Notes under the pieces: generated by a model
What the model saw: the letters and a program-made list of their open reading frames with translations, nothing else
What the model was told of the DNA's origin: nothing
Database searches by the model: none
Translations under genes and position numbers: made by a program
Part shown: positions 1 through 64,000 of the stretch, one piece after another
How positions within the stretch are numbered: position 1 is the stretch's first letter
Layout of the letters: every line of letters begins with the position of its first letter
IMG/VR virus record: IMGVR_UViG_3300015607_001184
Location: 4,082-68,081 of that record
Length of the DNA: 64,000 nucleotides
Strand: one strand, 5' to 3'
Source: a virus
Lineage: Duplodnaviria; Caudoviricetes

Positions 1-132
1 CTGCGTACCCCTACGACGACGGGACTGCGCTCACTGCTGAAGTCCCATGCCAACTCACCCGCGAGCGTGAACGGCTGACTTGTGCGAATCCGGCATATTG
101 CGCAAGGTTCTGGCGGCATCCGGAGCGCCTGC

Positions 133-2904
133 ATGTCTGCTGACCTCGACTACCGTCACTCCCGTCTTGGCCTTGGCCAACTGGTCCCCGGGACGGAGCA
201 GGGCGACGAGCCCGCCATGATCATCGACATGGGCGATCAGGGCATGGGCGAGGTCCAGAAGAAGCCGGGATCGTCCACCGTCAAGATCGAGCACCCTGAC
301 GGGACCATCACCATCGCCTTCGGGCAGGTGAAGCCAAAGCGCGAGAAGGTGGGCTGGTTCGACAATCTGGTCGACGACATCGACGACGATCAGCTGGGCA
401 TCATCGCCAACAGGCTGGTGACGGCGATCCAGTCCGACGACGACAGCCGCAAGCAGTGGCTGGAGGACCGGGCGAGGGGCATCGAGCTTCTGGGCCTGAA
501 GCTGAACACGCCACGCGGCGATCTGGCGGCCTCCACGACGCTTCTGGAGGGCATCTCGCAGGTCAACCATCCGCTGCTGCTGGAGGCGGTCCTGCGCTTT
601 CAGGCGAACGCGCGCGGCGAGATGCTGCCCACCGACGGACCGGTCAAAATCCGGGTCGACGACCTCAACACGCAGCAGGCGCAGGCGCAGGTGGGCCACA
701 ATGGCGGCCCGCCCATGGCCGAGGACGACGACAGCGAGGCGCAGCTGCTGGAGACGGCGCTGAACCACTACCTGACCGCCGTCGCCAAGGAGTATGTGCC
801 AGACACGGACCGCATGCTGTTCATGCTCGGCTTCGGCGGATGCACCTTCAAGAAGGTCTACAATTGCCCGATCCGGCGCCGCCCGGTCAGCGAATCGGTC
901 GACGCGGTCAACATCATCGTCTCCAACGCCACCACGACGCTGGCGAATTGCGGGCGCATCACCCACGAGGTGAACATGCGCCCGTCGATCCTGAAGCGCA
1001 TGCAGATCATCGGGGCCTACCGGGACATTGATCTCGGCTACAATTCACAGTCGACGCCGAACGCCGCGCAGGACGCCGCGAACAGCGTGCAGGGCATCGA
1101 GGTCGGCAACCAGCAGCCGGAAGACGCCGACCGCACGCTCTGGGAGTGCTACTGCGAGCTGGACATCCCGGGCTTCGAACACAAGCACAAGGGCAAGATC
1201 ACCGGCCTGCCACTGCCATACGTCGTCACCATTGACAAGCTGTCTCAGCAAATCCTGTCGATCCGTCGCAATTATGAGAGAGACGACGACATGGCGATGC
1301 CGAAGACGTATTTCGTCAAATACTCATTCGTGCCCGGCATGGGCTTCTATGATCTGGGCCTGCTGCACATCCTTGGGAACACGACGAGCGCTGCAACGGC
1401 GGCGTGGCGCGAAATGCTGGACGCTGGCATGTTCGCCTCGTTCCCGGGCTTCCTCTACGCCAAGTCGGCGGCCAAGCAGCGGACGAACCAGTTCCGGATC
1501 CCGCCGGGCGGCGGTATGCCCATCGAGACGAATGGCATGGCGATCTCCGACGCAGTGATGCCGTTGCCCTATCGCGAGCCCGGCCCGGCATCGATGCAGC
1601 TGGTTGATAACATCACGCAGATGGGCCAGCGCGTCGGAGGCACTGCGGAGATCAATGTCGGCGAGGGCCGTCAGGACGCGCCGGTGGGCACGACCATCGC
1701 CCTGATCGAGCAGGCGACGAAGGTGCTCGACGCCGTCCACAAGCGCATGCACGCCTCGCAGGCCGAGGAGTTCCAGCTGCTCAAAGAGCGCTTTCAGGAG
1801 GATCCCGAGGCGCTCTGGCGGTTCGACAGGAAGATGGCGTCGATCTGGGATAAGGAGCGCTTCCTCAACGCCCTCAACAATGTCGACCTCGTCCCGCAGG
1901 CCGACCCGAACACGTCGAGCCAGATGATGCGCGTCATGAAGGCGGTGGCCATCAAGCAGCTGCAGGCGCAGAACCCGAACCTCTACGACCCCATCGCGGT
2001 CGACACCCGGGTGCTCAAGGTCATCGGCGTCTCCAACCCGGAAGCGCTGTTCACGCAGAACCAGCAGCAGAACACCGATCCGAACGCCGCCAAGGCGCAG
2101 GCCCAGATGGCCACGGCGCAGATCAACGCCCAGCAGAAAGACAACGCCCACATCCGCGAGCTGGCTTTCAAGGCGTCCGAGGCCGACAAGGATCGCATGC
2201 TGCAGGTGCAGGCGCAGCAGGCCAAGGATGCCCTGTCGGGAGCCCAGCTGCAGCAGAAGGTCGAGAGCGACGAAAGGGCCCATGCGCTGTCTGCCGCGCA
2301 GCTGGAGTCCAGCCACGGGCTGGCGCAGGCCGACCTCGCGATCAAGGACAAGGGGCTCGCCCTCGCCGCCCAGCAGCACGCCCAGACCGTGCAGGCGCAG
2401 CAGGACAAGACCATGGCCGATGCCCAGACCAAGGTCTTCACCAACGTGCAGGACAACAACACCGCCCTCACGCTCAACCGGGAGAAGATCCAAGGCGAGC
2501 TGGCGCAGCAGTCGCAGCAGATCGAGCACGACAATCAGCAGGGCGAGGCGGACCGGCAGTTCCAAGCCTCCCAGCACCACGAGGATCTGGCCTATCAGGC
2601 GCACGAGAGCGAGCAGGCGCGCCAGCACCAGAGCCGCGAGGCCGCAGAGGACCGCAGGCACGGCATCCACACGGCCGAGATGGGCCATGCCGTGGACGCC
2701 GCCAAGACCTCCTCGCAGCGTGATTTCGAGCGCGAGAAGATGGACATCCAGCACCAGCACGGCATGGAGCAGACCCGCGTGACGCAGGACCACGAGGCCC
2801 GCGAGGCCAAGGAGGATCGCAAGATCGCGGCGAAGAAGATCAATCAGGGCGGTCTGAAGAACGGAAAGGGCCTCGGTCGCGGCCCCAACCCGAGCAAGCG
2901 CTGA
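133..2904 (+). CDS. Portal protein (P22-like podovirus type) with long Gln/His/Ala-rich C-terminal tail
   Basis: Motifs HPLLLEAVLRFQA, TDRMLFMLGFGGCTFKKVY, FVKYSFVPGMGFYDLGL, APVGTTIALIE typical of this portal family; ORF track starts at 82 (GTG), ATG 133 or 217 more likely. Confidence 0.9.
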   Translation: MSADLDYRHSRLGLGQLVPGTEQGDEPAMIIDMGDQGMGEVQKKPGSSTVKIEHPDGTITIAFGQVKPKREKVGWFDNLVDDIDDDQLGIIANRLVTAIQSDDDSRKQWLEDRARGIELLGLKLNTPRGDLAASTTLLEGISQVNHPLLLEAVLRFQANARGEMLPTDGPVKIRVDDLNTQQAQAQVGHNGGPPMAEDDDSEAQLLETALNHYLTAVAKEYVPDTDRMLFMLGFGGCTFKKVYNCPIRRRPVSESVDAVNIIVSNATTTLANCGRITHEVNMRPSILKRMQIIGAYRDIDLGYNSQSTPNAAQDAANSVQGIEVGNQQPEDADRTLWECYCELDIPGFEHKHKGKITGLPLPYVVTIDKLSQQILSIRRNYERDDDMAMPKTYFVKYSFVPGMGFYDLGLLHILGNTTSAATAAWREMLDAGMFASFPGFLYAKSAAKQRTNQFRIPPGGGMPIETNGMAISDAVMPLPYREPGPASMQLVDNITQMGQRVGGTAEINVGEGRQDAPVGTTIALIEQATKVLDAVHKRMHASQAEEFQLLKERFQEDPEALWRFDRKMASIWDKERFLNALNNVDLVPQADPNTSSQMMRVMKAVAIKQLQAQNPNLYDPIAVDTRVLKVIGVSNPEALFTQNQQQNTDPNAAKAQAQMATAQINAQQKDNAHIRELAFKASEADKDRMLQVQAQQAKDALSGAQLQQKVESDERAHALSAAQLESSHGLAQADLAIKDKGLALAAQQHAQTVQAQQDKTMADAQTKVFTNVQDNNTALTLNREKIQGELAQQSQQIEHDNQQGEADRQFQASQHHEDLAYQAHESEQARQHQSREAAEDRRHGIHTAEMGHAVDAAKTSSQRDFEREKMDIQHQHGMEQTRVTQDHEAREAKEDRKIAAKKINQGGLKNGKGLGRGPNPSKR

Positions 2905-3359
2905 TGCCTCGCGTTCTCATCTGCGGTGGCCGCACCTACGGATACATCCCGGCCTATCCGGAGCCCGGCCATGTCGAGGAGTGGCGTGCCGCCGTCCAGC
3001 GCGGGCAGAGGCAGCGTGACGCGCTTAACCACCGTCTCGACAGGCTGGTGAGCCGCTACGGGCCCGAGAACCTGACGATCATCCACGGCGCGGCGAGCGG
3101 GGCGGATGAGCTTGCCGGGGCATGGGCGCACGACAGCGGCATTGACGTGATCGCCTTTCCCATCACCGACGAGGAATGGGCGCGCTGGGGCAGGGCTGCA
3201 GGTCCCAAGCGCAACGCCCGCATGCTGCTGCAGGGCGAACCCGACCTCGTCATCGCCTTCGAAGGCGGCAAGGGCGCCCAGAACATGGTGCGTCTGGCGC
3301 GCGGCGCTGGCGTGACTGTCGATATCGTGGAGGCGGATCAATGCGCCGTGCTGACCTGA
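2904..3359 (+). CDS. YspA/DUF2493-like SLOG-fold protein
   Basis: RVLICGGR, IIHGAASGAD, GRAAGPKRNARML, PDLVIAFEGGKGAQNM; TGATG overlap with portal stop. Confidence 0.88.
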   Translation: MPRVLICGGRTYGYIPAYPEPGHVEEWRAAVQRGQRQRDALNHRLDRLVSRYGPENLTIIHGAASGADELAGAWAHDSGIDVIAFPITDEEWARWGRAAGPKRNARMLLQGEPDLVIAFEGGKGAQNMVRLARGAGVTVDIVEADQCAVLT

Positions 3360-6300
3360 ACGCATTGATGGACCGCTTGCGCCAGTCTTATGGCGACGAC
3401 GCGGCGCGGCGTGTCGAAAGGGCGGCTGACGAGGTCCATGGCCTCGACCAACGCTACACAGACACGGCCCTTCATCATGCATTTGCAGGTAACGCGGATT
3501 CGGCGCTGGTCGCCATGAAGCCCGGCGATTTCGAGAAATACGCGGCTCGCCTGCCCGAGAAGGGCTATCCGGATTACGGCTATTTCGACTGGGATACGGG
3601 CGCCGACCTCGATTACGACCAGTACATGGACTACCTCAACACGATTGAGCACAGGGGCGGTCTGTCGGACGTGCCGTTCCTCAATGTCGGCCACGAGGAA
3701 GGCGCGGACCTGCCTTATGTCGGGGCTCATGAGGGGCGCCATCGCATGCGCGCCATGGCCAAGGCAGGCAAGCCGACGGGCCTCGTCATGATCCGCCCGT
3801 CGGGACGGCTGGAGGAGAGCCTCCGGCACGGGCCGACCTATGAGACGGCCTACCGCGATTCCAACCAGAAAAGGCAGGCCCTGCTGGATCACCTCGCGGC
3901 GCATGACCGCATGGTCTACCCGCAGAAAGAACGCGACAGGCAGGACGACATTCGCGGCCCGGAGCAGCTTCCGGAGGCCTTTTCCAAAGGCGGGATCACT
4001 GGGAAGCCCTCGACAGTGAAGATTCCCGGCCACGGCGAGATCGCGGCCGACGAGATCCCCGAGGTGATGGCGGCCAAGCGCTCCTATATGGGACACCGCT
4101 TCGGCGACCCGCGTAAGGCGGACATCGACGGCTATACGCCATTCGACGAAGCGCACGCCCGCAAGATCGCCGAGGCCTACGAGGCCATGCAGCACGCCCC
4201 GCACGATCCGGCCGTGCGGCGCTCCTACGAAGCCATGATCGACGAGACGCTCGACCAGTACCACGCGCTCAGGAACGCCGGATACGACTTCCATTTCATG
4301 CGCGACGGCGAGCCTGACCCCTACGCGGAATCGCCCGCGCTGGGCTATCTCGACGCCAAGGATGGCCGCCTGACGGTGTTCCCGACCGATCAGGGCTACG
4401 GCATGTCCATGCTCCACAGCGAGGAGATGAACCCGCTGCTGAAGCGCGTCGGCCGCATCGGCGACCTCGACAACGCCACGGCCAACGACGCCTTCCGGGC
4501 GGTCCACGATATGTTCGGCCACCACGGCCCGGGCAACCCGTTCTTCCGCCACAAGGGCGAGGAGCGGGCGTGGGAAGCGCATTCCAGAATGTACTCCGAC
4601 GACGCGCTCCCGGCGATGACCTCGGAGACGCGCGGCCAGAACAGTTGGCTGAATTTCGGCCCGCACGAGGAGTACAACCGCACCGCCAACGGCGCCGACA
4701 CGATCTATGCCGAGCAGAAGGCAGGCCTGATGCCGGAGTGGACGTGGCGCCGCCACAGGCGCGCCGACGGGGGCTCGATCCCCGGCCGCGAGCTGAACGA
4801 GCTTGGCATGTACTCCAAGGCTCTGGAGGAGGCCAAGGCGATCAGGCAGCCCAAGGGCAAGCTGTCCGATTTCCTGCGCTATCTGAAGGGCGGGCTGGAG
4901 GAGTTCCGGCGTGGCGGGTGGGTGGATCGCGGTGGCTATGCCCGGGGCGGCATCGCCGACTATCAGGACGAACTCGACAGCGCCAACCGCATGATGAGCC
5001 CGGACGAGGAGGGGCTTCTGGCCTATCCGCGCGACCGCTACATTGACCCACACTACCGCGTGGGGGCGCTCAAGGGCTGGACCTTGAACCCGAACCTGAG
5101 GCAGGACAGGTTCCTCGACTACCCCAGCGTCAACGACGACATCGGGGCGCCCTACTTCAACGGCTGGAACGAGAACAAGGGGCGCTTCCGCAACTACGCC
5201 GACGGCGGTGCGGTCGAGCGTGAGCATTTCGAATTCGGCGGCTTTCAGGACAACTCTCGCCCCGGGCAGGCGGGCGACCCGGGTAACTGGGGAGCGTGGG
5301 GCAATGGCACGGAGGACGTGTCGGTACGCGATGCGCAGGCAGCCGGGCTGCGGGCGGGCCTGTCACGCGCCGAAGTGGCCTACGGGCAGGTTCCCGGAGG
5401 TCTTGGCTACCGTGGGGGCAGTGGCACGAGCCTGACGAACCTCCCCGAGCTGAGCGCTGCCAACCTTGCGCGCGCTGGTATCTTCAACCCCGGCGAGCGC
5501 CGGGTGTCAGGAAACCCGGCGGACGCGGCGACGGGCATGGCGCAGCCGGGATCCGTCCGCGAGGCTCTTGGGCTCGGCAAGATGCCCGAGCAGACCCAGA
5601 CGCCGGAGCAGGCGGTGCAGCAGGTTGAGGCGCAGCGCAGGCAGGCTGCCGCCGCTTCCGACCCTTCCGGCTTCAACGGGCTGGCTGGCGGCACGGTGGC
5701 GCTGGCGGCCTTCGGCGCGCTGCCCGGGCAGCACAAGCCCGGCGAGGACATGACGACGCCTGCCGACACAGGGTTCATGTCGACGCCCGAGCAGAACAGC
5801 TACAACCGGTTCATGGACACCGCCCGCAACACCTACATGGAGGCGGGGAACCAGAGCGACGAGGGCATGCTGGGTGTCGCCTTCTCGGCGCCGAACCGCA
5901 CCGCCATCAATTATGGCGGCATTGGCCCCGGGGGCATCGACACCACCGGCTACAACGACCCCAATGCCTCGTTCGACGAGAACGTGACGCGGAATATCTA
6001 CGCCCCCAAACAATACAGCTGGACGAACCCGGCCCTGAACAGAAAGACCGGCGTGGTGAATGTCGACCGCGCTCGCGACATCGCCGACGCCGAAATGGCC
6101 GGGGCGCCGGATCGTGCGCAGCGTGCCTATGCGGCTGCCTATGCGCAGCAGTTCGGAGGGGCGACGGACCCGACCTATGGCGCCGTGTCCTACCACGCCG
6201 ACTATGTCAGCCCGGCGTGGCGCCGGGACGCAGCTTCGCTGGGGACGCCCACGGTCATTGGCGACCACACCTTCTACGGCGGCAGCCCGCCCACGGCCAC

Positions 6301-7795
6301 GCAGGTGGCGGGCCCCGGCGCAGCAAGCGTCCTGTCCACCATGGCGGACCCGTGGGGCTTCTCGCACATGACGCCGGTGAACGATCTGGCTACGGCGCCG
6401 CTGTCGTGGACGGACCGCATCGGCGCGCCCCCGGCAACACCTCTCGGTTCCCCGCGCACGCCCACTCCCGCCTCTGCCTACAGCGTGGGGGAGGATGCCA
6501 CGCCTCTCGGCTCTCCGCGCACGCCGACCCCGGCCACGGCCTATGCCCCGGAGGGCGCCACGCGCACATGGGCGAACCCGATTTCGGTGCCCTATTCCGA
6601 CCCCGGCTTCGAGCGCCCGGGCTACGACATCTCGGTCTATCAGGGCGTCCCGCTGGCCGACATCACGCCGGTGCGTCCTTCCGCGCCGACGCTCACGGAG
6701 CAGGCCTACAACCCGCTGTCGTCGATTCGTGCACCTTCCGTTGTCGACCCGTTCACGGCGAGGAAGGTGCAAACCGAAAGGATCTCGCCGCCCTCCGAGG
6801 AGCCCAGCTACACCCGGGCGCCCTATCACGACACGGTCTACGATGCGCCTGCCGCGACGGCAGCCGCCGTGGCGCGGCGCATGGGATGGCACGACAGCGT
6901 CTACGACGCACCTTCGGCACAGGCATCGCCGCTTGGATCCCCCCGCACGCCGACGCCCGCCAGCGCCTATGCCAGCCCCGAAGCGGCCCCGGCTGCCCCG
7001 GTGGCGCGCCCGGCGGCGCCTTACGGAACGCGCGGGAACCCCCTTTCGGCCGCAGACATGGCTGCCGTCGGGCTCGGCGACGCGACACCGGCGCAGCTGC
7101 GCAGCTATCGCGCCGATATCCCGCGCGGGTCCATGATCAGCTCTGACTCTCCGTACTATGGCACCCGCAACAACCCGTTGTCGGACGCCGACATGGCGGC
7201 TGCAGGCCTTGGCGACGAGCAGTCCTTCTCGAAGAAGTACCTCGGCTTCCGGTCGAACGACGAGGTCGATGCCGACAACAAGCCCTACAAGGATCCCGAG
7301 ACTGGCCAGTGGGTCGATCCGCGTTTCTCGCGCACGCCCGTCGGCATGGCGGCTCTCGGCCTTCTTGGGCTCGGCCTGACCGCCGTCTCGCCGCCGCTGG
7401 GCATCGCCTACGGCCTGTCGGCGCTCATGGGCAAAAGCCCCCTCATCAATGGCGCTGACAGGCTGGCCAGCCGCTTCGGCTTCGACGGCCGCACGACGAC
7501 TACGGATCCCAATGCACCGAGCGCGTGGGGCAGCCTGAAGAGCGGCGTGCAGGGCCAGTCTTACGCGCCCGGCTATGATGGCGCCGGGACAGGGCGCTCG
7601 CTGTCATCGTTCAACGGCAATAGCGGTGGAAACGGCTACAGAATGTACGACCCCGTTCCCGGGCCCGTTGCGAATCCAATCGATGTGAAGTCCAAGAAGA
7701 AGGCAGCGGAACCGAAACCGGAACCGGTCAGGCCCTCCGATTGGAATGACATGGCCTCGTGGCAGCAGGAACTCTGGAGTGACACCTATGGCTGA
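3341..7795 (+). CDS. Large multidomain (polyvalent) virion/internal protein: ParB-like domain, HDxxGH domain, SleB-type cell wall hydrolase, repeat tail
   Basis: ATG 3341 with GGAGG upstream (track start 3176 too early); HEGRHR motif, RAVHDMFGH..GEE motif, EA..GM..V..NR / QYSW / D.TYGAVSYHA.YV.P.W / IGDHTFY hydrolase motifs. Confidence 0.75.
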   Translation: MRRADLNALMDRLRQSYGDDAARRVERAADEVHGLDQRYTDTALHHAFAGNADSALVAMKPGDFEKYAARLPEKGYPDYGYFDWDTGADLDYDQYMDYLNTIEHRGGLSDVPFLNVGHEEGADLPYVGAHEGRHRMRAMAKAGKPTGLVMIRPSGRLEESLRHGPTYETAYRDSNQKRQALLDHLAAHDRMVYPQKERDRQDDIRGPEQLPEAFSKGGITGKPSTVKIPGHGEIAADEIPEVMAAKRSYMGHRFGDPRKADIDGYTPFDEAHARKIAEAYEAMQHAPHDPAVRRSYEAMIDETLDQYHALRNAGYDFHFMRDGEPDPYAESPALGYLDAKDGRLTVFPTDQGYGMSMLHSEEMNPLLKRVGRIGDLDNATANDAFRAVHDMFGHHGPGNPFFRHKGEERAWEAHSRMYSDDALPAMTSETRGQNSWLNFGPHEEYNRTANGADTIYAEQKAGLMPEWTWRRHRRADGGSIPGRELNELGMYSKALEEAKAIRQPKGKLSDFLRYLKGGLEEFRRGGWVDRGGYARGGIADYQDELDSANRMMSPDEEGLLAYPRDRYIDPHYRVGALKGWTLNPNLRQDRFLDYPSVNDDIGAPYFNGWNENKGRFRNYADGGAVEREHFEFGGFQDNSRPGQAGDPGNWGAWGNGTEDVSVRDAQAAGLRAGLSRAEVAYGQVPGGLGYRGGSGTSLTNLPELSAANLARAGIFNPGERRVSGNPADAATGMAQPGSVREALGLGKMPEQTQTPEQAVQQVEAQRRQAAAASDPSGFNGLAGGTVALAAFGALPGQHKPGEDMTTPADTGFMSTPEQNSYNRFMDTARNTYMEAGNQSDEGMLGVAFSAPNRTAINYGGIGPGGIDTTGYNDPNASFDENVTRNIYAPKQYSWTNPALNRKTGVVNVDRARDIADAEMAGAPDRAQRAYAAAYAQQFGGATDPTYGAVSYHADYVSPAWRRDAASLGTPTVIGDHTFYGGSPPTATQVAGPGAASVLSTMADPWGFSHMTPVNDLATAPLSWTDRIGAPPATPLGSPRTPTPASAYSVGEDATPLGSPRTPTPATAYAPEGATRTWANPISVPYSDPGFERPGYDISVYQGVPLADITPVRPSAPTLTEQAYNPLSSIRAPSVVDPFTARKVQTERISPPSEEPSYTRAPYHDTVYDAPAATAAAVARRMGWHDSVYDAPSAQASPLGSPRTPTPASAYASPEAAPAAPVARPAAPYGTRGNPLSAADMAAVGLGDATPAQLRSYRADIPRGSMISSDSPYYGTRNNPLSDADMAAAGLGDEQSFSKKYLGFRSNDEVDADNKPYKDPETGQWVDPRFSRTPVGMAALGLLGLGLTAVSPPLGIAYGLSALMGKSPLINGADRLASRFGFDGRTTTTDPNAPSAWGSLKSGVQGQSYAPGYDGAGTGRSLSSFNGNSGGNGYRMYDPVPGPVANPIDVKSKKKAAEPKPEPVRPSDWNDMASWQQELWSDTYG

Positions 7796-9467
7796 TCTCG
7801 GCAAGGGCATGAGGGACAGGGCTCGCCGCCTGACGGCTGACGAGAAGACCTCCGGAATGGTGACGGGGCCGGTGTGGGATAGCGAGGAGCCTGCTGGCCA
7901 GATGCCGAGCCGCTCCAAGTTCGCTCATGGCGGCAAGATCGCGATGGGCAAGAATGCAGCCAAGCGGCTTGACCAGTACGCCCGGGGCGGCGCGGTGAAG
8001 CGCAAGACCGGAAAGACCACGATCAACATCATCATCGGCGACAAGCAGGCCGCGCCACCGGCGCCACCGGCTGCCGTCGTGCCCCCTCCGATGCCTCCGA
8101 TGGCGCCGCCGATGGCGCCCCCCATTGACCCGACTGGCGGAGCCGGTCCCGGACCAGCAGCAATGCCGCCCGTCGGCCCGATGAATCGCGGAGGCTCCGT
8201 CGGCTTCAAGAAGGGCGGATGCGTGCGCCCCGGGCGCGCCTTCGGCGGGCGCACCGAGATCCGCTCGCAGGGGTCAGACCCGGAACCCGGAAAGAAGCAC
8301 CACAAGATTTCTGCCGCCAGCGCGCGTGGCCGCAAGGGCCTGAAGACAGGCGGATGCGCCGAACCTGACGCCGACGACCGACCGGCCCGCGTCAAGCGCT
8401 ACGCCGGTGGCCGTGTCGGCTATGACAGCGGCGGCGTTCTCATGGATGGGCCGCAGGAGGGCTACTACGAAGCCCCGGCATGGCTGCGCTGGCTGATGGG
8501 GCGCGGCGCGCAGGCCGCGCCGCAGGTCAACACCCGCGCCCCCTACCACGACACCGTCTATGACGCCCCTCCGCCGCCGCGCCCGCAGTACCTGCCGGAG
8601 AACTCGATGCGCCCGAGGCCCCCCACCATGCAGGGGCCTCAGACGGCGGTTCAGATGGCGGCCATCCGCGCTGCGCAGGAGGAGATGCTCCGCCGCGCTG
8701 CGGTCGCTGCCGCCGCCGCTAGGCAGCCGCCGCTGCCGTTGCGCCGCCCTGCTGACCTAGCGGCCAGCCCGTCCTTCATGCAGCGCTTCGTGTCTGGTCA
8801 GTGGACGGCACCGCAGATCGACACCGCGCGCACCTTCGCGCATGGCGGTCGCGTCGGGCGGGCTTTCGGTGGCCCGATGGGCTTCCCCGCCTCGGCGCAG
8901 TCCTCGTCCTCGTCCTCCACGTCGGCCTCGGCTGGCGGCGGGAACTGGGGCGGTGGATTCAGCAGACCGGCTCCGCAGATGCCGCAGGCCCCGCAGATGC
9001 CGCAGTACCAGCTGCAGGCTCCTCCGGGCTTCACCATGCAGAACATACCGACGCCTCCGGGCTGGACCGGACCGCAGATGCAGGCCCCGGTGTGGAACGG
9101 AATGCAAATTCCTCCGCAGATGCAGACGCCGCCGCAGATGCCGCAGATGTCCGCTCCGGGGCAGGGCGCCGTGCCAACGGGCGACCCGCAGGGCACGCCC
9201 ACGCAGGCCCAGCAGTTCGCCCAGCAGCTGATGGGCGGAGGGCGCAACTTTGCCCAGCAGGCCATGGCGCGCTGGGGGCAGGGCGCTCCGGGCATGGGCG
9301 CTGGGCGCTGGGGCGGCGGGCCCGGAAACTGGCACCGCCAGAGCGAAGTGCAGGGGTCTGGGGCGGCCCCGGGCGGGTTCAAGAAGGGCGGTGCCGTCCA
9401 CATGACCGCCGGATCCCGCAGCGGAGAGGGGCGGCTGCAGAAGGTGAAGCTGCAAAAAGGGTGCTGA
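7788..9467 (+). CDS. Low-complexity Pro/Gly/Gln/Met-rich protein with 11 xxxGG motifs, probable internal virion protein
   Basis: ATG 7788 with GGAG upstream, overlapping previous stop; composition and position in head module. Confidence 0.6.
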   Translation: MADLGKGMRDRARRLTADEKTSGMVTGPVWDSEEPAGQMPSRSKFAHGGKIAMGKNAAKRLDQYARGGAVKRKTGKTTINIIIGDKQAAPPAPPAAVVPPPMPPMAPPMAPPIDPTGGAGPGPAAMPPVGPMNRGGSVGFKKGGCVRPGRAFGGRTEIRSQGSDPEPGKKHHKISAASARGRKGLKTGGCAEPDADDRPARVKRYAGGRVGYDSGGVLMDGPQEGYYEAPAWLRWLMGRGAQAAPQVNTRAPYHDTVYDAPPPPRPQYLPENSMRPRPPTMQGPQTAVQMAAIRAAQEEMLRRAAVAAAAARQPPLPLRRPADLAASPSFMQRFVSGQWTAPQIDTARTFAHGGRVGRAFGGPMGFPASAQSSSSSSTSASAGGGNWGGGFSRPAPQMPQAPQMPQYQLQAPPGFTMQNIPTPPGWTGPQMQAPVWNGMQIPPQMQTPPQMPQMSAPGQGAVPTGDPQGTPTQAQQFAQQLMGGGRNFAQQAMARWGQGAPGMGAGRWGGGPGNWHRQSEVQGSGAAPGGFKKGGAVHMTAGSRSGEGRLQKVKLQKGC

Positions 9468-9671
9468 TTGATCACAGTCGACATTCGCTTCAGGCAGCTG
9501 CTTGAGCGGAGAATCGCCTCCCTTGTTGAGGAGGTGCGAGACAAGTTGGAGGCCGGTCTGCAGGAGAAGGAGTATCTCCAGCAGGTCGGCTTCTTGCGTG
9601 CTCTGAGGATGCTCTCAGAGGAAGACGGCCTTCTCGACGAAATCGAGACGGAGATACTGGAGGGAAGATGA
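9468..9671 (+). CDS. Hypothetical helical protein
   Basis: Fills gap between adjacent genes, coupled stop/start, protein-like composition. Confidence 0.65.
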   Translation: MITVDIRFRQLLERRIASLVEEVRDKLEAGLQEKEYLQQVGFLRALRMLSEEDGLLDEIETEILEGR

Positions 9672-10099
9672 GCGAAGTTTACGAGATAGGTGGCGGCGCC
9701 ATGCGCAAGGCCACGATGAAGATGCACCACGATGTCGATCCCAAGAAGGATCTTCTGGACAGGATTGGAGACATCAGTGAGATGGAATTGTTCCATAACC
9801 TGATCCTCGTCGCCATGTACGTCCGGCCGGAGAAGACGGCATCTGGCATCCACCTGCCCAATTCGGTCCGCAAGGAAGACGAGTATCAGGGCAAGGTCGG
9901 CCTCGTCCTGAAGGTCGGGCCGATGGCGTTCGTGGACGACGCGGTGAACTCGTTCGGCGGCATCAAGGTGTCGCCGGGGGAATGGGTAACCTTCCGCACG
10001 TCGGACGGCTTCCAGATCACCATCAACGGGGTGCTGTGCCGGATGCTGCAGGACTCGCACATCAAGACGCGCATTCCTGATCCAGACTACGTGTTCTAG
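9668..10099 (+). CDS. groES: GroES-like co-chaperonin
   Basis: PEKTASGIHLP mobile loop, GLVLKVGP, VSPGEWVTF..SDG, RMLQDSHI. Confidence 0.85.
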   Translation: MSEVYEIGGGAMRKATMKMHHDVDPKKDLLDRIGDISEMELFHNLILVAMYVRPEKTASGIHLPNSVRKEDEYQGKVGLVLKVGPMAFVDDAVNSFGGIKVSPGEWVTFRTSDGFQITINGVLCRMLQDSHIKTRIPDPDYVF

Positions 10100-10103
10100 T
10101 TTC

Positions 10104-10574
10104 ATGAACAATATCAAAGACCTACTAATCTACGAACCGGTCACTGGCTGCCTTATCTGGAAAGTAGACAGAAACTGGCGAGTCAAGGCAGGGGATAGGG
10201 CTGGCTGCATCAACGCGGCCGGTTATCGGGTGGTATTTGTTTTTGGTGGTCCGAAATTGGAGCACAGGTTGGCTTGGGAGTTGCATTACGGGGAACCGCC
10301 CCCGGGATCCTTGGATCACGTCAATGGCGACCGAACGGACAACCGCATTGCCAACCTACGTGTCGCCACGCACGCCCAGAATATGCAGAACAAGCGCCCG
10401 TGGAGCCGCACTGGCTTCAAGGGCGTGAAGCGCGCCAAGTCTGGGCGGTATGAGGCCTCCATTCAGCGTGAATACCTCGGGGTGTTCGACACCCCCGAAG
10501 CGGCCCACGCTGCCTATTCCGCCGAGGCAAAGCGGCGGTTCGGAGACTATGCAGGAGGACTGCATGTCCAGTGA
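10104..10574 (+). CDS. HNH homing endonuclease with AP2-like C-terminus
   Basis: HRLAW..HYG, LDHVNGDRTDNRIANLR, GFKGV, YLGVFDTPEAAHAAY; lower GC than neighbours. Confidence 0.9.
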   Translation: MNNIKDLLIYEPVTGCLIWKVDRNWRVKAGDRAGCINAAGYRVVFVFGGPKLEHRLAWELHYGEPPPGSLDHVNGDRTDNRIANLRVATHAQNMQNKRPWSRTGFKGVKRAKSGRYEASIQREYLGVFDTPEAAHAAYSAEAKRRFGDYAGGLHVQ

Positions 10575-11505
10575 AGACACTGCATTAGACGAACGTCCTG
10601 CCATGGAGGTCACCATTGGCGAGGACAAGGAAAAGCCCAACGTCCGGCACATCGACGACGATGGAGGGCTTGAGCTGCGCGTGAAGCGCGGCGAAGACAA
10701 GGTGGACGGCGCCGAGGAGCTGCGGCAGCAGCTGGAGACGGAACGCCGGGCCCGTGAGGCGGCCGAGCGCCGGGCCAATGAGGTCGAGACAGGCTTCGCA
10801 GCCGAGCGCCAGAACGTCCAGATGGGGCGCATGGCGGCGGATTACCGCGAGGTGTCGACAGCACTGGACGCCATCAACGTCAAGACAGAGGACGCCGCCC
10901 GGCGCTATCAGGAGGCCTTGGAGCAGGGCGATTTTCAGGTCGCCGCGAAGGTGCAGGTCGAGATCGCCGAGCTGGCGGCAGACAAGCGGGACGCAGAGCG
11001 CTTCAAGTACAAGGTCGAGAGAGCCATCGAGCAGGCGAATAGGCAGCCGCCGGAAGCGCGTCAGCAGCCGAAGCAGACCGGAGACACTCTGGAAGACGCT
11101 CTGGCGCAGATGTCGAAGCCGACTGCGGACTGGCTGCGCAAGAATCCCGAATACGTCACGGATCCGCGCAAGAATGCGCTCGCCATGTCGGCGCACCACG
11201 CCGCTCTGGCGGAGGGCATCCTGCCGGATTCGGGTCCCTACTTCGCCTTCATCGAGGAGCGCCTCGGCATGCGCGACGGCAATGAGAAGCAGGAGCGCCC
11301 CCGGGCGCGCGTCGTCGAGCGGGAGGCCCCGGTGGCAGCGCCGGTGAGCAATCGGGCGACATCGTCCTCGGTAGGCATCGCCCAGCAGCGGGTGACGCTG
11401 ACGCGGGCGGAGGTCGAGTTCTGCAATCTGAACGACATCGACCCGGAAGTTTACGCCAAGGAAAAGGTCCAGCTGGCGGCTGAGGGCCGTCTGGGAGTGC
11501 GCTGA
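10564..11505 (+). CDS. Capsid scaffolding protein
   Basis: ATG 10564 after GGAGG; acidic coiled coil, APVAAPVS linker, C-terminal LTRAE....YAKEK helix; upstream of capsid genes. Confidence 0.75.
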   Translation: MSSEDTALDERPAMEVTIGEDKEKPNVRHIDDDGGLELRVKRGEDKVDGAEELRQQLETERRAREAAERRANEVETGFAAERQNVQMGRMAADYREVSTALDAINVKTEDAARRYQEALEQGDFQVAAKVQVEIAELAADKRDAERFKYKVERAIEQANRQPPEARQQPKQTGDTLEDALAQMSKPTADWLRKNPEYVTDPRKNALAMSAHHAALAEGILPDSGPYFAFIEERLGMRDGNEKQERPRARVVEREAPVAAPVSNRATSSSVGIAQQRVTLTRAEVEFCNLNDIDPEVYAKEKVQLAAEGRLGVR

Positions 11506-11506
11506 C

Positions 11507-12088
11507 ATGAGCGACAACATCAACCGCGCCGCCGGGCGCCGCCCGAACCCGCTCGCCGCCCGCATGCGGGAAAGCGACATCCGCGAGGATGATGTCCGCA
11601 TGACGGGGACCCACAAGGTCGCCACAGACCGCATGGGGCGCCCCGTGGTCCGCAAGCGGCTGTCCTCGATGGACCGCTACTACGTCAACCCGGACCGCAT
11701 CGAGAAGGGCTGGTCCTACGAGTGGAAGCGCTGGTCGGTCTTCAATCAGGAAGACCCGTCCTACATGATCTCCCTGCAGGAGAACGGCTGGACGCCGGTC
11801 CCCGCCGAGCGCCACCCGGAGCTGGTCCCGAACGGCGTCGGAGGCGATTCCGCGATCATCCGCGATGGCATGATTCTGATGGAACGTCCTGCAATCTTGA
11901 CAGAAGAGGCAAAACAAGAAGACATAGACATCGCGCGCGGCATGATTCGCGAGAAGCAGCGCCAGTTGGGGGAAGCCCCCAACGGAACGCTTCCGCGAGA
12001 TGTGCATCGCGATACCGCGCCCCGCCTGAAGCGCGGTTACGAGGCGATCCCGGTCCCCGACGACGCGGACCAGCCCCTCGACCAGTAA
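11507..12088 (+). CDS. Conserved head-module protein
   Basis: WSYEWKR, NGWTPVPAERHPE, GMILMERP; lies between scaffold and capsid genes. Confidence 0.65.
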   Translation: MSDNINRAAGRRPNPLAARMRESDIREDDVRMTGTHKVATDRMGRPVVRKRLSSMDRYYVNPDRIEKGWSYEWKRWSVFNQEDPSYMISLQENGWTPVPAERHPELVPNGVGGDSAIIRDGMILMERPAILTEEAKQEDIDIARGMIREKQRQLGEAPNGTLPRDVHRDTAPRLKRGYEAIPVPDDADQPLDQ

Positions 12089-12180
12089 GGCACCAAACGC
12101 CTCCACGCGCCGTGGCGGCTCCCATCCCTGACCGAGGCTCCCCACGCCGGGGCGCGTAGGTCACCGATCAGGAGCGCGCC

Positions 12181-12771
12181 ATGCCCAATACGCAGGCCCC
12201 CTTCGGTTTCCAGCACATCGGCTATCTGGAGGGGGCTGCCCCCACCAGCGGCAACGCTGTGCGCAAGATCGCCTCCAACTACAACACGGCGATCTATTTT
12301 GGTGACCCCGTCGTTTCCGTCTCTACCGGCTACATCCAGCGCGCCGCTGCAGGCACGACCCAGATCGCTGGCATCTTCATCGGGTGCAAGTATCTGTCGA
12401 CCTCGCAGGGCCGCACCATCTGGATGCGCTACTGGCCCGGCTCTGACGCCGCAGCCGATGTCGAGGCCTACATCATCAACAGCCCGCAGGCGCTGTTTCA
12501 GGTGCAGGCGGGCGGCGCGGCGACGGCCATCGGCTTCGCCGACATCAACGCGAACGCCAACTTCGGCCTCGGTACGGGCAATGCCACGACCGGCCAGTCG
12601 GGCGCGTTCCTCGACCAGACCACCCTCGGCACGACCACGACGCACCCCTTCAGGGTCGTCGACATCGTGACGTTCCCCTCCGGTGCCAACGGTACGGACG
12701 CTGCTTCTGCCTACAATTTCGTCATCGTGACGTTCAACTGGCAGGACTTCAAGTCCACGACCGGTATCTGA
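12181..12771 (+). CDS. Probable capsid decoration/cement protein
   Basis: NTQAPFGF start, IYFGDPV, G..AGIFIGC; RBS AGGAG; immediately upstream of MCP. Confidence 0.7.
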   Translation: MPNTQAPFGFQHIGYLEGAAPTSGNAVRKIASNYNTAIYFGDPVVSVSTGYIQRAAAGTTQIAGIFIGCKYLSTSQGRTIWMRYWPGSDAAADVEAYIINSPQALFQVQAGGAATAIGFADINANANFGLGTGNATTGQSGAFLDQTTLGTTTTHPFRVVDIVTFPSGANGTDAASAYNFVIVTFNWQDFKSTTGI

Positions 12772-12789
12772 TCTGAGGAGATCTGAACC

Positions 12790-13704
12790 ATGGCTGTCAA
12801 TCTTTCTGCCATCAAGGATCTCCTCCTCCCCGGCCTTCGCGGCATCACGGGGAAGTACGACCAGATCCCGACCCAGTACGACAAGCTCTTCGAGAAGTCG
12901 AAGTCGAACATGGCTCTGGAGCGCACCGCTGAGATGCGCTACCTCGGCCTCGCTGCCCTGAAGAACGAGGGCGGCCAGACCTACTTCGACAACAACGCCG
13001 GTGAGCGCTTCGTCTACAATCAGGAGCACACCGAGCTGGGTCTTGGCTACGCGATCACTCGCAAGGCCATCGACGACAACCTCTACAAGACCCAGTTCAA
13101 GCCGTCGAACCTTGGCCTGATGGAGTCCTTCGTGCAGACGAAGGAGATCCTCGGCGCCTCGATCTTCAACACGGCGACGACCTACAACTCCTCCTTCGGC
13201 GGCGACGGCAAGGCCCTGCTGGCGACGGACCACCCCATCGACGGCGGCACGTTCGCCAACAAGCCCACGACCGAGGTCGACCTCAACGAGGCCACCCTCC
13301 TGAACGGCATGCTGGCGATCCGCCAGAACATGAAGGATCAGGCGGGCCTCAAGATGTACGCCCGGGCGCGTAAGCTTGTGGTTCCTGTCGCTCTTGAGCC
13401 GGTTGCTGTACGTCTTACCAAGACTGAACTGCGCCCCGGCACTGCCGATAATGATGTCAATGCAATCCGCAGCGTATCGGGAGGCCTTCCCGAAGGTTAT
13501 ATCGTCTGCGATTTCTTGACGTCTAACTTCGCTTGGTTCCTTCTCACTACGGTGAAGGGGCTGATTTACATGGAGCGCGTAGCATTCGAAATGGACATGC
13601 AAGTGGACTTCACGACAGATAACCTGTTGGTGAAGGGCTACGAGCGGTACAGCTTCGGCTACTACAACCCGCGCGCTCTCTGGGGAACTTTTCCGACATC
13701 TTAG
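12790..13704 (+). CDS. Major capsid protein (Mu gpT-like family)
   Basis: LLLPGL, LGYAITRKAIDDNLY, GDGKALLATDHP, DLNEATL, KLVVPVALE, DFTTDNLLVKGYERYSFG; RBS GAGGAG; strong codon bias. Confidence 0.92.
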   Translation: MAVNLSAIKDLLLPGLRGITGKYDQIPTQYDKLFEKSKSNMALERTAEMRYLGLAALKNEGGQTYFDNNAGERFVYNQEHTELGLGYAITRKAIDDNLYKTQFKPSNLGLMESFVQTKEILGASIFNTATTYNSSFGGDGKALLATDHPIDGGTFANKPTTEVDLNEATLLNGMLAIRQNMKDQAGLKMYARARKLVVPVALEPVAVRLTKTELRPGTADNDVNAIRSVSGGLPEGYIVCDFLTSNFAWFLLTTVKGLIYMERVAFEMDMQVDFTTDNLLVKGYERYSFGYYNPRALWGTFPTS

Positions 13705-13727
13705 ACTGTAGAACAGGTTCCCCTCCA

Positions 13728-14228
13728 ATGCTCAATGCAGATCACCTCCGCAGCCTTCTGGACTACGACCGGGCCACGGGCGTCTTCGTGTGGAAGATGC
13801 CCGCTGGCCGCTACGGTCGCATTCCGGCTGGGACGCGCGCAGGCAGCTACACGAGCGCCGAGGGGTATGGCTACGTCACGATTGCGGGAAAGAGCTACCG
13901 CCTTTCCCGCCTCGCGTGGCTCTACGTCCATGGCGAGTGGCCGAAAGATCAGATCGACCACGTCAATGGCGATCCTTCCGACGACCGCATCGCCAACCTG
14001 CGCGAAGCGACACAGTTCCAGAACAAGGCGAATTGCAGGCGCTACGCCAACAATACGTCAGGGTTCAAGGGCGTCTCGCTCGACCGGTCAAAGGGCCTCT
14101 ACAGGGCCTACACGAACAAAGATGGCCGCCGGGTCTATCTCGGCCGCTATCGCACCCCTGAAGAGGCTCACGCGGCCTACGCCGCTGCGGCCATGTCCAT
14201 TCACCGCGATTTCGCGAGGTTCACATGA
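13728..14228 (+). CDS. HNH homing endonuclease with AP2-like C-terminus
   Basis: RLAWLYVHGEWP, IDHVNGDPSDDRIANLR, NNTSGFKGV, YLGRY.TPEEAHAAY. Confidence 0.9.
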   Translation: MLNADHLRSLLDYDRATGVFVWKMPAGRYGRIPAGTRAGSYTSAEGYGYVTIAGKSYRLSRLAWLYVHGEWPKDQIDHVNGDPSDDRIANLREATQFQNKANCRRYANNTSGFKGVSLDRSKGLYRAYTNKDGRRVYLGRYRTPEEAHAAYAAAAMSIHRDFARFT

Positions 14229-15124
14229 CCGTCACTGCTCTGCAGGGTCCGGTCGTCGCCTACGGGAGCGACGTTCCGGACTACAACCCGGATCTCGGCC
14301 CGTCCCTCTTCTGGGGCGGCGTCGGGATCATGGACCCCCGGTTCGCATGGCGTCCGGGCTCGTCCCGCACGGCTGTGGGCTGGCTCGGCTCCGACATGCC
14401 GATGGTCATCGACGCTGTCCCGTCGGCGATCTCGGCCACCAACATCGCGACCGCGCAGGTCCCGGTGGCGGGCACGGCGCTCACCTTGACGGCGGGCACC
14501 GGTATCACCTCCGGCGTCACGCTGACCAACCAGCTGACGGGCCTCAATGTCACGGTCCTCGCCATCGACACGGCGATGACCCCGGTCAATCTGGCCACGG
14601 CTGTCGTGGGTCAGGCTGGCCAGATCGGCATGTGGGACCCGACCAAGGCCATTGCCCGCAACGTCAGGATCACGTCGGTCGGCAACGACTCGGCGGCGAC
14701 CTTCTCGGTGCGCGGCTATGACCTCTACGGCTTCCCGGTGTGGGAGACGATCACTGGCGCCAACGCTGGCGTCGCGTCGGGCGTCAAGGCCTTCAAGTAC
14801 ATCTCTTCCATCGTCCCCGCTGGCACCCTCTCGGGCTCCAACGTGACGGTCGGAACCGGTGACGTGATCGGCCTGCCTCTGGTGTCGACCCGCTTTCAGG
14901 ATCTGCAGATCTACTTCAACGCAGCCCTGATCTCGGCGACCACCGGCTACACGGCGGCGGTGACCACCAACCCGGCGACTGCGGTCACCGGCGACGTGCG
15001 TGGCACCTATGCCCTGCAGACGGCTTCGGACGGCACCCGTCGTCTTCAGGTGAAGATCCAGATCACCCCGGCGAAGCTGGCCTCCACGGCGGCTCTCTAC
15101 GGCGTGACCCAGTTCAGCGCCTGA
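14225..15124 (+). CDS. Virion structural protein
   Basis: TALQGPV start, Thr/Gly/Ala-rich beta composition, strong codon bias, follows MCP. Confidence 0.65.
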   Translation: MTVTALQGPVVAYGSDVPDYNPDLGPSLFWGGVGIMDPRFAWRPGSSRTAVGWLGSDMPMVIDAVPSAISATNIATAQVPVAGTALTLTAGTGITSGVTLTNQLTGLNVTVLAIDTAMTPVNLATAVVGQAGQIGMWDPTKAIARNVRITSVGNDSAATFSVRGYDLYGFPVWETITGANAGVASGVKAFKYISSIVPAGTLSGSNVTVGTGDVIGLPLVSTRFQDLQIYFNAALISATTGYTAAVTTNPATAVTGDVRGTYALQTASDGTRRLQVKIQITPAKLASTAALYGVTQFSA

Positions 15125-15135
15125 GGAGGATCGTC

Positions 15136-15381
15136 ATGAAGGGTCGCAAGGGGTCGCATCCGGCGAAGGCTCGCCTTGGGAACAAGGTCCACGCCCCGCA
15201 CGGAGACGGCAAGCAGCCGCCGTTCTCGGACGCCCCCGCCGCGCGTGGCAAGGTCACGCCGACGGAGGTCCCGATGCTCGGCAAGATCAGCGCCATGCGG
15301 CTCGACCGGCCCGGGCGGAAGCGGGGAGGGGCCTGCGGCTCCGAGCTGTCGCCGCTCTCCATGGCCGCCAAGAGCATCTGA
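15136..15381 (+). CDS. Small basic protein with RKRGG motif, possible core/internal protein
   Basis: RBS GAGGAGG; K/R/P/G-rich; carries one xxxGG motif. Confidence 0.6.
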   Translation: MKGRKGSHPAKARLGNKVHAPHGDGKQPPFSDAPAARGKVTPTEVPMLGKISAMRLDRPGRKRGGACGSELSPLSMAAKSI

Positions 15382-15415
15382 GATGGCCCACGGGCCGTCT
15401 CTCCACCACCACGAT

Positions 15416-15443
15416 GGGCGGCCTGACCAGCCGCCCGTTTCGT
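15416..15443 (+). terminator. Possible weak intrinsic terminator/hairpin
   Basis: GGGCGGC-CTGACCA-GCCGCCC followed by GTTTCGT; second hairpin GATGGCCC-AC-GGGCCGTC just upstream. Confidence 0.35.
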
Positions 15444-15457
15444 AAGGATCGGGCCTC

Positions 15458-15769
15458 ATGGCGAACCCTATCATCCTGTCGGTCACCGGCGTGGGCAACT
15501 CGCAGTGGATCATGCCGGACTGGCGCGCGGTGCCGTTCGCCGTGGCGCTCAATGTCTACGTCAGCGGCACGATCACCTACACCGTGCAGGACACGCCGGA
15601 CGACTGCATGGTCGGCACACCGTCGAACATCAACAACCACCCGACGCTGGCCGCGCTCTCGGCGCAGGCCACCGGCAACTACGCCTTCCCGGTGCGAGGC
15701 ATACGCCTGAACACCTCGGCAGGGTCAGGTACGGCCACTCTCATCATCGTGCAGGGAGAAGCGATATGA
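15458..15769 (+). CDS. Small beta-rich virion structural protein
   Basis: ITYTVQDTPDD, PVRGIRLN..GSGTATLIIVQ; RBS AAGGA. Confidence 0.65.
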   Translation: MANPIILSVTGVGNSQWIMPDWRAVPFAVALNVYVSGTITYTVQDTPDDCMVGTPSNINNHPTLAALSAQATGNYAFPVRGIRLNTSAGSGTATLIIVQGEAI

Positions 15770-16362
15770 GCCTGTCGGCTGACACGGGCATCTCGCCCGA
15801 CCTGCTTCTGGTGGCCAAGGGCGGCGATGCCTTTGCCGAACGCCTTACCCAGCTGGATGCGGCCAAGAGCGAGGCAGTGGCCGCGTTCGAAGCCCTGCGT
15901 ATCGGCAACGATGCGAAGGCGGCGTGGGACGAGGCGAACGCCGCCAAGGCGGAGATCAAGGCCAAACGCGAGAAGGCGCAGGCTGACATTGACGAAATGC
16001 TGCAGATAGCCCGCGCCCAGTGCGACACCATGCGCCACGAGGCGGGTCTAGTTGTCGCAGACGCCGCGCAGCGCGCCAAGGAGACGGCAGCGGAGGCCGA
16101 TGCCGCCCTCGCCGACGCCAAGGCCGAAGCCGCCCAGATCGTCAAGGACGCCAAGGCGAAGGCCATGGAGGCCGGGCGCAAGGCCAAGGCGGCGGAGGAG
16201 GCCAAGGCCATCTACGAGGAGCAGACGGCTGCCGCAGAGGCCGCCATCGCCGCCGCGCAGGCCTCGCAGGCCAAGTACGACGCCCTCGTGAAGAAGCTGA
16301 TGGACCACATCACCGACACGCTCATGGCCGAGCAGCAGCCGGAGGCGCCCGATGCGCAGTGA
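15766..16362 (+). CDS. Ala/Lys/Glu-rich coiled-coil protein
   Basis: ATG 15766 overlaps previous stop, GGAGA RBS; heptad-like composition. Confidence 0.65.
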   Translation: MSLSADTGISPDLLLVAKGGDAFAERLTQLDAAKSEAVAAFEALRIGNDAKAAWDEANAAKAEIKAKREKAQADIDEMLQIARAQCDTMRHEAGLVVADAAQRAKETAAEADAALADAKAEAAQIVKDAKAKAMEAGRKAKAAEEAKAIYEEQTAAAEAAIAAAQASQAKYDALVKKLMDHITDTLMAEQQPEAPDAQ

Positions 16363-16960
16363 GATCTATATCATCGGCGCCCCGGACAGCGGCGGCGTCG
16401 TCGACACGCTGCACGTCACGGACGCCTGCTCCGCCCAGATGATCATGGGCGGCGTGATGGCCGAGTCCATCGGCAAGATCCGGGGCTTCTTCACGGCGCA
16501 GCACATTCGCGATGGCGAGGTGATCTGGGAAGACGTGATCCACAATCTGGTCACGACGGTCGGCAAGAACCTCGTCCTCGACGCGGTGTTTGCTGTCGCT
16601 TCCTCGGGCTCCGTCTTCATGGGCCTGAAGGGCACCGGCTCGGCGGTCGTCGGCGACACGCAGGCCTCGCACGCAGGCTGGAACGAAGTTGGCTCTGCCA
16701 ACGCTCCGACCTACTCCGGAACCCGCAAGACGCCGACCTTCTCCGCAGCATCCGGATCGTCGAAGACCACGTCCTCGGCGGTGGCCTTCACTTTCACCGG
16801 CTCCGGCACCGTGGCGGGCTGCTTCATCAACGTGGGCGGCACGTCGGCCATCGACAACACCACGGGCACGCTGTTCAGCGCTGGCGACTTCTCGGGCGGC
16901 TCCCGCACCGTGGCCTCTTCGGATGTAATCAACGTCACCTATACCGTAACCATCACCTGA
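16352..16960 (+). CDS. Tail-associated structural protein
   Basis: NLVTTVGKN, TGTLFSAGDF..RTV..SDVINVTY pattern common in phage tail modules. Confidence 0.65.
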   Translation: MRSEIYIIGAPDSGGVVDTLHVTDACSAQMIMGGVMAESIGKIRGFFTAQHIRDGEVIWEDVIHNLVTTVGKNLVLDAVFAVASSGSVFMGLKGTGSAVVGDTQASHAGWNEVGSANAPTYSGTRKTPTFSAASGSSKTTSSAVAFTFTGSGTVAGCFINVGGTSAIDNTTGTLFSAGDFSGGSRTVASSDVINVTYTVTIT

Positions 16961-16973
16961 CGAGGGCTCGCCC

Positions 16974-17954
16974 GTGCTCATCACGCACGCCAAGAGCCTG
17001 ACGGTATCACCGGCGACGGGCACGCTGACCATCTGGAACGGCGGCACGACATCGTCGATTGCCGCATCCGATGTCATCCAGCCGAACGACTGGAACTCGC
17101 AGCACGCGCTGTCGTTCGTCTTTGGCGGGAACACGACCAACATCTCATCGGTATCGGGAACGCAGGTTCCTTTTGCCGCGACTGGCGGCGTTTCCATCGG
17201 CGCAAGCAATGGGTCGCTGCTGATCTCGGCGCCGATAAATGTCACCGTGTCGACCTACTCCCCCTACTTCCCGGCATCGACCTCGTCGCAGACGCATGGG
17301 GCGATGGGGACCAGCACGGCGAGAGCTCTGGTTTTCCCAGTTCCTGTGTACCAAGACGTTGCGTTCAATGCTCTCCGGATCATTCAATCCGCATCATATG
17401 TCACGTCTACCGTCTCTGGAAGGCAGACGATCACGTCTGCTTATGGCATCTATAGCAACAATGGCGGCACTCTAAGCCTTATATCGTCAGGATCGCATTC
17501 CATTGCGATGACGGTATCATCCGTCAGCGCGACAATATCTCTTCCGACATCTTCAAATTCTGCCGGATACACATACGGAAGCGTCTCGATCACGGCTACC
17601 GCGCAAGGCCAATCCCTGATCGGGACGGCCGGGAACCGCGTTGCCGATCTCGTCTTCGGCAACACGCTCAGCCTGTCTCCGGGCATCTACTGGGTGGGCG
17701 TTCATCAGAGGCAAAGCTCCTCGTCTGCGAACGTCGGTATCTCGACCGCTCTTGTCGGAAACGCCATGAACGCCACGAGCGGCGTCGGGCCAATGGGCTC
17801 GTCAACGGCGGCGTTTACGAATAATTCGGCCTATCACCTCGGCGCGCACGGCTTCTACACAGCTACCAGCACCACGCTGCCTTCTGCGATGTCGCTCACG
17901 GGTGTATCAAATGCCGTGAACGTCATGCCGATGATCACTCTCTTGAGCACCTGA
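16974..17954 (+). CDS. Ser/Thr-rich virion protein (tail appendage candidate)
   Basis: GTG start; P.DWNSQH N-terminal motif; very S/T-rich; 3' two-thirds with atypical codon usage. Confidence 0.6.
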   Translation: MLITHAKSLTVSPATGTLTIWNGGTTSSIAASDVIQPNDWNSQHALSFVFGGNTTNISSVSGTQVPFAATGGVSIGASNGSLLISAPINVTVSTYSPYFPASTSSQTHGAMGTSTARALVFPVPVYQDVAFNALRIIQSASYVTSTVSGRQTITSAYGIYSNNGGTLSLISSGSHSIAMTVSSVSATISLPTSSNSAGYTYGSVSITATAQGQSLIGTAGNRVADLVFGNTLSLSPGIYWVGVHQRQSSSSANVGISTALVGNAMNATSGVGPMGSSTAAFTNNSAYHLGAHGFYTATSTTLPSAMSLTGVSNAVNVMPMITLLST

Positions 17955-18670
17955 TGAAGCCAGAACTCGTCATGCTCTCCCCCTCCGGGCGCAACAACGA
18001 GGGGATCGAAGAGTCCTTCCAGCGCATCCTTGAGGGGGCGACGTGGAAGAAGCAGCGCGTGATCGTCATCATCCCGGCGGGAAAGGACATCCCGACGAAG
18101 GTGGCGCTCAGCCATTGGAACCTGATCTTCCCGCCCAACCAGCCCGTTGCCAAGCTGGCGGCCATCGGCATGGAGGTTGGGCAGGCATACTCTCTGGCCA
18201 TCGAGAGCGTGCTCAATCACTCGGAACTCTCGCAGTGGGAGTTCATCCTGACGGTGGAGCATGACAATGCGCCCCCGGCGGACGGCGTTCTGCAGCTGAT
18301 CAGGCAAATGGAGGCTCACCCGGAGTTTGCCTGCATCGGAGGCCTGTACTGGACGAAGGGGGAGGGCGGCGTGCCCCAGATCTGGGGCGACCCAGCGGAC
18401 CCCGTCCTCAACTTCCGGCCGCAGGCGCCGCGCCCCGGCGAGCTGCAGGAGTGCAATGGCACCGGCATGGGATTCAATTTGTGGCGCATTTCGATGTTCA
18501 AGGACGAGCGCATTGCCCGCCCGTGGTTCACCACCAAGGCCAGCATCGAGGGTGTCGGGACGCAGGATCTGGCCTTCTGGTCGGAGGCGAAGAAGCACGG
18601 CTACCGGTGCGCCATCGATAACTCCGTTCTGGTCGGGCATTGGGAAAAAGAGCGGGGGATCATGTGGTGA
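17954..18670 (+). CDS. GT-A fold (family 2-like) glycosyltransferase
   Basis: ILTVEHD (DxD-like), GTGMGFNLW, PWF, TQDLAFW..A..GY..AID.SV.VGH. Confidence 0.8.
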   Translation: MKPELVMLSPSGRNNEGIEESFQRILEGATWKKQRVIVIIPAGKDIPTKVALSHWNLIFPPNQPVAKLAAIGMEVGQAYSLAIESVLNHSELSQWEFILTVEHDNAPPADGVLQLIRQMEAHPEFACIGGLYWTKGEGGVPQIWGDPADPVLNFRPQAPRPGELQECNGTGMGFNLWRISMFKDERIARPWFTTKASIEGVGTQDLAFWSEAKKHGYRCAIDNSVLVGHWEKERGIMW

Positions 18671-19209
18671 AGCTTTGCCTCGATTTCGGCTGCGGACCCA
18701 ACCCCAGAGAGGGCTTTGAAGGCGTCGACCAGTACCCCTTCGACGGCAAGGTGAAGCATGTCTGCGACCTGACGGACCCCCGCAGCTGGGAGCGCTGGGA
18801 AACCGATTCCGTCGATGAGGCGCACGCCTCGCACTTCGTCGAGCATCTTGAGCCGGAAGAGCGCACCCTGTTTTTCAACGAGGTGTGGCGCATCCTGAAG
18901 CCGGGCGCGCAGGTCACTATCATCACTCCGTTCTGGGCCTCGGGGCGCGCCTATGGCGACCTGACGCACAAATGGCCTCCGGTGTCGGAGATGTTCTATT
19001 TCTACCTTAACCGTGACTGGAGAAAGGTGAACTCTCCGCACTATGACTTCGACACGGTCGGCGTCGGCTTCAAATGCCACCTGACCGGGAAGTGGGGCTA
19101 CGCCCCGCACGAGGAGCTGAAGACCCGGAACCCGGAATACGGGCAGTTCGCGGTGCAGTGGTACAAGGAGGCTGCTCAGGATCTGCACGCCACCCTGACC
19201 AAGGAGTAG
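18667..19209 (+). CDS. Class I SAM-dependent methyltransferase
   Basis: LDFGCG motif I, GVD, SVDEAHASHFVEHL, EVWRILKPGA; GTG start overlapping GT stop. Confidence 0.85.
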   Translation: MKLCLDFGCGPNPREGFEGVDQYPFDGKVKHVCDLTDPRSWERWETDSVDEAHASHFVEHLEPEERTLFFNEVWRILKPGAQVTIITPFWASGRAYGDLTHKWPPVSEMFYFYLNRDWRKVNSPHYDFDTVGVGFKCHLTGKWGYAPHEELKTRNPEYGQFAVQWYKEAAQDLHATLTKE

Positions 19210-19219
19210 GGGGTGCGAT

Positions 19220-20872
19220 GTGCCGATCAGCCTTGTTCAAAGGGGGTCTGAGGGGCGGCAGGCTGGCGTAAGCAGCGTCACGTCCGTCTTCTCGGCGAAC
19301 CCGGCTGTCGGCAGCAAAATCATCGTCACGGTGGCGATGTGGAACAGCGTGGCTGGCGTCACCGGATCCGTCGCAGACAATTACAGCAACACCTATACCC
19401 AACGCTCCTTCATCGCCAACACCGACAATGGGCGGCTGGAGATCTGGGAGGCCGATGTCACAACGACCGGGGCGACCTTCACGGTCACCCTGACCGCTTC
19501 CCTAAGCTCCAGCGAAATGAACTGCGTGGCGCTGGAATATAGCGGCGTCGGGTCATTCGACCTGCAGGCGACGAATAACGTCGCGGCAGCCGGGACATCG
19601 ATCAGCGTCGGCCCGACCGCGAACCTAGCCAACGACGAATCGCTGGCGGTGACGCTGGCCACCGAACTCGGCAACAGCAACGCCGCCTATCAGACACCGT
19701 CCACTTTCACGACGATCATCATCCAGAACGACAGCTCGACCGTCTATTCATACGGATCGGCCTACCAGATCACGCAATCGGCCGTCCCGCTCAACCCGAC
19801 GTGGACGATGACCAACCAGACCGACAGGGCGTGCATTCTGGCGGTCTTCTCGCGCGGCCCGGCTACCTACAACGTTTCGATCACGGAGAATATCGGGGCG
19901 ATCTACGAGACGCTGGGGCTCTATGGCGCCACGCTTGGCCAACCATGGCAGCCCAACGCTTTCGGCATCTTCCCTCAGGCCACAGGCGGCACGATCTTCA
20001 ACGTCTCGATCTCCGAGAGCATCGGGACGATTGCCGAGACGATCACCAATACGGCAGTGTTTCAGGTATCGCTTTCCGAGCCCATCGGCACCATCGCCGA
20101 AAGCCAGAGCAACACCGGGACGTTCGGCCATTCGATCAGCGAGCCCATCGGGACGATTTCCGAAACGCAGTCGGCGCAGGCGTCGTTCGCGTCCTCCCTC
20201 ACGGAGAACATCGGCACCATCGCAGAGAGCGCGCAGGGCGCGGCCACCTATCAGGTGACGATCTCCGAGCCCATCGGCACCATCGCAGAGACGGTCGCCA
20301 GCGGGTCGCTGTACTCGGTCACCATCACCGAAAGCGTCGGCACCATCGCCGAAACACAGACCGGGCCAGCCACCTTCGCCTCGTCCGTCACTGAGAACGT
20401 CGGGTCCATCGCCGAGAGCCAGAGCAACACCGGCAGCTTCAATCATTCCGTGTCCGAATCGATTGGTACGGTGGCCGAGACGCAGACATCTCAGGCCGTC
20501 TTCGCGTCGGCTGTGAGCGAGGCGGTCGGCACCATCGCCGAGACGCAGACGGGCCCGGCCACCTTCCAGAGCGCGGTGACGGAGGGCGTCGGCACCATCG
20601 CCGAGACGCAAACCGCGCAGGCCTCTTTCTCGTCTTCCGTGAGCGAGAGCATCGGATCCATCGCCGATGCCGTGGCCGTCGCGGGCGGCAGCGTGTTCAA
20701 TGTCACCATCACCGAAAGCATGGGCGTCATCACCGACACGACCAACGCGACAGGCGGCGGCGGGTCAACTTCGTTCTACGAACTGGGAGGCGACACGGTG
20801 ACAGAGAAATATCTGCCCGCCGAGACGCTGCAGCAGCCCGACTATCTGCTTAAGAAGACGCGGGGGACCTAG
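19220..20872 (+). CDS. Tail/appendage protein with 13 imperfect 21-aa repeats
   Basis: N-terminal beta domain then repeats of type F.xSISEPIGTIAETQ. Confidence 0.7.
   Translation: MPISLVQRGSEGRQAGVSSVTSVFSANPAVGSKIIVTVAMWNSVAGVTGSVADNYSNTYTQRSFIANTDNGRLEIWEADVTTTGATFTVTLTASLSSSEMNCVALEYSGVGSFDLQATNNVAAAGTSISVGPTANLANDESLAVTLATELGNSNAAYQTPSTFTTIIIQNDSSTVYSYGSAYQITQSAVPLNPTWTMTNQTDRACILAVFSRGPATYNVSITENIGAIYETLGLYGATLGQPWQPNAFGIFPQATGGTIFNVSISESIGTIAETITNTAVFQVSLSEPIGTIAESQSNTGTFGHSISEPIGTISETQSAQASFASSLTENIGTIAESAQGAATYQVTISEPIGTIAETVASGSLYSVTITESVGTIAETQTGPATFASSVTENVGSIAESQSNTGSFNHSVSESIGTVAETQTSQAVFASAVSEAVGTIAETQTGPATFQSAVTEGVGTIAETQTAQASFSSSVSESIGSIADAVAVAGGSVFNVTITESMGVITDTTNATGGGGSTSFYELGGDTVTEKYLPAETLQQPDYLLKKTRGT
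19867..20750 (+). repeat. Coding tandem repeat array, mostly 63-nt period
   Basis: Recurring ggcaccatcgccga(g/a)acg core; 13 peptide units counted by eye. Confidence 0.85.
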
Positions 20873-20916
20873 CGAATCCAAGCCATTAACGGCACGAAGG
20901 AAACGAGGAGTGCAGC

Positions 20917-21594
20917 ATGGCGGTCAGCGGAACGATCACGTTCAACCCCACGATGGCAGATTGCACGGTCAATGCTTTCGGGCGGCTGCTCATCAGGGCC
21001 GACCAGCTGACGCCGCAGCATCTGCGCGACGCGCGGTTCGAAGCCAACCTCCTGTGCCAGACGTGGCAGCAGAAGGGCGTCAACCTGTGGACCGTGGAGC
21101 TGCAGACCCTGACAACCGTGCAGGGCACGGCAACCTATACGCTGGCGGCCGGGACGATCAGCCTGCTCGACACCTACATCACGGCTGAAGGGCAGGACAT
21201 GGTGCTGCCGCCCGTCTCGCGCACCGACTATGCAAGTCAGCCGAATAAGACTCAGCAGGGGCGCCCGAACATGATGTGGGTGAACCGGCAGTCGCCGACG
21301 CCCACCATGACCCTGTGGCCGACCCCTGATGCGGCCTACGTCATCAGCTACTACCGCCTGCGGCAGCTGTACGACGTGAACCTCGACAGCACCGGCAACC
21401 CCGACGTGCCGCTGCGCTTCACCGACGCCTTCATCTCCGACCTGTCATGGCGGCTGTCGCGCCTGTGGCGCCCGGACCTTGAGGACAAGCGCAAGCAGGA
21501 CGCCATGGACTCGTGGAACCTTGCCTCCGGCGACGATGTCGAAGAGGGCATCCAGATGTTCATCTCGCCGTCCATCGGGGCCTACTTTCCATGA
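20917..21594 (+). CDS. Head-tail adaptor/connector protein
   Basis: MAVSGTITF, WQQKGVNLWT, QGRP..W..RQ....LWPTPD, DVP.RF.DA; RBS GAGGAG. Confidence 0.7.
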   Translation: MAVSGTITFNPTMADCTVNAFGRLLIRADQLTPQHLRDARFEANLLCQTWQQKGVNLWTVELQTLTTVQGTATYTLAAGTISLLDTYITAEGQDMVLPPVSRTDYASQPNKTQQGRPNMMWVNRQSPTPTMTLWPTPDAAYVISYYRLRQLYDVNLDSTGNPDVPLRFTDAFISDLSWRLSRLWRPDLEDKRKQDAMDSWNLASGDDVEEGIQMFISPSIGAYFP

Positions 21595-22124
21595 TCGTCT
21601 ACCGCGTGACCAACCGGCTGAACGGAGACGCCTACATCGGTGTCACCGGGCGCTCGGCCAAGCGCCGGTGGTGGGAGCATCGCCGCAACGCGCGGCGCGG
21701 CGAGCCGGGGCGGCTTTGTGACAGTATCCGCAAATGGGGCGAGGACGCCTTCACTATGGAGGTTGTCGCGCGCTTCTCGTCGAACGTCGAGGCGTGGGCC
21801 GCAGAGGTGCGTCTGATCGCCGACGAAGAGCCCGTTTTGAACATGGCACGAGGCGGCCACGGGAACGCCCGCCCGGCGTCACCCAAGACAAAAGCCAAGC
21901 TGGCCGAGGCGGCGCGAGGCAAAGCCTTCAACGGCTACGCCCACCTCGGACCCATAGCTACCGCCAAGGCTGTGCGCTGCGTCGATGACGGCATCGTCTA
22001 CCCAAGCGCAGCAGCGGCGGCTCGCGCATACGGCGCAAGACCGAACTGCGTATCGATGGTGTGCGCAAAAGTAAAATATCGCCATAGTGCTGCTGGCAGA
22101 CGTTTCGAATACGTGGAGGCTTAA
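21591..22124 (+). CDS. GIY-YIG homing endonuclease with NUMOD-type DNA-binding tail
   Basis: IVYRVTNRLNGDAYIGVT, RWWEHR, LN..GG, KAVRCVDDGIVYPSAAAAAR. Confidence 0.85.
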   Translation: MIVYRVTNRLNGDAYIGVTGRSAKRRWWEHRRNARRGEPGRLCDSIRKWGEDAFTMEVVARFSSNVEAWAAEVRLIADEEPVLNMARGGHGNARPASPKTKAKLAEAARGKAFNGYAHLGPIATAKAVRCVDDGIVYPSAAAAARAYGARPNCVSMVCAKVKYRHSAAGRRFEYVEA

Positions 22125-22126
22125 TC

Positions 22127-22390
22127 GTGGCTTGGAGACAGCACGGAAGGGCTAAGGTAAATGCCAGATGGCCTCAAGCATTCGCGATTTGCGACGCTTG
22201 CGGGTTCGTCTACAATTTGGTGGATCTGCGCTGGGGGCAGGAGTGGCAGGGGCCGAACCTCGTCAACAGGCGCATTCTGGTCTGCTCGGTCTGCATCGAC
22301 ACGCCGAACCCGCAGCTGCGGTCCATCACCCTCCCGGCGGACCCTCCGCCTATCGAAAACGCGCGCCCGCCGCGCTACTCGGTGACCTGA
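22127..22390 (+). CDS. Small Zn-finger protein of tail module
   Basis: ICDACG and VCSVCID Cys pairs, PNPQL, DP..IENARP. Confidence 0.7.
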   Translation: MAWRQHGRAKVNARWPQAFAICDACGFVYNLVDLRWGQEWQGPNLVNRRILVCSVCIDTPNPQLRSITLPADPPPIENARPPRYSVT

Positions 22391-22391
22391 C

Positions 22392-23030
22392 ATGGCGATG
22401 GACTACAACACCTACCTGACCCGTCTGGCGGCCATGGCGACCGCCTCGACGACCGACACCAAGTTCACGACCATCGTGCCAGCGGTCATCGACTATGCCG
22501 AGCAGCGCATGTATCGCGAGCTGCAGCTCGTCTCGACGCAGTCGCGCAATCAGGCCGGGCTCACGTCGTCCGGCGTCCGGACTTTCAATTTCCCGACACG
22601 CTTCGTCATCGCCGAGGCGATAAACCTGATCATCTCCAGCCAGCGCTTTCCGCTGATGCCAGCCAGCCGGGAATTCATCGACTTCGTGTACGGCACGGCA
22701 TCGAACGGCGTCCCGGTCTATTACGCTATGGAGACGGACCAGAGCATCTCTCTGGGGCCCACCCCGAACGGCGCCTATACGGTCGAGATCGTCGGCAGGG
22801 TCCGCCCCACGCCCCTGTCGTCCGGAACGCCGAACACCTTCCTGACGGACTACCTCCCGGACGCCTTCCTCGCCTGCTCGATGATCTTCTATTCGGGCTT
22901 CCAGAAGAATTTCGCGGCGCAGTCATCCAACCCGCAACAGGGCACCAGCTGGGAGGACCAGTACACGAAACTGATGGCCTCGGCGCAGGTCGAGGAATTG
23001 CGCAAGCGCTTCACCCAAGCGCCGCAGTGA
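22392..23030 (+). CDS. Tail adaptor/tubular protein
   Basis: IDYAEQRMYREL, GVPVYYA, LGPTPNGAYTVE, TFLTDYLPDAFL; position before hub. Confidence 0.65.
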   Translation: MAMDYNTYLTRLAAMATASTTDTKFTTIVPAVIDYAEQRMYRELQLVSTQSRNQAGLTSSGVRTFNFPTRFVIAEAINLIISSQRFPLMPASREFIDFVYGTASNGVPVYYAMETDQSISLGPTPNGAYTVEIVGRVRPTPLSSGTPNTFLTDYLPDAFLACSMIFYSGFQKNFAAQSSNPQQGTSWEDQYTKLMASAQVEELRKRFTQAPQ

Positions 23031-23038
23031 GGTGAGGC

Positions 23039-25102
23039 ATGGCATTCGGATCCCTTCGCCTTCGGCCGGGCGTGCAAGTTGAGGCGACGCCTGCCTTGAA
23101 CGAGGCGGGCGTCTCGGCAAGCCAGCTGATCCGCTTCCGCGACGGCCTGATCGAGAAACTGGGCGGCTGGACCAAATATTATGGCTACCCGTCCAGCGGG
23201 AAGATCCGGCACCTGCATGCATGGCAGGATCTGACGAAGGTCGGGCGCCTCGCCATCGCGGCCGAGCAGTCTCTGGTGTCGGCATCGAGCACCACGACGG
23301 GCGTCACCATCACGCCGCAGCGAACCACCTCGTCGATTGCCGTGGCCCTGTCGACCGTCAACGGGTCCCCCACGGTCACGGTGACCGACAACGCCTCCAA
23401 CATGACGACCAATGACGTGGTCGTCTTCCAGACGCCTGTCTCCGTCGGCGGCCTGATCATCTTCGGCGCCTATGCCGTCGCATCGAGCATCAGCGCGAAC
23501 CAGTACACGATCACGGCCACGGATCTGGTGCAGGGGTCGCCGACCTATGGCCAACCAAAGAACGCCACGTCGACCGTCGTCTCCGGCGGCGCGGTGCCAT
23601 CCTTCGCCACCACCAACGGCTCCTTCGAAGTCACGGTGACGCTGAACAACCATGGCCTGACGACGCCGGGCCAGATCGTCGCCTTCCCAGTGTCGACCAC
23701 CGGCGGCGGCGTGACGATCTACGGCACCTATTCGGTGATCACCGTCCCGGGCGCCAACACGTTCACGATCTATGTCTCCAACTCGGCCTCGTCGACGACG
23801 ACCTTCTCGATGAACGCCGGAAACGCCTATCTGGACCGCTGGATCGCCGTCGGCCCGGGAGCGGCCGGTTCGGGCTACGGCATCGGCGGCTATGGGTCCG
23901 GCGGCTACGGAACCGGTTCCCCGACGCCGGGCCACACCGGCACGCCGATCACCGCGACCGACTGGGATCTGGATAACTGGGGATCGTATCTGCTGGCGCA
24001 ACCTGCGCAGGGCCCGTGCTTCTGGTGGGACCCCGTCGGCGGCTTCCAGACGATGCGCATCATCACGAACGGGCCGATGATCGGAACCGGCATGTTCGTC
24101 GCCATGCCGCAGCGGCAGATTGTCGTCTACGGCGCCGAGCTGGGCGGCTATCAGGACCCGCTTCTGGTGCGCTGGTGCGACGTGGACGACTTCTCAAATT
24201 GGATCGCGTCCACGACCAATCAGGCGGGCTCCTACCGCATCCCGCGCGGATCCGGCATCATCTCCGGCATCCAGACATCCCAGCAGGCCCTGCTGTGGAC
24301 GGACCTTGCCCTGTGGTCGATGCAGTACCTCGACGGCCTCCTTGTATGGGGCTTCAACGAGATCGGCGCCGGGTGCGGCATCATCTCCAAGAAGGCCCGG
24401 GCCGCGCTTGGAGGGACCGTCTACTGGATGGGGCGCTCGCAGTTCTTCCGTTACTCGGGGTCTGGCGTCGAGCCGGTGGATTGCTCGGTTTGGGACGTGA
24501 TTTTCCAAGACCTAGACACCGACAACGCCAGCAAGATCCGCATGGGCGCGAACTCGATGTTCAACGAGATCGTGGTCTATTACCCATCCCTCTCCGGCGG
24601 AACGGGCGAGAACGACAAATATGTGAAGCTGAAGGCGACGACCGGAGAGTGGGACTACGGCACCCTCGCGCGCACGGCATGGATCGACCAGAACGTCCTT
24701 GGCCAGCCCTTTGGCGCCGGGACGGACGGTTTCACCTACCAGCACGAGAGCGGGCGCAACTCCGACATCAACGCCATGACCAGTTGGTTCGAAACGGGCT
24801 GGCTCATGCTCAACGAGGGCGAGCAGTTCACCTTTGTCGACTGGCTGCTGCCCGACTTCAAATGGGGGCTCTACAACGGGTCGCAGGACGCCGACATGCT
24901 GATCACGGTCAGCTGGGTCGAGTACCCTCAGGATGCGCCAAAGTCAGCCGGTCCATTCACGGTGACGCAGCTGACGCAGGCCATCACCGACATCCAGTTC
25001 CGTGCCCGGATGGTCAAGTTCAGGATCGAGTCGCAGGACATCAATTCGTTCTGGCGCATTGGCAACGTGCGCTACCAGTACGCCCCAGATGGAACGTGGT
25101 GA
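23039..25102 (+). CDS. Tail hub / packaged-DNA stabilisation protein (P22 gp10-like)
   Basis: IRFRDG..EK.GGW, DNWGSYL, LLVRWCD, AGSYRI..GS.I, WTD.AL.SMQY, YWMG..QFF.Y.G..V..VDC.V.D. Confidence 0.8.
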   Translation: MAFGSLRLRPGVQVEATPALNEAGVSASQLIRFRDGLIEKLGGWTKYYGYPSSGKIRHLHAWQDLTKVGRLAIAAEQSLVSASSTTTGVTITPQRTTSSIAVALSTVNGSPTVTVTDNASNMTTNDVVVFQTPVSVGGLIIFGAYAVASSISANQYTITATDLVQGSPTYGQPKNATSTVVSGGAVPSFATTNGSFEVTVTLNNHGLTTPGQIVAFPVSTTGGGVTIYGTYSVITVPGANTFTIYVSNSASSTTTFSMNAGNAYLDRWIAVGPGAAGSGYGIGGYGSGGYGTGSPTPGHTGTPITATDWDLDNWGSYLLAQPAQGPCFWWDPVGGFQTMRIITNGPMIGTGMFVAMPQRQIVVYGAELGGYQDPLLVRWCDVDDFSNWIASTTNQAGSYRIPRGSGIISGIQTSQQALLWTDLALWSMQYLDGLLVWGFNEIGAGCGIISKKARAALGGTVYWMGRSQFFRYSGSGVEPVDCSVWDVIFQDLDTDNASKIRMGANSMFNEIVVYYPSLSGGTGENDKYVKLKATTGEWDYGTLARTAWIDQNVLGQPFGAGTDGFTYQHESGRNSDINAMTSWFETGWLMLNEGEQFTFVDWLLPDFKWGLYNGSQDADMLITVSWVEYPQDAPKSAGPFTVTQLTQAITDIQFRARMVKFRIESQDINSFWRIGNVRYQYAPDGTW

Positions 25103-25153
25103 TGTCAGTCGCGTCCTACAATGTTCTAGAAACAAAATCAAAGGAACAAGAAC

Positions 25154-25363
25154 ATGCTTAATGACCTCGTGACCGCTTTGAAAAATGCAGTAACGGCCAT
25201 ATCGTTAATCAATCAGACGCTGCGCAGCGTCTTCCCCTACGCCACGGGGACATCATCGACCGCAACAGCCGGTGCCGCATCGCTTCCGGCAAATCCGGTC
25301 GGCTTCATCACGATCACCCTTCCCGACGGCACGTCGGCGAAGGTGCCGTACTACAACACTTGA
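25154..25363 (+). CDS. Small tail protein
   Basis: C-terminal LPANPVGFITI..G...KVPYY motif seen in phage tail proteins; RBS AAGGA. Confidence 0.55.
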   Translation: MLNDLVTALKNAVTAISLINQTLRSVFPYATGTSSTATAGAASLPANPVGFITITLPDGTSAKVPYYNT

Positions 25364-25370
25364 GGGCGGC

Positions 25371-27971
25371 ATGGCTGACGATTTCACAGAAGACCTCGCC
25401 TCGACCGCCGATCTGGCAGACGCCACCACGTCTGACGAGCAGCATCGCATGGAGATCGAGCGAGCCAAGCGCCGCACGATCAAGACCGTCTCGCTGACCG
25501 ACAACGAGAAGGCGCTGCTAGACCGCGTGGCCGACAAGAACCAGCGCAAGAAGATCGCGGAATCGATTAAGAGGACCAAGGGCCGTTTCCCGGTGTCGGA
25601 GGGCTGGGCCGCACCGGAAGCGAGCAAGCTGGTCACCAACAAGGCGGGTGAGCTGAAGACCGACAAGAGCGGGACGCCAAAGATCGGCTACAAGGGCATC
25701 GGCTTCAACTACGACCGCGACGACGCCGGAAAGAAGCTGCAGCGCTACACGCCGGAGTACGACCGCGCCGTCAAGGCGGTAACCAACCGGGCGCTGAACG
25801 AGATCCGTAAGACAATCGCGCGCGCCGAGGCCGGTGACCTGAATGCCCAGAAGACGCTGCGGCAGGTCGGCTGGTATCGCGAGGCGATGAAACGCGAGAT
25901 CGACCGGCGCGGCGGTGCCCACATGGCCTTCGCCGACCTGCTCGGGGCGACATCCCCAAACACCGTCGTCTCGGAGAACTATAAGCTGGCCGACCTTGCC
26001 CAGCAGGGCCACGCACGGGGCGACTTCGACGCACAGAACGAGTTCATGGCCCGGTACAACGGCAACATGAACGACTACCCTGAAGATCAGCTGATCAGAA
26101 AGAAGAGCGGGGCCCAATTCGGCATGAACAGCCGAACCGCCTCCATGGCGATGACTGACCGCTGGTCGCAGGAGGAGCCCGGGCAGGCACCCAAGGCGCG
26201 CAATTTCTCCGGCAACCTGTCGGGCCGCTCGGACAAGGCCACCATCGATGTGTGGGCGGCGCGCTTCCTCAACCGCATGGCCCAAAAGGCCCGCGTCCCG
26301 GTGCCGTCGCAGATGGGCGTCGAAGGCGACATGCGCCCTGACAGACCCGACCGCAAGATGGTCGGCCCGGTCCGGCTGCGCGCCTCCGGTGAGTTCGGCT
26401 TCGGGCAGGACGTGTTCGACATGCTGGCCAAGCGCCTGAAGACGACAGGCGAGCTGGCGCCATACCTGAAAGAGCTTGGCTACAAGCACGCCACGCCAGC
26501 CGACCTGCAGGCGCTGACGTGGTTCATCGAGAAAGAGCACTGGGCCAAGAACGACTGGACCTCAGCGGCAGGCGAGGGTGGCTCATTCGAAGATGAGCAG
26601 GCGCGCCAGCCCTTGCACCGCTATCAGGCAGGGTTCTCGATCCAGCAGGACGCGCCGCCGAGCGACGAAATGATGCACGAGGCCGCCCAGCACATCCACA
26701 ATGGGTTGGCGAGCGACGACAAGGTGCGCGTCTTCCGCGTCAATCCGACCTATGGCCGGTACGGCGGCGAGAACGAGCGCAGTTTCGACTCCGAGGTCAC
26801 CGCGCACCCGGACTGGGATCCGAGCGACTGGATGATCCGTCATCTGGAGCTGGCCAAGCAGCACAACCAGAAGGACGTGTTTTTCTCACGCCGCCTCGAC
26901 CCGGAGGAGGCCGACGAGCACCCCAACGCGCGCCCGGGCGTCGAGATCTATTTCAAGAACCGCAAGGCCATGGAGGCGGCCCAGCCGGTCCTCGACAGGT
27001 TCACGAACAAGGGCATTGACGGCTTCACCTACATCACCGACCTGCGTCACTCCCACCGCACCGCCAAGGGCGCCGACAGCAAGGACTACGTCGGCGTCAG
27101 GCTGCAGTGGGTGCCGGAGATCTCGCAGCGCTGGGACGACGAATTGCGCGACCGCTGGGAGCAGGATCCAGAGGCCCTGAAGGCCGACAAGATGGACGCT
27201 CTGGAGCGCATGCAGGACGTGATTCACCATCTTGATAAGCATAAGCACGGCATTGTTGACGCACGCATCCATAATTATGATACAGTGGTATCTGGGAAAG
27301 AGGACTACGATGACCACATCCGTGAACTCAGAGAAGCCCAGCGCACATCTGGAAATGCTGCGGGAGCAGCTCGCACGGTCGCTCCGCAAGTACGGGGAGG
27401 ACTCTCTCTCCACGAGAACATTGCGCGCCGAAATCGCGCGCTTCGAACGGCGGAGGAAGGAGGGTCGTCAGGACCACCACCAGCACTGGACGGCGGGCCG
27501 GACCTGAAATTCAAGAAGGGCGGCAAGGTCCCGCCCTACGAGCCGGGGTCGCCGATCCACCATCCGGTGGCCGACGATCCTATCATCATTGGCGCCATCG
27601 AGAGCGACGTGCCCGGCAGGACCGACAAGCACGAGTGCTCGGTCCCCGCCGGTTCCTACGTCATCCCCGCTGACGTGGTGAGCGCGCTCGGCCAAGGCAA
27701 CACCTTGGCTGGGCAGCGGGTGCTTGACCAGCGCTTCCGGCAGGGCCAGCACGGCCTCCCCGACATTCATGCCCACATGGCCAGAGGCGGCCCCGCCACG
27801 ACGGTCCCCGTCGTTCTGGCGGGTGGCGAGTATGTCGTCGCCCCGGCAGCCGTGGCGCGCGCTGGTATGGGCAACCTTGACCGGGGGCACCGGGCGCTCG
27901 ACAAGTTCGTGCGAGCAACCCGCGCCAAGACCGTGAAGACGCTGCGCAAACTGCCTCCGCCGAAGAAGTGA
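25371..27971 (+). CDS. Polyvalent internal/ejection protein: helical DNA-acting domain, SAM-lyase-like domain, tandem GEYV domains
   Basis: ATG 25371 after GAGGG; motifs GWY, LLGATSP, KARNFSGNL.G..ATIDVWAAR; GRY..ENERSF..LAKQHNQKDVFF; GRTD...GSYVIPADVV..LG and GGEYVV. Confidence 0.7.
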   Translation: MADDFTEDLASTADLADATTSDEQHRMEIERAKRRTIKTVSLTDNEKALLDRVADKNQRKKIAESIKRTKGRFPVSEGWAAPEASKLVTNKAGELKTDKSGTPKIGYKGIGFNYDRDDAGKKLQRYTPEYDRAVKAVTNRALNEIRKTIARAEAGDLNAQKTLRQVGWYREAMKREIDRRGGAHMAFADLLGATSPNTVVSENYKLADLAQQGHARGDFDAQNEFMARYNGNMNDYPEDQLIRKKSGAQFGMNSRTASMAMTDRWSQEEPGQAPKARNFSGNLSGRSDKATIDVWAARFLNRMAQKARVPVPSQMGVEGDMRPDRPDRKMVGPVRLRASGEFGFGQDVFDMLAKRLKTTGELAPYLKELGYKHATPADLQALTWFIEKEHWAKNDWTSAAGEGGSFEDEQARQPLHRYQAGFSIQQDAPPSDEMMHEAAQHIHNGLASDDKVRVFRVNPTYGRYGGENERSFDSEVTAHPDWDPSDWMIRHLELAKQHNQKDVFFSRRLDPEEADEHPNARPGVEIYFKNRKAMEAAQPVLDRFTNKGIDGFTYITDLRHSHRTAKGADSKDYVGVRLQWVPEISQRWDDELRDRWEQDPEALKADKMDALERMQDVIHHLDKHKHGIVDARIHNYDTVVSGKEDYDDHIRELREAQRTSGNAAGAARTVAPQVRGGLSLHENIARRNRALRTAEEGGSSGPPPALDGGPDLKFKKGGKVPPYEPGSPIHHPVADDPIIIGAIESDVPGRTDKHECSVPAGSYVIPADVVSALGQGNTLAGQRVLDQRFRQGQHGLPDIHAHMARGGPATTVPVVLAGGEYVVAPAAVARAGMGNLDRGHRALDKFVRATRAKTVKTLRKLPPPKK
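27310..27507 (+). CDS. Overprinted 65-aa protein in +1 frame inside the 25371-27971 gene
   Basis: GAGGA 6 nt before ATG; GC-ending codons in this frame; helical sequence LREQLARSLRKYGEDSLSTRTLRAEIARFE. Confidence 0.55.
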   Translation: MTTSVNSEKPSAHLEMLREQLARSLRKYGEDSLSTRTLRAEIARFERRRKEGRQDHHQHWTAGRT

Positions 27972-28029
27972 CGGGATAGCGAATCCGTGCGCGCTCGTGC
28001 ATGCATGTGATGCCGATCTGGGGAAGCGA

Positions 28030-28512
28030 ATGGTCGACTACGCCACAGAGGTCCGTCTCGCGGTCCAGTCCGACGAAGAGGACATCATGGTCCTGTGCCG
28101 GTTACTCCACAAGGAGAACGGCCTGTGGACGCTCAACGAGCAAAAGGTGCGCCATATGCTTCGGCGCGCGTGGCGTAAAGAATTTGCCATTGTCGGAATT
28201 GTCGGGAAACCCGGCGCCCTTGAGGGCATGATCTTGCTGGTGCTCGACCAGCCTTGGTACTCGGACGACTGGATGCTTGAGGAGATGCTCAACTACGTTC
28301 ACCCGGAGCATCGCAAGTCGGGCCACGCGAAGCGCCTTGTCGAGTTCGCGAAGAAGACATCGGAGGGGCTTGGTATCCCTCTGATGATCGGCATCATCTC
28401 AAATGAGCGCACGGAAGCGAAGGTAAAGCTGTACCAGCGGCAACTGGGAAGCCCGGCTGGAGCCTTCTTTGTCTACGGAGCCCGAACGGGCGACGTGGGG
28501 GCGGAGCACTGA
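28030..28512 (+). CDS. GNAT-fold acetyltransferase preceding ejection proteins
   Basis: PWYSDDWMLEE..YVHPEHRKSGHAKRLVEFAK acetyl-CoA motif A. Confidence 0.75.
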   Translation: MVDYATEVRLAVQSDEEDIMVLCRLLHKENGLWTLNEQKVRHMLRRAWRKEFAIVGIVGKPGALEGMILLVLDQPWYSDDWMLEEMLNYVHPEHRKSGHAKRLVEFAKKTSEGLGIPLMIGIISNERTEAKVKLYQRQLGSPAGAFFVYGARTGDVGAEH

Positions 28513-28513
28513 C

Positions 28514-31500
28514 ATGGGTTCGAAGAGCAGCAAGCCGACCACCACGGTAACTCAGGCCGGGATCCCCGACTACCTGAAGAAGAATTACGAGACGCTGACC
28601 AAGGCGGCGACCAAACTGGCGACGCAGCCATTCAACCCGTACAAGGGCGAGATGGTCGCGGGCCTGACGGCGGCTCAGGAGCAGGCCATCGCCCGCATGG
28701 GCGAAATTCAGGGCATTGGCGACCCGTATTTTCAGGCTGGCGCAGACGCGCTGAGCAAAGTCGGGCAGTTCACCGACAAGGCGCTGGAATACGGCGACAA
28801 GGCGCTAACCTACACCGACAAGGGGTCGCAGTACGGGGCGACCGCCGCAGAGATCGCGGGCGACCTCCGGAACACGCAGATCACGCCCATCGAGTGGAGC
28901 CAAGAACAGCTCGACAAGTACATGAATCCCTATCAGGCCGAGGTCATTCGGGCTACGATGGGGAACATCGCCGAGAACAACGCCCAGCAGATGCAGGGCC
29001 TCATCGGCAACGCCATTTCCAAGGGCGCATGGGGCGGCGACCGGGCAGGCATCGCTCAGGCCGCCATGGCGCGCCAGCAGGATTTGGCGGCAAACCAGAC
29101 GCTGGCGCAGCTCAACGCGCAGAACTACCAGCAGGCGATGGCGCAGTTCAACGTGCAGCAGCAGGTTGACTTGCAGCGGCAGCAGGCCAATGCGGCCCTG
29201 AAGGCGCAGGCTGGCGGCATGTACACGGGCCTTGGCGGCCTGCAGGCACAGCTGGGTGGCGTGACCGGCCAGCTGGGGAGCATGGCGGCGCAGCTCGGGC
29301 AGGTGCAGGCTGGCGTCGGATCTGCCTATGGCTCTCTCGGCACGGGCATCTCACAGGCGGCGATCAATCAGGCCATGGGCCTTCTGCAGGCGGGGACCGT
29401 CGAGCAGCAGACCAATCAGGCCTACGACAATGCCCAGTATCAGGAGTTCATGCGCAGGCAGCAGTTCCCGTACCAGCAGCTTGGCTTCCTGTCGAACATC
29501 TACTATGGCCTCCCGGCGACCAACACCGGCACTTCGTCGACTTACGCTCCGGCCCCGTCCATGGGGTCGCAGATCGGTGGCGCGCTGCTCACCGGCCTTG
29601 GCGCCCTGTCTGACCGGCGGGCGAAGAAAGACATCGAGGGCCTCGGCCAGCTGAACGGCCATAACCTGTACAAATTCAAGTACAAGGGCGATCCGGACGA
29701 GCGCGAGCAGGTCGGCTTCATGGCCGACGAGGTCGAGAAGACGCACCCCGAAGCCGTCTCGGTGCGCCCCGACGGCCTGAAGCAGGTCAATTACGCTCTC
29801 GCCATGGCGGCCAAGTCTGCCGACGAGGTGACCCGCCAGAAGCGCGCATTTGGCGGCGGCCTCGGCGTCATGGACGATCCGTCCTTCGACCCCACCGCCG
29901 GAGGGTTCTCCGGCGTCGAGATGCCTCTGGATCGGCTGGCCCGGGCGCGCGCTGCGACCTCGGCAATCGAGTCCGGCGGGCGCTATGACGCTCTCGGCCC
30001 CATGGTGAAGGGCGACCGCGCCTATGGCCGCTATCAGGTCATGGGCAAGAACATTCCCAGCTGGACGGAGATGTATGCCGGGCGCCGCATGACGCCGGAC
30101 GAGTTCCGCGCCGACAAGGGGGCTCAAGACGCGGTCTACAACGGTCGCATGGGGATGTATCTCGACAAGTACGGCCCGGAGGGCGCCGCCCGGGCGTGGT
30201 TCACAGGATCCCCGACGGGCAAGGGCTCGGATGGGTACACCAGCGCCGACGACTACGCCTCCCGGTTCATGAAGGGGTACAACGGCGGAAACGCCGACAT
30301 CCCGCGCGGGGAGGAGGCGTCTTACACGCCGCCCGCTTCGGCCAATGATGGGTCCGATTTCAAGGGCGGTCTGGGCTGGTTCGACAAGCCGGGGCTGCTG
30401 ACCGGGGACATGATGTCGGGCGACATCCGCATGGGCCTCATGCAGGCTGGCGCGGCCATGATGGCTTCCAAGAGCCCCTATGCCGGGCAGGCGATTGGCG
30501 AGGGGCTGCAGTCCGGCCTTGGCGCCTATGCGGAGCTGCAGGAGAAGCGCCGCCGGGATGCTCTGGCGCAGTCGCAGATTGCCCACAGCAAGGGCGCACT
30601 GGGTCTGGCCGAGCGGCGGCTCAGTGCGGAAGTTCCGGAGATCGAAGCAAGGACCGCCGAGCTGAAACAGCGCACTGCGGCAGAGCGTTGGGATATTCGC
30701 CCCGGGCTCACTGGTTGGCAGGTCATCGACAGGACCAACCCGCAGGCTGGCGCTGTGATGGTGCCGTTTGGCGGACGATTCCCCGATGGCACAAAAGCCC
30801 CTCCCGCACCGGCTGGAGCATCGCCTGCCGGTGGCGGAGGCGCGGGCGGGGCTCCTACATCCCCTCCGGCTTCGCCCGCGCCAACCGCGCCCGCCGCGAC
30901 CACCGACCCAACGTCGGAATCCGGCAACCATTACGATCCGATCACCGGCAATGTGCGCCCCGGCCTGCCGCAGGACGGCTTCGCGCCGCCGCCCGCGCGC
31001 AGCGAGCCCGGCATCACCGAGATGGACCACAACGGCAACCGCTATCTGTCGGACGAGCCCGACGATCTGGCTCAGCCGGAGCAGTACCCGACCAACCCGC
31101 AGGCCTTCAACCCGGAAGCGCAGCCGGGCCTGTTGGCGGCGGGGCGCGAACAGTTGATGGCCGGGCAGGAAGCGGCCGAGAAGGCGCAGCAGGCCAAGAT
31201 CACCGCGCAGAACATGCGCGAGGCCATGTCGATCTTGAACAGCAATCGCTTCACCAAGGGCGGCGCAAATTTCGAGGAGAGGCTTGCGCTGGTGAAGAAG
31301 ATCAACATGATCGCTAACCTGATGGGCAAGCAGGCGCCCTACCAGAACGAGGAGGCGGCAGCCAACTCGCTGCAGAAGGACACGTTCCGCATGGGCATGC
31401 AGGCGCTGCAGTCGCTGGCGGGCGGCCAGCGCGAGGCGGGCTTCATGCAGCAGGCTGGCATCGGCGCCGTACCCAATGGCGAGCAGAACGGGCTTGGCCA

Positions 31501-31786
31501 GCAGCGCCTTATGGCGTCGCTGGAGGTGCAGTCACAGCGCATGATCGACATGCAGCGCTTCCGCGAGCAATGGGCGCGGGGGACCGGCGGCGACCTGACC
31601 GGCGCCGACAGCTACTTCAACCAGAAGCGGCCACCTTCCTACTACGCCCGCAAGACGGTGCTCCTGTCGGTGCCGCAGCCCGCCATCGCCGAACTGATGG
31701 CCGACCCCACCCCGTCCAAGATGCGTATCTTTGACAGCCATTTCGGCGCTGGGACTGCCCGACTTATCGTGACAGGGGGGCATTGA
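28514..31786 (+). CDS. DNA ejection/pilot protein with internal S74-type autocleavage domain and lysozyme-like domain
   Basis: TTTVTQ..IPDYLK, YMNPYQ, GAWGG.R, Q.PYQQLGFLSN; LSDRRAKKDI..YKFKYK..GFMADEVEK..P.AV; AIESGGRY..AYGRYQVM. Confidence 0.78.
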   Translation: MGSKSSKPTTTVTQAGIPDYLKKNYETLTKAATKLATQPFNPYKGEMVAGLTAAQEQAIARMGEIQGIGDPYFQAGADALSKVGQFTDKALEYGDKALTYTDKGSQYGATAAEIAGDLRNTQITPIEWSQEQLDKYMNPYQAEVIRATMGNIAENNAQQMQGLIGNAISKGAWGGDRAGIAQAAMARQQDLAANQTLAQLNAQNYQQAMAQFNVQQQVDLQRQQANAALKAQAGGMYTGLGGLQAQLGGVTGQLGSMAAQLGQVQAGVGSAYGSLGTGISQAAINQAMGLLQAGTVEQQTNQAYDNAQYQEFMRRQQFPYQQLGFLSNIYYGLPATNTGTSSTYAPAPSMGSQIGGALLTGLGALSDRRAKKDIEGLGQLNGHNLYKFKYKGDPDEREQVGFMADEVEKTHPEAVSVRPDGLKQVNYALAMAAKSADEVTRQKRAFGGGLGVMDDPSFDPTAGGFSGVEMPLDRLARARAATSAIESGGRYDALGPMVKGDRAYGRYQVMGKNIPSWTEMYAGRRMTPDEFRADKGAQDAVYNGRMGMYLDKYGPEGAARAWFTGSPTGKGSDGYTSADDYASRFMKGYNGGNADIPRGEEASYTPPASANDGSDFKGGLGWFDKPGLLTGDMMSGDIRMGLMQAGAAMMASKSPYAGQAIGEGLQSGLGAYAELQEKRRRDALAQSQIAHSKGALGLAERRLSAEVPEIEARTAELKQRTAAERWDIRPGLTGWQVIDRTNPQAGAVMVPFGGRFPDGTKAPPAPAGASPAGGGGAGGAPTSPPASPAPTAPAATTDPTSESGNHYDPITGNVRPGLPQDGFAPPPARSEPGITEMDHNGNRYLSDEPDDLAQPEQYPTNPQAFNPEAQPGLLAAGREQLMAGQEAAEKAQQAKITAQNMREAMSILNSNRFTKGGANFEERLALVKKINMIANLMGKQAPYQNEEAAANSLQKDTFRMGMQALQSLAGGQREAGFMQQAGIGAVPNGEQNGLGQQRLMASLEVQSQRMIDMQRFREQWARGTGGDLTGADSYFNQKRPPSYYARKTVLLSVPQPAIAELMADPTPSKMRIFDSHFGAGTARLIVTGGH

Positions 31787-34700
31787 GTGGAAGACGATCC
31801 CTTCGTCAAATACACCCGGCCGGGGTGGAACACGGAAGGCCAGCCGCCCGACATCCCGGAAGGCGGCGAGGATCCGTTCGCCAAGTACGTGCCCGGCTAC
31901 CGCAAGCCGTCGCAGACCAGCCGCACCAAGGATTTCGTACGGCAGCTGGGTGTCGGCGCCGTGCGCGGCGTCGAGATGGGCGCTGGAGCGGTCGGGAGCG
32001 CTCAGCATTCGTGGGATCAGGGCTGGGGCGGCATGATCAACCGTGGCGTCGCCCGCGCCGGGGCCGGAGCCTACAAGCTGTTCGGTGGCGACCCCAAAAA
32101 GGCCGACGAGTTCGTCGCCGACATCGACAAGCTCAACCCCATCGGCGAGGAGGAGGGCGATAGCTATAACGGCATGCCGACTGCTTCCGGCATGTTGAAG
32201 GCGGGAGAAGCCGTGCACGGCGCTCTGCCGGAGCCCGAAACCGACGATGGCAAGTATGGCCGCACCATCGGCGAGTTCGTCCCCTTCGCCACCAACCCCG
32301 CAGGCGCATTCAAGCAGGGCGTTCGTAAGGGTATTTGGCGGGCAGCAACGGATCTAACTGTTGGCGCCGCTGTCCCGGGGGCAGTCTCGGAGGCCGCCGG
32401 GCAAGCGACAGAAGGGACCCCTTTTGAAAGCGCGGCGCGTTTTGGTGCTGGCCTCTTGGGCGGCGCCGGGGCTGCTGGTGTGCGTGGTGTTGCTGGCGCC
32501 GCCCGCGAGGCCCGCGTGGCGCAGAGGCAGCTGAACAATTCCGAAGGCCAGATGCAATTGGCTGGACAGCGCATTGCCGACGCCGCCAATGCCGAGACGG
32601 CGGCAAAACGCGCCCGTCTTGCTGACCAGCTGGAGACAGAGCCAGTTGGTGCCCCCGGCGTCCATGAAACGACGGCGCAGCGCATCGGAACAAATTCCGG
32701 ACTCTATGATCTAGAAGAGCGGATGCGCGGCACCGATGCCGGTAGGCGCCCCTTCGCGGCGTTGGCGGAAAGCAACAACCAGCGCCTGACAAATGCACTG
32801 GAGGGCATGGAGGGGCAGACCAGCGCTGGGGAAGTGTCGCAGCAACTGCGTGCTTTGCGTGACGATATGGCCAGACGGGCGGATCAGGCTGTGGAGGCGG
32901 AGCGCGCCCGGGCGCGCGCGTCATCAGCCGCCATTCCGGATGAGCCCGCCCAAACGGTTGGGCAGGGCATCCGCGCCACCGCGCAGGACTGGCAGGACCG
33001 CGTGCGCCGCTATGTCTCGGGGCTCTACGGCATCGCCGAAAAGCATGGTGTTAACGCCGTCGATCACGGCCCGCTACTGAACAAGGTCGATGAGGTCTAT
33101 CGGCCCGATCTGTTCAAAGAGTTCACTGCGCCGGAAGTGAAGTTGGCTGAAGAAATCCGATCCTCTGCCGGGCAGATGCCAACCCTGAAACAGCTTGACA
33201 GTCTGGCGGGGCGAATATCGCGAGAGATGCGTGAAGCCAATAAAACCGGCGACCGACAGGTATATGGCCGCTTGACGCAGGTTCGGAGCGCTATTGAGCA
33301 GTCAATCGACGACACCATCGCGGCGCGCATCGCTCGCGAAAACAGCATGGTTGCAGCCGGAAGGATGATGCAAGAGGATACGCTTGGTAGGGCTATTGGG
33401 CGATATCATGCTGATTCCGACCTCATCCATGTCGACGCAAGAGCAGCTGGTGTGGGGGGACCGCCTTCTGGACCATCTGGATACGCTTCGACCCGGATTC
33501 CGCGAGATCCTGCTCTACAAGATCAGAACCGACCCGAACCCGGAACCGGTGGCCGTCGCAGCCCTGCGGGGCTATTACGAGATCTTCGGGGACGGGATGT
33601 ATCTGGATCTGGCGAACGATCCTTAGGGGTAGGCGCGCGGGCCTTGCGTCGGGCGCGCGGTGCCGCGCGCATGCAGCACGAAGTGTTCGATCAGGGCCCC
33701 CTTGACGATATTCTTGCGCCCGGGCGCGGCGTGAGAGGCTCTTATGGAACGCCCGAAAGCGATGTCCCCGGAAAGGTCTGGATAGCGGGGCGCCGGGGCG
33801 GCGAGACGATCCAGCAGTTCCTGCGCGGCCAGCAAGCGGCACGGCGCCCGGCTGATCAGGCTCTACAGCAGGTGTCGCAGGCAGCGGCCCTGTCCCTGCG
33901 CAACACGCGCGGCGCCTTCCGGCCGGACGGCACGCTCGACCCGGCCGTATACAAGGCGTGGGCCGAACGCCATAAAGAAGCGCTGAACGCCCACCCTCAA
34001 CTGAAGCAGGTGCTTGGGTCGGTGCAGCGCGCCTCCGAGACGCTCGACGCAACGGCCAAGACCGGCGCCCAGAAGATCGCCAATTTTGAGAAGGGAGCGG
34101 TTGCTGACCTGATCGGGCTACGCGACTCTAGTAGCGTGACCAAAGTAGTGGGCTCAATCATGCGCTCGCCTGACCCTGTCCAGAACATGCGCGAACTGGC
34201 GCAGCGCGTCGGTCGCAACCCGGACGGGTCGCGCAACGAGACGGCTTTGCGCGGCCTGCGTCGCGCCATCGTCGAAGACATGATGGGAAAGATCCAGAAC
34301 AAGACCGACATGGGTGTCACCGGTGGCCAGAAGTTGTCGTTTGGCCAAATGCGCAGCTATCTGAAGCAAAATCGGGCGGCAATGGCCACCGTCTTCCCGT
34401 CCGAGCAGATCCGGCAGATGGATCGTATCCTTGCCCAGATGGGCAGGCTGGAACGCTCGCGTACAGCCACCGTGTCGGTGCAGGGTGGTCCGGGAACAGC
34501 TGAAAAGATCCTCGCTCAGGGCCACAAGATGGCCAGCACCTCGCCAAGCTTTCTCGATGTGCTGTTCTCCTCGCAGGCTATGGGCGAAACGGCCGGAGCG
34601 GTGGCTGGAAGCGCCGTCGGCGCGCCGGGCGTAGGCGCCATGGTTGGGCGCCATATTGGGTCGGGTTACGCGCTGGCCAAGTTCCTGCTTGGCAAAAGCG

Positions 34701-34903
34701 CTCGCGCGGGACTTGCCACAGTCGACGATCTTGTTGCGCAAGGCATGATGGACCCTCAGTTTGGCGCCATGCTTCTGCGTAAAGTTCCGCTAGAATTCAA
34801 ATCCGTTGCGCACATGAAAATGTTCGCAAATAGCTTTGAGCGAACTCTTCTTGCTTCAATGAACTCTGCCAACGCACCCCGGGGCGAAGACGATGGCCAG
34901 TAG
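31787..34903 (+). CDS. Large helical DNA ejection protein (P22 gp16-like position)
   Basis: DPFVKY/DPFAKY N-terminal repeats, Gly/Ala-rich segment, long helical body; GTG start coupled to previous stop. Confidence 0.65.
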   Translation: MEDDPFVKYTRPGWNTEGQPPDIPEGGEDPFAKYVPGYRKPSQTSRTKDFVRQLGVGAVRGVEMGAGAVGSAQHSWDQGWGGMINRGVARAGAGAYKLFGGDPKKADEFVADIDKLNPIGEEEGDSYNGMPTASGMLKAGEAVHGALPEPETDDGKYGRTIGEFVPFATNPAGAFKQGVRKGIWRAATDLTVGAAVPGAVSEAAGQATEGTPFESAARFGAGLLGGAGAAGVRGVAGAAREARVAQRQLNNSEGQMQLAGQRIADAANAETAAKRARLADQLETEPVGAPGVHETTAQRIGTNSGLYDLEERMRGTDAGRRPFAALAESNNQRLTNALEGMEGQTSAGEVSQQLRALRDDMARRADQAVEAERARARASSAAIPDEPAQTVGQGIRATAQDWQDRVRRYVSGLYGIAEKHGVNAVDHGPLLNKVDEVYRPDLFKEFTAPEVKLAEEIRSSAGQMPTLKQLDSLAGRISREMREANKTGDRQVYGRLTQVRSAIEQSIDDTIAARIARENSMVAAGRMMQEDTLGRAIGRYHADSDLIHVDARAAGVGGPPSGPSGYASTRIPRDPALQDQNRPEPGTGGRRSPAGLLRDLRGRDVSGSGERSLGVGARALRRARGAARMQHEVFDQGPLDDILAPGRGVRGSYGTPESDVPGKVWIAGRRGGETIQQFLRGQQAARRPADQALQQVSQAAALSLRNTRGAFRPDGTLDPAVYKAWAERHKEALNAHPQLKQVLGSVQRASETLDATAKTGAQKIANFEKGAVADLIGLRDSSSVTKVVGSIMRSPDPVQNMRELAQRVGRNPDGSRNETALRGLRRAIVEDMMGKIQNKTDMGVTGGQKLSFGQMRSYLKQNRAAMATVFPSEQIRQMDRILAQMGRLERSRTATVSVQGGPGTAEKILAQGHKMASTSPSFLDVLFSSQAMGETAGAVAGSAVGAPGVGAMVGRHIGSGYALAKFLLGKSARAGLATVDDLVAQGMMDPQFGAMLLRKVPLEFKSVAHMKMFANSFERTLLASMNSANAPRGEDDGQ
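33384..33626 (+). CDS. Overprinted ~80-aa protein in +1 frame inside the 31787-34903 gene
   Basis: AGAGGA 5 nt before TTG; strongly GC-ending codons in this frame; globular-looking sequence while the host frame is G/P/R linker. Confidence 0.55.
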   Translation: MVGLLGDIMLIPTSSMSTQEQLVWGDRLLDHLDTLRPGFREILLYKIRTDPNPEPVAVAALRGYYEIFGDGMYLDLANDP

Positions 34904-35804
34904 CTACACTACCAACAAAAACATCGAGAAGCCCGCTTCCGGCGACTACCCCGGAGCTTGGGCTGCTCCGATCAATGCTAACTGGGACCTGATCGACAGC
35001 GCTCTCGGGGCGACGCTTTCTTTGGCGCTGACCAACGTCAACGTGACGCTGTCGCGCGTTCAGGCCGGAAACCTGATCATCAAGCTGACCGGCACCCTGA
35101 CCGGGAACGTCCAGATCACTTTCCCGGCCTATGGCGGCTTCTGGGTGGTTTCGAACGAGACGACCGGGTCGTTCACCGTGACCATCGCCTGCGCTGGCGG
35201 CGGCACGACGATCACGGCAGCCCAGTCGGCGCGCACCATCGTCATGACGGACGGCACCAATGCGCGCATCGCGGATGACCGCGTCGTGCCCTCCACCGTG
35301 GCCGGGCCTCCCACGGGCGAGATCTCCATGTATGGCGGTTCGACGGCCCCCACCGGCTGGCTGGAATGCGACGGGGCGGCCATCTCGCGCACCACCTACG
35401 CCGCGCTCTTCACGGCGATCAGCACCAACTATGGCGTCGGAAACGGCTCGACCACGTTCAATGTCCCCGACTTCCGTGGCTACTTCGCGCGCGGCTGGGA
35501 CCATGGGCGCGGCATCGACACGGGCCGCGCGCTCGGCACGACACAGACCGGAAACGTCGGCACCCACACGCATTCCGGCACCACGGCGTCGAACGGCGAC
35601 CACACCCATAACGTGACGAATGCCGCTTGCGGCCTTGGCGGTGGCGCCTACAGCAACAGGCCCTCGTCGTTCGCCTCCACGGGGCCGACGCCGGGCACCG
35701 ACACGGCTGGCGCCCATACCCACACCTTCACAACCGACAACGGCACGCAGACAGGCGAGACGCGGCCGGTGAACCTGTCTGTGATGTTCATCATCAAGAC
35801 CTAA
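34893..35804 (+). CDS. Tail fibre protein with tail-collar domain
   Basis: PTGEISMYGG..APTGWLECDG..ISRTTYAALF..I...YG.GNGSTTFNVPDFRG.F.RG; HTH repeats; ETRPVN. Confidence 0.9.
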   Translation: MASSYTTNKNIEKPASGDYPGAWAAPINANWDLIDSALGATLSLALTNVNVTLSRVQAGNLIIKLTGTLTGNVQITFPAYGGFWVVSNETTGSFTVTIACAGGGTTITAAQSARTIVMTDGTNARIADDRVVPSTVAGPPTGEISMYGGSTAPTGWLECDGAAISRTTYAALFTAISTNYGVGNGSTTFNVPDFRGYFARGWDHGRGIDTGRALGTTQTGNVGTHTHSGTTASNGDHTHNVTNAACGLGGGAYSNRPSSFASTGPTPGTDTAGAHTHTFTTDNGTQTGETRPVNLSVMFIIKT

Positions 35805-35815
35805 CGGAGGGAACC

Positions 35816-36025
35816 ATGAGGCTGCTCGGCATGGCCCTGATCGCCACGGGCCTCCTCATCTGCGCGGCAGCCTGCATGCCAGCTCTCCGGAACGGAAACG
35901 GCCTGATCGGGAACAAGCAGTCTCGCCCGGCCTGCCATATCGAAACCGACTACGGCATCAAGTTTTTCGACATGGAGGATCCGCAATGCTCTCGCTCCTC
36001 GCGATCCCGGTCTGCGCGGCCCTGA
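35816..36025 (+). CDS. Small secreted/lipoprotein-like protein
   Basis: GGAGG RBS; hydrophobic N-terminus ending in AAAC. Confidence 0.4.
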   Translation: MRLLGMALIATGLLICAAACMPALRNGNGLIGNKQSRPACHIETDYGIKFFDMEDPQCSRSSRSRSARP

Positions 36026-36504
36026 ATCGGTTTCGGGGCGGTGGCCTCGGCGCTTCCGAGCTGCCGGGCCATCCGCGTTTCTATGTCTGGCCATTCGTCG
36101 GCCTCGTCGCCGCTCTGGTTCAGGAAAGCTGGTGGGGCTTCCTGTTCGGGGGCGCCTATCTGGCGTGGTCTTTCCTGCCGTGGGGTCACTTCATCGGCAT
36201 GGGCCGCTTCGTGCCGAACAGGCCGTGGACCAAGCTGGAGGAGACGGTCGACCGGATTGCGGATGGCGACCCGCGCCTCGCGCTGGGCCTGCTCTACGTC
36301 GCGGCGCCCGTGGCGCTGTTCCCGTGGGTCTACATGACCGACGCCTATCTCGCGGGCCTGATGTCGCTTCTCTTCCCGATCCTCGCCCCGCGGGCCTACG
36401 AGGCGTCGTGGGGCATGTCTCCCAAAGGTGAGGAGATCCGCAACGCCGAAATCGCCGTAGGCGTCTGGTGGGGTGTTCTGGCGTTTGCAGGGGGCATTGC
36501 GTGA
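35986..36504 (+). CDS. Multi-pass membrane protein in lysis region
   Basis: Several hydrophobic segments; GGAGGA upstream; directly upstream of endolysin. Confidence 0.6.
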   Translation: MLSLLAIPVCAALNRFRGGGLGASELPGHPRFYVWPFVGLVAALVQESWWGFLFGGAYLAWSFLPWGHFIGMGRFVPNRPWTKLEETVDRIADGDPRLALGLLYVAAPVALFPWVYMTDAYLAGLMSLLFPILAPRAYEASWGMSPKGEEIRNAEIAVGVWWGVLAFAGGIA

Positions 36505-37628
36505 CGACCACCGCGCAGGTTCTGCGGGCCGTCTGCCCGAACGGACGCCCGGATCTCATGGACGGTTTTGCGCAGGAGCTTGACCGCTCCGGCGAGGCGC
36601 ACGGACTTGGCGTCGACCATGCGCTGCGCCGGGCGCACTTCATTGCCCAGTGCGCGCATGAGTCGGATGGGTTCCGCACCTTTCAGGAGTACGCCTCCGG
36701 AAAAGCCTATGAGGGGCGCAAGGATCTCGGCAATACCAAGCGCGGCGATGGCCCGCTGTTCAAAGGGCGCGGCCCGATTCAGATCACCGGACGCGCCAAT
36801 TACCAGAGGTTCGGCTCCCTGATCGGCGTCGATCTCATCCGCGACCCATCAGCGGCGGCGCGCCCGGATGTGGGCACCAAGCTGGCGCTGGCCTATTGGG
36901 ATGATCGCAATCTCTCCGCCTACGCTGACCGCGATGATGTGCGAGCCGTCACCAAGCGCATCAACGGGGGCTACAACGGCATCGAGCAGCGCCGGGCCTA
37001 CCTTGCCCGGGCCAAGGCCGCCTTGGGGCTGCAGGACCCTCCCGTGGCCGCTGCGCAGCCTGTCGGGCTTCTCTCGACGGGGATCGCCGAACCGCCAGCG
37101 CAGGGCAAGGTCAAGGTGGTGCAGGAGCGCCTCGACGCTCTCGGCTATCACATGGTCGGGACCCCCGACGGCCAAATCGGGCCGCGCACCGTCGCCGCCC
37201 TCTCCGCTTTTCAAGCCGAGAACGACCTGCCCGTCACCGGCGCCCTCGATATGACCACGGAGGAAGCGCTCTGGAGCGCCGACCCCCACCTCGTGCCAGA
37301 CGAGCGTGCCAACGGAAAGCCGGGCGATTCCCAGATCCTCAAGACCGCGACAAAGCTTCGTAATGGCGCGGCGGTCGGCGGCGTCGGCGGTGGCGCCCTG
37401 CTGCAGGTCATCCCAGACAGTCCGGATGCTGTCCTCGACAAGGCTGAGCAGGCGCATTCCTACTTCGCCCGGGTACAGGCCCTCCTGTCTCCCCTCTCGT
37501 GGGTTCGCGACTTTGTCATGGAGCACCCCGGTCTTGTCCTGATGGCCGGGAGCGCCGTCGTCGTCGGGCTCGCTCATGTCATCTACTCCCGCAGGCTGGA
37601 AGACTACCGGACTGGGAGGGTGCCTTGA
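36501..37628 (+). CDS. Endolysin: GH19 chitinase/lysozyme-like domain, peptidoglycan-binding domain, C-terminal membrane anchor
   Basis: RRAHFIAQCAHES, YEGRKDLGN..GDG..FKGRGPIQITGRANY, TKRINGG.NG..QR; VQERL..LGY...DG.IGPRT.AAL..FQ. Confidence 0.92.
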   Translation: MTTTAQVLRAVCPNGRPDLMDGFAQELDRSGEAHGLGVDHALRRAHFIAQCAHESDGFRTFQEYASGKAYEGRKDLGNTKRGDGPLFKGRGPIQITGRANYQRFGSLIGVDLIRDPSAAARPDVGTKLALAYWDDRNLSAYADRDDVRAVTKRINGGYNGIEQRRAYLARAKAALGLQDPPVAAAQPVGLLSTGIAEPPAQGKVKVVQERLDALGYHMVGTPDGQIGPRTVAALSAFQAENDLPVTGALDMTTEEALWSADPHLVPDERANGKPGDSQILKTATKLRNGAAVGGVGGGALLQVIPDSPDAVLDKAEQAHSYFARVQALLSPLSWVRDFVMEHPGLVLMAGSAVVVGLAHVIYSRRLEDYRTGRVP

Positions 37629-38074
37629 TCACCGCCGCTCTGTCGTTTCTGCAGGTCGGGTGGTCCATTTTGACCTCGCGAATCGGATTGGCTGCATGCA
37701 CTTTCGCCGTCGGCTACGGCCTGTGCTGGTGGCAGACGATTGACGACGCCGCGCTGCGCGCCGCCAAGGGACGGGCCGAAGCGCTGCAGCGCGATCTCGA
37801 TGCCGCCAGACTGGCGGCCAAGTACGACGAGGTGATCCTCACAGAGCAGCGCGAGCGCGCGACGAAGGACAGGAAGCTGATCGATGACTATGCAGCAGAA
37901 CTCGCCAAGCGCGAGATCGTTCCTGAGCCCGTCACGCCAGAGCCGCCCCCGGCGCCGACGCCCGCCGTCGCCGAGCCGACCCCTCCCCTGCGGATCCCGG
38001 CGCTCCCCCGCCGCCCCGATCCTTGCCGCCTTACTGACCATGACCTTGGGCGCCTGCGCCCCATCGGCCAGTAA
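37625..38074 (+). CDS. Rz-like inner spanin
   Basis: N-terminal TM, coiled coil, C-terminal C.L motif; follows endolysin. Confidence 0.7.
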   Translation: MITAALSFLQVGWSILTSRIGLAACTFAVGYGLCWWQTIDDAALRAAKGRAEALQRDLDAARLAAKYDEVILTEQRERATKDRKLIDDYAAELAKREIVPEPVTPEPPPAPTPAVAEPTPPLRIPALPRRPDPCRLTDHDLGRLRPIGQ

Positions 38075-38255
38075 GGTTATGCTGCCACCTCTCCCGGCAG
38101 CCGTCTCCGAAGTTCCTGCGCCAGAATTGCGCCGGGGTCAGGACGCCCGCATCGCGCTTGCCGAGTGCCGCTCTGCACTTGCTCAGGCGAATGCGGTCAT
38201 TCGCAGCGTGGACGTGTTCTACGCAGATCTGGTGGCGCGTTATGGCGGGCAATAA
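37884..38255 (+). CDS. Rz1-like outer spanin lipoprotein (true start uncertain, downstream of 37884)
   Basis: Lipobox LGAC, Pro-rich then helical; overlaps 3' end of Rz in another frame. Confidence 0.65.
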   Translation: MTMQQNSPSARSFLSPSRQSRPRRRRPPSPSRPLPCGSRRSPAAPILAALLTMTLGACAPSASKVMLPPLPAAVSEVPAPELRRGQDARIALAECRSALAQANAVIRSVDVFYADLVARYGGQ

Positions 38256-38706
38256 CATGCAGATGCAACAGGAGACGGCGGACCACGTCGCGAAGATTGA
38301 TTCGCGCGTCACGGGGCTGGAGGTCCAGTTCAGGGCCCTCGACGCGAACCTCACAGCGCTAGGAGCCGACACCAAGGCAAACTTCCAGAACCTCTCGGCG
38401 GCCATCAACCAGCTGGGCGCCAAGCTGGAGGGCTCACAGCGCACCAACTGGCCAGTGCTGATCTCCGGGGCGCTCCTGATCGTCTCGATCCTGTCTGCCC
38501 TTGGCGTCACCTTCTGGAGCCCGGTAAAGAGCGAACTGGAGCGTCTCACCGCCGAGACGCGGGTGCTCGCGAAAGAGAAGCTGGATCGCGAGGAGAGCGC
38601 CATGTGGACGCGCTTGCGAGACGAGCAGTTTGCCCGGCGAGACGAACGCGACCGGGACCTGCAAGCGCGCGTGGATAGGCTGGAGCACAAAGCCTATGGG
38701 TTCTAG
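38242..38706 (+). CDS. Coiled-coil plus single TM protein (holin/XhlA-like candidate)
   Basis: RVTGLE coiled coil, TM WPVLISGALLIVSILSALGVTFW. Confidence 0.55.
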   Translation: MAGNNMQMQQETADHVAKIDSRVTGLEVQFRALDANLTALGADTKANFQNLSAAINQLGAKLEGSQRTNWPVLISGALLIVSILSALGVTFWSPVKSELERLTAETRVLAKEKLDREESAMWTRLRDEQFARRDERDRDLQARVDRLEHKAYGF

Positions 38707-38811
38707 ACATCAGCCTCTACGTGTGCCAAGCTTATGCTATCCTCCGGAATGGTTCCGGATGGCGAGTGGCTCCTGCCACTGCATTTGTTGGCCTCAGTTC
38801 CAAGACCGACT

Positions 38812-38837
38812 GGCCGGGCTTCGCGCCCGGCCTTTTT
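38812..38837 (+). terminator. Intrinsic terminator ending the late operon
   Basis: GGCCGGGC-TTCGC-GCCCGGCC-TTTTT at the convergence point. Confidence 0.85.
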
Positions 38838-38839
38838 CG

Positions 38840-39346
38840 TCAGGCCTCGATGGTCAGGCGCGTGATCAGCAGGCTCCGCATGTGCTTCCGCACGGCCGCC
38901 ATGGCATCGGCCAGAGCGAACGCACTTGCGGGGCTGGCCCCATCGAGGGGCGACCCGTCGCCGTCGATGTTCAGGGCGTCTTCCACAATGATCTCGTCCA
39001 TCGCCGCGTCGGCGGCCATGAAATACCCACGCTCTTCGTCTGCCCAGTTGAGCGCATCGCTACAGGCCTTGATCAGCTCCGGCCCGGTGCAGCGGATCCA
39101 AAGGTAGGACAGGCGCCCCTCTCCGCGCCGGATCTGATACACGACGTGCGGATCGAGAATAGTGGCGAGGACCCTCAGGGTCGGCTTCAGCTTGGCGTCT
39201 GAAATGCCTGCGCCCGTGTAGGCATAGCCCTTTTCGATGCGCGTCGGCAGGCGCTTGCGCGTCGCAAACCACTGAACAAGCTTGTAAAGATCCTTGTTCG
39301 TGCGGATGCTCACGGCAAGGGCGTGAACCTTCTTCTGTTCGATCAT
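38840..39346 (-). CDS. Hypothetical protein (moron-like position)
   Basis: 168-aa ORF with AAGGG upstream and own AT-rich upstream gap. Confidence 0.6.
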   Translation of the reverse strand: MIEQKKVHALAVSIRTNKDLYKLVQWFATRKRLPTRIEKGYAYTGAGISDAKLKPTLRVLATILDPHVVYQIRRGEGRLSYLWIRCTGPELIKACSDALNWADEERGYFMAADAAMDEIIVEDALNIDGDGSPLDGASPASAFALADAMAAVRKHMRSLLITRLTIEA

Positions 39347-39489
39347 GTCGCAGCCCTTCTTCTTGGCGGGATAGCCAAGCTATGAAGTGCGGCAAAACCG
39401 AAAGTTCTGCAAGAGGAAAATTCTATATCATTGAATTTCAGATCGGAGAACGCCAAAGAACACGCGCGAACGCCAGCAAACGCGAAAAT

Positions 39490-39771
39490 TCATTGCATTG
39501 TAGCGGCTTGCTTCGCTTCCTTCTGCTCAGACAGCACCAGAGTGACGACATCCTGCAAATTAGCGGCAGCTTCGATCAAGCGCAGCATCTGGCCCATCGT
39601 CGTCAGCGATCCCGGGTCGGCGGTCTTCATGATCTCGGCCCGGATCCCGCGCGCGATGGAGCGATAGTCAAACGGGCGGAAGGCCACATAAGCACCCACC
39701 ACGAGATCGGCGACATGGGCCAGTAGCTCGGCCTCAGTCGGAGGGGGAGGTGTGTCTGCCGGTTCGCTCAC
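39490..39771 (-). CDS. Hypothetical protein
   Basis: GTG start inferred, GAGG upstream; helical. Confidence 0.5.
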   Translation of the reverse strand: MSEPADTPPPPTEAELLAHVADLVVGAYVAFRPFDYRSIARGIRAEIMKTADPGSLTTMGQMLRLIEAAANLQDVVTLVLSEQKEAKQAATMQ

Positions 39772-40159
39772 GGGGCGGCCTCTTCGGGAAGGGGCGGGAC
39801 GGGATCTTTGCCTTGGGACGAGGTTGATAGTCGGCGGGCAGGAAGGCGGGCACGGGCGCCTTTTCCAGAAGGCGGGCACGGAATTCCTGTTCCGTTTTTG
39901 ACAAACGCCTCGACTTCGCGATGGCGTGAATATCGGAGCCAGCTGTGGTAGCGGGCTTCCCCCTCGATTTCTGCGAATGACACTGCTTGTGGACCCCTCT
40001 GATGTTACTGGGGCGGTCCTCGCCGCCAAGGGCGAGCGGCACGGCATGATCGTATTCGATTCCCTCCTTGCCGAGCCGCTCGCCGCACAGCGGGCATACG
40101 GCCTGCGCCAGCAGGATTTCAACCTTTTCCATCAGCGACAATTTTTTGCGCTTGGGCAT
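39734..40159 (-). CDS. HNH endonuclease (CxxC...DH..PL..GG...N..H..CH)
   Basis: VCPLCG, EYDHAVPLALGGEDRPSNIRGVHKQCH. Confidence 0.85.
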   Translation of the reverse strand: MPKRKKLSLMEKVEILLAQAVCPLCGERLGKEGIEYDHAVPLALGGEDRPSNIRGVHKQCHSQKSRGKPATTAGSDIHAIAKSRRLSKTEQEFRARLLEKAPVPAFLPADYQPRPKAKIPSRPFPKRPPRERTGRHTSPSD

Positions 40160-40466
40160 CGGCTCGCTTCCTGTCGTAATGGCGCTGCTGGTTTTGCGAC
40201 CGCGTAGTAGGCTCAAGATGGTCCGGGTTCACGCACAGCGTGTTGCGGCACTTGTGGTCGATCTCCAGACCATCAGGGATCGGCCCTCGGTGCAGCTGCC
40301 ACGAGTACCGGTGTGCGTACTCGTTCCACTCGCGACCGGGCTCGCGAGAGTGGATCGTCGCGTAGCGCAAGTTCCACCGGCCGAGCCAGATCCAGCACCC
40401 GCTATTCGGTTCCGGCTGGTACTGCTTCTGGAACCATTCCGGCAGGCTCTCCTTCCGCTTTCGCAT
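40119..40466 (-). CDS. HNH homing endonuclease (short)
   Basis: SGCWIWLG, AHRYSWQLHRGPIPDGLEIDHKCRNTLCVNPDHLE. Confidence 0.88.
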   Translation of the reverse strand: MRKRKESLPEWFQKQYQPEPNSGCWIWLGRWNLRYATIHSREPGREWNEYAHRYSWQLHRGPIPDGLEIDHKCRNTLCVNPDHLEPTTRSQNQQRHYDRKRADAQAQKIVADGKG

Positions 40467-40779
40467 CCTCAGCCCCCTCGATGGCCGCCAGAATACGGCC
40501 GACAATCTCTTCCAGCCTGTCAATCCGGGTGGCCACCTTCGCCAGACCGACAAAGGTCGCGAGGTCGATGGCTGCCGGGGCGGGGACCTCACTCGCCTTG
40601 GCGCCCTTCACGAGGTCGCCAAATGCCCACGGGTCTTCGCACTCAACCGTGCCGTCGCCGAGGAACTTCAGCGTGATCATCTCGCTCATCCCGGCCCGGC
40701 GAAGCTGGATCACCAGAGGGAAGTGCGGCTGCACGCTGACCGGCTGGCCTGCGCCGTTCAGGAGAGGCGGCTGGCTCAT
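40402..40779 (-). CDS. Hypothetical protein
   Basis: ATG after GGAG; GC-ending codons; overlaps neighbours. Confidence 0.5.
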   Translation of the reverse strand: MSQPPLLNGAGQPVSVQPHFPLVIQLRRAGMSEMITLKFLGDGTVECEDPWAFGDLVKGAKASEVPAPAAIDLATFVGLAKVATRIDRLEEIVGRILAAIEGAEDAKAEGEPAGMVPEAVPAGTE

Positions 40780-41230
40780 TGTCGCTCCACAGGTCCCCGT
40801 ATGACATCCCCAGCATCTGCTCGACGGGGGCGAGCAAATCCCTGCGCCGGACATCCGGCACGATCTCGCTCAGGATAAGCTGCAGCGCGTCGTCAAAAAA
40901 GGCCTTGAACTCGACCTGATCCATTTTCGCGAAGCTGGTGCTGGATACGATGGGGATAACCTCGCCGTCGTGCAGGGTCAGCTTGTCGAAGTAGCCCAAG
41001 CTGTACTTCAGGGCGAGGTGCAGCTGCTCCGCCTTTTGATAGACCGGGTGCCCCTTGCACACATGTGCCAGCAGCGCCCAAAAGAACCGGTGATGCCGGG
41101 GCGACCGGCTCTGGCGCACCAGAACCGTCACCGGCTTCATCGGAGACAGCTGCTCCAGAATTTCAAGGTCATGCGGGGTCATCGGCACCAGACGGGAATA
41201 CTCCCGTCGCATCATCATCTCGTGTGCCAC
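40643..41230 (-). CDS. DUF1367/NinB-like protein
   Basis: RS..HHRFFWALL, LK...GY, STSFAKMDQ.EF..FFD; AGGAGG RBS before GTG. Confidence 0.75.
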   Translation of the reverse strand: MAHEMMMRREYSRLVPMTPHDLEILEQLSPMKPVTVLVRQSRSPRHHRFFWALLAHVCKGHPVYQKAEQLHLALKYSLGYFDKLTLHDGEVIPIVSSTSFAKMDQVEFKAFFDDALQLILSEIVPDVRRRDLLAPVEQMLGMSYGDLWSDNEPAASPERRRPAGQRAAALPSGDPASPGRDERDDHAEVPRRRHG

Positions 41231-41579
41231 GCGCAGTCCTCCTGATGCGGGGCGGCTCGGGATGAGCCTCCCATTGCGAGCATGCCGCAGCATAGTGCGG
41301 GACGCCGTGCTTGGGGCGCTGCCCGGTCATCATCCACGCCTTGTGGCAGCGCCTTGGGTTGATGATCCTGTCGGGGCCATACCCGGTCGACGAATAGGTG
41401 GGGACCCAGTCGCTGAACACTCGGTCCCAGACCCATTTCCTGCCCAAGTAGAGGCAGGATCCGCATGTCGTGCCCGGCGGCCCACGACCTGCAAACGAAG
41501 CCATCCCCTCGTAGGTTCCCGCCGCCATCAGATCGGCGTCGGTGGTCTTCAGATTCGGGTTGGGGCCGAGCGGCTTCAC
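41169..41579 (-). CDS. Cys-rich hypothetical protein
   Basis: G.ASFAG.GPPG.TCGSC, RC.K, ACSQW. Confidence 0.6.
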   Translation of the reverse strand: MKPLGPNPNLKTTDADLMAAGTYEGMASFAGRGPPGTTCGSCLYLGRKWVWDRVFSDWVPTYSSTGYGPDRIINPRRCHKAWMMTGQRPKHGVPHYAAACSQWEAHPEPPRIRRTARGTRDDDATGVFPSGADDPA

Positions 41580-42583
41580 TGGCCACCATCGAGTTCGCGC
41601 GACCGCTCGTTGAAGGCAGTGTCAAACTCTGCCCGCTCGTTCGCCGACCATTCCTCGCGGGGCCCGGCCCACTGGTCGAGCACGGACGACAGCTCGAAAA
41701 TATCCACAGCGCTCTGAATATCGAGCAGGGCCTGTGCATAAGCCTCATTGGGCGCGTCGGTGAAGTCCGCGTCCTCCGGGTCGTCGAGCGGCGGCGGGCC
41801 CTTGGGCTTTGCTGCCTCTGCGTAGGGCGTCGTCGACCGCCCGCTGGTCACCTTCACTGCAGCTCCCCGCGTGTCGGATCCCGTGCGCAGGTCAAGGACG
41901 ACCTCCTCGACTTTCTTGGCCTCGATGGCCGGGGCCGGGTCCTCGATCACCGGCGGGCGCTCGACCACGCGCAGCTGCTCGGCCTGCTCGATGCGCTCGG
42001 CCTCGTCCTCGTCATAGATCCCGGCAAATCCGAAGGCGAGGCGGGCGCACTGGATCCACGCCTTGTGCCGCAGCATGCGCTTCGTGTGGCTCTGCCACGG
42101 CCCAGCGTAGCGGTTCTGGCCGCGCGGCGGCTGGTAGACCTCATCGAGGTACTCGCGCACGACGATGGGCCGCGAGCGGTCCTTGCGGGTGATCGAGCAC
42201 TCGATCCACGCCGGGCACGGCTTGTGCTCGTTCCCCGGGTGAACGGTGATGGCGCTCGCGTAGGAGAACTCGACGCCGTCCATCGCCTTGTGCTCGTTGA
42301 TGATGCGGGCCCAGCCATCGACGCTGACGATGGGGATGATCGCGTCCTTGTCGGCGAAGGCGTAGATCTCTTTCGTCCACGGGTTCAGGCCATGCTGCTC
42401 GGCGACGATGAGCAGGGCCTGCATCTGCTCGTCCGTGATCGGCCTGTTGTCGCGCTGGCGGAACGCCGTGGCCTTCAGGGTCGACAGCAGCCTGTTGGGT
42501 TCGACGCCGTAGCGCTCTGCAAATCGCGCCACGAGCTTCTTGGACTTCTCGGTCGCCACCGGAACGACGCTTTCCTCGGTCAC
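41576..42583 (-). CDS. bet: Bet-family single-strand annealing recombinase
   Basis: LKATAF, GLNPWTKEIYAF, PIVSVDGWARIIN, GPWQSH.KRMLRHKA.IQCARLAFGF.GIYD.DEAERI. Confidence 0.92.
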   Translation of the reverse strand: MTEESVVPVATEKSKKLVARFAERYGVEPNRLLSTLKATAFRQRDNRPITDEQMQALLIVAEQHGLNPWTKEIYAFADKDAIIPIVSVDGWARIINEHKAMDGVEFSYASAITVHPGNEHKPCPAWIECSITRKDRSRPIVVREYLDEVYQPPRGQNRYAGPWQSHTKRMLRHKAWIQCARLAFGFAGIYDEDEAERIEQAEQLRVVERPPVIEDPAPAIEAKKVEEVVLDLRTGSDTRGAAVKVTSGRSTTPYAEAAKPKGPPPLDDPEDADFTDAPNEAYAQALLDIQSAVDIFELSSVLDQWAGPREEWSANERAEFDTAFNERSRELDGGQ

Positions 42584-42798
42584 GGCATGCCCCTTTCGTA
42601 GTGATCCTTGATCCACCTGCGGATCCTGCGCCGGGCGTCCCACGACGACGGCGCTGTTCGAATATGAGGGCGCCGGTTGGGGCGCTGCAGCAGATAGCTG
42701 ACGCGCCCGTGCCCGATGTCCTCGATGATCCCGGCCCGGAAACCGTCCTGCTCGATGCACACCTCCAGCAGGAAGAGGATGCCGTCACGCGGGGGCAT
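42580..42798 (-). CDS. Hypothetical protein
   Basis: Coupled overlaps at both ends. Confidence 0.5.
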   Translation of the reverse strand: MPPRDGILFLLEVCIEQDGFRAGIIEDIGHGRVSYLLQRPNRRPHIRTAPSSWDARRRIRRWIKDHYERGMP

Positions 42799-43249
42799 TT
42801 AGCCTCGCAAACTCACCGAAATGCTCTTTGGCGGAAGCATCATATGCTGCTGCTGCCTGTTGCTCGGTTGCAAACAGTCCAAGGTGAATGCTCTTTCGGT
42901 TCACCTTGATTCCCGCTTGCCATTTGCGGCTGGCTTTGTTCCAACAGACGCCCTTGAAACTGGACGACGACCCCTTCTTGCTGGAGCTGTTCCGGCTGTT
43001 GCCGACGCGGTCGCAAAGCCGGAGGTTGACCTTCCGGTTGTCGAGTGGGTCGCCATTGATGTGGTCGACCCACACGCCATCGGGTGCGTCGATCACGTCG
43101 CGGTGGATGCCGCGCTTGATCTTGCCGCGCTGAATCGATCGGTGGACGTGTCCGCTTTGCTTCCGATGCCAGCGGAACGCCGACAGGCGCTCCACATCCT
43201 CGTCGTCAACCAGAACGGGCGTGCCGCAGTGTGTGTAGATGGTTCCCAT
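42785..43249 (-). CDS. HNH homing endonuclease with AP2 domain
   Basis: LVDDED, VDHINGDPLDNRKVNLR, SSFKGVCWNK...W.A.I....IHLGLF..E.QAA.AYD. Confidence 0.92.
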   Translation of the reverse strand: MGTIYTHCGTPVLVDDEDVERLSAFRWHRKQSGHVHRSIQRGKIKRGIHRDVIDAPDGVWVDHINGDPLDNRKVNLRLCDRVGNSRNSSSKKGSSSSFKGVCWNKASRKWQAGIKVNRKSIHLGLFATEQQAAAAYDASAKEHFGEFARLNAPA

Positions 43250-43251
43250 AG

Positions 43252-44328
43252 CTAGGCTCGGTGTTCGTCCCTGATCTCGACGCCCACCACCGGGACCCCG
43301 GCGGAGATCATCCGCTTGGCCGCCTTGCGAATCGCGTCGAGGAGGTCCGGCTGATCCGGCACCTGCTGGAGAATGTGCTGGGCCGCTGCGGCGGCGTCCG
43401 TCACCACGACAACCTGCACGGTCCGGAAGCCCTTGGGGGCCTCCCTTAGGGGCTCGGAAGGCACCGGGCCGTCCGCTACCTGAGCGGCAGCCTCGCGCGC
43501 CTTCTTGGCTTCCTCGCGGCGCTTCCTGTCGCGCTCCACGCGATAGGCTGTGAGGATGTCCGACAGGCGCTTCTTGACCGTGTCGGCGCGCTCGCGCACC
43601 AAGCGCCACTTGTCGTCGACAGCCTTCCCCGCCTTGACCAGAGGGTCCTTCTCGGCGCGGAACCCATCCTCGATGGTCTTCGCCACGTCGGCCACGAGCT
43701 TCTTGAACTGCTCGCCCTGCGCGTCCTTCTCTTCATTGTCCACGGCACCGATCTGATCGATCCACGCCTTGATGCGGCGCTCGACCGACTTCAGCTCATC
43801 AAGCGCGACTTCCTCGGGAAGGCCAGAATTGTGGCCGATGCCCGTGTAGACGGGCGCGTAGGACGGCTGATCGATTGTCTCGGTCTGTGTGACCTCGACG
43901 CCCGGACCGAAATGCTTCTCGGCTGCGACGACGACCTGCTGGATCGTTTCGGGACCGGAGGCTATCGCCGCCGCCGTCTTCGCGGCCTGCAGCGCCTTCC
44001 CCTCCTCGTCCTCGATGTGATCGATCCCGTCGGGCCACGGGTTCCCCGCCATCACGGAGGCGTAGATCGCCGCCCTGATGGGGCGCGTCGCGCAGTGCGT
44101 CCAGATCTCGTATGGATCGGTCTTGATCTCGCCGCGCAAGGCCTTCAGGCGACCGTCGTCGTCAATCCAGATTGCGACCGGGTCCCATCCCTTCCCATCG
44201 CGGCTCTTGGCCCTGTAGCGGCCCGGCTGCGGCTCGTTTTCATGGATGGGAAGGGTCGGCGTGCCAATCAGCTTCGGGTTGGCCAGCGCGTTGCGCCACC
44301 AGTCGTGTGGATCTGTCTTGATAGGCAT
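43252..44328 (-). CDS. Conserved early protein with coiled-coil C-terminus, possibly recombination-associated
   Basis: GAGGA RBS; PQPGRYR, WDPVAIW, AEKDPL.KAGKAVD.KW; next to bet. Confidence 0.6.
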   Translation of the reverse strand: MPIKTDPHDWWRNALANPKLIGTPTLPIHENEPQPGRYRAKSRDGKGWDPVAIWIDDDGRLKALRGEIKTDPYEIWTHCATRPIRAAIYASVMAGNPWPDGIDHIEDEEGKALQAAKTAAAIASGPETIQQVVVAAEKHFGPGVEVTQTETIDQPSYAPVYTGIGHNSGLPEEVALDELKSVERRIKAWIDQIGAVDNEEKDAQGEQFKKLVADVAKTIEDGFRAEKDPLVKAGKAVDDKWRLVRERADTVKKRLSDILTAYRVERDRKRREEAKKAREAAAQVADGPVPSEPLREAPKGFRTVQVVVVTDAAAAAQHILQQVPDQPDLLDAIRKAAKRMISAGVPVVGVEIRDEHRA

Positions 44329-44470
44329 CTTTGCAGTCCTCTCTGTCTCCGTCATGCGACGTGGCCCCATGGAAGAACGCCCAGATCAGGACGTTCAGCG
44401 CGGCCCACGCGGCGATCACAAGCCACCAGTCGTGGAACGCCTGTATCAGCACCGATCCCACGACAGTCAT
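44240..44470 (-). CDS. Small membrane protein
   Basis: TM WWLVIAAWAALNVLIWAFF; GGGGG upstream. Confidence 0.4.
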   Translation of the reverse strand: MTVVGSVLIQAFHDWWLVIAAWAALNVLIWAFFHGATSHDGDREDCKDAYQDRSTRLVAQRAGQPEADWHADPSHP

Positions 44471-44472
44471 TG

Positions 44473-44754
44473 TCACCCCCTTTTCCGTTTGATGTCCGAC
44501 CAGATGTCGCGGAGGATCTCCCCAAGAGACTGCCATCCCTCACCGGGAGCGTCCTCGGGCAGGCGTTCCGCGATCATCATCTTCAGCGTGAAGAAGACCG
44601 GCGTCAGGGCGGAGGCTCGGTTGTTCCACAGGAACCACTCTTCGCTGCCGTCTGGGTGCCGATCCCTCTCTGCCTTGTAGCGCAGATCCAGCTTCTCGAC
44701 ACTCTCCCTGAACTCGCGCAGGGCGTCAACGGGCTGTTCACTTGTCTGAAGCAA
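44473..44754 (-). CDS. Hypothetical protein
   Basis: GGAGGAGG before TTG. Confidence 0.55.
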   Translation of the reverse strand: MLQTSEQPVDALREFRESVEKLDLRYKAERDRHPDGSEEWFLWNNRASALTPVFFTLKMMIAERLPEDAPGEGWQSLGEILRDIWSDIKRKRG

Positions 44755-45010
44755 GGCGCCTCCTCCACCGGCCCGCAGCGAGGCCACCCTTGCGGCCAGC
44801 CTTAATCGCCAGTTCCCTGTTTTGGCTGAAGGCACGATTGTCGGCCTTCACGCTCTTGCCACCTTTGACGCCAGCTACGGAAGCCAGCACCTTGTTGCGG
44901 CTGAAGGACCGCTTCTCATGCGGAACGGCCTTCCCGCCCATGGATGCAATGCGGCGCCGCTCCTCAGGCGACATCACCGCAAACCCGCGTCTCTTTTTCT
45001 GCTCGCTCAT
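44738..45010 (-). CDS. KGG-motif general-stress-type protein
   Basis: RGFAVMSPEERRRIASMGGK, FSRNKVLASVAGVKGG, FSQNRELAIKAGRKGG. Confidence 0.88.
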   Translation of the reverse strand: MSEQKKRRGFAVMSPEERRRIASMGGKAVPHEKRSFSRNKVLASVAGVKGGKSVKADNRAFSQNRELAIKAGRKGGLAAGRWRRRLASDK

Positions 45011-45258
45011 GCTTTCCTCTTTTTCGAACCCGCCTTGACGATGGGCCTCTCGTACCCAAGGCACCTGACGACAGCTTCTACCGTGGCGTTGTTGGGACGC
45101 TTGGTGTTTCCAGCAAACCAGTTCTGCAGTGTCTGCTTGGTCACGCCGCTTTTTGCCTCGATATAGGCGTATGTAACTTTCTCATCCGCGATGATCGTTC
45201 GCAGATGATCGATGACAGGATCCTTGTCGATGAAATTATAACTCAGGTAAAGCTTCAC
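45007..45258 (-). CDS. XRE-family HTH regulator
   Basis: IEAKSGVTKQTLQNWFAG.TKRP..ATV..V...LG. Confidence 0.8.
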   Translation of the reverse strand: MKLYLSYNFIDKDPVIDHLRTIIADEKVTYAYIEAKSGVTKQTLQNWFAGNTKRPNNATVEAVVRCLGYERPIVKAGSKKRKA

Positions 45259-45291
45259 CTTGCTTCTCCCTTCTGTTGTCCACAGCTCAGG

Positions 45292-46038
45292 TCACGGAAC
45301 TACGCGGTAGACGGTCTTGCGCGGAACGCTCGGGTCGCCACGGCGATGGCCGCGCACATTGACCAGACGCCCGTCGCGCAGGCGCCGGGTGAATGGCCGC
45401 ACCTCGTGCTCGCACACCTTGCGGCCGGTCGGCTCGCCCTTGGGTTGCGCCAGAAGGCTGGTCAGGCTGGGGAGGGCGTCGCCGATCAGCACCGTCTCGG
45501 GCTTGGTCAGCGATACCGTGACCACGCGCTCGTGCCGATGGGCGTTCAGGCGCTGCCGAACCCCCTTGGGGGCAGCCCGGCGCATCTGGAACTCTTGCGG
45601 CCGGTTTTGTTCGAAATGCAGGTAGGTCATCACCCAGAGGCGGCACAAGTACACCACCGTCAGGTTCTGGTCATCGGCATCCTCATCGACCGGGATGAGA
45701 TCGCCACCCAGAGACTCGAACACCACTTCGACACCAGTGATGCCGCCAGTGACGATCCAGAGGCAGATGATGCTGTTCTCGCTGTCTCCATCCCAAAAGC
45801 CGAGCCGCATGATGAACGGTTCGATCCGGCTGACTTTGAAGATCCTGTCCATGTAGGCAAAATCGTCGGACCGGTCGCCAATCAGGTGGTCGAACTCGGC
45901 GCCCTTTCGAGCAAGGAGGCGCCACGCCTCGTGCGTGACATCAAGGCGGCGCAGCTTGCGCGGATCGCGCTGGCCGGGGCGCAGCGACAGGTTCAGCCAC
46001 GCCATGTCGCAGAATTTGTCAAAATCCATAGCCATCAC
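45292..46038 (-). CDS. Hypothetical phage protein with C-terminal HEVR..TRR...G..V.VRGH.RG motif
   Basis: GGAGGAG RBS; recurrent phage C-terminal motif. Confidence 0.6.
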   Translation of the reverse strand: MMAMDFDKFCDMAWLNLSLRPGQRDPRKLRRLDVTHEAWRLLARKGAEFDHLIGDRSDDFAYMDRIFKVSRIEPFIMRLGFWDGDSENSIICLWIVTGGITGVEVVFESLGGDLIPVDEDADDQNLTVVYLCRLWVMTYLHFEQNRPQEFQMRRAAPKGVRQRLNAHRHERVVTVSLTKPETVLIGDALPSLTSLLAQPKGEPTGRKVCEHEVRPFTRRLRDGRLVNVRGHRRGDPSVPRKTVYRVVP

Positions 46039-46310
46039 AGGCTCCTCCAGTCTTCGGGCCCCGACTGCTCGGCGAGAGCAAGAGCGGCGTCCATCGCGCC
46101 CTTGGCCTTGTCGCGCACGCGCTCGATCTCGGCTTCGTGCTTGGCACGGTCGACGCCGTACTCGGCGTCCCGTCCGATGTAGTCGCGAGGGTGCGGCGCG
46201 CTGAGAATCAGCGCGTCAAACAGCTGGTCGTAGGCCTTTTTCAGGGTCAGCTGATGGCGCACGAGGTCCTTCAGGCTGGTTCCGTTGACGTTGACGTGGG
46301 CGGCCATCAC
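46035..46310 (-). CDS. Conserved small phage protein
   Basis: VNVNGTS..L, APHPRDY. Confidence 0.6.
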   Translation of the reverse strand: MMAAHVNVNGTSLKDLVRHQLTLKKAYDQLFDALILSAPHPRDYIGRDAEYGVDRAKHEAEIERVRDKAKGAMDAALALAEQSGPEDWRSL

Positions 46311-46603
46311 GCAGCCTCCCCAAACTGAGGAACGGGCTTGATGGAGAAACGGGTCACCTCGGTGAGGCGCTGGAATTCCGGCAGGCGGTCGCCGAGGTAT
46401 TCCTTGACCTCTCCCTGATCGAGCACCAATGACGTGGTGGTCGTGATCGTGATGTTGAAGGCGCTGCCCTCCGCGACTTCGACGCGGCGCTTGCGCAATT
46501 CGGCCTTGAGAGCAGCCACACGGGCCTCGGCATCCTTGCGCTGCGCGTCGGCGGCGCCAAGCGCGTCGGCAATCTGGACGAGGGTCATCTTGGTCGGGGT
46601 CAT
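46307..46603 (-). CDS. Hypothetical early protein
   Basis: GGAGGA RBS; coiled coil then beta strands; first gene of leftward operon. Confidence 0.65.
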   Translation of the reverse strand: MTPTKMTLVQIADALGAADAQRKDAEARVAALKAELRKRRVEVAEGSAFNITITTTTSLVLDQGEVKEYLGDRLPEFQRLTEVTRFSIKPVPQFGEAA

Positions 46604-46648
46604 CGCAGTCCTCCGTTCTGACCAGATGAAGCTACACCAGATTGCCGC

Positions 46649-46677
46649 TTGACGCAATGCCTTTTTGGCATGATGAT
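46649..46677 (+). promoter_or_regulatory. Sigma70-type promoter containing an ATGCC-N5-GGCAT operator
   Basis: TTGACG, 17 nt, GATGAT; palindrome ATGCCTTTTTGGCAT at 46657-46671. Confidence 0.6.
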
Positions 46678-46683
46678 GAGGGT

Positions 46684-46968
46684 ATGAGGACTGCACCCAT
46701 CCCCATCATCCGGTTCATCCGCGAGCGCTACTTTCATGCGACGCAGGAGTCTTTTGCCGCCCTTCTGGGGGTGCATCAGGCCACGGTCGCGAAGTGGGAG
46801 CGCTCGACGTTCTCGCCGGACATCGATCTGCTGCGCCGCATCCGCAGCGCGGCGCATGGCGCTGGCCTGCATTGGCAGGATGACGTGGTTTGGGCCTATG
46901 CCATGGGAGACGGCAGCGTTTCTCCACAGGTGTGGATTACGCCGCGAATCCACCTAGACGAACCGTAG
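46684..46968 (+). CDS. Cro/XRE-like HTH regulator
   Basis: TQESFAALLGVHQATVAKWER; divergent from early operon. Confidence 0.85.
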   Translation: MRTAPIPIIRFIRERYFHATQESFAALLGVHQATVAKWERSTFSPDIDLLRRIRSAAHGAGLHWQDDVVWAYAMGDGSVSPQVWITPRIHLDEP

Positions 46969-47060
46969 CGCTCAGGCCAAGATCCCCGCCGCATCATGTG
47001 ATTCGGGGGTTTGATGACACTGCCGTGTCTGCCAACGCGCCAGCCGCCAGAAGGTTCCCC

Positions 47061-47522
47061 ATGACGGGGCACCCACCTGATCTGGTAGAGGCTGTCGTTA
47101 AGGAGTACGGCAGAAAACGTGCGCAGGACGTGGCGGCCGAATATGGCCTCCCGTCCCGATCATCTGTCATTGCACTCTGGTATCGGGCGAGGCGGTCTGG
47201 TCTGATTGACAAAAAGACGGCGGTCGCAAAGACCGTAGACAGATCAGATAAACAGAACAGGAAGTCATTGATGTCCGCCCCAGCCAGAAAACATGATCCC
47301 GAACCCGAACCGAGGGTTGCATTGCCTATCGATGGCGATCCGCAATCGCGCGGATGCAACATCATGGGCCTTCATTATTTGTCGTGCAGGTGGATCGTCC
47401 GTGGATCCGGCGTGTCCGCGATCTATTGCGGTGAGCGCAAGAGCAAGGGTGCCTACTGCACTGCGCACGCAAAGCTGGCCTATGTGCCGATCCGCCTCAT
47501 CCAGAGCAAGCGCGCCCGGTGA
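47061..47522 (+). CDS. gcrA: GcrA-like transcription regulator
   Basis: A..VA..YGL.SRSSVI N-terminal HTH; C-terminal L.Y.SCRWI....YCG....AYC.AH...AY. Confidence 0.8.
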   Translation: MTGHPPDLVEAVVKEYGRKRAQDVAAEYGLPSRSSVIALWYRARRSGLIDKKTAVAKTVDRSDKQNRKSLMSAPARKHDPEPEPRVALPIDGDPQSRGCNIMGLHYLSCRWIVRGSGVSAIYCGERKSKGAYCTAHAKLAYVPIRLIQSKRAR

Positions 47523-47956
47523 GACTGATGCGCGGGACGGTCCATCGCATTCCTTCTGGCCCGCCGACCCGCCGGGCGCTGAAGACCGCCGAGGACCGGC
47601 TGCAGGAAGCCTGCGTTGCGTGGGCTCGGACGCAGATGCCCAGCCTTCTGATCTTTGCCATACCGAACGGCGGGGCTCGCAGCAAGGCTCAGGGTGGCAT
47701 CTTGAAGGCGACAGGCGTGAAGCCCGGCGCCCCTGATCTATGCGCGGTGCTACCGGGTGGGCGTTGCCTTTGGCTGGAGGTCAAGACGCCGGAGGGGCGC
47801 CTCTCGCCGGATCAGCGCAAGTTTCACGCGGCTCTCGCGGAGCGCGGCCACACCGTGGTGACCGTCTACGGATTTGATGAGTTCCGTCAGGTTTTTGTCA
47901 GAGCCGGGATCTGGACCCCTAGAGGCGCCGATGGAAAGCGGGGGGATCCGCCATGA
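47519..47956 (+). CDS. VRR-NUC domain nuclease
   Basis: E..LQ, FAIPNGG.RS, GVKPGAPDL, LEVKT..GRLSPDQ..F. Confidence 0.88.
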   Translation: MRLMRGTVHRIPSGPPTRRALKTAEDRLQEACVAWARTQMPSLLIFAIPNGGARSKAQGGILKATGVKPGAPDLCAVLPGGRCLWLEVKTPEGRLSPDQRKFHAALAERGHTVVTVYGFDEFRQVFVRAGIWTPRGADGKRGDPP

Positions 47957-48432
47957 TACCTACAGCGGATCGCTTGCGCGAACTAGTGTCCTACGACCCA
48001 GAGACGGGTGTGTTCACCGCCTTAGTAAAGCGGAGAGGGCTTAACGTCGGCGAAAGCATCGGGACAGCACATCATTCGGGGTATCTTATTTGCAGCATCG
48101 ACGGCCACCGCAATTTGCTGATGCACCGTCTAGCATGGCTATACATGATGGGCGAGATGCCCGTTGCACAGATCGACCACCGCAACGGGAACAAGTCGGA
48201 TAACCGTTGGGAGAACCTTCGTCTGGCAACCTTTGGCCAGAACCAGATGAACAAGGGTGGTTGGAACAAGCATCTGAAGGGTGTCAACGCTGGTAAGAGG
48301 GGGTTCACCGCGCGAATCATGGCGTGCGGGCGCTCTTATTATTTAGGGCACTTCAAGACAGCGGAGGCCGCCCATGCCGCCTATCAAGAGGCAGCCACGC
48401 GGCTTCATGGCGATTTTGCGAGGCTGGCATGA
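47953..48432 (+). CDS. HNH homing endonuclease with AP2-like C-terminus
   Basis: YDPETG.F, HRLAWLYM.G, IDHRNGNKSDNRWENLR, YLGHFKT.EAAH.AY; low GC. Confidence 0.9.
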   Translation: MIPTADRLRELVSYDPETGVFTALVKRRGLNVGESIGTAHHSGYLICSIDGHRNLLMHRLAWLYMMGEMPVAQIDHRNGNKSDNRWENLRLATFGQNQMNKGGWNKHLKGVNAGKRGFTARIMACGRSYYLGHFKTAEAAHAAYQEAATRLHGDFARLA

Positions 48433-49025
48433 CCAGTTTCTCCGACTTCACAGACATCCCGCTCGGCCGCTACAGCGCCATTATGGCAGACCCGCCTTGG
48501 CGGTTCGCCACCTTCAGCGAGAAGGGGCGCGGGAAGTCGGCCGAGCGCCACTACCAGACGATGACGTTGGACGCCGTCAAGCATTTGGGCGTCGAGCGCA
48601 TCGCCGCCGCCGACTGCATGCTGTGGCTGTGGGCGACAGCGCCGATGCTCCCGCAGGCTCTGGAGGTCGTTGAGGCATGGGGATTCACCTACAAAACTTC
48701 CGGCGTCTGGGTGAAGACTACGCGGGGCGGCGCACCGGCTTTTGGAACAGGGTACATCCTGCGCTCCGCGCACGAGCCCTTCATCATCGCCACGCGCGGC
48801 AAGCCGCCGATCTGCTCGCGATCCATTCGCTCCGTGGTGATGGATCATCGTCGCGCCCACAGCCAGAAGCCAGACAGTGCCCGCGTCATGTTTGAGCGCA
48901 TGACGGTGCCGCAGCGCATCGAACTTTTCGCGCGAACCACCCCAGAGGACTGGGACGTGTTTGGCAACGAGACCGACCACTTCACGGAGGGCTGCCATGT
49001 CGAAGTCGCGGGTCAGGCTTCCTGA
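48429..49025 (+). CDS. MT-A70 family N6-adenine methyltransferase
   Basis: IMADPPW, HY.TMT, LWLWAT, V.EAWGF.YKT..VW.K, GTGY.LR..HE, HSQKP, RIELFAR. Confidence 0.92.
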   Translation: MTSFSDFTDIPLGRYSAIMADPPWRFATFSEKGRGKSAERHYQTMTLDAVKHLGVERIAAADCMLWLWATAPMLPQALEVVEAWGFTYKTSGVWVKTTRGGAPAFGTGYILRSAHEPFIIATRGKPPICSRSIRSVVMDHRRAHSQKPDSARVMFERMTVPQRIELFARTTPEDWDVFGNETDHFTEGCHVEVAGQAS

Positions 49026-49224
49026 CTACCTGATTGCAGAGGCAGAGCTTCTGGGGCTTCCGCCACCCGTGATGGAGGTCGGGGCTCGGCACCTGAAGGT
49101 CTACATCGACGGTCATCTGGTGACGGTCCTGTCGCACGGGTCCACGAAGGAGGGATGCCGCACGACGCGGCTGAACACGCTGCGCGCCATACGGCACTTC
49201 GCTCGGGAGCGCGCGCATGGATGA
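48997..49224 (+). CDS. Small protein, HicA-like pattern possible
   Basis: GGAGG RBS; G.RHLKV...G..VTV. Confidence 0.45.
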   Translation: MSKSRVRLPDYLIAEAELLGLPPPVMEVGARHLKVYIDGHLVTVLSHGSTKEGCRTTRLNTLRAIRHFARERAHG

Positions 49225-49447
49225 GATTACCCGGCAGGCGGACGAGATCGAGCTGCTCTGCGCCGAGCGGCGCGACCACATCGCCGCGATGAAGCGCAGC
49301 AAGAAGATCCACTACGCCCCGGAGATCATCGCCTTGGCCGAGGTCCGCTTGGACATCCTCCGCCGGGCCGCGCGCACCATGCGCGCCATCGCCAACAATG
49401 CCGAGGCCGTCAGGGCCGCGCTGAAGAAGGGAGTTAACCATGGTTGA
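49217..49447 (+). CDS. Hypothetical helical protein
   Basis: Coupled overlaps; GGAG upstream. Confidence 0.6.
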   Translation: MDEITRQADEIELLCAERRDHIAAMKRSKKIHYAPEIIALAEVRLDILRRAARTMRAIANNAEAVRAALKKGVNHG

Positions 49448-50216
49448 CTGGTTCCGCTCGTGGCACGGCGCTCCGATGGACGCCAAGTTTTTGGTCGTGG
49501 CGCGTAACGCAGGTGTAACGCCGGGTATCGTTTCGTGGCTGTTTTGGCACCTCTGCGACATCGCATCGAGCGACTCCGAGGACCGGGGAAGCATCTCTTC
49601 CTTCGACCCCGAAACCGCCTCGGTGTGGACGGGATGGCCGCAGGAACAGATTGAGTCAGCGCTTCATGCGATGCGTGAAAAAGGAATGATAACTAACGAA
49701 AATCGCTTACATAATTGGGAGAAGAGACAGCCGAAGCGAGAGGATGATTCGAGGGATCGTGTCAGAGCGTTTCGTGCACGGCGTGACGCAGAGAAACGCG
49801 ATGTAACGCAGTGTAACGCCCCAGAGGAGAAGAGAGTAGAGGAGAATCCCTCTACGGAAGAGTCTCCTCCGACTCCAACTGAGACTCGGACTCGTTCCTC
49901 GACGCGAAAAACTCGCGTCTCGGCGACCGAGCCTCCGCCGGGCTTCGACCTGTTCTGGCAGGCGTACCCCCGGCGAGACGCGAAGCGCGATGCGATGCAG
50001 GCGTTCCGCAAGGCGCTGGAGACAGGCGCCACGGCCGAGGAGCTGCTGCGCGGCGCCCGGTCCTACAGCGAGCACTGCAGCCGCCTGAAGGCCGACGAGA
50101 GGCGGTTCATCAAGCTTCCGGCGACATGGCTCAACAAGGGCTGCTGGGAGGACGAGGGGCTGTTCAGCCGGGCCAGCGGCTTCACGCTGTCGAAGCGCGC
50201 GGCGAGGGCGACATGA
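49440..50216 (+). CDS. Phage replication initiator / replisome organiser
   Basis: WFRSWHG..D.KF, I.NW.KRQ, FDLFWQAYPRR.AK, FIKLPATWLN.G.WED. Confidence 0.78.
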   Translation: MVDWFRSWHGAPMDAKFLVVARNAGVTPGIVSWLFWHLCDIASSDSEDRGSISSFDPETASVWTGWPQEQIESALHAMREKGMITNENRLHNWEKRQPKREDDSRDRVRAFRARRDAEKRDVTQCNAPEEKRVEENPSTEESPPTPTETRTRSSTRKTRVSATEPPPGFDLFWQAYPRRDAKRDAMQAFRKALETGATAEELLRGARSYSEHCSRLKADERRFIKLPATWLNKGCWEDEGLFSRASGFTLSKRAARAT

Positions 50217-50530
50217 GCGGCGCGGCGGATATCCTTGCCCGGGAGGGCATCCGGTGCTCGTCGGCGCCGGGCGACCACCACACCACCTGCCCTAGGTGTT
50301 CCTACTTACGCCGAAAGAAAACGCAGCGCTGCCTTTCGGTCACGGTGACGAATCAGGAAACGTTGTGGCTATGCTGGCATTGCGGCTTTTCGGGAGGACT
50401 GCGACATGACGGAAATCAATCCGGATCACAGACGATGGCTAATCGAGGAAAGGCGGCTGGACCCGGACGTGGTCCGACGCATGGGGATCTACTCCGTCGC
50501 GCGGCAGCCGGATGGGTCCGCCGTGCCTGA
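50213..50530 (+). CDS. Stand-alone primase zinc-binding domain
   Basis: TTCPRCS..R.K...CLSV, LCWHCGFSGG. Confidence 0.75.
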   Translation: MSGAADILAREGIRCSSAPGDHHTTCPRCSYLRRKKTQRCLSVTVTNQETLWLCWHCGFSGGLRHDGNQSGSQTMANRGKAAGPGRGPTHGDLLRRAAAGWVRRA

Positions 50531-51896
50531 CGCCACGGGGCGGGTCATGGCCTTCCCGTTCTGGCGCGACGGCGAGGAGGTCAACACCAAGTACCGTGGC
50601 CCGCAGAAGCTGTTCTGGCAGCGCAAGGGCGGCCGGAAAGTGTTCTGGAACCGGGATTGCCTGAAGGACGAGCGTCTGGCCTCTGGCGCCCTGCCGCTGG
50701 TGATCTGCGAGGGCGAGATCGACGCGATGAGCCTGATGGCGCTGGTGCCGACCGTGGTGAGCGTGCCGGATGGCGCGCCGCCCGCCCGGGGCGCCGACGG
50801 CAGGCTGATTGAGGTCCCCGAGGGCGCTGACGACATCGTGGTCGGGGACGACACGAAATTCGAGTTCCTGCACGCCGACTGGGGTCTGCTGGCGAAGGTG
50901 AAGCGGATCATCATCGCGGTCGACGCGGACGAGCCGGGCCAGAGGCTGGCGAAGGAGCTGGTACGCAGGCTTGGCAAGCCGCGCTGCGAATTTGTCGAGT
51001 GGCAGGGCCACAAGGACGCCAACGAGGTGCTCTGCCACGAGGGGCTGCAGGCGCTATCGGATTGCTTCTACGACGCCAAGCCCTACCCGGTGAGCGGCAT
51101 CTACGGGCCGGACGACCTTCCGCCCCGCCAGCCGTTCGAATATGGCTCGACGCCGTGGGGGAGGCTGGACGAGATCCTGAAGCCGTACTGCCCGGCGCTG
51201 ACCATCGTCACCGGGTTCGCCAACCACGGCAAGAGCGCATGGACCATGCAGCTTGCCGCGCACCTCATGGCGCGCCACGACTGGCCGACGGCGGTTTCCT
51301 CTTTCGAGATGCTGCCGGAGGTGGTCCTGCACGCCATGGAGAGGGCGGCGGCGGAGAGCATCCCGGGGCCGAAGGTGGACGCCATGCGCCGGGCTCACGA
51401 GCTGATGCGAAACCGGCTGAAATTCATCTCGCCCGACCCCGAGCAGGACGAGGTGACGGACGTGGACTGGCTGCTCGACAGGGCGACGACATGCGTCATC
51501 CGCTATGGCATCAAGCACCTGATCCTCGACCCGTGGAACGAGATCGAGCACAACCGCCGCCGTGACGAATCGCTGACCGAGTACACCGGGCGGGCGTTGC
51601 GCAAGATCCACCGCTGGCGGCGCCAGATGGAGTGCTCTGTGACCATCGTGGCGCACCCGACCAAGAGCGCAGCGGCCAAGGACCCGGAAGACCTGACGCT
51701 CTACGACGTGAGCGACTCGGCGCACTTCGCGAACAAGGCCGACGTGGGCATCGTCGTGGCCCGTCTGGGGGACGTGGCGAACCCGCAGGAGCGCATGACG
51801 GGCGTCTACGTCAAGAAGGTGCGCTACCAGCCAGAGACGGGCCTGTTGGGCTCTGTGGAGCTTGTTTTTGACAGGGACGCGCGGACCTTCCATTGA
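50406..51896 (+). CDS. Toprim primase plus DnaB/RecA-like helicase (T7 gp4/Twinkle-like) lacking ZBD
   Basis: VNTKYR, ICEGEIDAMS, SVPDGA, VDADEPG, KDANEVL; Walker A TGFANHGKS; LILDPWN, VAHPTK, DVSDSAHF.NKAD. Confidence 0.92.
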   Translation: MTEINPDHRRWLIEERRLDPDVVRRMGIYSVARQPDGSAVPDATGRVMAFPFWRDGEEVNTKYRGPQKLFWQRKGGRKVFWNRDCLKDERLASGALPLVICEGEIDAMSLMALVPTVVSVPDGAPPARGADGRLIEVPEGADDIVVGDDTKFEFLHADWGLLAKVKRIIIAVDADEPGQRLAKELVRRLGKPRCEFVEWQGHKDANEVLCHEGLQALSDCFYDAKPYPVSGIYGPDDLPPRQPFEYGSTPWGRLDEILKPYCPALTIVTGFANHGKSAWTMQLAAHLMARHDWPTAVSSFEMLPEVVLHAMERAAAESIPGPKVDAMRRAHELMRNRLKFISPDPEQDEVTDVDWLLDRATTCVIRYGIKHLILDPWNEIEHNRRRDESLTEYTGRALRKIHRWRRQMECSVTIVAHPTKSAAAKDPEDLTLYDVSDSAHFANKADVGIVVARLGDVANPQERMTGVYVKKVRYQPETGLLGSVELVFDRDARTFH

Positions 51897-52020
51897 CAGG
51901 CCCTGCGCGCCGGTGCAGTGTCGCATCACGAGGTGGCGAGCCGCACGACACTTGCTGCCTCTCTTGGCCCCGACGCTATGGCAGATTTCGCAGTCCTCCA
52001 CGAGCGTCGGGGCCGCTCAA

Positions 52021-52131
52021 TCACCGCACACACCAAAGATACCAGCGCACCAGCAGAAACCCCGCCGCAAGCGCGAGGCCTGCGACGGGGCAGAGAAGCC
52101 CTGTAAGGGCGATGGCGATGGCGACGGCCAT
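52021..52131 (-). CDS. 36-aa hydrophobic membrane peptide
   Basis: Hand translation MAVAIAIALTGLLCPVAGLALAAGFLLVRWYLWCVR; below track cutoff. Confidence 0.35.
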   Translation of the reverse strand: MAVAIAIALTGLLCPVAGLALAAGFLLVRWYLWCVR

Positions 52132-52135
52132 GCGG

Positions 52136-52420
52136 TCAATCCACGTAGAACTGGTCCCGGTAGAGCAGGCCGCGCTTGGCGTAGCCGCACCATTTCTTTT
52201 GGGCGGTCGTCAGGTCTGTGAGAACCGCCGGAGGCAGCTTGCAGGTGCTGCTGAGCGCCAGCAGGTCGCTGAGCATGCGGCATCCCGTGTCGCCCGTCAT
52301 GCCCTGTGGACCGCTCAGCCACGAGGCTGTCTCACGATGCTTGGCTTCGTAGGTGGTGCAGTCGGCGAGCGCCGGGGCCGTAGCCGCGACAGCCGCCGCA
52401 ATGATGAATGCACGCAACAT
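52136..52420 (-). CDS. Small exported protein with signal peptide and four Cys
   Basis: MLRAFIIAAAVAATAPALA-D cleavage pattern; GGAG RBS. Confidence 0.65.
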   Translation of the reverse strand: MLRAFIIAAAVAATAPALADCTTYEAKHRETASWLSGPQGMTGDTGCRMLSDLLALSSTCKLPPAVLTDLTTAQKKWCGYAKRGLLYRDQFYVD

Positions 52421-52485
52421 GGTCGTCTCCGTTCTGGGCTACCCGCCCCTGAGCCGGGCACCGTGGCGCCCGGCTGGGGGGAAGG

Positions 52486-52767
52486 TCAGGCCCGCTCTGG
52501 GGCGTGCTCAAACCATGCGTTGGCGATTAGCCCAACGACGGAGCGTATCTTGCCCTCGACCAGCAGCTTCCCGGCTTTCACGCCCCGGTCATAATGATTG
52601 GTGCGCTCGTGGTGGACGATGGCAACCAGCGCGGGCGCGTGCTTGTGTGGGAATGCGGAAATGGTGAGCCAAGGCTCGCCGTCCTCGGCGTTGCTGATAA
52701 CGGAAACGCCGCTCGTTGTCTCGATGCTGAATGTGCCGATGCCGGGCACGGTGAAGATGTCGGCCAT
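52486..52767 (-). CDS. Hypothetical protein
   Basis: AAGGA RBS. Confidence 0.6.
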   Translation of the reverse strand: MADIFTVPGIGTFSIETTSGVSVISNAEDGEPWLTISAFPHKHAPALVAIVHHERTNHYDRGVKAGKLLVEGKIRSVVGLIANAWFEHAPERA

Positions 52768-52792
52768 GTCGCAGTCCTTTCGGTTGAGGTGG

Positions 52793-53266
52793 CTATCCAC
52801 CCGTGCCCTGCCGCAGGTACGCGGCGAGGCGGTCAAAAACGGTGGGGTCGGTGACCCCGCCTTTGATCTTATTCGCGGCCCACGAGATGACGTGGACGTT
52901 TCCCTTCACGTAGCCCTTGGAAGGCACCAGCCGGTCCAAGGTAGGCGAGCCGGGAGCCAACTTTCCCTCGCCGATGGAAAGGGGAATGCCGAGCACCGGG
53001 CAAGCATCTGGCGCCGTGATGTCCTCCGGCGTCAGGTCGAAGGGCACACCCTCTGCCCGAGCCCGCCGCCGGGCGCCTTGCAGGACCAGCGCCGCCCAGC
53101 GTCTCGGCGTCCGGTACTTTTCGCGTTGCTTGGCGCGGTACTCCGGCGTTCGCCTCTTGGCTAGGTCGCATGCCTTGCAGTCGGGAGCCCGGCCATCCCT
53201 CACCCCAACCTGCCGGTTGAAGGCAGGTAGGGGCTTGGCGATGCCGCAGGAGCGGCAGGTCTTCAT
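52793..53266 (-). CDS. HNH-type endonuclease with N-terminal Zn finger
   Basis: KTCRSC..KP..F, CKAC, CPVLG, PTLDRL.P.KGYVKGNV.VIS..AN.IK. Confidence 0.85.
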   Translation of the reverse strand: MKTCRSCGIAKPLPAFNRQVGVRDGRAPDCKACDLAKRRTPEYRAKQREKYRTPRRWAALVLQGARRRARAEGVPFDLTPEDITAPDACPVLGIPLSIGEGKLAPGSPTLDRLVPSKGYVKGNVHVISWAANKIKGGVTDPTVFDRLAAYLRQGTGG

Positions 53267-54162
53267 CAGGCAGCCTTTTTCAGCGAAGCAAAGTGTTCCG
53301 TAATAAGCCACAAAGCCTGATTTACGCGAACCGTCTGGTCGATGCCCTTCACCTCGCGGGTCCGGGTGATGCGCTGAGCGCCCTCGCGGCGGCCGGTGAG
53401 CCCGCCCCGGATGGCATTCTCCTGCACGATGTTGAACGTGGTCCACAGCTGGTTGCGGGTCTGGCGATCCTCCCAGCGGCGCGTCGTGAGGAGCTGCTCC
53501 GGCTGGATCGGGGTCTGCTCCTCTTCCGTCTCGGCGACGCCGAAGCGGGCGACGTGGGCGGCCTGAGCGAGCAGCAGCTGCTCGTCGCGGTTGACGCCGA
53601 TCTGGGCCCAGTCCTCCGCTTTCCCGAGAACCGTCTCGGCCGTCTGCAGCACCTTGAAGGTGCCGTCGATGACCTTCGACTGCACGTCGCCGGAGTGGCG
53701 CACCTTGACCGAGTCGACCTCACCGGCGTTGGCCACCAGCGAGTTCAGGCACAGGATCCGGAACAGGCCAGCGTAGAGGTCGTAGGCGGCGGTGCCGTCG
53801 TTGGCGTTGCGCAGCAGGATCTCGAAAACCGAGTCGCCGGTGCGAAACTGGCGGCCACCGTTGATGTCGTCGAGGCGGCGCAGGCGAAGCAGGTGCTTGG
53901 TGAACTCGCGCTTGCTGGCGTCGCGGGTGCGGGACTGCACGGCGCCGACGACGGCGAAGCCCTCACGGCGCAGGCCGCGCAGCACTTCGATGGTCGGGAT
54001 CGGCTGGAAGCGCTCGGAACGGCTCTCGTGCTTGTCGAGCGCAAAGACGGACGGGGCGGCGCGGTAAAGCTCGGCCTCGGTCAGCTCGCGGGCGGCGCCG
54101 TCGAAGCGGGCGGTGTTGGTGTAGACGCGGGCGTCGGCGATGTTGCGGGTGATGGTGTTCAT
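53266..54162 (-). CDS. DUF932-family protein
   Basis: APSVFA..HESRSERF..IPT.EV..L..EGF, FTKH.LRLR, L.NANDGT.AY...AGLFR..CLN.LV. Confidence 0.88.
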   Translation of the reverse strand: MNTITRNIADARVYTNTARFDGAARELTEAELYRAAPSVFALDKHESRSERFQPIPTIEVLRGLRREGFAVVGAVQSRTRDASKREFTKHLLRLRRLDDINGGRQFRTGDSVFEILLRNANDGTAAYDLYAGLFRILCLNSLVANAGEVDSVKVRHSGDVQSKVIDGTFKVLQTAETVLGKAEDWAQIGVNRDEQLLLAQAAHVARFGVAETEEEQTPIQPEQLLTTRRWEDRQTRNQLWTTFNIVQENAIRGGLTGRREGAQRITRTREVKGIDQTVRVNQALWLITEHFASLKKAA

Positions 54163-54211
54163 GGAAGCAGTTCTCTCGATGCCCGGGGTCACCGCGACCC
54201 CGTTGATGTGA

Positions 54212-54242
54212 TCTATATGCCGATATGGCATCTTTGTCTAGA
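54212..54242 (-). promoter_or_regulatory. Sigma70-type promoter with ATGCC-N5-GGCAT operator in spacer
   Basis: Minus strand TAGACA, 17 nt, TATAGAT; palindrome at 54217-54231. Confidence 0.7.
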
Positions 54243-54264
54243 CAGAAAATGAAGGTGGGTAGAA

Positions 54265-54522
54265 TTATTTTTCGGGGCGCATGGCGGCGCGGGCGCGGCC
54301 AATGAGCCGGAAATACACGTCGGGGCGCTTCGCCTCTAAGGGCAGATCTTGGAAGTCAACGATGTCTCGAAGCGCTTCCCGCAGCCTGTCCCGCTCGGCT
54401 TCCAGCGCCTCGATGCGGTCGGCGGCCTCGTCGTCTAGCTTGGCGTGATATTCCTTGTGTGAACGGTTCATAGCGCGCGTGGCAAATGCGCGATGCCGCA
54501 ACCTCTCCACCAAATCACTCAC
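54265..54522 (-). CDS. Hypothetical protein
   Basis: SDLVERLR...EAADRIEALE pattern typical of phage small-gene clusters. Confidence 0.65.
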   Translation of the reverse strand: MSDLVERLRHRAFATRAMNRSHKEYHAKLDDEAADRIEALEAERDRLREALRDIVDFQDLPLEAKRPDVYFRLIGRARAAMRPEK

Positions 54523-54740
54523 CCCACCCTCCTCTTGCTCCCGCCCGAGGCGGGCTGCTGCCAACGCTTGCGCGACATAGCGACGCCGCCGTTGCAGTCA
54601 CGACAGACCCACGCATCCCAGAATGAGCGGTCGGCTGCATACTCAGGCTCGCCAATGTCCCAGCAGAGGGAAACGCCGCAATCATTGCAGATCGGCGTCA
54701 GGGAACCGTCCATGGTTCCTTTGTGCTTGTGGACGCCCAT
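54519..54740 (-). CDS. Small Zn-finger protein
   Basis: CNDCG and CRDCN. Confidence 0.6.
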   Translation of the reverse strand: MGVHKHKGTMDGSLTPICNDCGVSLCWDIGEPEYAADRSFWDAWVCRDCNGGVAMSRKRWQQPASGGSKRRVG

Positions 54741-54753
54741 CCCATCCCTCCCT

Positions 54754-54966
54754 TTATTCGCCTTCGTCTTTGTCTTCGTCTTCCTCGGGCGGGAGGAGGC
54801 TGTTGCCGTCCTCGTCTTCCCACCCCATCGCTATCCGGCGCTGGCGCTCGCGCTCCGTCCGAGCGCGCCTCTGCTCGATCTTCTCGGGCGTGCTGCGGCG
54901 GTCGTGGTCCGCTGCGTTTTCGCGGGCGACTTCGGCAAACGCATCGTCCATCCAATTGTCACTCAT
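54754..54966 (-). CDS. Hypothetical acidic protein
   Basis: ORF with GGAG upstream. Confidence 0.6.
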   Translation of the reverse strand: MSDNWMDDAFAEVARENAADHDRRSTPEKIEQRRARTERERQRRIAMGWEDEDGNSLLPPEEDEDKDEGE

Positions 54967-54967
54967 C

Positions 54968-55165
54968 TCACTGCTCCAACTTGTTGAGGTTGTGGTCGGC
55001 GGTTAGTACGGCGCGGCACTGCTCAATGCGCCGCTCTGCCTCTTCGGCGTTGCGCCGATAGATGCGGGCGCCTTCGACCGTCTTTGCCGTCTTCGCGAAG
55101 GCACGGCATGACGCCGCATACATTGGGAGGCTGCGAAGGTAGTAGCGGGCTTCGTCGGCGGTCAT
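54968..55165 (-). CDS. Hypothetical protein
   Basis: AGGAG RBS; first gene after promoter. Confidence 0.65.
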   Translation of the reverse strand: MTADEARYYLRSLPMYAASCRAFAKTAKTVEGARIYRRNAEEAERRIEQCRAVLTADHNLNKLEQ

Positions 55166-55189
55166 CTCGTGTCTCCTGACTTAACCCTA

Positions 55190-55218
55190 CATATATGCCA
55201 TATCGGCATGAAGATCAA
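55190..55218 (-). promoter_or_regulatory. Sigma70-type promoter with ATGCC-N5-GGCAT operator in spacer
   Basis: Minus strand TTGATC, 17 nt, TATATG; palindrome at 55195-55209. Confidence 0.7.
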
Positions 55219-55310
55219 GCACTACCTCAGCCTGTGGAGAACCTTTTTTCGAGCCTTGCCGCAGCCGCAGAAATGATAGACTGGACAACAGATTCGCGAG
55301 GGGCTGCTGC

Positions 55311-55673
55311 ATGTCCGAGCTGGATGAGACGCGGGCGCTGTACGAGGCGCGGCTCAAGGTCTTTGAGACGGCAGCTCGGCTGTGCGAGGCGAGCGTCACC
55401 CCTCAGCGGGTGTCGGAGATGATCGACGTGGTCGAGGCCCGCCTGCTGTCGGCCAATTTGCAGCGGTGCTTCGCGGTCGCGATGAAGGAAGACGGGAAGA
55501 CGCTGTTCTTTGCTGGATGGGCTGGCCCGTACCCGGCGTGGTCCGATTCGGCGCGCACGGCCATCGCCTTCGCCCGGCAGAGCGACGCCTCCGAGTTCAT
55601 CGAGACGCTGCCTCTGGATGAGCCGGAGGGGCGCGAGCGGATGTTCGTTCAGGTGATTGGAGGTCCGCTGTGA
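55311..55673 (+). CDS. Hypothetical protein
   Basis: GAGGG RBS; GC-ending codons. Confidence 0.65.
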   Translation: MSELDETRALYEARLKVFETAARLCEASVTPQRVSEMIDVVEARLLSANLQRCFAVAMKEDGKTLFFAGWAGPYPAWSDSARTAIAFARQSDASEFIETLPLDEPEGRERMFVQVIGGPL

Positions 55674-55900
55674 TGCTCGACCGACCCTCGCCGGGGGAAT
55701 TCGTGGACGCCGAGCCGGACTTCTCCGGCATGGGCGCCCGCCTCGTCGGCGGCTTTCTGTTCACGCTGTTGTCGTTCCTCGCGGCGTGCTGCGCCAGCGT
55801 CCTCGACGACAGCTTCATTCGCATCTGGTTCGTCTGCGCCGCCGCCATGATCGGGCTGGTGGCGCTGATCTGTTTTGTTTGGGCCGTGGTGGAGGCGTGA
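55670..55900 (+). CDS. Two-TM membrane protein
   Basis: Two hydrophobic segments; GGAGG RBS. Confidence 0.6.
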   Translation: MMLDRPSPGEFVDAEPDFSGMGARLVGGFLFTLLSFLAACCASVLDDSFIRIWFVCAAAMIGLVALICFVWAVVEA

Positions 55901-56274
55901 TGAGCAAGGGCGAGAAGAGCGCGCTGGATCGCGTGTTGGAAAATGCCGACGCGGAACTGGCAAGGATCAGCGCGGAGGCGGAAGAGGCGGACGACGACGC
56001 TGCGTCCGAGTTTGGCGACTTTGAGGCAGCGCAGGCTCCCCAGCCGCAGGATCTGCCGTTCTGGGCGCCCCCCTTGGACCCCGGCCTCGACGCTCTGGTG
56101 CGCATCGCCGAAGGCGAGGCCAGCTGCGGGGCGTGCGTGTTCTTCGCGGCAGCCGAGCGCGAGTGCCGCAAGGCGCCTCCGCCGCGCGGATCTGGCCAGC
56201 AATGGCCCACCGTGGCCGCCAATGCGTGGTGCGGGGAATTCCTCGCCGCCGACCTGTTCCTGACCGGCACCTGA
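55900..56274 (+). CDS. Acidic protein with C-terminal Cys cluster
   Basis: SCGAC.FF...EC...PP, WP.V...WCGEF. Confidence 0.6.
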   Translation: MSKGEKSALDRVLENADAELARISAEAEEADDDAASEFGDFEAAQAPQPQDLPFWAPPLDPGLDALVRIAEGEASCGACVFFAAAERECRKAPPPRGSGQQWPTVAANAWCGEFLAADLFLTGT

Positions 56275-56504
56275 TGGCGCGGGCCTACCAGCGCGGCGAG
56301 ACGGTGTTCGCGGCGATGCTGTCGCATGCGACGTGGCGCAGAGGCTTCGGCTATGCGGCGCGCTTCGACCGCACGAAGCCCCTGACGGCGCATGTGGCGC
56401 ATGACCTGATCCGCAACGAAGGCTGCGACACGATGGACGTGGCCCTCTGGTGGGGCGTCCCCGAGCACTTCGTCTACAATCTGCTGCGGCAGGTGACGGC
56501 ATGA
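56274..56504 (+). CDS. Hypothetical protein, possible HTH
   Basis: TGATG coupling; DVALWWGVPEHFVYNLL. Confidence 0.55.
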   Translation: MARAYQRGETVFAAMLSHATWRRGFGYAARFDRTKPLTAHVAHDLIRNEGCDTMDVALWWGVPEHFVYNLLRQVTA

Positions 56505-56941
56505 CCGCGCTGCAGCGGAAGTCCGATTACACGGCGCAGGTCGAGATCGGCGACGCCTTGGCGCAGGCGTTCGGCGTGGTGGTGCGCCATCATTTCGACC
56601 AGTTCGCGCCCATCGACACGTATGCCCTCATCGACGACCGCACGGTGGGTTACGCGGAGATCAAGGATCGCGACCACGCGGCGCACTTCAAGACGGTCTA
56701 CGTGTCGGTCCGCAAATGGGGGAACCTGCATCTCTACGGCAGCAGGCTGAAGGTGGTGCCGCTCTTTGTGGCGCGCTTCACCGACGGCACGATCCGCTGG
56801 CTGGATGTGCGCGGCACGGGCGGCGACGTGTGGTATCGCGGGCGCCGCGACAGGGGGCTCAACAACGACATGGAGCCGATGCTGGAGGTGCCCACGACGC
56901 TGTTCTCGATCCTCGGCGACGGGCGCAACCCGTGGATGTGA
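56501..56941 (+). CDS. PD-(D/E)XK restriction-endonuclease-like protein
   Basis: PID....YAEIK.R catalytic pattern; R.DR...D.EP. Confidence 0.75.
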   Translation: MTALQRKSDYTAQVEIGDALAQAFGVVVRHHFDQFAPIDTYALIDDRTVGYAEIKDRDHAAHFKTVYVSVRKWGNLHLYGSRLKVVPLFVARFTDGTIRWLDVRGTGGDVWYRGRRDRGLNNDMEPMLEVPTTLFSILGDGRNPWM

Positions 56942-57117
56942 TCGAGCACTGGCTGAACATCTATGAGCGGCCCGACGGCACGCAATATGCCGGTATTGCA
57001 TGGACGAACAGGGCGCTGTGCCTGAGGCAGGTGAGGGTGGCTGGCGTGCGCCTCGTCTATCGCCTCCACGTCCGTCTGCACAACCGGCCCCAAGCTGTGG
57101 TAGGGGCTGGAGAATGA
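56938..57117 (+). CDS. Hypothetical protein
   Basis: Coupled GTG start; WLNIYE. Confidence 0.5.
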   Translation: MIEHWLNIYERPDGTQYAGIAWTNRALCLRQVRVAGVRLVYRLHVRLHNRPQAVVGAGE

Positions 57118-57308
57118 GCGATCCTGACGAGCCTGAAAACGATGAGGTGGTGGATGTCCCGTGGGCGCGCATCCGCGCTGGCGAGTGGCGTCCTGCCACG
57201 GTGCTGGAGGATCGGGTGAAGGATCTGGAGCAGGCGTTCGCGCAGCTCGACGAGCGCCTCAACGCGCTGCAGGGAACCGTTGACAGGCTGGGGAGGGCTG
57301 TGAAGTGA
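57114..57308 (+). CDS. Small coiled-coil protein
   Basis: GGAG RBS; LEDRVKDLE heptads. Confidence 0.55.
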   Translation: MSDPDEPENDEVVDVPWARIRAGEWRPATVLEDRVKDLEQAFAQLDERLNALQGTVDRLGRAVK

Positions 57309-57508
57309 ACGTCGCAATCGAGAACGCCAACTTTCAGGCCTTCCACAAGCAGATGCCCAACGGCGAATCGATGTATGTCGTGGTCGACACGGGCAATGAC
57401 GTGCCCATCTGCTGGTGCACGGACGAGGGTGCTGCCCAGTGCATCGTGATCGCCCTGCAGACGATGGTCCGGCTCTCGCAGGAGAAGGGCACGGGGAGGC
57501 ATCACTGA
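57305..57508 (+). CDS. Hypothetical protein
   Basis: Coupled overlaps. Confidence 0.55.
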   Translation: MNVAIENANFQAFHKQMPNGESMYVVVDTGNDVPICWCTDEGAAQCIVIALQTMVRLSQEKGTGRHH

Positions 57509-57627
57509 TGCTGGTCTACACGCTGGACGAGGTCCTGTTCTTCGGCGGCAGCGCGGCGATCGTGCTGCTCGTCGTCGTGGGCGCCTGCGTCTCATGGGTG
57601 ATCCGCACCATCATGGGAGTGGAGTGA
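57508..57627 (+). CDS. 39-aa membrane peptide
   Basis: GGAGG RBS; single TM. Confidence 0.45.
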   Translation: MLVYTLDEVLFFGGSAAIVLLVVVGACVSWVIRTIMGVE

Positions 57628-57694
57628 GACAAATGCCGCCATTCGACCCCATGGGCGACGATGATCTCGACGACGACACAGAGGAGTGCGCCTG

Positions 57695-58360
57695 ATGCCC
57701 AGCCTGCCGAACGCGAGATGGGAAGCCTTCGCGCAGGCTCTGGCACGCGGCGAGACGCAGGCCGAGGCGTATCGGCAGGTGTATGGGAAAACCAGCTACG
57801 CCAGCGCCAGCACCCTTGCGAACCGACCCCCGGTTATTAAAAGGGTCGCCGAGCTGAGGCAGAAGGTTGAGGCGAAGATCGTTGCCAAGGTGGCTGCACC
57901 GGCGATTGCGGCCAACATTTCCAAGGCGCGAGTGGCTGAAGAGCTTGCGAAAATCGCTTTCGCTGACATTTCCAAGGCGGTTGTCTGGGGCACGCGGAAG
58001 GTCGCCGTTCAGCAGCAGGGGCGCAATGCAGGCGCCGTGGAGCTGACCGTCGAGGAGACGCGCACTTTCGTCGAGTTTCTCGACAGCGAGAGCCTGCCGC
58101 CTGAGATCACGGCGGCCATCTCTGAAATCAAAATGTCAGCAGAAGGCGCCATCACACTGAAATTCCACGACAAACGTGCCGCCCTCATGGACCTTGCGAA
58201 GCTCTTCGGCTGGGTGATCGAGCGCAAGGAGATCGGGCAGGCTGGGGAATTTGAGGACCGGACCGATGACGAGCTTGCCGCCATTATCGCGGGACGAGTT
58301 GATCCTGCGGGCCGCCGCCGCCAAGGAGCTAAGCCTGCGGGAGGTGAGACGCTTAACTGA
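57695..58360 (+). CDS. terS: Terminase small subunit
   Basis: N.RWEAFAQAL..G..QA.AY, IAFAD, ITLKFHDK..AL..L.K..G; upstream of TerL. Confidence 0.85.
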   Translation: MPSLPNARWEAFAQALARGETQAEAYRQVYGKTSYASASTLANRPPVIKRVAELRQKVEAKIVAKVAAPAIAANISKARVAEELAKIAFADISKAVVWGTRKVAVQQQGRNAGAVELTVEETRTFVEFLDSESLPPEITAAISEIKMSAEGAITLKFHDKRAALMDLAKLFGWVIERKEIGQAGEFEDRTDDELAAIIAGRVDPAGRRRQGAKPAGGETLN

Positions 58361-59927
58361 GAAGCCGCGCGGCGGGTTAATCGAGTTTGTGAGAGAATTC
58401 TGGCATGTTGTTGAACCTGTTAGAGAATTGCAGGAAGGCTGGGTTCTAGACGCGATCTGCGAGCATCTGGAGGCGGTGACAGACGGGCGCATCACGCGCC
58501 TGCTCATCAACGTGCCGCCCGGATCGATGAAGAGCCTGCTGTGCAACGTGTTCTGGCCCGCGTGGATGTGGGGACCAAGGGGTTACGACAATTATCGCAT
58601 CCTTTCGTTTAGCTATGCGGCGCATCTCACTGAAAGAGATAACGAAAAGTTTCGCGACATCCTGCAGAGCCAGCTGTTCCGCGATTGCTGGCCTTCGGTG
58701 CGGCTGGTGAAGGCGGGCGCCACCCGTGTGAAGACGGCGCGGCAGGGCAGCAAGATGGCCTCGTCGGTGGGCGGCGTGGTCACCGGCGAGCGCGGCGACA
58801 TCGTGGTGCTGGACGACCCTCACAACGTGGCGGAGGGCGAGTCGGAGGTGGTGCGGCAGGCGACCGTGGAGTGGTTCAGGACGGCCATGTCGAACCGCCT
58901 CAATGATCTGGAGAAGAGCGCCATCGTGGTGATCATGCAGCGCGTGCACGAGGGCGACGTGTCGGGCTGCATCCTGTCCGACTTCAACGGCGAGTACACG
59001 CACCTGATGATCCCGGCCGAGTATGACCCGGGGCGCCATTGCGTCACGTCCATCGGCTGGGAAGACCCGCGCATGGTCGAGGGCGAGACGTTCTGGCCGA
59101 GCCGCTTCCCCAAGCGGGTGCTGAACAACGCCAAGACGGTGCTGGGCAAGTACGGCTACGCCGGGCAGTACCAGCAGACGCCGGAGCCGAAGGGCGGCGG
59201 CATCATCAGGCGCGATCACTGGCAGCTGTGGGAGCACGCCACGTTCCCGCCGATGACGACGCTCGTGGCCAGCCTCGACACCGCCTACACGGAGAAGCAG
59301 GAGAACGACATGTCGGCCCTGACGCTGTGGGGCCTCTTCGAATGGAGCGGCTTCTACGGCGAGGGCGGCGAGCAGCTCAACGCCATCGTCAGCTATCAGG
59401 GCGAGCGCATGAGCCGGTCGAACGCCCACCTGTCGTCGTCGGTGCCGCAGCTGATGCTGATGTATGCGTGGGCGGAGAGGCTGGAGTTCCCCGAGCTGGT
59501 CGACAAGGTCCACGCCACCTGCAAGAAGTTCAAGGTGGAGACGCTGCTGATCGAGGCCAAGGCGGCGGGCCACAGCGTGGCGCAGGAGCTGCGGCGCCGG
59601 GCCTCGACGCTGGGCTTCAGCGTCCACCTGATCGATCCCAAAGGGCAGGACAAGGTCGCCCGGGCTCACTCGGTCGTGCCCTTCTTCGACGCCAAGCAGG
59701 TCTGGGCGCCGGACCGCAGCTGGGCCGACATGGTCATCAACCAATGCGCCCGCTTCCCCAAGGGCGAGCACGACGACGCTGTGGATTCCGTAACGCAGGC
59801 GTTGCGGTGGATGCGCGTTAATGCTCTGCTTACGTCGCCGGAGGAGATCGACGAGGACGAGCGCGAGGCGGCCGACTGGGGTCAGGCCAAGCTCTTGCCG
59901 CCCATATATCCGACAGCTGGATACTGA
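58266..59927 (+). CDS. terL: Terminase large subunit
   Basis: LINVPPGSMKS, TGERGD..VLDDPH, IMQRVHE.D, YAGQYQQ.P.P..GG, SLDTAY, LIEAKAAG, DKVARA, FPKGEHDD.VDS.TQA. Confidence 0.95.
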   Translation: MTSLPPLSRDELILRAAAAKELSLREVRRLTEKPRGGLIEFVREFWHVVEPVRELQEGWVLDAICEHLEAVTDGRITRLLINVPPGSMKSLLCNVFWPAWMWGPRGYDNYRILSFSYAAHLTERDNEKFRDILQSQLFRDCWPSVRLVKAGATRVKTARQGSKMASSVGGVVTGERGDIVVLDDPHNVAEGESEVVRQATVEWFRTAMSNRLNDLEKSAIVVIMQRVHEGDVSGCILSDFNGEYTHLMIPAEYDPGRHCVTSIGWEDPRMVEGETFWPSRFPKRVLNNAKTVLGKYGYAGQYQQTPEPKGGGIIRRDHWQLWEHATFPPMTTLVASLDTAYTEKQENDMSALTLWGLFEWSGFYGEGGEQLNAIVSYQGERMSRSNAHLSSSVPQLMLMYAWAERLEFPELVDKVHATCKKFKVETLLIEAKAAGHSVAQELRRRASTLGFSVHLIDPKGQDKVARAHSVVPFFDAKQVWAPDRSWADMVINQCARFPKGEHDDAVDSVTQALRWMRVNALLTSPEEIDEDEREAADWGQAKLLPPIYPTAGY

Positions 59928-59929
59928 GC

Positions 59930-60430
59930 ATGCCGACGACTGACGTGTCTCGCCTCGATCCAAACGAAGTGCGCGCCGCTTTTTCGTACGATCCAGAGAC
60001 TGGCGTCGTGACGTGGCGCGTCAGGCGCAACGGTTATGGCGGCGGGGTCTGGCCGGGCAAGCCCGCAGGTGGCGTCGACAAATACGGTTATCTGCTGACC
60101 GCGTTCAAAGGCGTACGCATCCCGAACCACAGGCTTGCGTGGTTTCTGCATTACGGGCGTTGGCCGGTCGGGCAGATAGATCACCGCGACCTCGACCCGA
60201 TGAACAACCGCATCGCCAACCTGCGCGAGGCGACGATGACGCAGCAGCGTGCCAATCAGGCCGTGCGGCGAGACAGCCAGACCGGTGTGAAAGGTGTGAG
60301 TAACTACCGTGGGCGCTACCGCGCCCGCTGCGCAGGCTCAGAGATAGGCGTATACGACACTATGGTCGAGGCGCAGGTGGCATATGAGCGGGCCGCGCGT
60401 GCCCGTTGGGGGGAGTTTGCGCGGACCTAA
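59930..60430 (+). CDS. HNH homing endonuclease
   Basis: YDPETG, HRLAWFLHYG.WP.GQIDH.DLDPMNNRIANLR, TGVKGV. Confidence 0.9.
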   Translation: MPTTDVSRLDPNEVRAAFSYDPETGVVTWRVRRNGYGGGVWPGKPAGGVDKYGYLLTAFKGVRIPNHRLAWFLHYGRWPVGQIDHRDLDPMNNRIANLREATMTQQRANQAVRRDSQTGVKGVSNYRGRYRARCAGSEIGVYDTMVEAQVAYERAARARWGEFART

Positions 60431-60442
60431 AAGGAGGACTGC

Positions 60443-60697
60443 ATGAGCAATTGGAAAGAGCTTGACGGCATGGACGAGGAGGTCCCTGCCGACCTGAACC
60501 TCAAGCGCATGATCGACAGCATCAGGGAGGCGGCCGAGGACGCTCAGGCGGATCGCGCCGAGGCCGTCCGCGCCACCGTGGTGAAGTGGCTGATCAAGGA
60601 TCCCAGCCGCGCGGCGTGGGATGGCAAGCGTCTGGTCAAGGAGGCGGCCATCATCGCTGCCTTCATCATGGGGGTGCGCGATGGCGAGGCTGGCTGA
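60443..60697 (+). CDS. Hypothetical protein
   Basis: AGGAGG RBS. Confidence 0.65.
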   Translation: MSNWKELDGMDEEVPADLNLKRMIDSIREAAEDAQADRAEAVRATVVKWLIKDPSRAAWDGKRLVKEAAIIAAFIMGVRDGEAG

Positions 60698-60833
60698 GAC
60701 GTACCGGGGCAACGTGCGCAACAGGGCGCGCGAGATCCGCAAGCTGACGAACCGCATGCGCGACCCCTCCAAGACGGGGCGCATGCCGTGGTGGGCCGCG
60801 CTGCAGCAGGCCAAGCAGGAGGTGTCGAGATGA
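60681..60833 (+). CDS. Small basic protein
   Basis: Arg-rich, coupled overlaps. Confidence 0.45.
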   Translation: MARLAETYRGNVRNRAREIRKLTNRMRDPSKTGRMPWWAALQQAKQEVSR

Positions 60834-61312
60834 AGCCGCAGAAGACCACGATCCTCGACCGCTGGCTCGCCGCCATGCGGATGCCGGGCCTCTACCAGCA
60901 GGTTCGCCACAAGTATTGCGACGAGCACGGCTTCTGTGGGCTGGGCGTGCTGGCCAATGAGAGCGGCATGCTCGGCGACGACGTGCGTCAGGCATATTGG
61001 CGGTATCTGGAGCGCAAGGGGTGCGGCGGCTTGAAGGTAAGCGACGTGGAAGCCGCGGGTCAGCTATCTAAGGGCGTCGGCCGCCTGCTGGTGGCCATGA
61101 TGGTGGAGCAGGGACTTGGGCCGGAGCACGCCACGTTCCTCTCCACAATCGTTCCGCGCTGGAACGACATGGCTCTGATGAGCCTCAGCGAGATCGCCGA
61201 TCACGTCGAGGCGCTGGTCAAGGAATGGAAAGCGAATCCAAAGGCAGACCCGATCGATGGCCTGCTTCTCGATGGAACGGCTTTCAAAGCGCTGAGTGCG
61301 GCCCATGTCTGA
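60830..61312 (+). CDS. Conserved phage protein
   Basis: W.AAMR.G.Y.Q, FCGLGVLA; GGAGG RBS. Confidence 0.6.
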   Translation: MKPQKTTILDRWLAAMRMPGLYQQVRHKYCDEHGFCGLGVLANESGMLGDDVRQAYWRYLERKGCGGLKVSDVEAAGQLSKGVGRLLVAMMVEQGLGPEHATFLSTIVPRWNDMALMSLSEIADHVEALVKEWKANPKADPIDGLLLDGTAFKALSAAHV

Positions 61313-61475
61313 CGAGATTGGCCCTCAGGGTCTGCTGGACCACGTCGAGAGCGAGCTGGCGCGCGAGTTGCGCCTGCAGCGCCGGGAGCGGGAGGCGGGC
61401 ATTCCCGCCCCCGAAAGCAAGGCGGCTATCGACGACCTCGTGCAGCGCGTCCAGAAGCTGGAGAGCGGCAAGTGA
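61305..61475 (+). CDS. 56-aa helical protein
   Basis: Hand translation MSDEIGPQGLLDHVESEL...KLESGK; fills the gap. Confidence 0.5.
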   Translation: MSDEIGPQGLLDHVESELARELRLQRREREAGIPAPESKAAIDDLVQRVQKLESGK

Positions 61476-61699
61476 GGCGCAAACTGCTCAACGGCAGGCA
61501 CGTCGTTCGCGGCGACCCGTCCAAGCGCAAGCTGACGGGCGAGCAGATCAGCGCGCTGCTGGCCGAGTACGAGGCGGTGAAGGCGTCACGCCCGGGCAAG
61601 CGCAACGCGCCGAACGGCTGGCGGGCGGCCAAGGCGGCTGAGCTGGGCGTCAGCGAGAGCCTGATCCGGAGCGTGCTGGAGGGAAGGATCGCAACGTGA
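61472..61699 (+). CDS. Small HTH protein
   Basis: KLTGEQI, AKAAELGVSESLIRSVL. Confidence 0.65.
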   Translation: MRRKLLNGRHVVRGDPSKRKLTGEQISALLAEYEAVKASRPGKRNAPNGWRAAKAAELGVSESLIRSVLEGRIAT

Positions 61700-62286
61700 G
61701 TGGATTGGCATATGCGCTGGCGGTCTTTGGGCTCGCCTGCCTGATCATCATCGGCGTCAGCACCGTCGCCGTCACCGTCGCGCTGGCGCTGCGCGTCAGG
61801 TGGCTGGAGGAAAGGTTCGTCGCGCTGGACCAAGCAGGCATGGAAATGCAGGTCAGCCTGCGCGACCTGCAGCAGACGACGGGCAACGCCAACCATCGCA
61901 TCGACGAGCTGTACAGACGCACCGGCGAGCTTGCATCGCGGATCGAGTCGGCGTTCGCGTCCATCGATGCGGTGAAGAATGGCCTGCGCGGCGCCGAGCT
62001 GACCATGTCGGAGATAGAGACGAAGCTCTCCGACAGCGAGCAGCTGCATGTGATGTTCACGGATTGGCGCGCCGATTTTGGCCAGCGCCTGCACGCGACG
62101 GAGACACGTCTGGAAAACGTAGATGCGGCCCTGACTTTGCTGAAGGAGACTTCGTTCAACAGATACAACGACTTGGAGAAGAAAATTCGCGCAACTCAGG
62201 AGGGGAATGGGGAACATGACACACCGAAAAAGCACGTCGGCGATATGTTTATTGGTACTGGCGTTCAGCCTGCAGCTGGGGAGTGA
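61696..62286 (+). CDS. N-terminal TM plus long coiled-coil protein
   Basis: Hydrophobic N-terminus, heptad repeats. Confidence 0.6.
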   Translation: MSGLAYALAVFGLACLIIIGVSTVAVTVALALRVRWLEERFVALDQAGMEMQVSLRDLQQTTGNANHRIDELYRRTGELASRIESAFASIDAVKNGLRGAELTMSEIETKLSDSEQLHVMFTDWRADFGQRLHATETRLENVDAALTLLKETSFNRYNDLEKKIRATQEGNGEHDTPKKHVGDMFIGTGVQPAAGE

Positions 62287-62289
62287 GAC

Positions 62290-62472
62290 ATGGGCGGGGG
62301 AAAAATGTACTGGTTCGCCGCCGGATGCTGGGCCGTCTCAGCCGCCCTCTCCACCGTCGCCGCCGTCCACACCTCCGACGACGCCTCCGTCGCCGCCCAC
62401 ATCGCCAACGCCCTCGCGTCCGCCCTCGGCGCCCTTCTCTTCGGTGTCATCGCCCGGAAAGGGGTGCGATAG
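62290..62472 (+). CDS. Small two-TM protein
   Basis: Hydrophobic; GGAG RBS. Confidence 0.5.
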   Translation: MGGGKMYWFAAGCWAVSAALSTVAAVHTSDDASVAAHIANALASALGALLFGVIARKGVR

Positions 62473-62708
62473 CTACGTGCTCGGCCAGCGCGTCTGCGCC
62501 AACCGGGACGTGCTGATCATCCACGACGACCGTAACGTCGTCAGGGCGCTGTACTGATGGGCGGGCGGAACTTAAGGCGTGGCGCGACAAGGCGGCCAAG
62601 GCGAAGAGCGAGCCGCGCATCGTCCTGAAGCACGTCAAGGTGAAGCGCGGCACTTCCGAATCGTCGAAAAGGGTGGTATAGTCCACCCTTCTTTGGATGG
62701 AAGACTGC

Positions 62709-62804
62709 ATGGACTGGTGGCTCGATCACGTTGTTTTTCCGTTTCTCGGCGGGGGCGCGGTTGGCTGCGTGATCGGGCTCGTCAGCGCCATGGTCAGGCG
62801 ATGA
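62709..62804 (+). CDS. 31-aa membrane peptide
   Basis: Hand translation MDWWLDHVVFPFLGGGAVGCVIGLVSAMVRR. Confidence 0.35.
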   Translation: MDWWLDHVVFPFLGGGAVGCVIGLVSAMVRR

Positions 62805-62819
62805 TTTGGAGGACTGCGC

Positions 62820-63416
62820 ATGACTACTGAAGACGGACCGGCCGCCAGCCCTGCCGAGCCGACTGAGCGTGAACGCCTGTACGGGATTGCGAAAGCTGGC
62901 GGCAACTGGTACGCCGCCGCCAAGCCCCTACCCGACGAGGCGTTTGACGCCCTCGCCGCCCCGCCCGCCAGCCCTGCCGCCACGGACGAGGAGGTGGCGA
63001 GGATGGTGGAGAGGCTGCTCCACGACTGCTCACGCATCGGCGAGCCGCACGATCACATGATCATGGCGCAGGCCGCCGACCTCCTCGCCCGCGTGGCGCG
63101 GGAGCAGGATGAGGCGCGAGATTGGTTGCGGCTGCGGGCGCATGACATCGTGGAGCTAGGCCAGCAGCTTGCCGCAGCCGAACAGCGTGCGGAGGCGGCG
63201 GAGAAGGTGCTCGCCATCGCAAACCGTGGTGGTCTCGATCTTCTTTATGCCGTCCGCAAGGCCATCGGCTGGACGGACAAGCATGCGCTATCGCTGCTGC
63301 CGGACGAGTGCGCGCGACTGAAGAAAGCCGCTGTCCGCAATGCGCCGATCTGGCCGGGCAAAGATTTCGATCACTCTCAACCCGGCGGTTTCGACGGCCC
63401 GACAGGAGCGGACTGA
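62820..63416 (+). CDS. Hypothetical protein
   Basis: GGAGGA RBS; coiled-coil EQRAEAAEK. Confidence 0.65.
   Translation: MTTEDGPAASPAEPTERERLYGIAKAGGNWYAAAKPLPDEAFDALAAPPASPAATDEEVARMVERLLHDCSRIGEPHDHMIMAQAADLLARVAREQDEARDWLRLRAHDIVELGQQLAAAEQRAEAAEKVLAIANRGGLDLLYAVRKAIGWTDKHALSLLPDECARLKKAAVRNAPIWPGKDFDHSQPGGFDGPTGAD
63183..63207 (+). repeat. 25-nt direct repeat, second copy at 63849-63873
   Basis: CAGCGTGCGGAGGCGGCGGAGAAGG identical in two different genes. Confidence 0.8.
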
Positions 63417-63417
63417 C

Positions 63418-63651
63418 ATGGCATCCCTTGGCGACCTGACCGACGAACTGGTCAACCTCACTCAGTTTTGGAACAACCACGAGGATATTCCGAAATCGCA
63501 GCAGCATTGCTGCCGAGCCATTGGCCGGAAGCTGCACGAGGCCGGCGGCTTGCGATACATGACCGATGCCTACTACCACGCCAAAGCGCGCAACAGGCAC
63601 GTTGCTGTCATCCAAGCGTATTGGGACGGCATCGGCGCATGGAGGTGGTGA
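63418..63651 (+). CDS. Conserved small phage protein
   Basis: R.IG.KL...GG..M, WDGIG.W; AGGAG RBS. Confidence 0.65.
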   Translation: MASLGDLTDELVNLTQFWNNHEDIPKSQQHCCRAIGRKLHEAGGLRYMTDAYYHAKARNRHVAVIQAYWDGIGAWRW

Positions 63652-63653
63652 TC

Positions 63654-63989
63654 ATGGCGATTGTCACCAGCCAGCGGCAGGCATCATTGAACGAAATAGT
63701 TGCTGAGATGGATCGGCGTGGGCTTGTCATCCAACAGCTTGAGGAACTTCGCGACCGGCTTTGCGACGACATCAAGACACTTCGCGACGATGTCGAGATG
63801 GAGAAGCGCGTCCGTGAGGAATGGCGGCAGCGGTGCGAATGGGCCGAGCAGCGTGCGGAGGCGGCGGAGAAGGCGTTGGCCCTGCTGGTGGCCGACGTGG
63901 CCGACTATCCGGCTTGGCAGCGCCCTTGCCATGCACTGGATGTAGCCCGCGACCATCTCGCAAAGCACGCAGGAGGGGACAATGGCTGA
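63654..63989 (+). CDS. Coiled-coil hypothetical protein
   Basis: GGAGG RBS; EQRAEAAEK; next gene starts at 63982 and runs off the window. Confidence 0.6.
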   Translation: MAIVTSQRQASLNEIVAEMDRRGLVIQQLEELRDRLCDDIKTLRDDVEMEKRVREEWRQRCEWAEQRAEAAEKALALLVADVADYPAWQRPCHALDVARDHLAKHAGGDNG

Positions 63990-64000
63990 AGAGGGGCAGA

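Follow-up and report, generated by a model that had tools for sequence, protein, structure and literature searches.

A Gly-Gly seam motif at the module boundaries of a phage polyvalent protein and its possible role in processing

How is a giant phage-borne protein put together from unrelated parts, and what does the short Gly-Gly peptide that recurs between those parts do? We considered these questions for a 1484-residue protein (P0001; Table 1) encoded in a window of 64,000 nucleotides, the whole stretch of DNA analysed here, whose source is a complete 68-kb virus record. An initial annotation had read the protein as a cleavable polyprotein of packaged effectors punctuated by xxxGG motifs; the open reading frame and the motif coordinates that it gave proved exact. 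Polyvalent proteins offer many phages and plasmids a route to deliver ready-made enzymes before their own gene expression, and the recurrent peptide, which we call the seam, bears on how such giant proteins are built, packaged, threaded through a narrow channel and activated.

A multi-module protein among the virion genes

The gene order in this region is portal, a SLOG gene, P0001, P0242, a GroES-like gene, a coiled-coil scaffold-like ORF and the Mu gpT-like capsid protein gene. P0001 is thus flanked by the portal on one side and by the scaffold/capsid genes on the other, i.e., it lies among the late/virion genes, and its stop codon overlaps the start of the next gene (ATGGCTGA). A SU10-type adaptor in the genome points to a podophage. 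No cultured relative was found; the tblastn matches, to proteins from cyanophages, Octadecabacter and actinophages, covered only the HDxxGH (HD) cassette. Mosaic architecture is the rule in the 446 long homologs, which carry ART-PolyVal, LPD23, InPase, PBECR4, Zeta-toxin, GGDEF and lysozyme domains, and PF18760, PF18838, PF18823, PF18814, PF23802, PF06414 and PF18013 are present among them.

Table 1. Features of the P0001 locus. Positions refer to the window and residues (aa) to P0001.
Feature	Position	Strand	Residues	Remarks
Portal gene (context)	82..2904	+		phrog_1216, E 7.8e-21
P0001 gene, polyvalent cargo protein (probable)	3341..7795	+	1-1484	public-database gene callers give the same 1484-aa product (P0002)
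Cassette 1, ParB/sulfiredoxin-like domain (weak assignment)	3341..3955	+	1-205	AlphaFold pLDDT about 90; Arg-rich HEGRHRMRA at aa 130-138
Seam 1, FSKGG	3980..3994	+	214-218	left edge of sister-phage indel
Indel unit (260 aa), seam remainder plus HDxxGH cassette	3983..4762	+	215-474	present here, absent in L002; blastn breakpoints, codon-level junctions
Cassette 2, HDxxGH domain	3995..4756	+	219-472	AlphaFold pLDDT 92, pTM 0.90; phrog_3170
Seam 2, RADGG	4760..4774	+	474-478	right edge of indel; onset of pLDDT <50 at residue 473
Short helical remnant, low confidence	4787..4909	+	483-523	contains YLKGG
Seam cluster YLKGG, FRRGG, (V)DRGG, YARGG	4880..4951	+	514-537	motif scan; YLKGG from 4880, FRRGG from 4904, YARGG from 4937
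Acidic spacer	4952..5194	+	538-618	disordered, pLDDT about 30
Double seam YADGG-AVEREHFEF-GG	5195..5242	+	619-634	start of constant C-terminal body; YADGG from 5195, FEFGG from 5228
Constant body	5243..7795	+	635-1484	Gly/Ala-rich stretch, muralytic cassette, Pro-rich repeats, hydrophobic segment, C-terminal tail
SleB-type cell-wall hydrolase domain (weak assignment), Pfam Hydrolase_2 (PF07486)	5966..6277	+	876-979
Hydrophobic segment, 31 residues	7340..7432	+	1334-1364	read from sequence
P0242 gene, directly 3′ of P0001	7788..9467	+		true start probably 7788; synteny conserved in related phages
Major capsid protein gene, Mu gpT-like (context)	12790..13704	+

Iyer, Burroughs, Anand, de Souza and Aravind (2017; PMC5512222) described polyvalent proteins of phages and conjugative elements, which they predicted to be packaged and injected, and proposed that these are processed by zincin-like MPTase, assemblin-like or other peptidase domains. 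P0001 resembles them in being a large multi-enzyme polypeptide among late virion genes with mosaic relatives, and in its putative ParB/Srx-like and peptidoglycan-hydrolase modules, which with LPD-type modules occur in those proteins; it differs in that none of the proposed peptidase domains is found in it. Comparable very large, virion-borne polyvalent proteins, for which ejection and a breach of the cell wall have been proposed, are phi24B gp47, other podophage ejection proteins and phage P1 DarB/DdrB. Mass spectrometry has detected the 2811-aa phi24B gp47 in virions (bioRxiv 10.64898/2026.04.10.717836); compared by description, this protein differs in carrying a MuF-C metallopeptidase and LPD domains, with no seam or processing reported. 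We conclude that P0001 is very probably a polyvalent cargo protein. That packaged effectors are built here from cassettes, as first annotated, is well supported by the head-gene location, the mosaic polyvalent relatives and the module swaps at GG motifs described below.

Three unrelated modules are joined in this one polypeptide: a ParB/Srx-like fold, the HDxxGH domain and Hydrolase_2. In the AlphaFold model, residues 1-472 form two confident domains, with a dip to pLDDT 73 at 211-220 and values below 50 from residue 473; the stretch 524-660 is predicted to be disordered. Cassette 1 had been called ParB-like, and the fold comparisons lean weakly in that direction: the top Foldseek rows are ParB/Noc/Srx (E 0.17-0.5), rows 1-9 of VIA-align include sulfiredoxin, Osa, KorB, PadC and ParB among others, and the matches consist of sulfiredoxin 6ky4 (Z 4.9, rmsd 3.6, 85 aligned), Osa 4ovb (Z 4.5), and ParB, KorB and PadC at Z 3-3.4. 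A Pfam scan gave no match to this cassette, and we regard the assignment, made from a predicted model, as weak. Cassette 2 is common to more than 1300 database proteins, and its invariant residues in two alignments include H389, D390, H394, E407, R409, H414, E429, R431 and N434. Its fold, searched alone, gave nothing above Z 2.6 and no clear PDB neighbour (YbeY-like rows at Z 2.3-2.4); the ESM Atlas returned viral hypothetical clusters only, and no Pfam model matched. Attempts to name cassettes 1 and 2 by sequence through Pfam, PHROGs, NCBIfam and the PDB yielded only phrog_3170, a family of unknown function.

The C-terminal end of the constant body, when searched for elsewhere, was common to P0003 and P0004 only, and by this sequence comparison the body appears to be specific to the P0001 lineage. 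Its SleB hydrolase was annotated correctly in so far as Hydrolase_2 matches just above the gathering threshold (27.7 bits against 27; E 4.4e-6); the margin is slight, the PDB sequence search gave spurious rows only, and the assignment is accordingly weak. The domain had also been placed directly after FEFGG, which is not the case, because about 190-240 residues of Gly/Ala/Pro-rich sequence intervene. The hydrophobic segment may possibly form a membrane-inserting hairpin. Taken together, the hydrolase, the proline-rich repeats and the hydrophobic segment are what one would expect in a protein that enters the envelope of the host by ejection, and the array of exchangeable modules in residues 1-634, comprising the putative ParB/sulfiredoxin-like domain and the widespread HDxxGH domain, would constitute its variable N-terminal part. 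P0001 would then be packaged in the virion and ejected, either ahead of the DNA or together with it.

The seam motif and its conservation

The initial annotation took GG as such for the punctuation. Plain GG, however, occurs in P0001 at chance level (17 seen against 16.8 +/- 3.6 expected), and only the form with an aromatic residue three positions upstream is enriched: [FYW]xxGG is found 6 times against 1.54 expected (p=0.0045), with all copies within residues 214-634. The GG pairs at residues 106, 859, 864 and 939 lie inside folded domains and mark no boundary, whereas the seams are located in accessible linkers predicted to be disordered; folded domains spanning the GG motifs, the outcome that would have told against the polyprotein reading, are not what AlphaFold predicts for the seam motifs. 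The order ParB/Srx-like domain, FSKGG, HDxxGH domain, RADGG was borne out, in that the AlphaFold boundaries, the ends of BLAST matches and the indel of residues 215-474 agree with one another.

The enrichment extends across the family. A set of 120 related polyvalent proteins contains 325 copies of [FYW]xxGGx[VILM], compared with 25.8 +/- 5.6 after shuffling, and a logo built on 412 unique copies gives the consensus G-[YF]-A-[DE]-G-G-x-V, in which the aromatic residue at -3, the Ala at -2 and the Val two residues past the Gly-Gly are conserved. BLAST match endpoints fall within 5 residues of a motif in 21.8% of cases, against 5.4% at random; the starts peak at the aromatic residue of the seam, and the ends peak at the second Gly and the Val. 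When P0001 itself is compared with 119 homologs, most of the matches begin at residues 200-220, and their ends pile up at residues 460-490. The double seam at residues 619-634 is kept in P0003 and P0004 and partly in P0119. The [FY]xxGG between the two N-terminal domains is kept in 16 of the 16 homologs that bear this block (alignments read by eye; about 43% identity). Because the Gly-Gly codons differ between the copies and the motif is retained in all of these block-bearing homologs, we consider that the seam is selected at the peptide level.

Several relatives do without it. Standalone HD proteins of roughly 440 aa have no seams, and long polyvalent proteins that carry the HD cassette are seamless in BD1 (gp16) and Pag-Yong1, the two examined among the tblastn matches, and in L066, L079, L084 and L077. 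Because seam-free polyvalent relatives exist, the seams are dispensable for polyvalent architecture; their absence from some relatives also stands against cassette release as the only role of the motif. In the literature searched, which included the text of Iyer et al. (PMC5512222), no description of the motif was found, and it appears undescribed in that study because its text mentions neither glycine nor linkers, Gly-Gly or disorder.

Gain and loss of modules between near-identical phages

Does the seam merely lie near domain boundaries, or does it mark the points at which modules are exchanged? Homolog comparison for cassette gain or loss at GG motifs, proposed with the initial annotation, gave a direct answer in a sister phage (L002) with 97% nucleotide identity to the phage of P0001. 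First, the unit of residues 215-474 is absent from the sister, where the junction F/SKGG...RR/ADGG of P0001 (slashes marking the breakpoints) reads F-ADGG. Second, the sister has an additional 532-aa module at YLKGG, bordered by a 9-bp direct repeat (CTGAAGGGC). Apart from the sister phage, the related protein P0004 has a Phage_lysozyme2 domain in place of SleB, and the swapped unit closes with GG, its right edge being TFYGG at residues 977-981. Whole modules are thus gained and lost exactly at seams between near-identical phages, and the seams mark module boundaries to the residue. The earlier statement that every boundary coincides with a GG motif holds for seams 1 and 2 and for the YLKGG insertion site; it fails at the left edge of the muralytic unit (residue ~823), where there is no GG. 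This comparison resolves payload exchange to single modules on a very recent time scale, and the seam supplies a sequence rule by which thousands of unannotated giant phage proteins could be parsed into functional modules.

Such exchange could in principle follow from a seam that does no more than tolerate recombination as a flexible joint: structure is interrupted at Gly-Gly, in-frame recombinants would survive just in linkers, and the peptide would have no biochemical role. The cassette indels exactly at seams, the direct repeat around the insertion in the sister phage and the seamless relatives agree with this explanation. It leaves unexplained, however, the conserved aromatic, Ala and Val positions, the retention of the motif in a stable two-domain block at 43% identity and the motif arrays of the cassette-free P0242. 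Moreover, apart from G-rich codons, no DNA homology is seen on either side of the HD indel, and a DNA-level recombination signal as the sole cause of the seam was judged unlikely because the seam codons differ between copies. We therefore think it quite improbable that the seam is a passive hinge only, and likely that it is a functional peptide.

Processing site or docking handle?

What might this function be? A precedent comes from phage T5, whose tape measure protein pb2 yields pb2* and pb2C through a cut after R1127 (Linares et al. 2023; PMC10038345); among the tape-measure cleavages that we compared, this is the only one with a mapped site. The cut lies in ...FVPR/AEGGMM, i.e., [basic/aromatic]-A-[D/E]-G-G, the form of RADGG in P0001; in the wider form [basic/aromatic]-A-x-G-G, YADGG and YARGG match as well. 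In T5, the cut detaches a muralytic domain from the remainder of a protein that is ejected. In phage lambda, gpH is cut to gpH* and gpHC with the removal of about 14 kDa from a Gly-rich region (PMC12617516). The lambda protein contains FATGG (aa 733-737) and GYATGGYV (aa 777-784), the latter a perfect match to the consensus; both fall in the region that loses gpHC, so that this is a match by region and not by a mapped cut. The two precedents are tail tape measure proteins and not head proteins: pb2 is the ruler of a siphophage tail lumen with one such site, whereas P0001 is the cargo of a podophage head module with many sites, at which cleavage is only predicted. Given its head module and the SU10-type adaptor, P0001 is not a tape measure protein, and at most its seams would work like the T5 and lambda sites.

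A similar arrangement is known from eukaryotic viruses, in which virion core precursors are punctuated by Gly-Gly with a hydrophobic residue a few positions upstream: adenovirus adenain cuts after the Gly-Gly of (M/I/L)XGGX, and African swine fever virus pS273R cuts after that of GGX. These viruses use a dedicated cysteine protease, whereas none was detected in the genome of P0001. The register also differs; the aromatic residue of the seam would be at P5 if the cut were after GG, and otherwise the cut would precede A-x-G-G as in T5.

Our preferred reading is that the seam is a processing site, which would be cleaved while the particle assembles or afterwards, with T5 pb2 and its cut just before A-E-G-G as the model; the modules would thereby be freed, and the same peptide may double as a handle recognised inside the particle. 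By our analysis, actual cleavage of the seam remains a tentative proposal, somewhat short of an even chance; the overall picture of a packaged cargo protein with exchangeable N-terminal modules and processing-site seams comes close to an even chance without reaching it. A broader speculation, which we hold to be rather unlikely, is that G-[YF]-A-[DE]-G-G-x-V gives the proteins that tailed phages carry and inject a general code for processing and loading, which a protease or a self-cleaving mechanism would read. If this were true, the code would span head-packaged polyvalent proteins, ejection proteins and cassette-bearing tape measure proteins, the T5 pb2 and lambda gpH cleavages would be instances of it, and tailed phages would use a polyprotein strategy like that of adenovirus and African swine fever virus. 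The seam also bears on an old question, namely which activity cleaves the T5 and lambda tape measure proteins and at what site.

Which enzyme might read it? Searches of the complete genome for Peptidase_S78, MPTase-PolyVal, C39 and Prok-JAB (PF04586, PF18818, PF03412 and PF14464) were all negative; among the head ORFs, Pfam (at lenient settings), NCBIfam and PHROGs gave no protease, only coiled-coil-like noise; and Pfam finds no protease domain inside P0001. A host, autocatalytic or unrecognised protease activity may be compatible with these scans. Another candidate is the HDxxGH cassette itself, as a divergent zincin/YbeY-like metallopeptidase that would process the seams, i.e., the processing peptidase proposed by Iyer et al. 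It has invariant His, Asp and Glu residues, it is the most widely shared cassette among the seam-bearing proteins retrieved, and its weak fold rows include YbeY (7y7o, 1oz9; Z 2.3-2.9) and abylysin (4jiu; Z 2.8). These Z-scores are far under the tool's own meaningful level, however, the spacing is H-D-x-x-x-H and not HExxH, the sister phage lacks the cassette yet still has its seams, and the standalone HD proteins have the domain without any seam. We consider this assignment extremely unlikely.

The position of the motif at protein ends bears on a further possibility. The motif, plus 2-12 residues, ends 20 of the 120 homologs, often with an extended aromatic tail such as ...GGPVRGYF, and some standalone HD-domain proteins terminate in ...YEGGLR. 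A cut at such a site would release nothing, an observation against cassette release alone. Instead of being cut, the seam might be a docking or loading handle bound by a candidate procapsid or ejection component (portal, scaffold, inner face of the capsid, or hub); the protein would stay in one piece, and several copies would add avidity. Lambda gpH provides a parallel, as it ends ...RDGGLFSGGGR (C-terminus ...MRDGGLFSGGGR), and its residues 818-849 have been resolved bound to gpI (PMC12617516). Against docking, the motif is shared with the T5 site, at which cleavage does occur, and a terminal copy could be merely the trailing seam of the last cassette. We find docking in place of cleavage conceivable, if on balance unlikely. 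Under the preferred processing reading as under docking, the seam is a concrete site at which either activity can be probed.

The neighbouring P0242 is of interest in both respects. Its product is a basic, disordered, Gly/Pro/Gln-rich protein without a folded cassette, in which 11 [FYKRM]xxGG motifs occur against 2.9 expected (p=5e-5). A search for cultured relatives of its family matched a single uncultured record; P0242 and its orthologs have 10-17 motif copies each, with no modules in between. This motif array without cassettes is a further observation against cassette release alone, and the number of copies in a basic disordered protein is in line with docking, as is the concentration of the motif in two adjacent genes: strict copies number 6 in P0001 and 6 in P0242, and every other gene in the window has 0-2.

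Gene layout and distribution of the seam motif

The 68-kb record, of which bases 4082-68081 form the window, is rated complete by CheckV. Translation bore out the open reading frame of P0001, and the public gene calls yield the identical 1484-aa product, which can be assigned with high confidence to the polyvalent cargo proteins, a known kind; phi24B gp47 (bioRxiv 10.64898/2026.04.10.717836) offers a direct precedent, being a podophage protein of this type that is packaged in the virion. A SLOG/YAcAr-family gene sits between the portal and P0001 genes and overlaps the start of the latter. The gene for P0242, the next product, overlaps the P0001 stop as ATGGCTGA and is followed by GroES-like and HNH endonuclease genes, a coiled-coil scaffold-like ORF, two small ORFs and the major capsid gene. 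The SU10-type adaptor and three downstream genes of 900-1100 codons indicate a podophage.

Head-module genes of the window and P0242 orthologs on related contigs
Feature	Position	Strand	Remarks
Portal	82-2904		phrog_1216
SLOG/YAcAr-family small gene	2904-3359		PF10686; phrog_289 'GTP-binding domain'
P0001	3341-7795	+	start overlapped by SLOG/YAcAr gene
P0242	7788-9467	+	Gly/Pro-rich, 559-573 aa
GroES-like co-chaperonin (Cpn10)	9668-10099		phrog_3188
HNH homing endonuclease 1	10104-10574
HNH homing endonuclease 2	13728-14228		with AP2 domain
Major capsid, Mu-gpT-like	12790-13704
SU10-type adaptor	20917-21594
P0242 ortholog	L019:16470-17921
P0242 ortholog	L058:13156-14229
P0242 ortholog	L017:4052-5473
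P0242 ortholog	L011:11988-13571

The initial annotation described P0001 as punctuated by GG motifs, and its motif coordinates were all exact on re-reading. Plain GG pairs occur at the chance level (17 versus 16.8 +/- 3.6 in shuffles), but [FYW]-x-x-G-G is enriched (6 versus 1.54 expected, p=0.0045), with all copies at aa 214-634; the remaining GG pairs, at aa 106, 859, 864 and 939, lie inside folded domains. P0242 carries six strict copies of this seam motif, or 11 versus 2.9 expected (p=5e-5) when K/R/M is allowed at -3, and any other window gene carries 0-2; the concentration is confined to the P0001 and P0242 genes. The Gly-Gly codons vary from copy to copy, which argues against a DNA repeat in this phage. 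No description of the motif was found in the literature searched, and the words glycine, linker, Gly-Gly and disordered do not occur in the text of Iyer et al. (PMC5512222).

In an AlphaFold run on aa 1-660 with a 50-sequence alignment (mean pLDDT 75.5), aa 1-472 were confidently modelled, with a dip to pLDDT 73 in the ten-residue block holding FSKGG. Values fall below 50 from residue 473, the site of RADGG; aa 483-523 form two low-confidence helices, and aa 524-660 are disordered (pLDDT about 30). This pattern implies that no seam in this region is crossed by a folded domain, in agreement with the proposal that domain boundaries coincide with GG motifs. The SleB hydrolase, which had been placed directly after the last seam, scores over the cut-off, though marginally (27.7 versus 27 bits), and is in fact separated from that seam by about 190-240 low-complexity residues.

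Domain 1 is hit by no sequence model; its fold matches are weak but consistent (sulfiredoxin, Z 4.9; the plasmid DNase/ATPase Osa, Z 4.5; KorB, PadC and ParB). The modelled ParB/sulfiredoxin-like fold would fit the DdrB-like ParB domains known from polyvalent proteins (PMC5512222). Domain 2 (HDxxGH), modelled alone, reached pLDDT 92 and pTM 0.90, and the fold search gave no convincing solved-structure neighbour (best Z 2.6). Many His, Asp, Glu and Arg residues are invariant in its alignments, and it is probably an enzyme of unassigned chemistry.

Module exchange among relatives

How are the cassettes exchanged? The sister phage contig L002 (IMG/VR 3300033070_000909), which shares 96-98% DNA identity with the window over the head module, encodes a P0001 ortholog, P0003, that differs by two clean events. 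In the first, the window reads PEAF-SKGG-ITGKP, the HD cassette and WRRHRR-ADGG-SIPG, where L002 reads PEAF-ADGG-SIPG; L002 lacks one cassette plus one seam, precisely aa 215-474 (nt 3983-4762). In the second, LRYLKGG-LEEFRRGG of the window corresponds in L002 to LRYLKG-RGVKD...MRDK-LKGG-LEEFRRGG, a 532-aa insertion flanked by a 9-bp direct repeat. The more distant relative P0004 has further modules after its FSKGG- and RADGG-equivalent seams, and a phage lysozyme in place of SleB, the lysozyme unit likewise ending in GG. A conserved double seam, YADGG-AVEREHFEF-GG, precedes the constant part of P0001, which in the database search was confined to its small lineage. Seams also recur in tandem as GG-x-V-E-R-E-x-[FY]-x-x-GG (window 5195-5242; P0004 aa 1396-1411; P0051, P0066 and P0090), and the motif-spacing histogram peaks at 10-20 residues. 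Window 10098-10572 and 13698-14223, which hold the two HNH genes, correspond to 18-20 nt in the 97%-identical L002, and this comparison points to recent insertions or losses within the head module.

A search with P0001 aa 1-700 retrieved 446 long proteins, many with polyvalent-type Pfam domains (ART-PolyVal, LPD23, InPase, PBECR4, Zeta toxin, GGDEF, phage lysozyme). Nearly all match only at aa ~215-480 (BLAST starts 200-220, ends 460-490), and the HD cassette carries YADGG, FAEGGSVL, KADGGPVE and like strings on both flanks; in about 30 the match runs without a break through the ParB-like domain as well, at ~43% identity and usually in the protein interior. Among 120 homologs, which are related sequences and not phylogenetically independent, [FYW]xxGGx[VILM] occurs 325 times versus 25.8 +/- 5.6 expected, and when all were compared with all, 21.8% of the internal ends of matches fell <=5 residues from a motif versus 5.4% of random positions. 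The peak of match starts falls on the aromatic residue itself, and match ends peak at the second Gly and at Val; 412 non-redundant copies yield the consensus G-[YF]-A-[DE]-G-G-x-V, and their flanks, rich in Gly, Pro, Asp and Arg, are featureless. The seam is a real motif, under selection at the peptide level, and marks units of module exchange.

Seams are absent from ~440-aa standalone HD-domain proteins, and from several 1700-3200-aa polyvalent proteins with the HD cassette, among them Octadecabacter virus BD1 gp16, the Planktothrix phage Pag-Yong1 polyvalent protein and the proteins of contigs L066, L079, L084 and L077; the seam is not universal. In other relatives (L067, L071, L073 and L077) the HDxxGH cassette is found not in the post-portal gene but in the module of tail and ejection proteins, whose genes are homologous to window genes 22127-35804. 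The cassette is thus mobile between two distinct carriers of virion cargo.

Cut site, docking handle or joint

That the chain is cut at the seam seems to us somewhat short of an even chance. The one pertinent experimental result comes from phage T5, whose tape measure protein pb2 is cleaved on the C-terminal side of R1127 (PMC10038345), in the context NSFVPR|AEGGMMYPG, the sole GG of its C-terminal half, and this AEGG context shares its form with RADGG. Lambda gpH loses a C-terminal piece of roughly 14 kDa in a Gly-rich region (PMC12617516); the region holds FATGG and GYATGGYV, the latter a perfect match to the seam consensus. The spacing and alternation of tandem seams loosely resemble the GG...VHRGEFVF element of gpH. 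Were the T5 register to hold for P0001, the cut would come right before Ala, with the aromatic or basic residue on its N-terminal side. The sister-phage indel register, F|SKGG...RR|ADGG, agrees with it, and this may be a coincidence. Profile searches found no peptidase in P0001 or the whole genome, which is weak evidence of absence, and the head module looks like the scaffold-only, protease-less type. The GroES-like gene adjoins both seam-rich genes on their 3' side and is kept in L011, L017, L019 and L058. T5 tail assembly, pb2 cleavage included, depends on host GroE; any link is speculative.

A passive joint, merely connecting modules, is in our estimate the least likely of the three readings. 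The seam is C-terminal in 20 of 120 related long homologs (GG <=12 residues from the stop; 4.8 at random, maximum 12 in 500 trials), among them P0005, P0009, P0024, P0029, P0030, P0037, P0039, P0044, P0045, P0047, P0054, P0060 and P0103. Such seams often run on as an extended aromatic tail ([YF]xxGGPVRGYF, GGFFRG); others stop 2-3 residues past Gly-Gly. The P0242 orthologs are basic and disordered, with 10-17 seam copies ([YKRM]-K/A-x-G-G-K/R-V) and no modules in between. Given these terminal copies and arrays, reading the seam only as a polyprotein divider is incomplete. A docking handle could sit at a chain end or in an array, and is unlikely in our estimate, below cutting.

Searches of Pfam, PHROGs and NCBIfam gave no match to P0242. 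It may belong to an internal core, associate with DNA, or serve as partner or substrate of a seam reader. Its family has a Pro/Met-rich centre and a conserved C-terminus (MTAGxGSGEGRLQK), and K+R content is about 20% in the orthologs versus 12% in the window protein. P0001 (aa 1158-1170; window 6812-6850) and P0242 (window about 8550-8590) share a 13-residue peptide, TRAPYHDTVYDAP.

Follow-up and report, generated by a model that had tools for sequence, protein, structure and literature searches.

Why does a short peptide ending in Gly-Gly recur in several virion proteins of one short-tailed phage, and what does it do there? The question comes from a sequence-only reading of a 64,000-nucleotide stretch of DNA (the window), positions 4,082-68,081 of IMGVR_UViG_3300015607_001184 (Duplodnaviria, Caudoviricetes). 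It had listed copies in the five proteins below, assigned them to the virion module, and proposed a processing or capsid-loading code. Our check of the translations found the stated peptide at every position listed.

3341-7795, plus strand: large internal/ejection protein with several domains (1484 aa, counted from the ATG at 3341); motif starts at 3980 (FSKGG), 4760 (RADGG), 4880 (YLKGG), 4904 (FRRGG), 4937 (YARGG), 5195 (YADGG) and 5228 (FEFGG)
7788-9467, plus strand: intrinsically disordered Gly/Pro/Gln-rich protein (Atlas model pLDDT 0.41) with 11 motif copies, starting at 7920, 7977, 8181, 8205, 8235, 8340, 8400, 8421, 8835, 8859 and 9378
15136-15381, plus strand: small basic ORF with RKRGG at 15316 (translation)
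25371-27971, plus strand: ejection-module protein between the nozzle and GNAT genes
28514-31786, plus strand: internal-virion-protein-D-like ejection protein (phrog_4287, Pfam PF13884)

Our analysis refines the motif to basic-[F/Y/M/R]-[A/K]-x-G-G-x-[V/I]. The window peptides of the [aromatic or basic]-A-x-G-G type are FAHGG, YARGG, RAFGG, MARGG, YADGG and RADGG, and many copies have K, S or R instead of A after the aromatic residue. Some copies occur in tandem arrays, 2-5 within tens of residues, and some a few residues from the protein ends.

We compared the counts with 500-1000 within-protein, composition-preserving shuffles and with the 76-gene set of the window. The form [FYM]xxGG is found 7 times in 3176/3341-7795 (1.8 expected, p 0.002), 7 times in 7746/7788-9467 (1.2 expected, p<0.002), twice in 25272-27971 (0.46 expected, p 0.07), once in 28469-31786 (1.8 expected) and not at all in ORF 15136. 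Because of these shuffle counts, only 3341-7795 and 7788-9467 can be called clearly enriched. The stricter form [FYMW]xxGGx[VIL] has 10 copies in the five ORFs against 0.7 expected (7 against 0.13 in 7788-9467 itself), and no copy in the remaining 15,518 residues of the 76-gene set, with 2.1 expected. The looser [FYMRL]xxGG also collects chance matches and occurs 20 times in the rest of the proteome, with 23.5 expected. The claim of five proteins is not supported for ORF 15136. It has no strict copy and one loose copy against 0.31 expected, its RKRGG is indistinguishable from chance, and its membership of the system is unsupported. For the pair of copies in 25371-27971 and the lone RAFGG of 28514-31786 (at 29843), support comes from homology, not from counts: relatives have the motif at the same positions, with a canonical [FY]A.GG at the one equivalent to RAFGG.

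Could the motif have arisen by chance from a composition rich in Gly and high in GC? The five ORFs are 8-15% Gly, the loose pattern stays at its expected rate elsewhere, and chance explains the copy in ORF 15136 and, by counts alone, the copy in 28469-31786. However, the composition-preserving shuffles are strongly exceeded, and relatives keep the motif's position as well as its sequence. As an account of the motif chance is hardly credible, and for the main copies it is refuted by the shuffle tests, by conservation in the homologue of 7788-9467 and by the counts in 79 related loci. This homologue (P0121, 53% identity), the only one detectable, keeps most of the motif islands of 7788-9467, where several copies stand in tandem pairs; the Pro/Gln-rich spacers have diverged, and the RYAGG/YDSGG pair is not kept. 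Conservation is found both here and at the matching positions in relatives of 25371-27971 and 28514-31786.

The comparison with the related loci involved the following features.

22392-25102, plus strand: adaptor gene (22392-23030; SU10_adaptor, E 1.2e-18) and nozzle-like gene (23039-25102; phrog_3287)
27997-28512, plus strand: GNAT acetyltransferase gene (Pfam Acetyltransf_1/7)
27474-27968, plus strand: C-terminal 165-aa domain of 25371-27971, with two hairpin-plus-helix "hook" units (alignment consensus, AF2)

The adaptor and nozzle genes anchor a conserved synteny, and the order adaptor, nozzle, 25371-like, GNAT, 28514-like recurs in 65-77 of the 79 loci. In these loci [FYMW]A.GG is found 121 times in the 28514-like proteins (16.5 expected) and 41 times in the proteins with the C-terminal domain (C-domain proteins; 2.2 expected), compared with 6 in the nozzle (8 expected), 0 in the adaptor (0.7), 0 in the GNAT (1) and 16 in other ORFs (15.2). 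Within the window the strict form is likewise not enriched in adaptor and nozzle. The GNAT gene lies between two motif-bearing ejection genes and is present in 71 of the 79 loci, and its protein has no motif. The sequence-only reading was right that capsid, adaptor, nozzle and replication genes lack the motif, in the window as in the 79 loci. A genome-wide GG tag is not borne out, nor is the motif peculiar to five virion proteins: it marks disordered joints beside folded cassettes in proteins ejected along with the DNA, and as a feature of such proteins it recurs in thousands of phage proteins from metagenomes.

Immediately 3' of the portal gene come the two genes richest in the motif, the first of which encodes a conserved cassette.

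82-2904, plus strand: portal gene (phrog_1216, E 7.8e-21; tblastn matches to the portals of MW202675, HTVC027P and DSL-LC04)
3995-4747, plus strand: conserved folded cassette of the phrog_3170 type, residues 219-469 of the 3341 protein

The protein 3341-7795 also has a cell-wall hydrolase of the SleB type, stretches of Pro-rich repeats and, further on, a hydrophobic segment; together with the 219-469 cassette, the hydrolase is one of three or more folded parts in the AF2 domain map. The cassette is bracketed by FSKGG (214-218) and RADGG (474-478), and the pLDDT is >90 at 220-470 and <50 at 200-216 and 473-491. A total of 172 homologues align to about 217-470. Of the 18 homologues that continue into another domain, 14 have the motif at most 30 residues from the cassette end, compared with 6 of the 98 whose chain stops at this point (a Fisher test gives p 2e-10, a value that overstates independence because the sequences used are related). 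No hairpin-helix unit follows the bare copies in 3341-7795, nor most of the copies in 7788-9467.

The motif is conserved as part of the C-terminal domain of 25371-27971, which follows a variable N-terminal part of 700 aa (DUF7178). Each of the two hook units is preceded by a copy, FKKGG at 27510 and MARGG at 27777, and the domain is the only place in the window where the motif is followed by a G-E-[F/Y]-V hairpin and a helix. A unit has ~45 residues with an invariant Glu and near-invariant His and Asp. In the AF2 model the core has pLDDT >90, with strands at 52-64 and 110-122 and helices after each, and both motifs are in low-confidence stretches. We found this domain, always at the C-terminus, in 2,272 cluster representatives (>1,600 clusters at 50% identity); none of Pfam, PHROG and NCBIfam has a model for it, and no fold in the PDB matches it. 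Our analysis highlights it as a very common phage domain outside these collections. The homologues carry LPD23, ART-PolyVal, InPase, lysozyme and NUDIX domains as variable cargo between conserved ends. An N-terminal helix, itself conserved, comes before the motif in 73 of the 77 C-domain proteins. In MW202675 this helix, the motif and the C-terminal domain make up the whole of a stand-alone protein of 193 aa.

Both the fusion-junction association and this variable cargo between conserved ends would fit a recombination joint, i.e. short conserved coding segments at cassette borders that favour cargo exchange and have no role in the protein. But 15 nucleotides are too short for homologous exchange, the conservation is at the peptide level, and copies that encode one and the same peptide have synonymous codon differences and unlike flanks. 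Identical motif peptides with such codon differences are therefore not recent DNA copies, and we consider a recombination joint very unlikely.

The hook unit appears to resemble the C-terminal region of the tape measures lambda gpH, JBD30 gp46 and T5 pb2. In lambda gpH, which is matured to gpH* and gpHC, HFATGG, a GEFV hairpin-helix unit and YATGG follow each other in the piece beside the Gly-rich cleavage region; the FATGG and YATGG peptides that the sequence-only reading had named for gpH are indeed there. The protein is cut somewhere in its Gly-rich C-terminal region (PMC12617516), and its residues from about 690 to 817 are unresolved in structures. It has one hook unit whereas 25371-27971 has two in tandem, and unit 2 aligns with gpH 729-773 only weakly (hhalign E 6.4e-4, probability 28%). 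The window proteins match neither the NCBIfam model TIGR01541, which spans gpH 472-813, nor the Pfam model PF09718. JBD30 gp46 has FASGG, the published hook at 1022-1066 (a hairpin and two helices) and then RHATGG; the alignment with the C-terminal domain is weak (hhalign E 0.02, probability 2%). Its authors predict that the hook anchors the chain in the baseplate (PMC11445458), and cleavage there is speculative.

T5 pb2 is matured to pb2* and pb2C, and mass spectrometry places the cut after R1127, directly before AEGG (PMC10038345). Only two A.GG sites occur in its 1,219 residues. Like the proteins studied here, pb2 is ejected; it forms a channel, the cut lies after a baseplate-anchoring segment, and it splits a delivered enzyme-like piece from the remainder (PMC10038345). 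It differs in that it is a siphovirus tail protein with a single site and an Arg, not an aromatic residue, before the Ala, and the pb2 region does not align significantly with the profile of the C-terminal domain.

Our analysis suggests that the motif is a junction element, and we tentatively predict it to be a maturation-cleavage site that is cut before A-x-G-G. It would form a flexible neck at the module borders of proteins that are ejected with the DNA; its location in low-pLDDT linkers that flank high-confidence domains, both in the 3341 protein and in the C-terminal domain, counts for this. In its full form the motif is followed by the hook of ~45 residues, two of which make the C-terminal domain of 25371-27971 and one of which lies near the C-terminus of siphovirus tape measures, e.g. 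lambda gpH and JBD30 gp46. The bare form separates the cargo cassettes of 3341-7795, follows the S74-type region of 28514-31786 (about 29609-29758, with RAFGG just after it) and is strung many times along the disordered 7788-9467. We infer cleavage, its timing, a protease and anchoring as follows. In at least some necks the chain would be severed at the bond preceding A-x-G-G, the position cut in T5 pb2. Cassettes encoded as one fusion would then work independently following assembly or ejection, and the hook units would hold what is left of the chain inside the tail channel. The processing idea of the sequence-only reading thus receives indirect support from the position at domain borders, the fusion association and the T5 cut site, but its details do not hold, the mapped T5 bond being before A-x-G-G and not after GG.

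The tandem and terminal copies are odd for cleavage sites and fit binding or structural repeats better. The motif might be an uncut docking or structural repeat, its aromatic-Gly-Gly-Val peptides serving as multivalent contacts or kinked hinges that hold the ejected proteins together or to the lumen of portal, nozzle or tail tip while long chains thread the channel. The many tandem and terminal copies, the 11 in the fully disordered 7788-9467, the motif's usual place behind the conserved helix at the N-terminus of C-domain proteins (73 of 77), and the adjoining hook proposed as a baseplate-internal anchor of the T5 and JBD30 tape measures argue for this. However, no binding partner was identified, the AF2 monomer leaves the domain's own motifs undocked at low pLDDT, and it fails to explain why the one mapped tape-measure cut is exactly at such a motif. 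We regard docking without cleavage as possible but somewhat doubtful.

The likeness to adenovirus and ASFV that had been proposed is that of Gly-Gly within a viral structural polyprotein setting. In those viruses a cysteine protease (C5 or C63) cleaves behind the GG of its sites, (M/I/L)-x-G-G↓x or G-G↓x, which need a hydrophobic P4 with G-G at P2-P1. The phage motif does not fit this register: its aromatic residue stands one place farther from the GG, and the motif logo puts it five residues ahead of the bond that follows GG. In addition, T5, the sole mapped precedent, cuts before A-x-G-G. We found no peptidase family besides S74, and no C5- or C63-type protease, in the structural-module proteins scanned.

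The capsid-loading half of the original proposal is poorly supported. Under this reading the portal, the scaffold or the inside of the capsid would recognise the tag, and cargo proteins would thereby enter the procapsid; the T4 capsid-targeting sequence and encapsulin cargo peptides are precedents for such loading. The most motif-rich genes come directly after the portal gene, the large portal-adjacent protein of DSL-LC04 has 3 copies in its first 60 residues, and the disordered 7788-9467 has multiple copies, as do disordered proteins among some encapsulin cargo. A loading tag is nevertheless quite unlikely because siphovirus tape measures, which are tail-lumen proteins and never enter the capsid, carry the same module, and the motif is hence not limited to capsid cargo as those targeting peptides are. 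Most copies also lie inside the proteins, at the borders of domains; stand-alone versions of the 219-469 cassette as a rule have no copy after it, and the largest ejection-module protein (31787-34903) has no copy at all.

We further speculate, giving it a low chance, that x↓A-x-G-G is a general maturation code of tailed-phage ejected proteins, covering podovirus internal proteins and siphovirus tape measures, with the hook unit as the agent or cofactor of the cut; the neighbouring GNAT might modify the exposed N-terminal alanine. If true, this would account for the hitherto unexplained cleavage of gpH and pb2. The favoured reading, a junction cut before A-x-G-G, would in itself offer a concrete site for the gpH cleavage and link podovirus ejection proteins with siphovirus tape measures via one small module.

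It would also explain how exchangeable cassettes make up large polyvalent virion proteins and are perhaps set free from them. Polyvalent proteins are multi-domain and virion-delivered with swappable effector cassettes (Iyer et al. 2017, PMC5512222), and several unrelated effector domains on one virion-delivered polypeptide are found in 3341-7795 and among the C-domain homologues. Processing by embedded zincin-like or assemblin-like peptidases was proposed in that work, whereas neither type was found in the structural-module proteins scanned here; the words "glycine" and "linker" are absent from its text (PMC5512222). The gene for the typical C-domain protein (~199 aa) directly follows the adaptor and nozzle genes, ahead of those for the large internal proteins. 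The likeness of this protein to small ejection proteins encoded after nozzle or tail genes (T7 gp14, P22 gp7) is one of gene order and size, in both of which it agrees with T7 gp14; no sequence or fold similarity was detected. In 28514-31786 the Peptidase_S74 domain (PF13884, E 2.9e-9) covers residues 381-430 of the 28469 frame. This domain is unusually internal, with the motif and further domains downstream of it.

The short Gly-Gly motif of this short-tailed phage has the refined form basic-[F/Y/M/R]-[A/K]-x-G-G-x-[V/I]. The reading that fits best is a neck element belonging to an old module of ejected proteins. The motif would mark the functional pieces of these proteins and probably helps separate them. 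The window represents nearly all of the 68-kb IMG/VR virus record, with G+C ~64%. The closest relative of its portal is from the uncultured phage MW202675 (55% identity), and more distant ones are found in pelagiphage HTVC027P, phage DSL-LC04, roseophages CRP-901/902 and Caulobacter phage RW. The structural genes lie on the + strand, from the portal through the tail-collar protein gene, as follows.

82-2904, + strand, portal
9668-10099, + strand, GroES (Cpn10)-like gene, in the head module
12790 (start), + strand, Mu-gpT-like major capsid gene
20917-21594 and 22392-23030, + strand, SU10-type adaptor genes, two paralogues
23039 (start), + strand, nozzle-like gene
25371-27971, + strand, gene bearing the conserved C-terminal domain (C-domain)
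27997-28512, + strand, GNAT acetyltransferase gene
28514-31786, + strand, ejection protein gene, followed by 31787-34903
34893-35804, + strand, tail-collar protein gene

This operon is interrupted by HNH and GIY-YIG homing-endonuclease-like genes (13728-14228 and 21513-22124). The GroES-like gene is kept in DSL-LC04, HTVC027P, RW and MW202675. A likeness of the motif to the GroES mobile loop (S-A-G-G-I-V-L) was dropped because the motif has no hydrophobic tripeptide, and RTX and KGG repeats were dropped on consensus.

Every peptide listed by the sequence-only reading was found in the translations where it had been placed, and its claim that five virion-module proteins share the motif was borne out in part. 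We used 76 genes called by third-position G+C and took the expectation from within-protein shuffles. There is an excess of [FYM]xxGG in 3176/3341-7795 (7 observed, 1.8 expected) and in 7746/7788-9467 (7 observed, 1.2 expected). The pattern is borderline in 25272-27971 (2 observed, 0.46 expected) and not enriched by such counts in 28469-31786 or in the small basic ORF 15136, whose RKRGG is unsupported as a motif copy. The stricter [FYMW]xxGGx[VIL] occurs 10 times across the five ORFs and 0 times in the remaining 15,518 residues of the gene set. The same peptide at different sites shows synonymous codon differences and unlike flanks, and neither chance nor recent duplication can account for the main copies.

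The motif sits at the joints of protein 3341-7795. In the AF2 model of its residues 1-760, a first domain (1-199) is followed by a disordered stretch (200-216) containing most of FSKGG (214-218), a high-confidence domain (220-470) and a second disordered stretch (473-491) containing RADGG; the remaining copies fall within the long low-confidence region beyond. The folded cassette at 219-469 has 172 short homologues, nearly all aligning at about 217-470. Of the 18 homologues that run on for 60 residues or more beyond the cassette, 14 have a motif within 30 residues past it; of the 98 that stop at the cassette, only 6 do (Fisher p 2e-10, a generous value because the homologue sequences are related). 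MW202675 divides its post-portal cargo among four genes with two motif copies in each, and FKRGG...FAQGG precedes its copy of the cassette. The C-terminal half of 3341-7795 carries three Pro-rich repeats (LGSPRTPTPA...) at 6400-7000 and a hydrophobic, membrane-like stretch at about 7330-7440, features consistent with an ejection protein that spans the periplasm and inserts into a membrane.

Strong conservation sets apart a domain at the end of 25371-27971, spanning its final 165 residues (27474-27968). Word-indexed searching yielded 188 hits; exhaustive searching yielded 2,272 cluster representatives (50% identity clusters) at E<=1e-3, of which 1,601 reach E<=1e-10. The domain is at the extreme C-terminus in every case, and the proteins range in length from 149 to about 1,500 residues. 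Its consensus has two units, each with [F/Y/M/R]-A-x-G-G, then a hairpin (GSYVIPAD or AAGGEYVI) and then helices; the Glu of AAGGEYV is invariant, and a His and an Asp nearly so. The AF2 core has pLDDT >90, and both motifs lie in low-confidence stretches. Foldseek of the model against the PDB returned nothing at E<=0.001 (best 1.4) and wide VIA-align gave a best Z of 2.9, neither of which excludes any family. The domain is not represented by any Pfam, PHROG or NCBIfam model, the motif regions have no match in Pfam (E up to 10), NCBIfam or PDB sequences, and searches of cultured phages gave only two matches, both metagenomic records. Most homologues begin with a DUF6496-like helix followed by a further motif copy, and their variable middles include LPD23, ART-PolyVal, InPase, lysozyme and NUDIX domains. 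Outside the C-domain, 120 homologues hold 169 motif copies versus 69.5 expected, with the logo [RK][RK]x[RK][GK]-[YFM]-A-[DE]-G-G-x-V-D. A typical family member has 199 aa, a DUF6496-like N-terminus and the gene position of T7 gp14.

Of at least 576 IMG/VR loci, we examined the gene neighbourhood in 79. The adaptor gene (70 loci) is followed in turn by those for the nozzle (75), the C-domain protein (77; median 199 aa), the GNAT (71) and the 28514-like protein (65); MW202675 has the same order, with a stand-alone C-domain protein of 193 aa.

Copies of [FYMW]A.GG in the 79 loci
28514-like proteins: observed 121, shuffle expectation 16.5
C-domain proteins: observed 41, shuffle expectation 2.2
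Nozzle: observed 6, shuffle expectation 8
Adaptor: observed 0, shuffle expectation 0.7
GNAT: observed 0, shuffle expectation 1
All other ORFs: observed 16, shuffle expectation 15.2

Among 28514-like proteins, the S74-type region is directly followed by the first motif copy, at the position of RAFGG (29843) in the window, and R-A-F-G-G is a canonical variant that also follows the N-terminal helix in relatives. The single copy in 28514-31786, proposed from sequence reading, is therefore real by homology. The Peptidase_S74 intramolecular-chaperone-type domain (29609-29758) is mid-protein, not C-terminal, in this 1,090-aa protein, with the motif and lysozyme-like regions downstream, so self-cleavage there would split it. 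The GNAT gene separates the C-domain gene from the 28514-like gene in 71 of the 79 loci and so belongs firmly to the ejection module; one idea for its role is that its product acetylates an N-terminal Ala that has become exposed.

Tail tape measures have a similar arrangement. Lambda gpH reads HFATGG, 16 residues, GEFVFTKEATSRIGVGNL and YATGG, and aligns with the second hairpin-helix unit of the C-domain (hhalign E 6.4e-4, probability 28%). It is cut within its Gly-rich C-terminal region, and gpHC is retained in the particle (PMC12617516); residues 818-849 alone are resolved (PMC10721106). In JBD30 gp46, FASGG and RHATGG flank residues 1022-1066, predicted by its authors to form a hook with one hairpin and two helices (PMC11445458); its alignment to the C-domain is weak (E 0.02). 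The sequence-only reading had also considered a capsid-loading tag, which is unlikely because the module is also present in tail tape measures.

Of the mechanisms suggested by the data, an inferred cleavage before A-x-G-G is the most specific. T5 pb2 is cleaved after R1127, as mapped by mass spectrometry, and the new C-terminus of pb2* is anchored after ejection between baseplate-hub subunits (PMC10038345). The cut falls between FVPR and AEGG, and there are just two A.GG sites among the 1,219 residues. The T5 link is at the motif level only, since hhalign of the pb2 C-terminus to the C-domain profile is not significant. That no protease was found in the structural-module proteins scanned counts against cleavage, and a docking or hinge element would better suit the tandem arrays and near-terminal copies. 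The register does not fit the adenovirus- or ASFV-type sites once suggested. Searching a library of papers for the motif strings and for cleavage motifs of tape measures turned up no account of the motif. While the T5 cut has been published and the lambda region lies inside TIGR01541, four points are new: podovirus internal proteins use the motif, the C-terminal domain forms a two-unit family with a fixed set of neighbouring genes, the motif is associated statistically with fusion junctions, and the T5 cut coincides exactly with an A-x-G-G site.

The disordered protein 7788-9467 has no match among cultured phages and a sole detectable homologue, P0121 (53% identity). Scans for the contig of P0121 recovered only the near-identical contig among viral contigs and nothing among metagenomes. 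Most motif islands are kept between the two proteins, the RYAGG/YDSGG pair being the exception, and the Pro/Gln-rich spacers are divergent. The C-terminal tail of 7788-9467 (9375-9464; GG-x-V...AGS-x-SGEGRLQK) recurs in P0121 and in a 382-aa protein of MW202675 (SGEGRLEK; L001:30700-30846), a likeness missed by BLAST. The peptide TRAPYHDTVYDAP is common to 3341-7795 (6812-6850) and 7788-9467 (8532-8570).

Follow-up and report, generated by a model that had tools for sequence, protein, structure and literature searches.

The phage genome analysed here encodes one and the same 13-residue peptide, TRAPYHDTVYDAP, in two different proteins of its head module, and the motif to which this peptide belongs is under purifying selection. 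The copies lie at 6812–6850 in ORF1 (3341–7795) and at 8532–8570 in ORF2 (7788–9467) of the window, by which we mean the whole stretch of 64,000 nucleotides that was analysed (all features given below are on the + strand). An earlier note on this DNA had reported both copies, and its coordinates and reading frames were borne out, with 13 of 13 residues identical. A third, variant copy that the note had missed, RRMGWHDSVYDAP, is found at 6875–6913 in ORF1, 21 residues past the first; we refer to the three copies in genomic order as B1, B2 and B3. The whole 68-kb genome contains exactly three copies, with the consensus R-x-[GP]-[YW]-H-D-[STN]-V-Y-[DNS]-[AS]-P (12–13 residues), and TRAPYHDTVYDAP is the sole exact peptide of at least 7 residues common to different proteins of the phage. 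Comparison with relatives shows the motif to be in the main a repeat that belongs to the ORF1 tail, with ORF2 carrying a copy in the present lineage only, and we see about an even chance that its copies act as multivalent docking sites for a single common partner.

Seven of the 13 codons differ between B1 and B3, each through one silent third-position change (CGG/CGC, GCG/GCC, TAT/TAC, ACG/ACC, TAC/TAT, GAT/GAC and GCG/GCC), and replacement changes number zero, so that the earlier count of 7 synonymous and 0 non-synonymous differences was reproduced by codon comparison. Of all the single-base changes that the peptide could undergo, 26% are silent, so that seven silent changes out of seven have a probability of about 7e-5 under neutrality. 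The number of identical codons (6 of 13) is at the random level, given an expectation of 6.1 ± 1.75 for independent draws from the codon usage of the phage, and thus the silent sites are saturated and no DNA-level similarity is left. About 9e-10 exact 13-mers common to ORF1 and ORF2 would be expected by chance, and the longest common string in shuffled versions of the proteins was 4–7 residues (200 shuffles). The flanks of the two copies are unrelated starting at the first residue beyond the peptide; since similarity stops exactly at 13 residues, the motif appears self-contained. In a twin genome (97–98% identical) the changes in the motif are mostly silent, B3 shows no change in either the twin or the further contigs compared, and B2 reads QRMGWHDNVYDAP, with D-N-V replacing D-[ST]-V. 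A DNA-level explanation was considered and rejected: the rare codon CCT closes all three copies in the window, yet B1 of the twin ends in CCA. Selection on the peptide, as the earlier note proposed, is thus supported by saturated silent sites with zero replacements, by the silent changes of the twin and by conservation in a diverged sister lineage.

The phage is an uncultured SU10-type podovirus from wastewater with a GC content of 64%, and its kin are alphaproteobacterial or cyanobacterial phages. Its head module runs in the order portal, polyvalent protein (ORF1), ORF2, GroES-like protein and major head protein. The portal gene (82–2904; phrog_1216) encodes a protein with 55% identity to the portal of MW202675.1, and one small SLOG-domain gene separates it from ORF1 downstream. 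ORF1 (1484 aa, with its start fixed via P0004 and the N-terminus of the sister protein P0007) matches phrog_3170 and Pfam Hydrolase_2 and would be a polyvalent virion protein, encoded close to the portal and ending in a C-terminal tail of low complexity. The Hydrolase_2 match, a SleB-type cell-wall hydrolase domain at 5966–6277 (residues 876–979 of P0004), scores 27.7 bits (cut-off 27); in the sister the corresponding position is taken by Phage_lysozyme2. The motif lies in the tail, after this domain (B1 at residues 1158–1170, B2 at 1179–1191) and before a hydrophobic hairpin at 7334–7420, a putative membrane segment that is kept in the sister and was called from 19-residue Kyte-Doolittle windows of at least 1.4 starting at residues 1332–1341. 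Two other repeat classes occupy the same tail: class A (PLGSPRTPTPA[ST]AY; 6437–6481, 6500–6544 and 6926–6970), in which each pair of copies keeps the peptide despite silent differences at 8 of 20 codons, and class C (YGTRxNPLSxADMAAxGLGD; 7019–7081 and 7154–7216). ORF2 is a low-complexity GG-motif protein of 559 aa whose start, taken from homology to P0003, overlaps the ORF1 stop (ATGGCTGA); B3 lies in an indel-prone linker at its residues 249–261. No Pfam or PHROG family was found for ORF2, which has a homologue in MW202675.1. Judging from gene order and homology, we infer that both proteins are present in the virion.

The N-terminus of ORF1 contains HEGRHRMRAM, which we take to resemble a motif of the DdrB-type ParB domain. 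That domain has been described in polyvalent proteins by Iyer et al. (PMC5512222), and a ParB-like reading of the ORF1 N-terminus was set aside, with no library match in its support. The earlier note had placed both copies of the peptide in disordered regions, which is plausible from the low-complexity composition and weakly tested by models that are of low confidence. The ESM Atlas model of ORF2 has a mean pLDDT of 0.41, and the Atlas holds no related named cluster for it; AF2 on ORF1 residues 851–1484, with an alignment of 3 sequences, gave a mean pLDDT of 28.7 (about 25–29 in the tail) and no usable model.

Conservation of the motif was assessed in the diverged ORF1 orthologue of the sister lineage (P0006/P0007), a version of the protein with extra inserted modules. 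It carries five tandem copies of the motif at spacings of 15 or 18 residues, an almost contiguous array of 12-residue units with linkers of 3 or 6 residues. One subtype, RMGWHDSVYDAP, is identical between the lineages at 12 of 12 residues in a tail that is just 47% identical as a whole. B2 (subtype RMGWHDSVY) has 12/12 identity to the second sister copy, and B1 (subtype RAPYHDTVY) aligns with the third, VRAPYHDTVYNAP. Within the motif, R, H, D, V, Y and P never vary, and both subtypes are kept across the two lineages; linkers and even the lysin domain differ between them despite this conservation. An exhaustive HMMER search with the ORF1 tail against 1.84 billion representatives returned its own cluster and P0006 only. 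P0006 therefore appears as the only diverged ORF1 orthologue found, and conservation is read from few independent sequences, in the two diverged lineages present in the databases.

The distribution of the motif in ORF2 is narrower. P0003, the diverged ORF2 orthologue, lacks the motif, and all that it has in common with the diverged ORF1 orthologue is GG motifs and stretches of low complexity; the distant relative MW202675.1 has the GG motifs and lacks the motif as well. Given its absence from P0003, the ORF2 copy is specific to the present lineage, and ORF2 cannot depend on the motif for its basic role. The view of the peptide as a second signal shared by the two GG-motif proteins thus stands in the present lineage and fails beyond it.

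Database searches recovered little beyond these sequences. IMG/VR scans with ORF2, P0003, the portal or the motif returned only the 97–98% twin; three further matches to the pattern HDRVYDAP there were discarded as they lie in stop-riddled frames. Metagenome scans found no relative with the ORF2 alignment and a single match with the motif pattern, outside any listed ORF and taken as chance. A scan of prokaryotes, with one genome for each of 185,579 species, gave a single match that was treated as chance level, rough arithmetic predicting a few chance matches. This match, DDWHDTVYDAP, forms the C-terminus of a membrane protein (142 aa) from a Thiotrichales MAG. Among sequencing runs, no RNA run was listed as a carrier. 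Among GenBank phages, tblastn found no ORF2 homologue, and ORF1 gave only short DNA matches, to its central domain, in genes annotated as 'large polyvalent protein' or 'lysin'. A 46-residue segment with the motif, searched against 5.8 billion proteins (longer lengths, with proteins above 2000 aa excluded), matched only itself and the twin, in a search in which ORF2 itself missed E ≤10. Pfam at E up to 1 had no match for the motif region, nor for P0007 outside its lysin domain, and PDB sequence matches to the motif region were unrelated and all at E >0.4. Accordingly, the motif has neither a Pfam model nor a PDB repeat structure that would place it in a known structural tandem-repeat family.

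Short repeated motifs in disordered chains, such as encapsulin targeting peptides and the repeats of carboxysome CsoS2, dock cargo inside HK97-like or other shells, and the copy number of such docking motifs tunes the binding strength of the cargo. The present motif is likewise short and repeated; it has no sequence similarity to these peptides, and capsid binding is hypothetical here. We infer that each copy would act as an independent docking site recognised by one common partner, with copy number (2 or 5 in ORF1, 1 or 0 in ORF2) setting the binding strength of each protein. Variable copy number and the single copy in ORF2 argue for independent units and against a multi-repeat fold. The nearly contiguous repeats of the sister could alternatively form a small structural array. 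Under the docking model, ORF2 would have been recruited in the present lineage to the partner of the ORF1 tail, probably via duplication of a short patch of B1 old enough for the silent sites to have become saturated. The partner would most likely be a component of the virion or ejection complex (portal, capsid interior or another ejected protein) or, alternatively, a host envelope protein encountered after ejection.

Two phage systems offer closer comparisons. The T-even internal proteins IPI, IPII, IPIII and Alt have only a short capsid targeting sequence (CTS) in common (PMC3012670). The motif resembles the CTS as a short conserved peptide on otherwise unrelated proteins, here two that are presumably packaged. 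The T4 CTS is N-terminal, single-copy and cut off by the prohead protease, whereas the motif is internal (far from the extreme N-terminus in both ORF1 and ORF2), occurs in 1–5 copies and is unrelated in sequence. Polyvalent proteins, which occur in phages and conjugative elements, are described as being carried in the phage head and entering the cell along with the DNA (Iyer, Burroughs, Anand, de Souza, Aravind 2017; PMC5512222). ORF1 is like them in being very large and multidomain, in its head-module position next to the portal, in its peptidoglycan-cleaving, lysozyme-type domain, and in a central domain that matches annotated ones. The passages of that paper that we consulted deal with globular domains and peptidase processing alone, and nowhere in it do the words 'linker', 'low-complexity' or 'disordered' appear. 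ORF1 differs in its motif-rich tail, for which the 1.84 billion representatives gave only one diverged relative.

Other readings of the motif have to be weighed against docking to a virion partner. One is that a protein of the host envelope recognises it once ejection has occurred, with the ORF1 tail acting in the manner of a colicin's unstructured translocation domain; the boxes would capture a periplasmic or inner-membrane host protein and so help to construct or power the DNA-delivery channel, the same handle being used by ORF2. Colicin translocation domains have conserved short boxes (TolB box, TonB box) in an unstructured segment of an envelope-crossing protein. The likeness to the ORF1 tail extends to short boxes in a low-complexity segment, without resemblance to the TolB box. 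This reading gains from the order of hydrolase, motif-rich tail and membrane hairpin, kept in both lineages despite exchange of the lysin domain, from the several classes of short, conserved boxes that are set in variable linkers of the tail, and from the alternating H-D-S-V-Y, which may suit strand addition. We nevertheless consider it unlikely, as two positions of the motif break the TonB-box pattern and no sign of host-protein mimicry emerged among the 185,579 prokaryote species, where the one match was at chance level. The PROSITE pattern is [DENF]-[ST]-[LIVMF]-[LIVSTEQ]-V-x-[AGP]-[STANEQPK], and positions 4 and 5 of D-T-V-Y-D-A-P are occupied by Tyr and Asp, respectively. A broader form, in which the tail is a colicin-like arm whose boxes multivalently capture either a host envelope protein or the portal/ejection channel, one box having been copied onto a second ejected protein, seems to us a long shot; if true, it would be a previously undescribed peptide code that orders or energises protein ejection in podoviruses.

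Alternatively, the motif may form a small structural unit, or one that associates with itself, such as a metal-binding Tyr/His/Asp site or a strand zipper between copies, so that copies bind one another (ORF1–ORF2 and ORF1–ORF1) and no third protein is involved. The nearly contiguous sister array and the presence of Tyr, His and Asp among the invariant residues would fit such a unit. The ORF2 copy is single and isolated, though, and B1 and B2 are parted by an unrelated linker of 9 residues; AF2 yields no structure (from a shallow alignment) and no Pfam repeat family matches, which leaves this reading improbable. Covalent processing, by protease cleavage or by Ser/Thr modification such as glycosylation at D-[ST]-V, is in our estimate quite improbable. 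The general O-glycosylation sequon of Bacteroidota is D-[ST]-[AILVMT], on protein exposed outside the cytoplasm, and it is fitted by the D-T-V or D-S-V of 3/3 copies in the window and 5/5 in the sister. Against this, B2 of the twin carries Asn in place of the Ser/Thr, the conserved 12-residue span far exceeds such sequons, Pfam makes no glycosyltransferase call at 17954–18670, and neither the GC content nor the kin of the phage suggests a Bacteroidota host. For cleavage, tandem sites 15–18 residues apart are ill-suited, and the head module yielded no sign of a prohead protease: PHROGs and Pfam assign no protease family to the ORFs between portal and major head protein, several of which have no family at all. 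Finally, the shared peptide might have no function of its own, as a leftover of recent duplication or gene conversion, or as a chance match. B1 and B3 both start with Thr, where the sister copy has Val, which speaks for common descent of the two copies; yet saturated silent sites without replacements, a chance expectation of ~1e-9 and retention of the motif in the sister lineage make an idle remnant hardly credible.

The practical value of the motif is limited by an uncultured phage and a tiny clade, with two lineages in public data. The peptide can nonetheless be synthesised as bait for its partner and its copy number varied by design, and if the motif is a packaging signal it may serve as a tag for loading foreign cargo. 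Little is understood of how podoviruses load their internal and ejected proteins into the head and arrange them for ejection, and a selected, repeated peptide on two proteins that are probably of this kind would provide a concrete handle on this process.

The 13-residue peptide TRAPYHDTVYDAP is present in both frames (translations of 3176-7795 and 7746-9467) that hold the neighbouring genes ORF1 and ORF2, at 6812-6850 (copy B1, ORF1) and 8532-8570 (copy B3, ORF2); the IMG/VR record that contains the window is 68,081 bp long, rated complete and 64% G+C. The earlier note had reported the same peptide in two genes with only synonymous differences, and we confirmed this: 7 of the 13 codons differ, each by a single silent third-position change, and the flanks of the two copies bear no relation to each other. 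By chance, the ORF1 and ORF2 proteins would share only ~9e-10 13-mers, and the longest string common to shuffled proteins was at most 7 residues. Silent changes make up 26% of the possible single changes in the peptide (P ~7e-5 for seven of seven), and 6 codons are identical between the copies, where drawing codons independently from the phage's own usage would give 6.1 +/- 1.75. Seven silent differences at a random level of codon identity thus leave the DNA without trace of a common origin and the peptide intact. A recent duplication or gene conversion between ORF1 and ORF2 is contradicted by these silent-site data.

A variant copy (B2), RRMGWHDSVYDAP, lies at 6875-6913, 21 residues after B1. 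With a degenerate pattern we found exactly three motif copies in the whole genome (reversed-pattern control, 0), and relaxed protein patterns in six frames gave no further motif-like match, only one unrelated short minus-strand match. Among 46 plausible ORFs compared, the shared peptide is the only exact peptide of at least 7 residues common to different phage proteins. All three copies close with CCT, a rare codon for Pro (8% usage), at 6848-6850, 6911-6913 and 8568-8570; it is probably not a DNA-level signal, because B1 ends in CCA in a near-identical twin contig.

This twin, the only one in IMG/VR, has 96.8% DNA identity across 6350-9467, with 77 silent and 24 replacement differences; its motifs carry silent changes, B2 also R to Q and S to N. 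Fragments of the window type and contigs of the twin type (~3% apart in DNA) were found in wastewater, activated-sludge and river metagenomes. The runs with either type belong to 11 studies (2016-2025), and four of them were aligned in detail; the best-matching runs are all from a single study, and the window's DNA may itself derive from one of these. When the ORF1 tail was searched exhaustively with HMMER against 1.84 billion representatives, the only matches were its own cluster and P0006, an orthologue from a diverged sister lineage whose full-length cluster mate is P0007. These proteins carry additional inserted modules and another lysin domain (Phage_lysozyme2), and they share the tail plan of ORF1, with five tandem motif copies (RAGYHDSVYSAP, RMGWHDSVYDAP, RAPYHDTVYNAP, RSPYHDSVYDAP and RAPYHDSVYSSP) that follow one another at intervals of 15 or 18 residues. 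All 11 copies seen have R, H, D, V, Y and the closing P unchanged, a conservation argument drawn from two diverged lineages and the near-identical twin, and the subtypes RMGW...S and RAPY...T occur in both lineages at an overall tail identity of 47%. The sequences therefore argue solidly for constraint at the peptide level, and the earlier note was right to propose selection on the peptide, given the exclusively silent changes, the random-level codon identity and the retention of the motif in the sister.

The single diverged ORF2 orthologue, P0003 (53% identity), keeps every GG motif ([FY]-x-x-G-G-x-[VI], invariant between the two) and has unrelated sequence with gaps in place of the peptide-bearing segment. 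The peptide is thus a signal common to both GG-motif proteins, as the earlier note held, in the window lineage but not in the sister; B3 is unchanged in the twin. P0003 and P0007, which we infer to come from one phage, have nothing in common except GG motifs and low-complexity stretches. In the more distant relative MW202675.1 the polyvalent modules are divided among three genes, and ORF2 has a shorter homologue; the motif is absent there and GG motifs recur (16184-24846), one separate polyvalent-module gene ending three residues past a GG motif (...HARGGVAK). GG motifs would fit as marks of module boundaries. Pattern and word searches for the motif returned the twin and chance-level matches only, whether run on IMG/VR, JGI metagenomes, one genome for each prokaryote species or 5.8 billion proteins. 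The sole prokaryote-genome match, probably also chance, is a 142-aa predicted membrane protein on a Thiotrichales MAG contig (CAZUJU010000023.1, 3868-4296), which ends DDWHDTVYDAP plus eight residues and lies upstream of a gene of radical-SAM type that, by eye, looks like a biotin synthase.

ORF1 (3341-7795) has its true start at 3341, in agreement with protein P0004 as called and with the P0007 N-terminus. Its N-terminal domain contains HEGRHRMRAM (within 3341-3900), also kept in the sister, which we take to resemble the catalytic motif of polyvalent-protein ParB/DdrB-type domains; library searches of this N-terminus gave zero matches to such a domain. The central domain is phrog_3170, whose matching DNA in Planktothrix phage Pag-Yong1 is annotated 'large polyvalent protein'. 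A SleB-type Hydrolase_2 domain (score barely over the Pfam cut-off) is followed by a low-complexity repeat tail (~350 residues), then by a hydrophobic hairpin at about residues 1332-1360 and by a C-terminal end that is conserved. Given phrog_3170, Hydrolase_2 and the Pag-Yong1 annotation, ORF1 fits the polyvalent proteins that Iyer et al. treat as head-packaged effectors injected with the DNA (PMC5512222). Two further repeat classes in the tail, PLGSPRTPTPA[ST]AY (6437-6481, 6500-6544 and 6926-6970) and YGTRxNPLSxADMAAxGLGD (7019-7081 and 7154-7216), also keep the peptide with silent sites scrambled, and the sister orthologue keeps each in part. AF2 gave the tail a pLDDT of 28.7 from an alignment of three sequences only. 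ORF2 (7788-9467) starts at 7788 (MADLGKGM), as set by its match to P0003; this start overlaps the ORF1 stop (ATGGCTGA) and is preceded by GGAG. ORF2 has zero Pfam or PHROGs family matches, no hydrophobic segment was found in it, and its ESM Atlas model has a mean pLDDT of 0.41.

Both genes lie in a structural neighbourhood. Upstream are the portal gene (82-2904, phrog_1216), 55% identical to that of MW202675.1 and 28-33% to those of Pelagibacter, Roseobacter, Caulobacter and Planktothrix/Synechococcus phages, and a SLOG-family gene (2904-3359). Downstream are genes for a Cpn10-like protein (9668-10099) and the major head protein (12790-13704), the latter directly followed by a free-standing HNH endonuclease gene (13728-14228; phrog_99, E 3e-62). 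A 550-aa structural-module protein (19220-20872), which belongs to no Pfam or PHROG family, contains some nine 21-residue repeats in tandem (SEPIGTIAE[ST]Q...). Two paralogous SU10-type adaptors (20917-21594 and 22392-23030; PF24175) place the tail among SU10-like podoviruses; further on are a protein that matches both a PHROG family called 'DNA ejection protein' and the tail-fibre chaperone domain Peptidase_S74 (28469-31786), a tail-collar fibre (34893-35804) and the large terminase (58251-59927).

The motif is a self-contained, sharp-edged unit within variable linkers, single in ORF2 and in arrays of 2 to 5 in ORF1, and it has zero matches to any domain or repeat family. These properties make a short linear docking peptide, read by a folded partner common to both proteins, the best reading, to which we give roughly even chances; copy number would set the binding strength of each protein. 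A cleavage or modification site is less likely, as the sites are tandem and close together, the conserved span covers 12 residues, in the twin the Ser/Thr position is occupied by Asn, and a protease was looked for and none detected. As to history, B3 equals B1 down to the first Thr, where the sister has Val, and the sister ORF2 lacks a copy; the simplest account would be that one of the two genes received a short patch from the other in the window lineage after its split from the sister, long enough ago for silent sites to saturate. With only two lineages to compare, loss from the sister ORF2 rather than gain in the window lineage is possible.

For a docking peptide, a host envelope protein would fit as partner, since the tail is placed between the wall hydrolase and the membrane hairpin. 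A virion or ejection-complex component would agree with the order of the genes and has a precedent in the T4 capsid-targeting sequence, a short peptide that several head-internal proteins share (PMC3012670); ORF1 and ORF2 of this uncultured phage are presumably packaged in the virion. Judged from the sequences, the motif is real, selected and lineage-restricted, and its kind is already known, that of a short peptide common to virion proteins.
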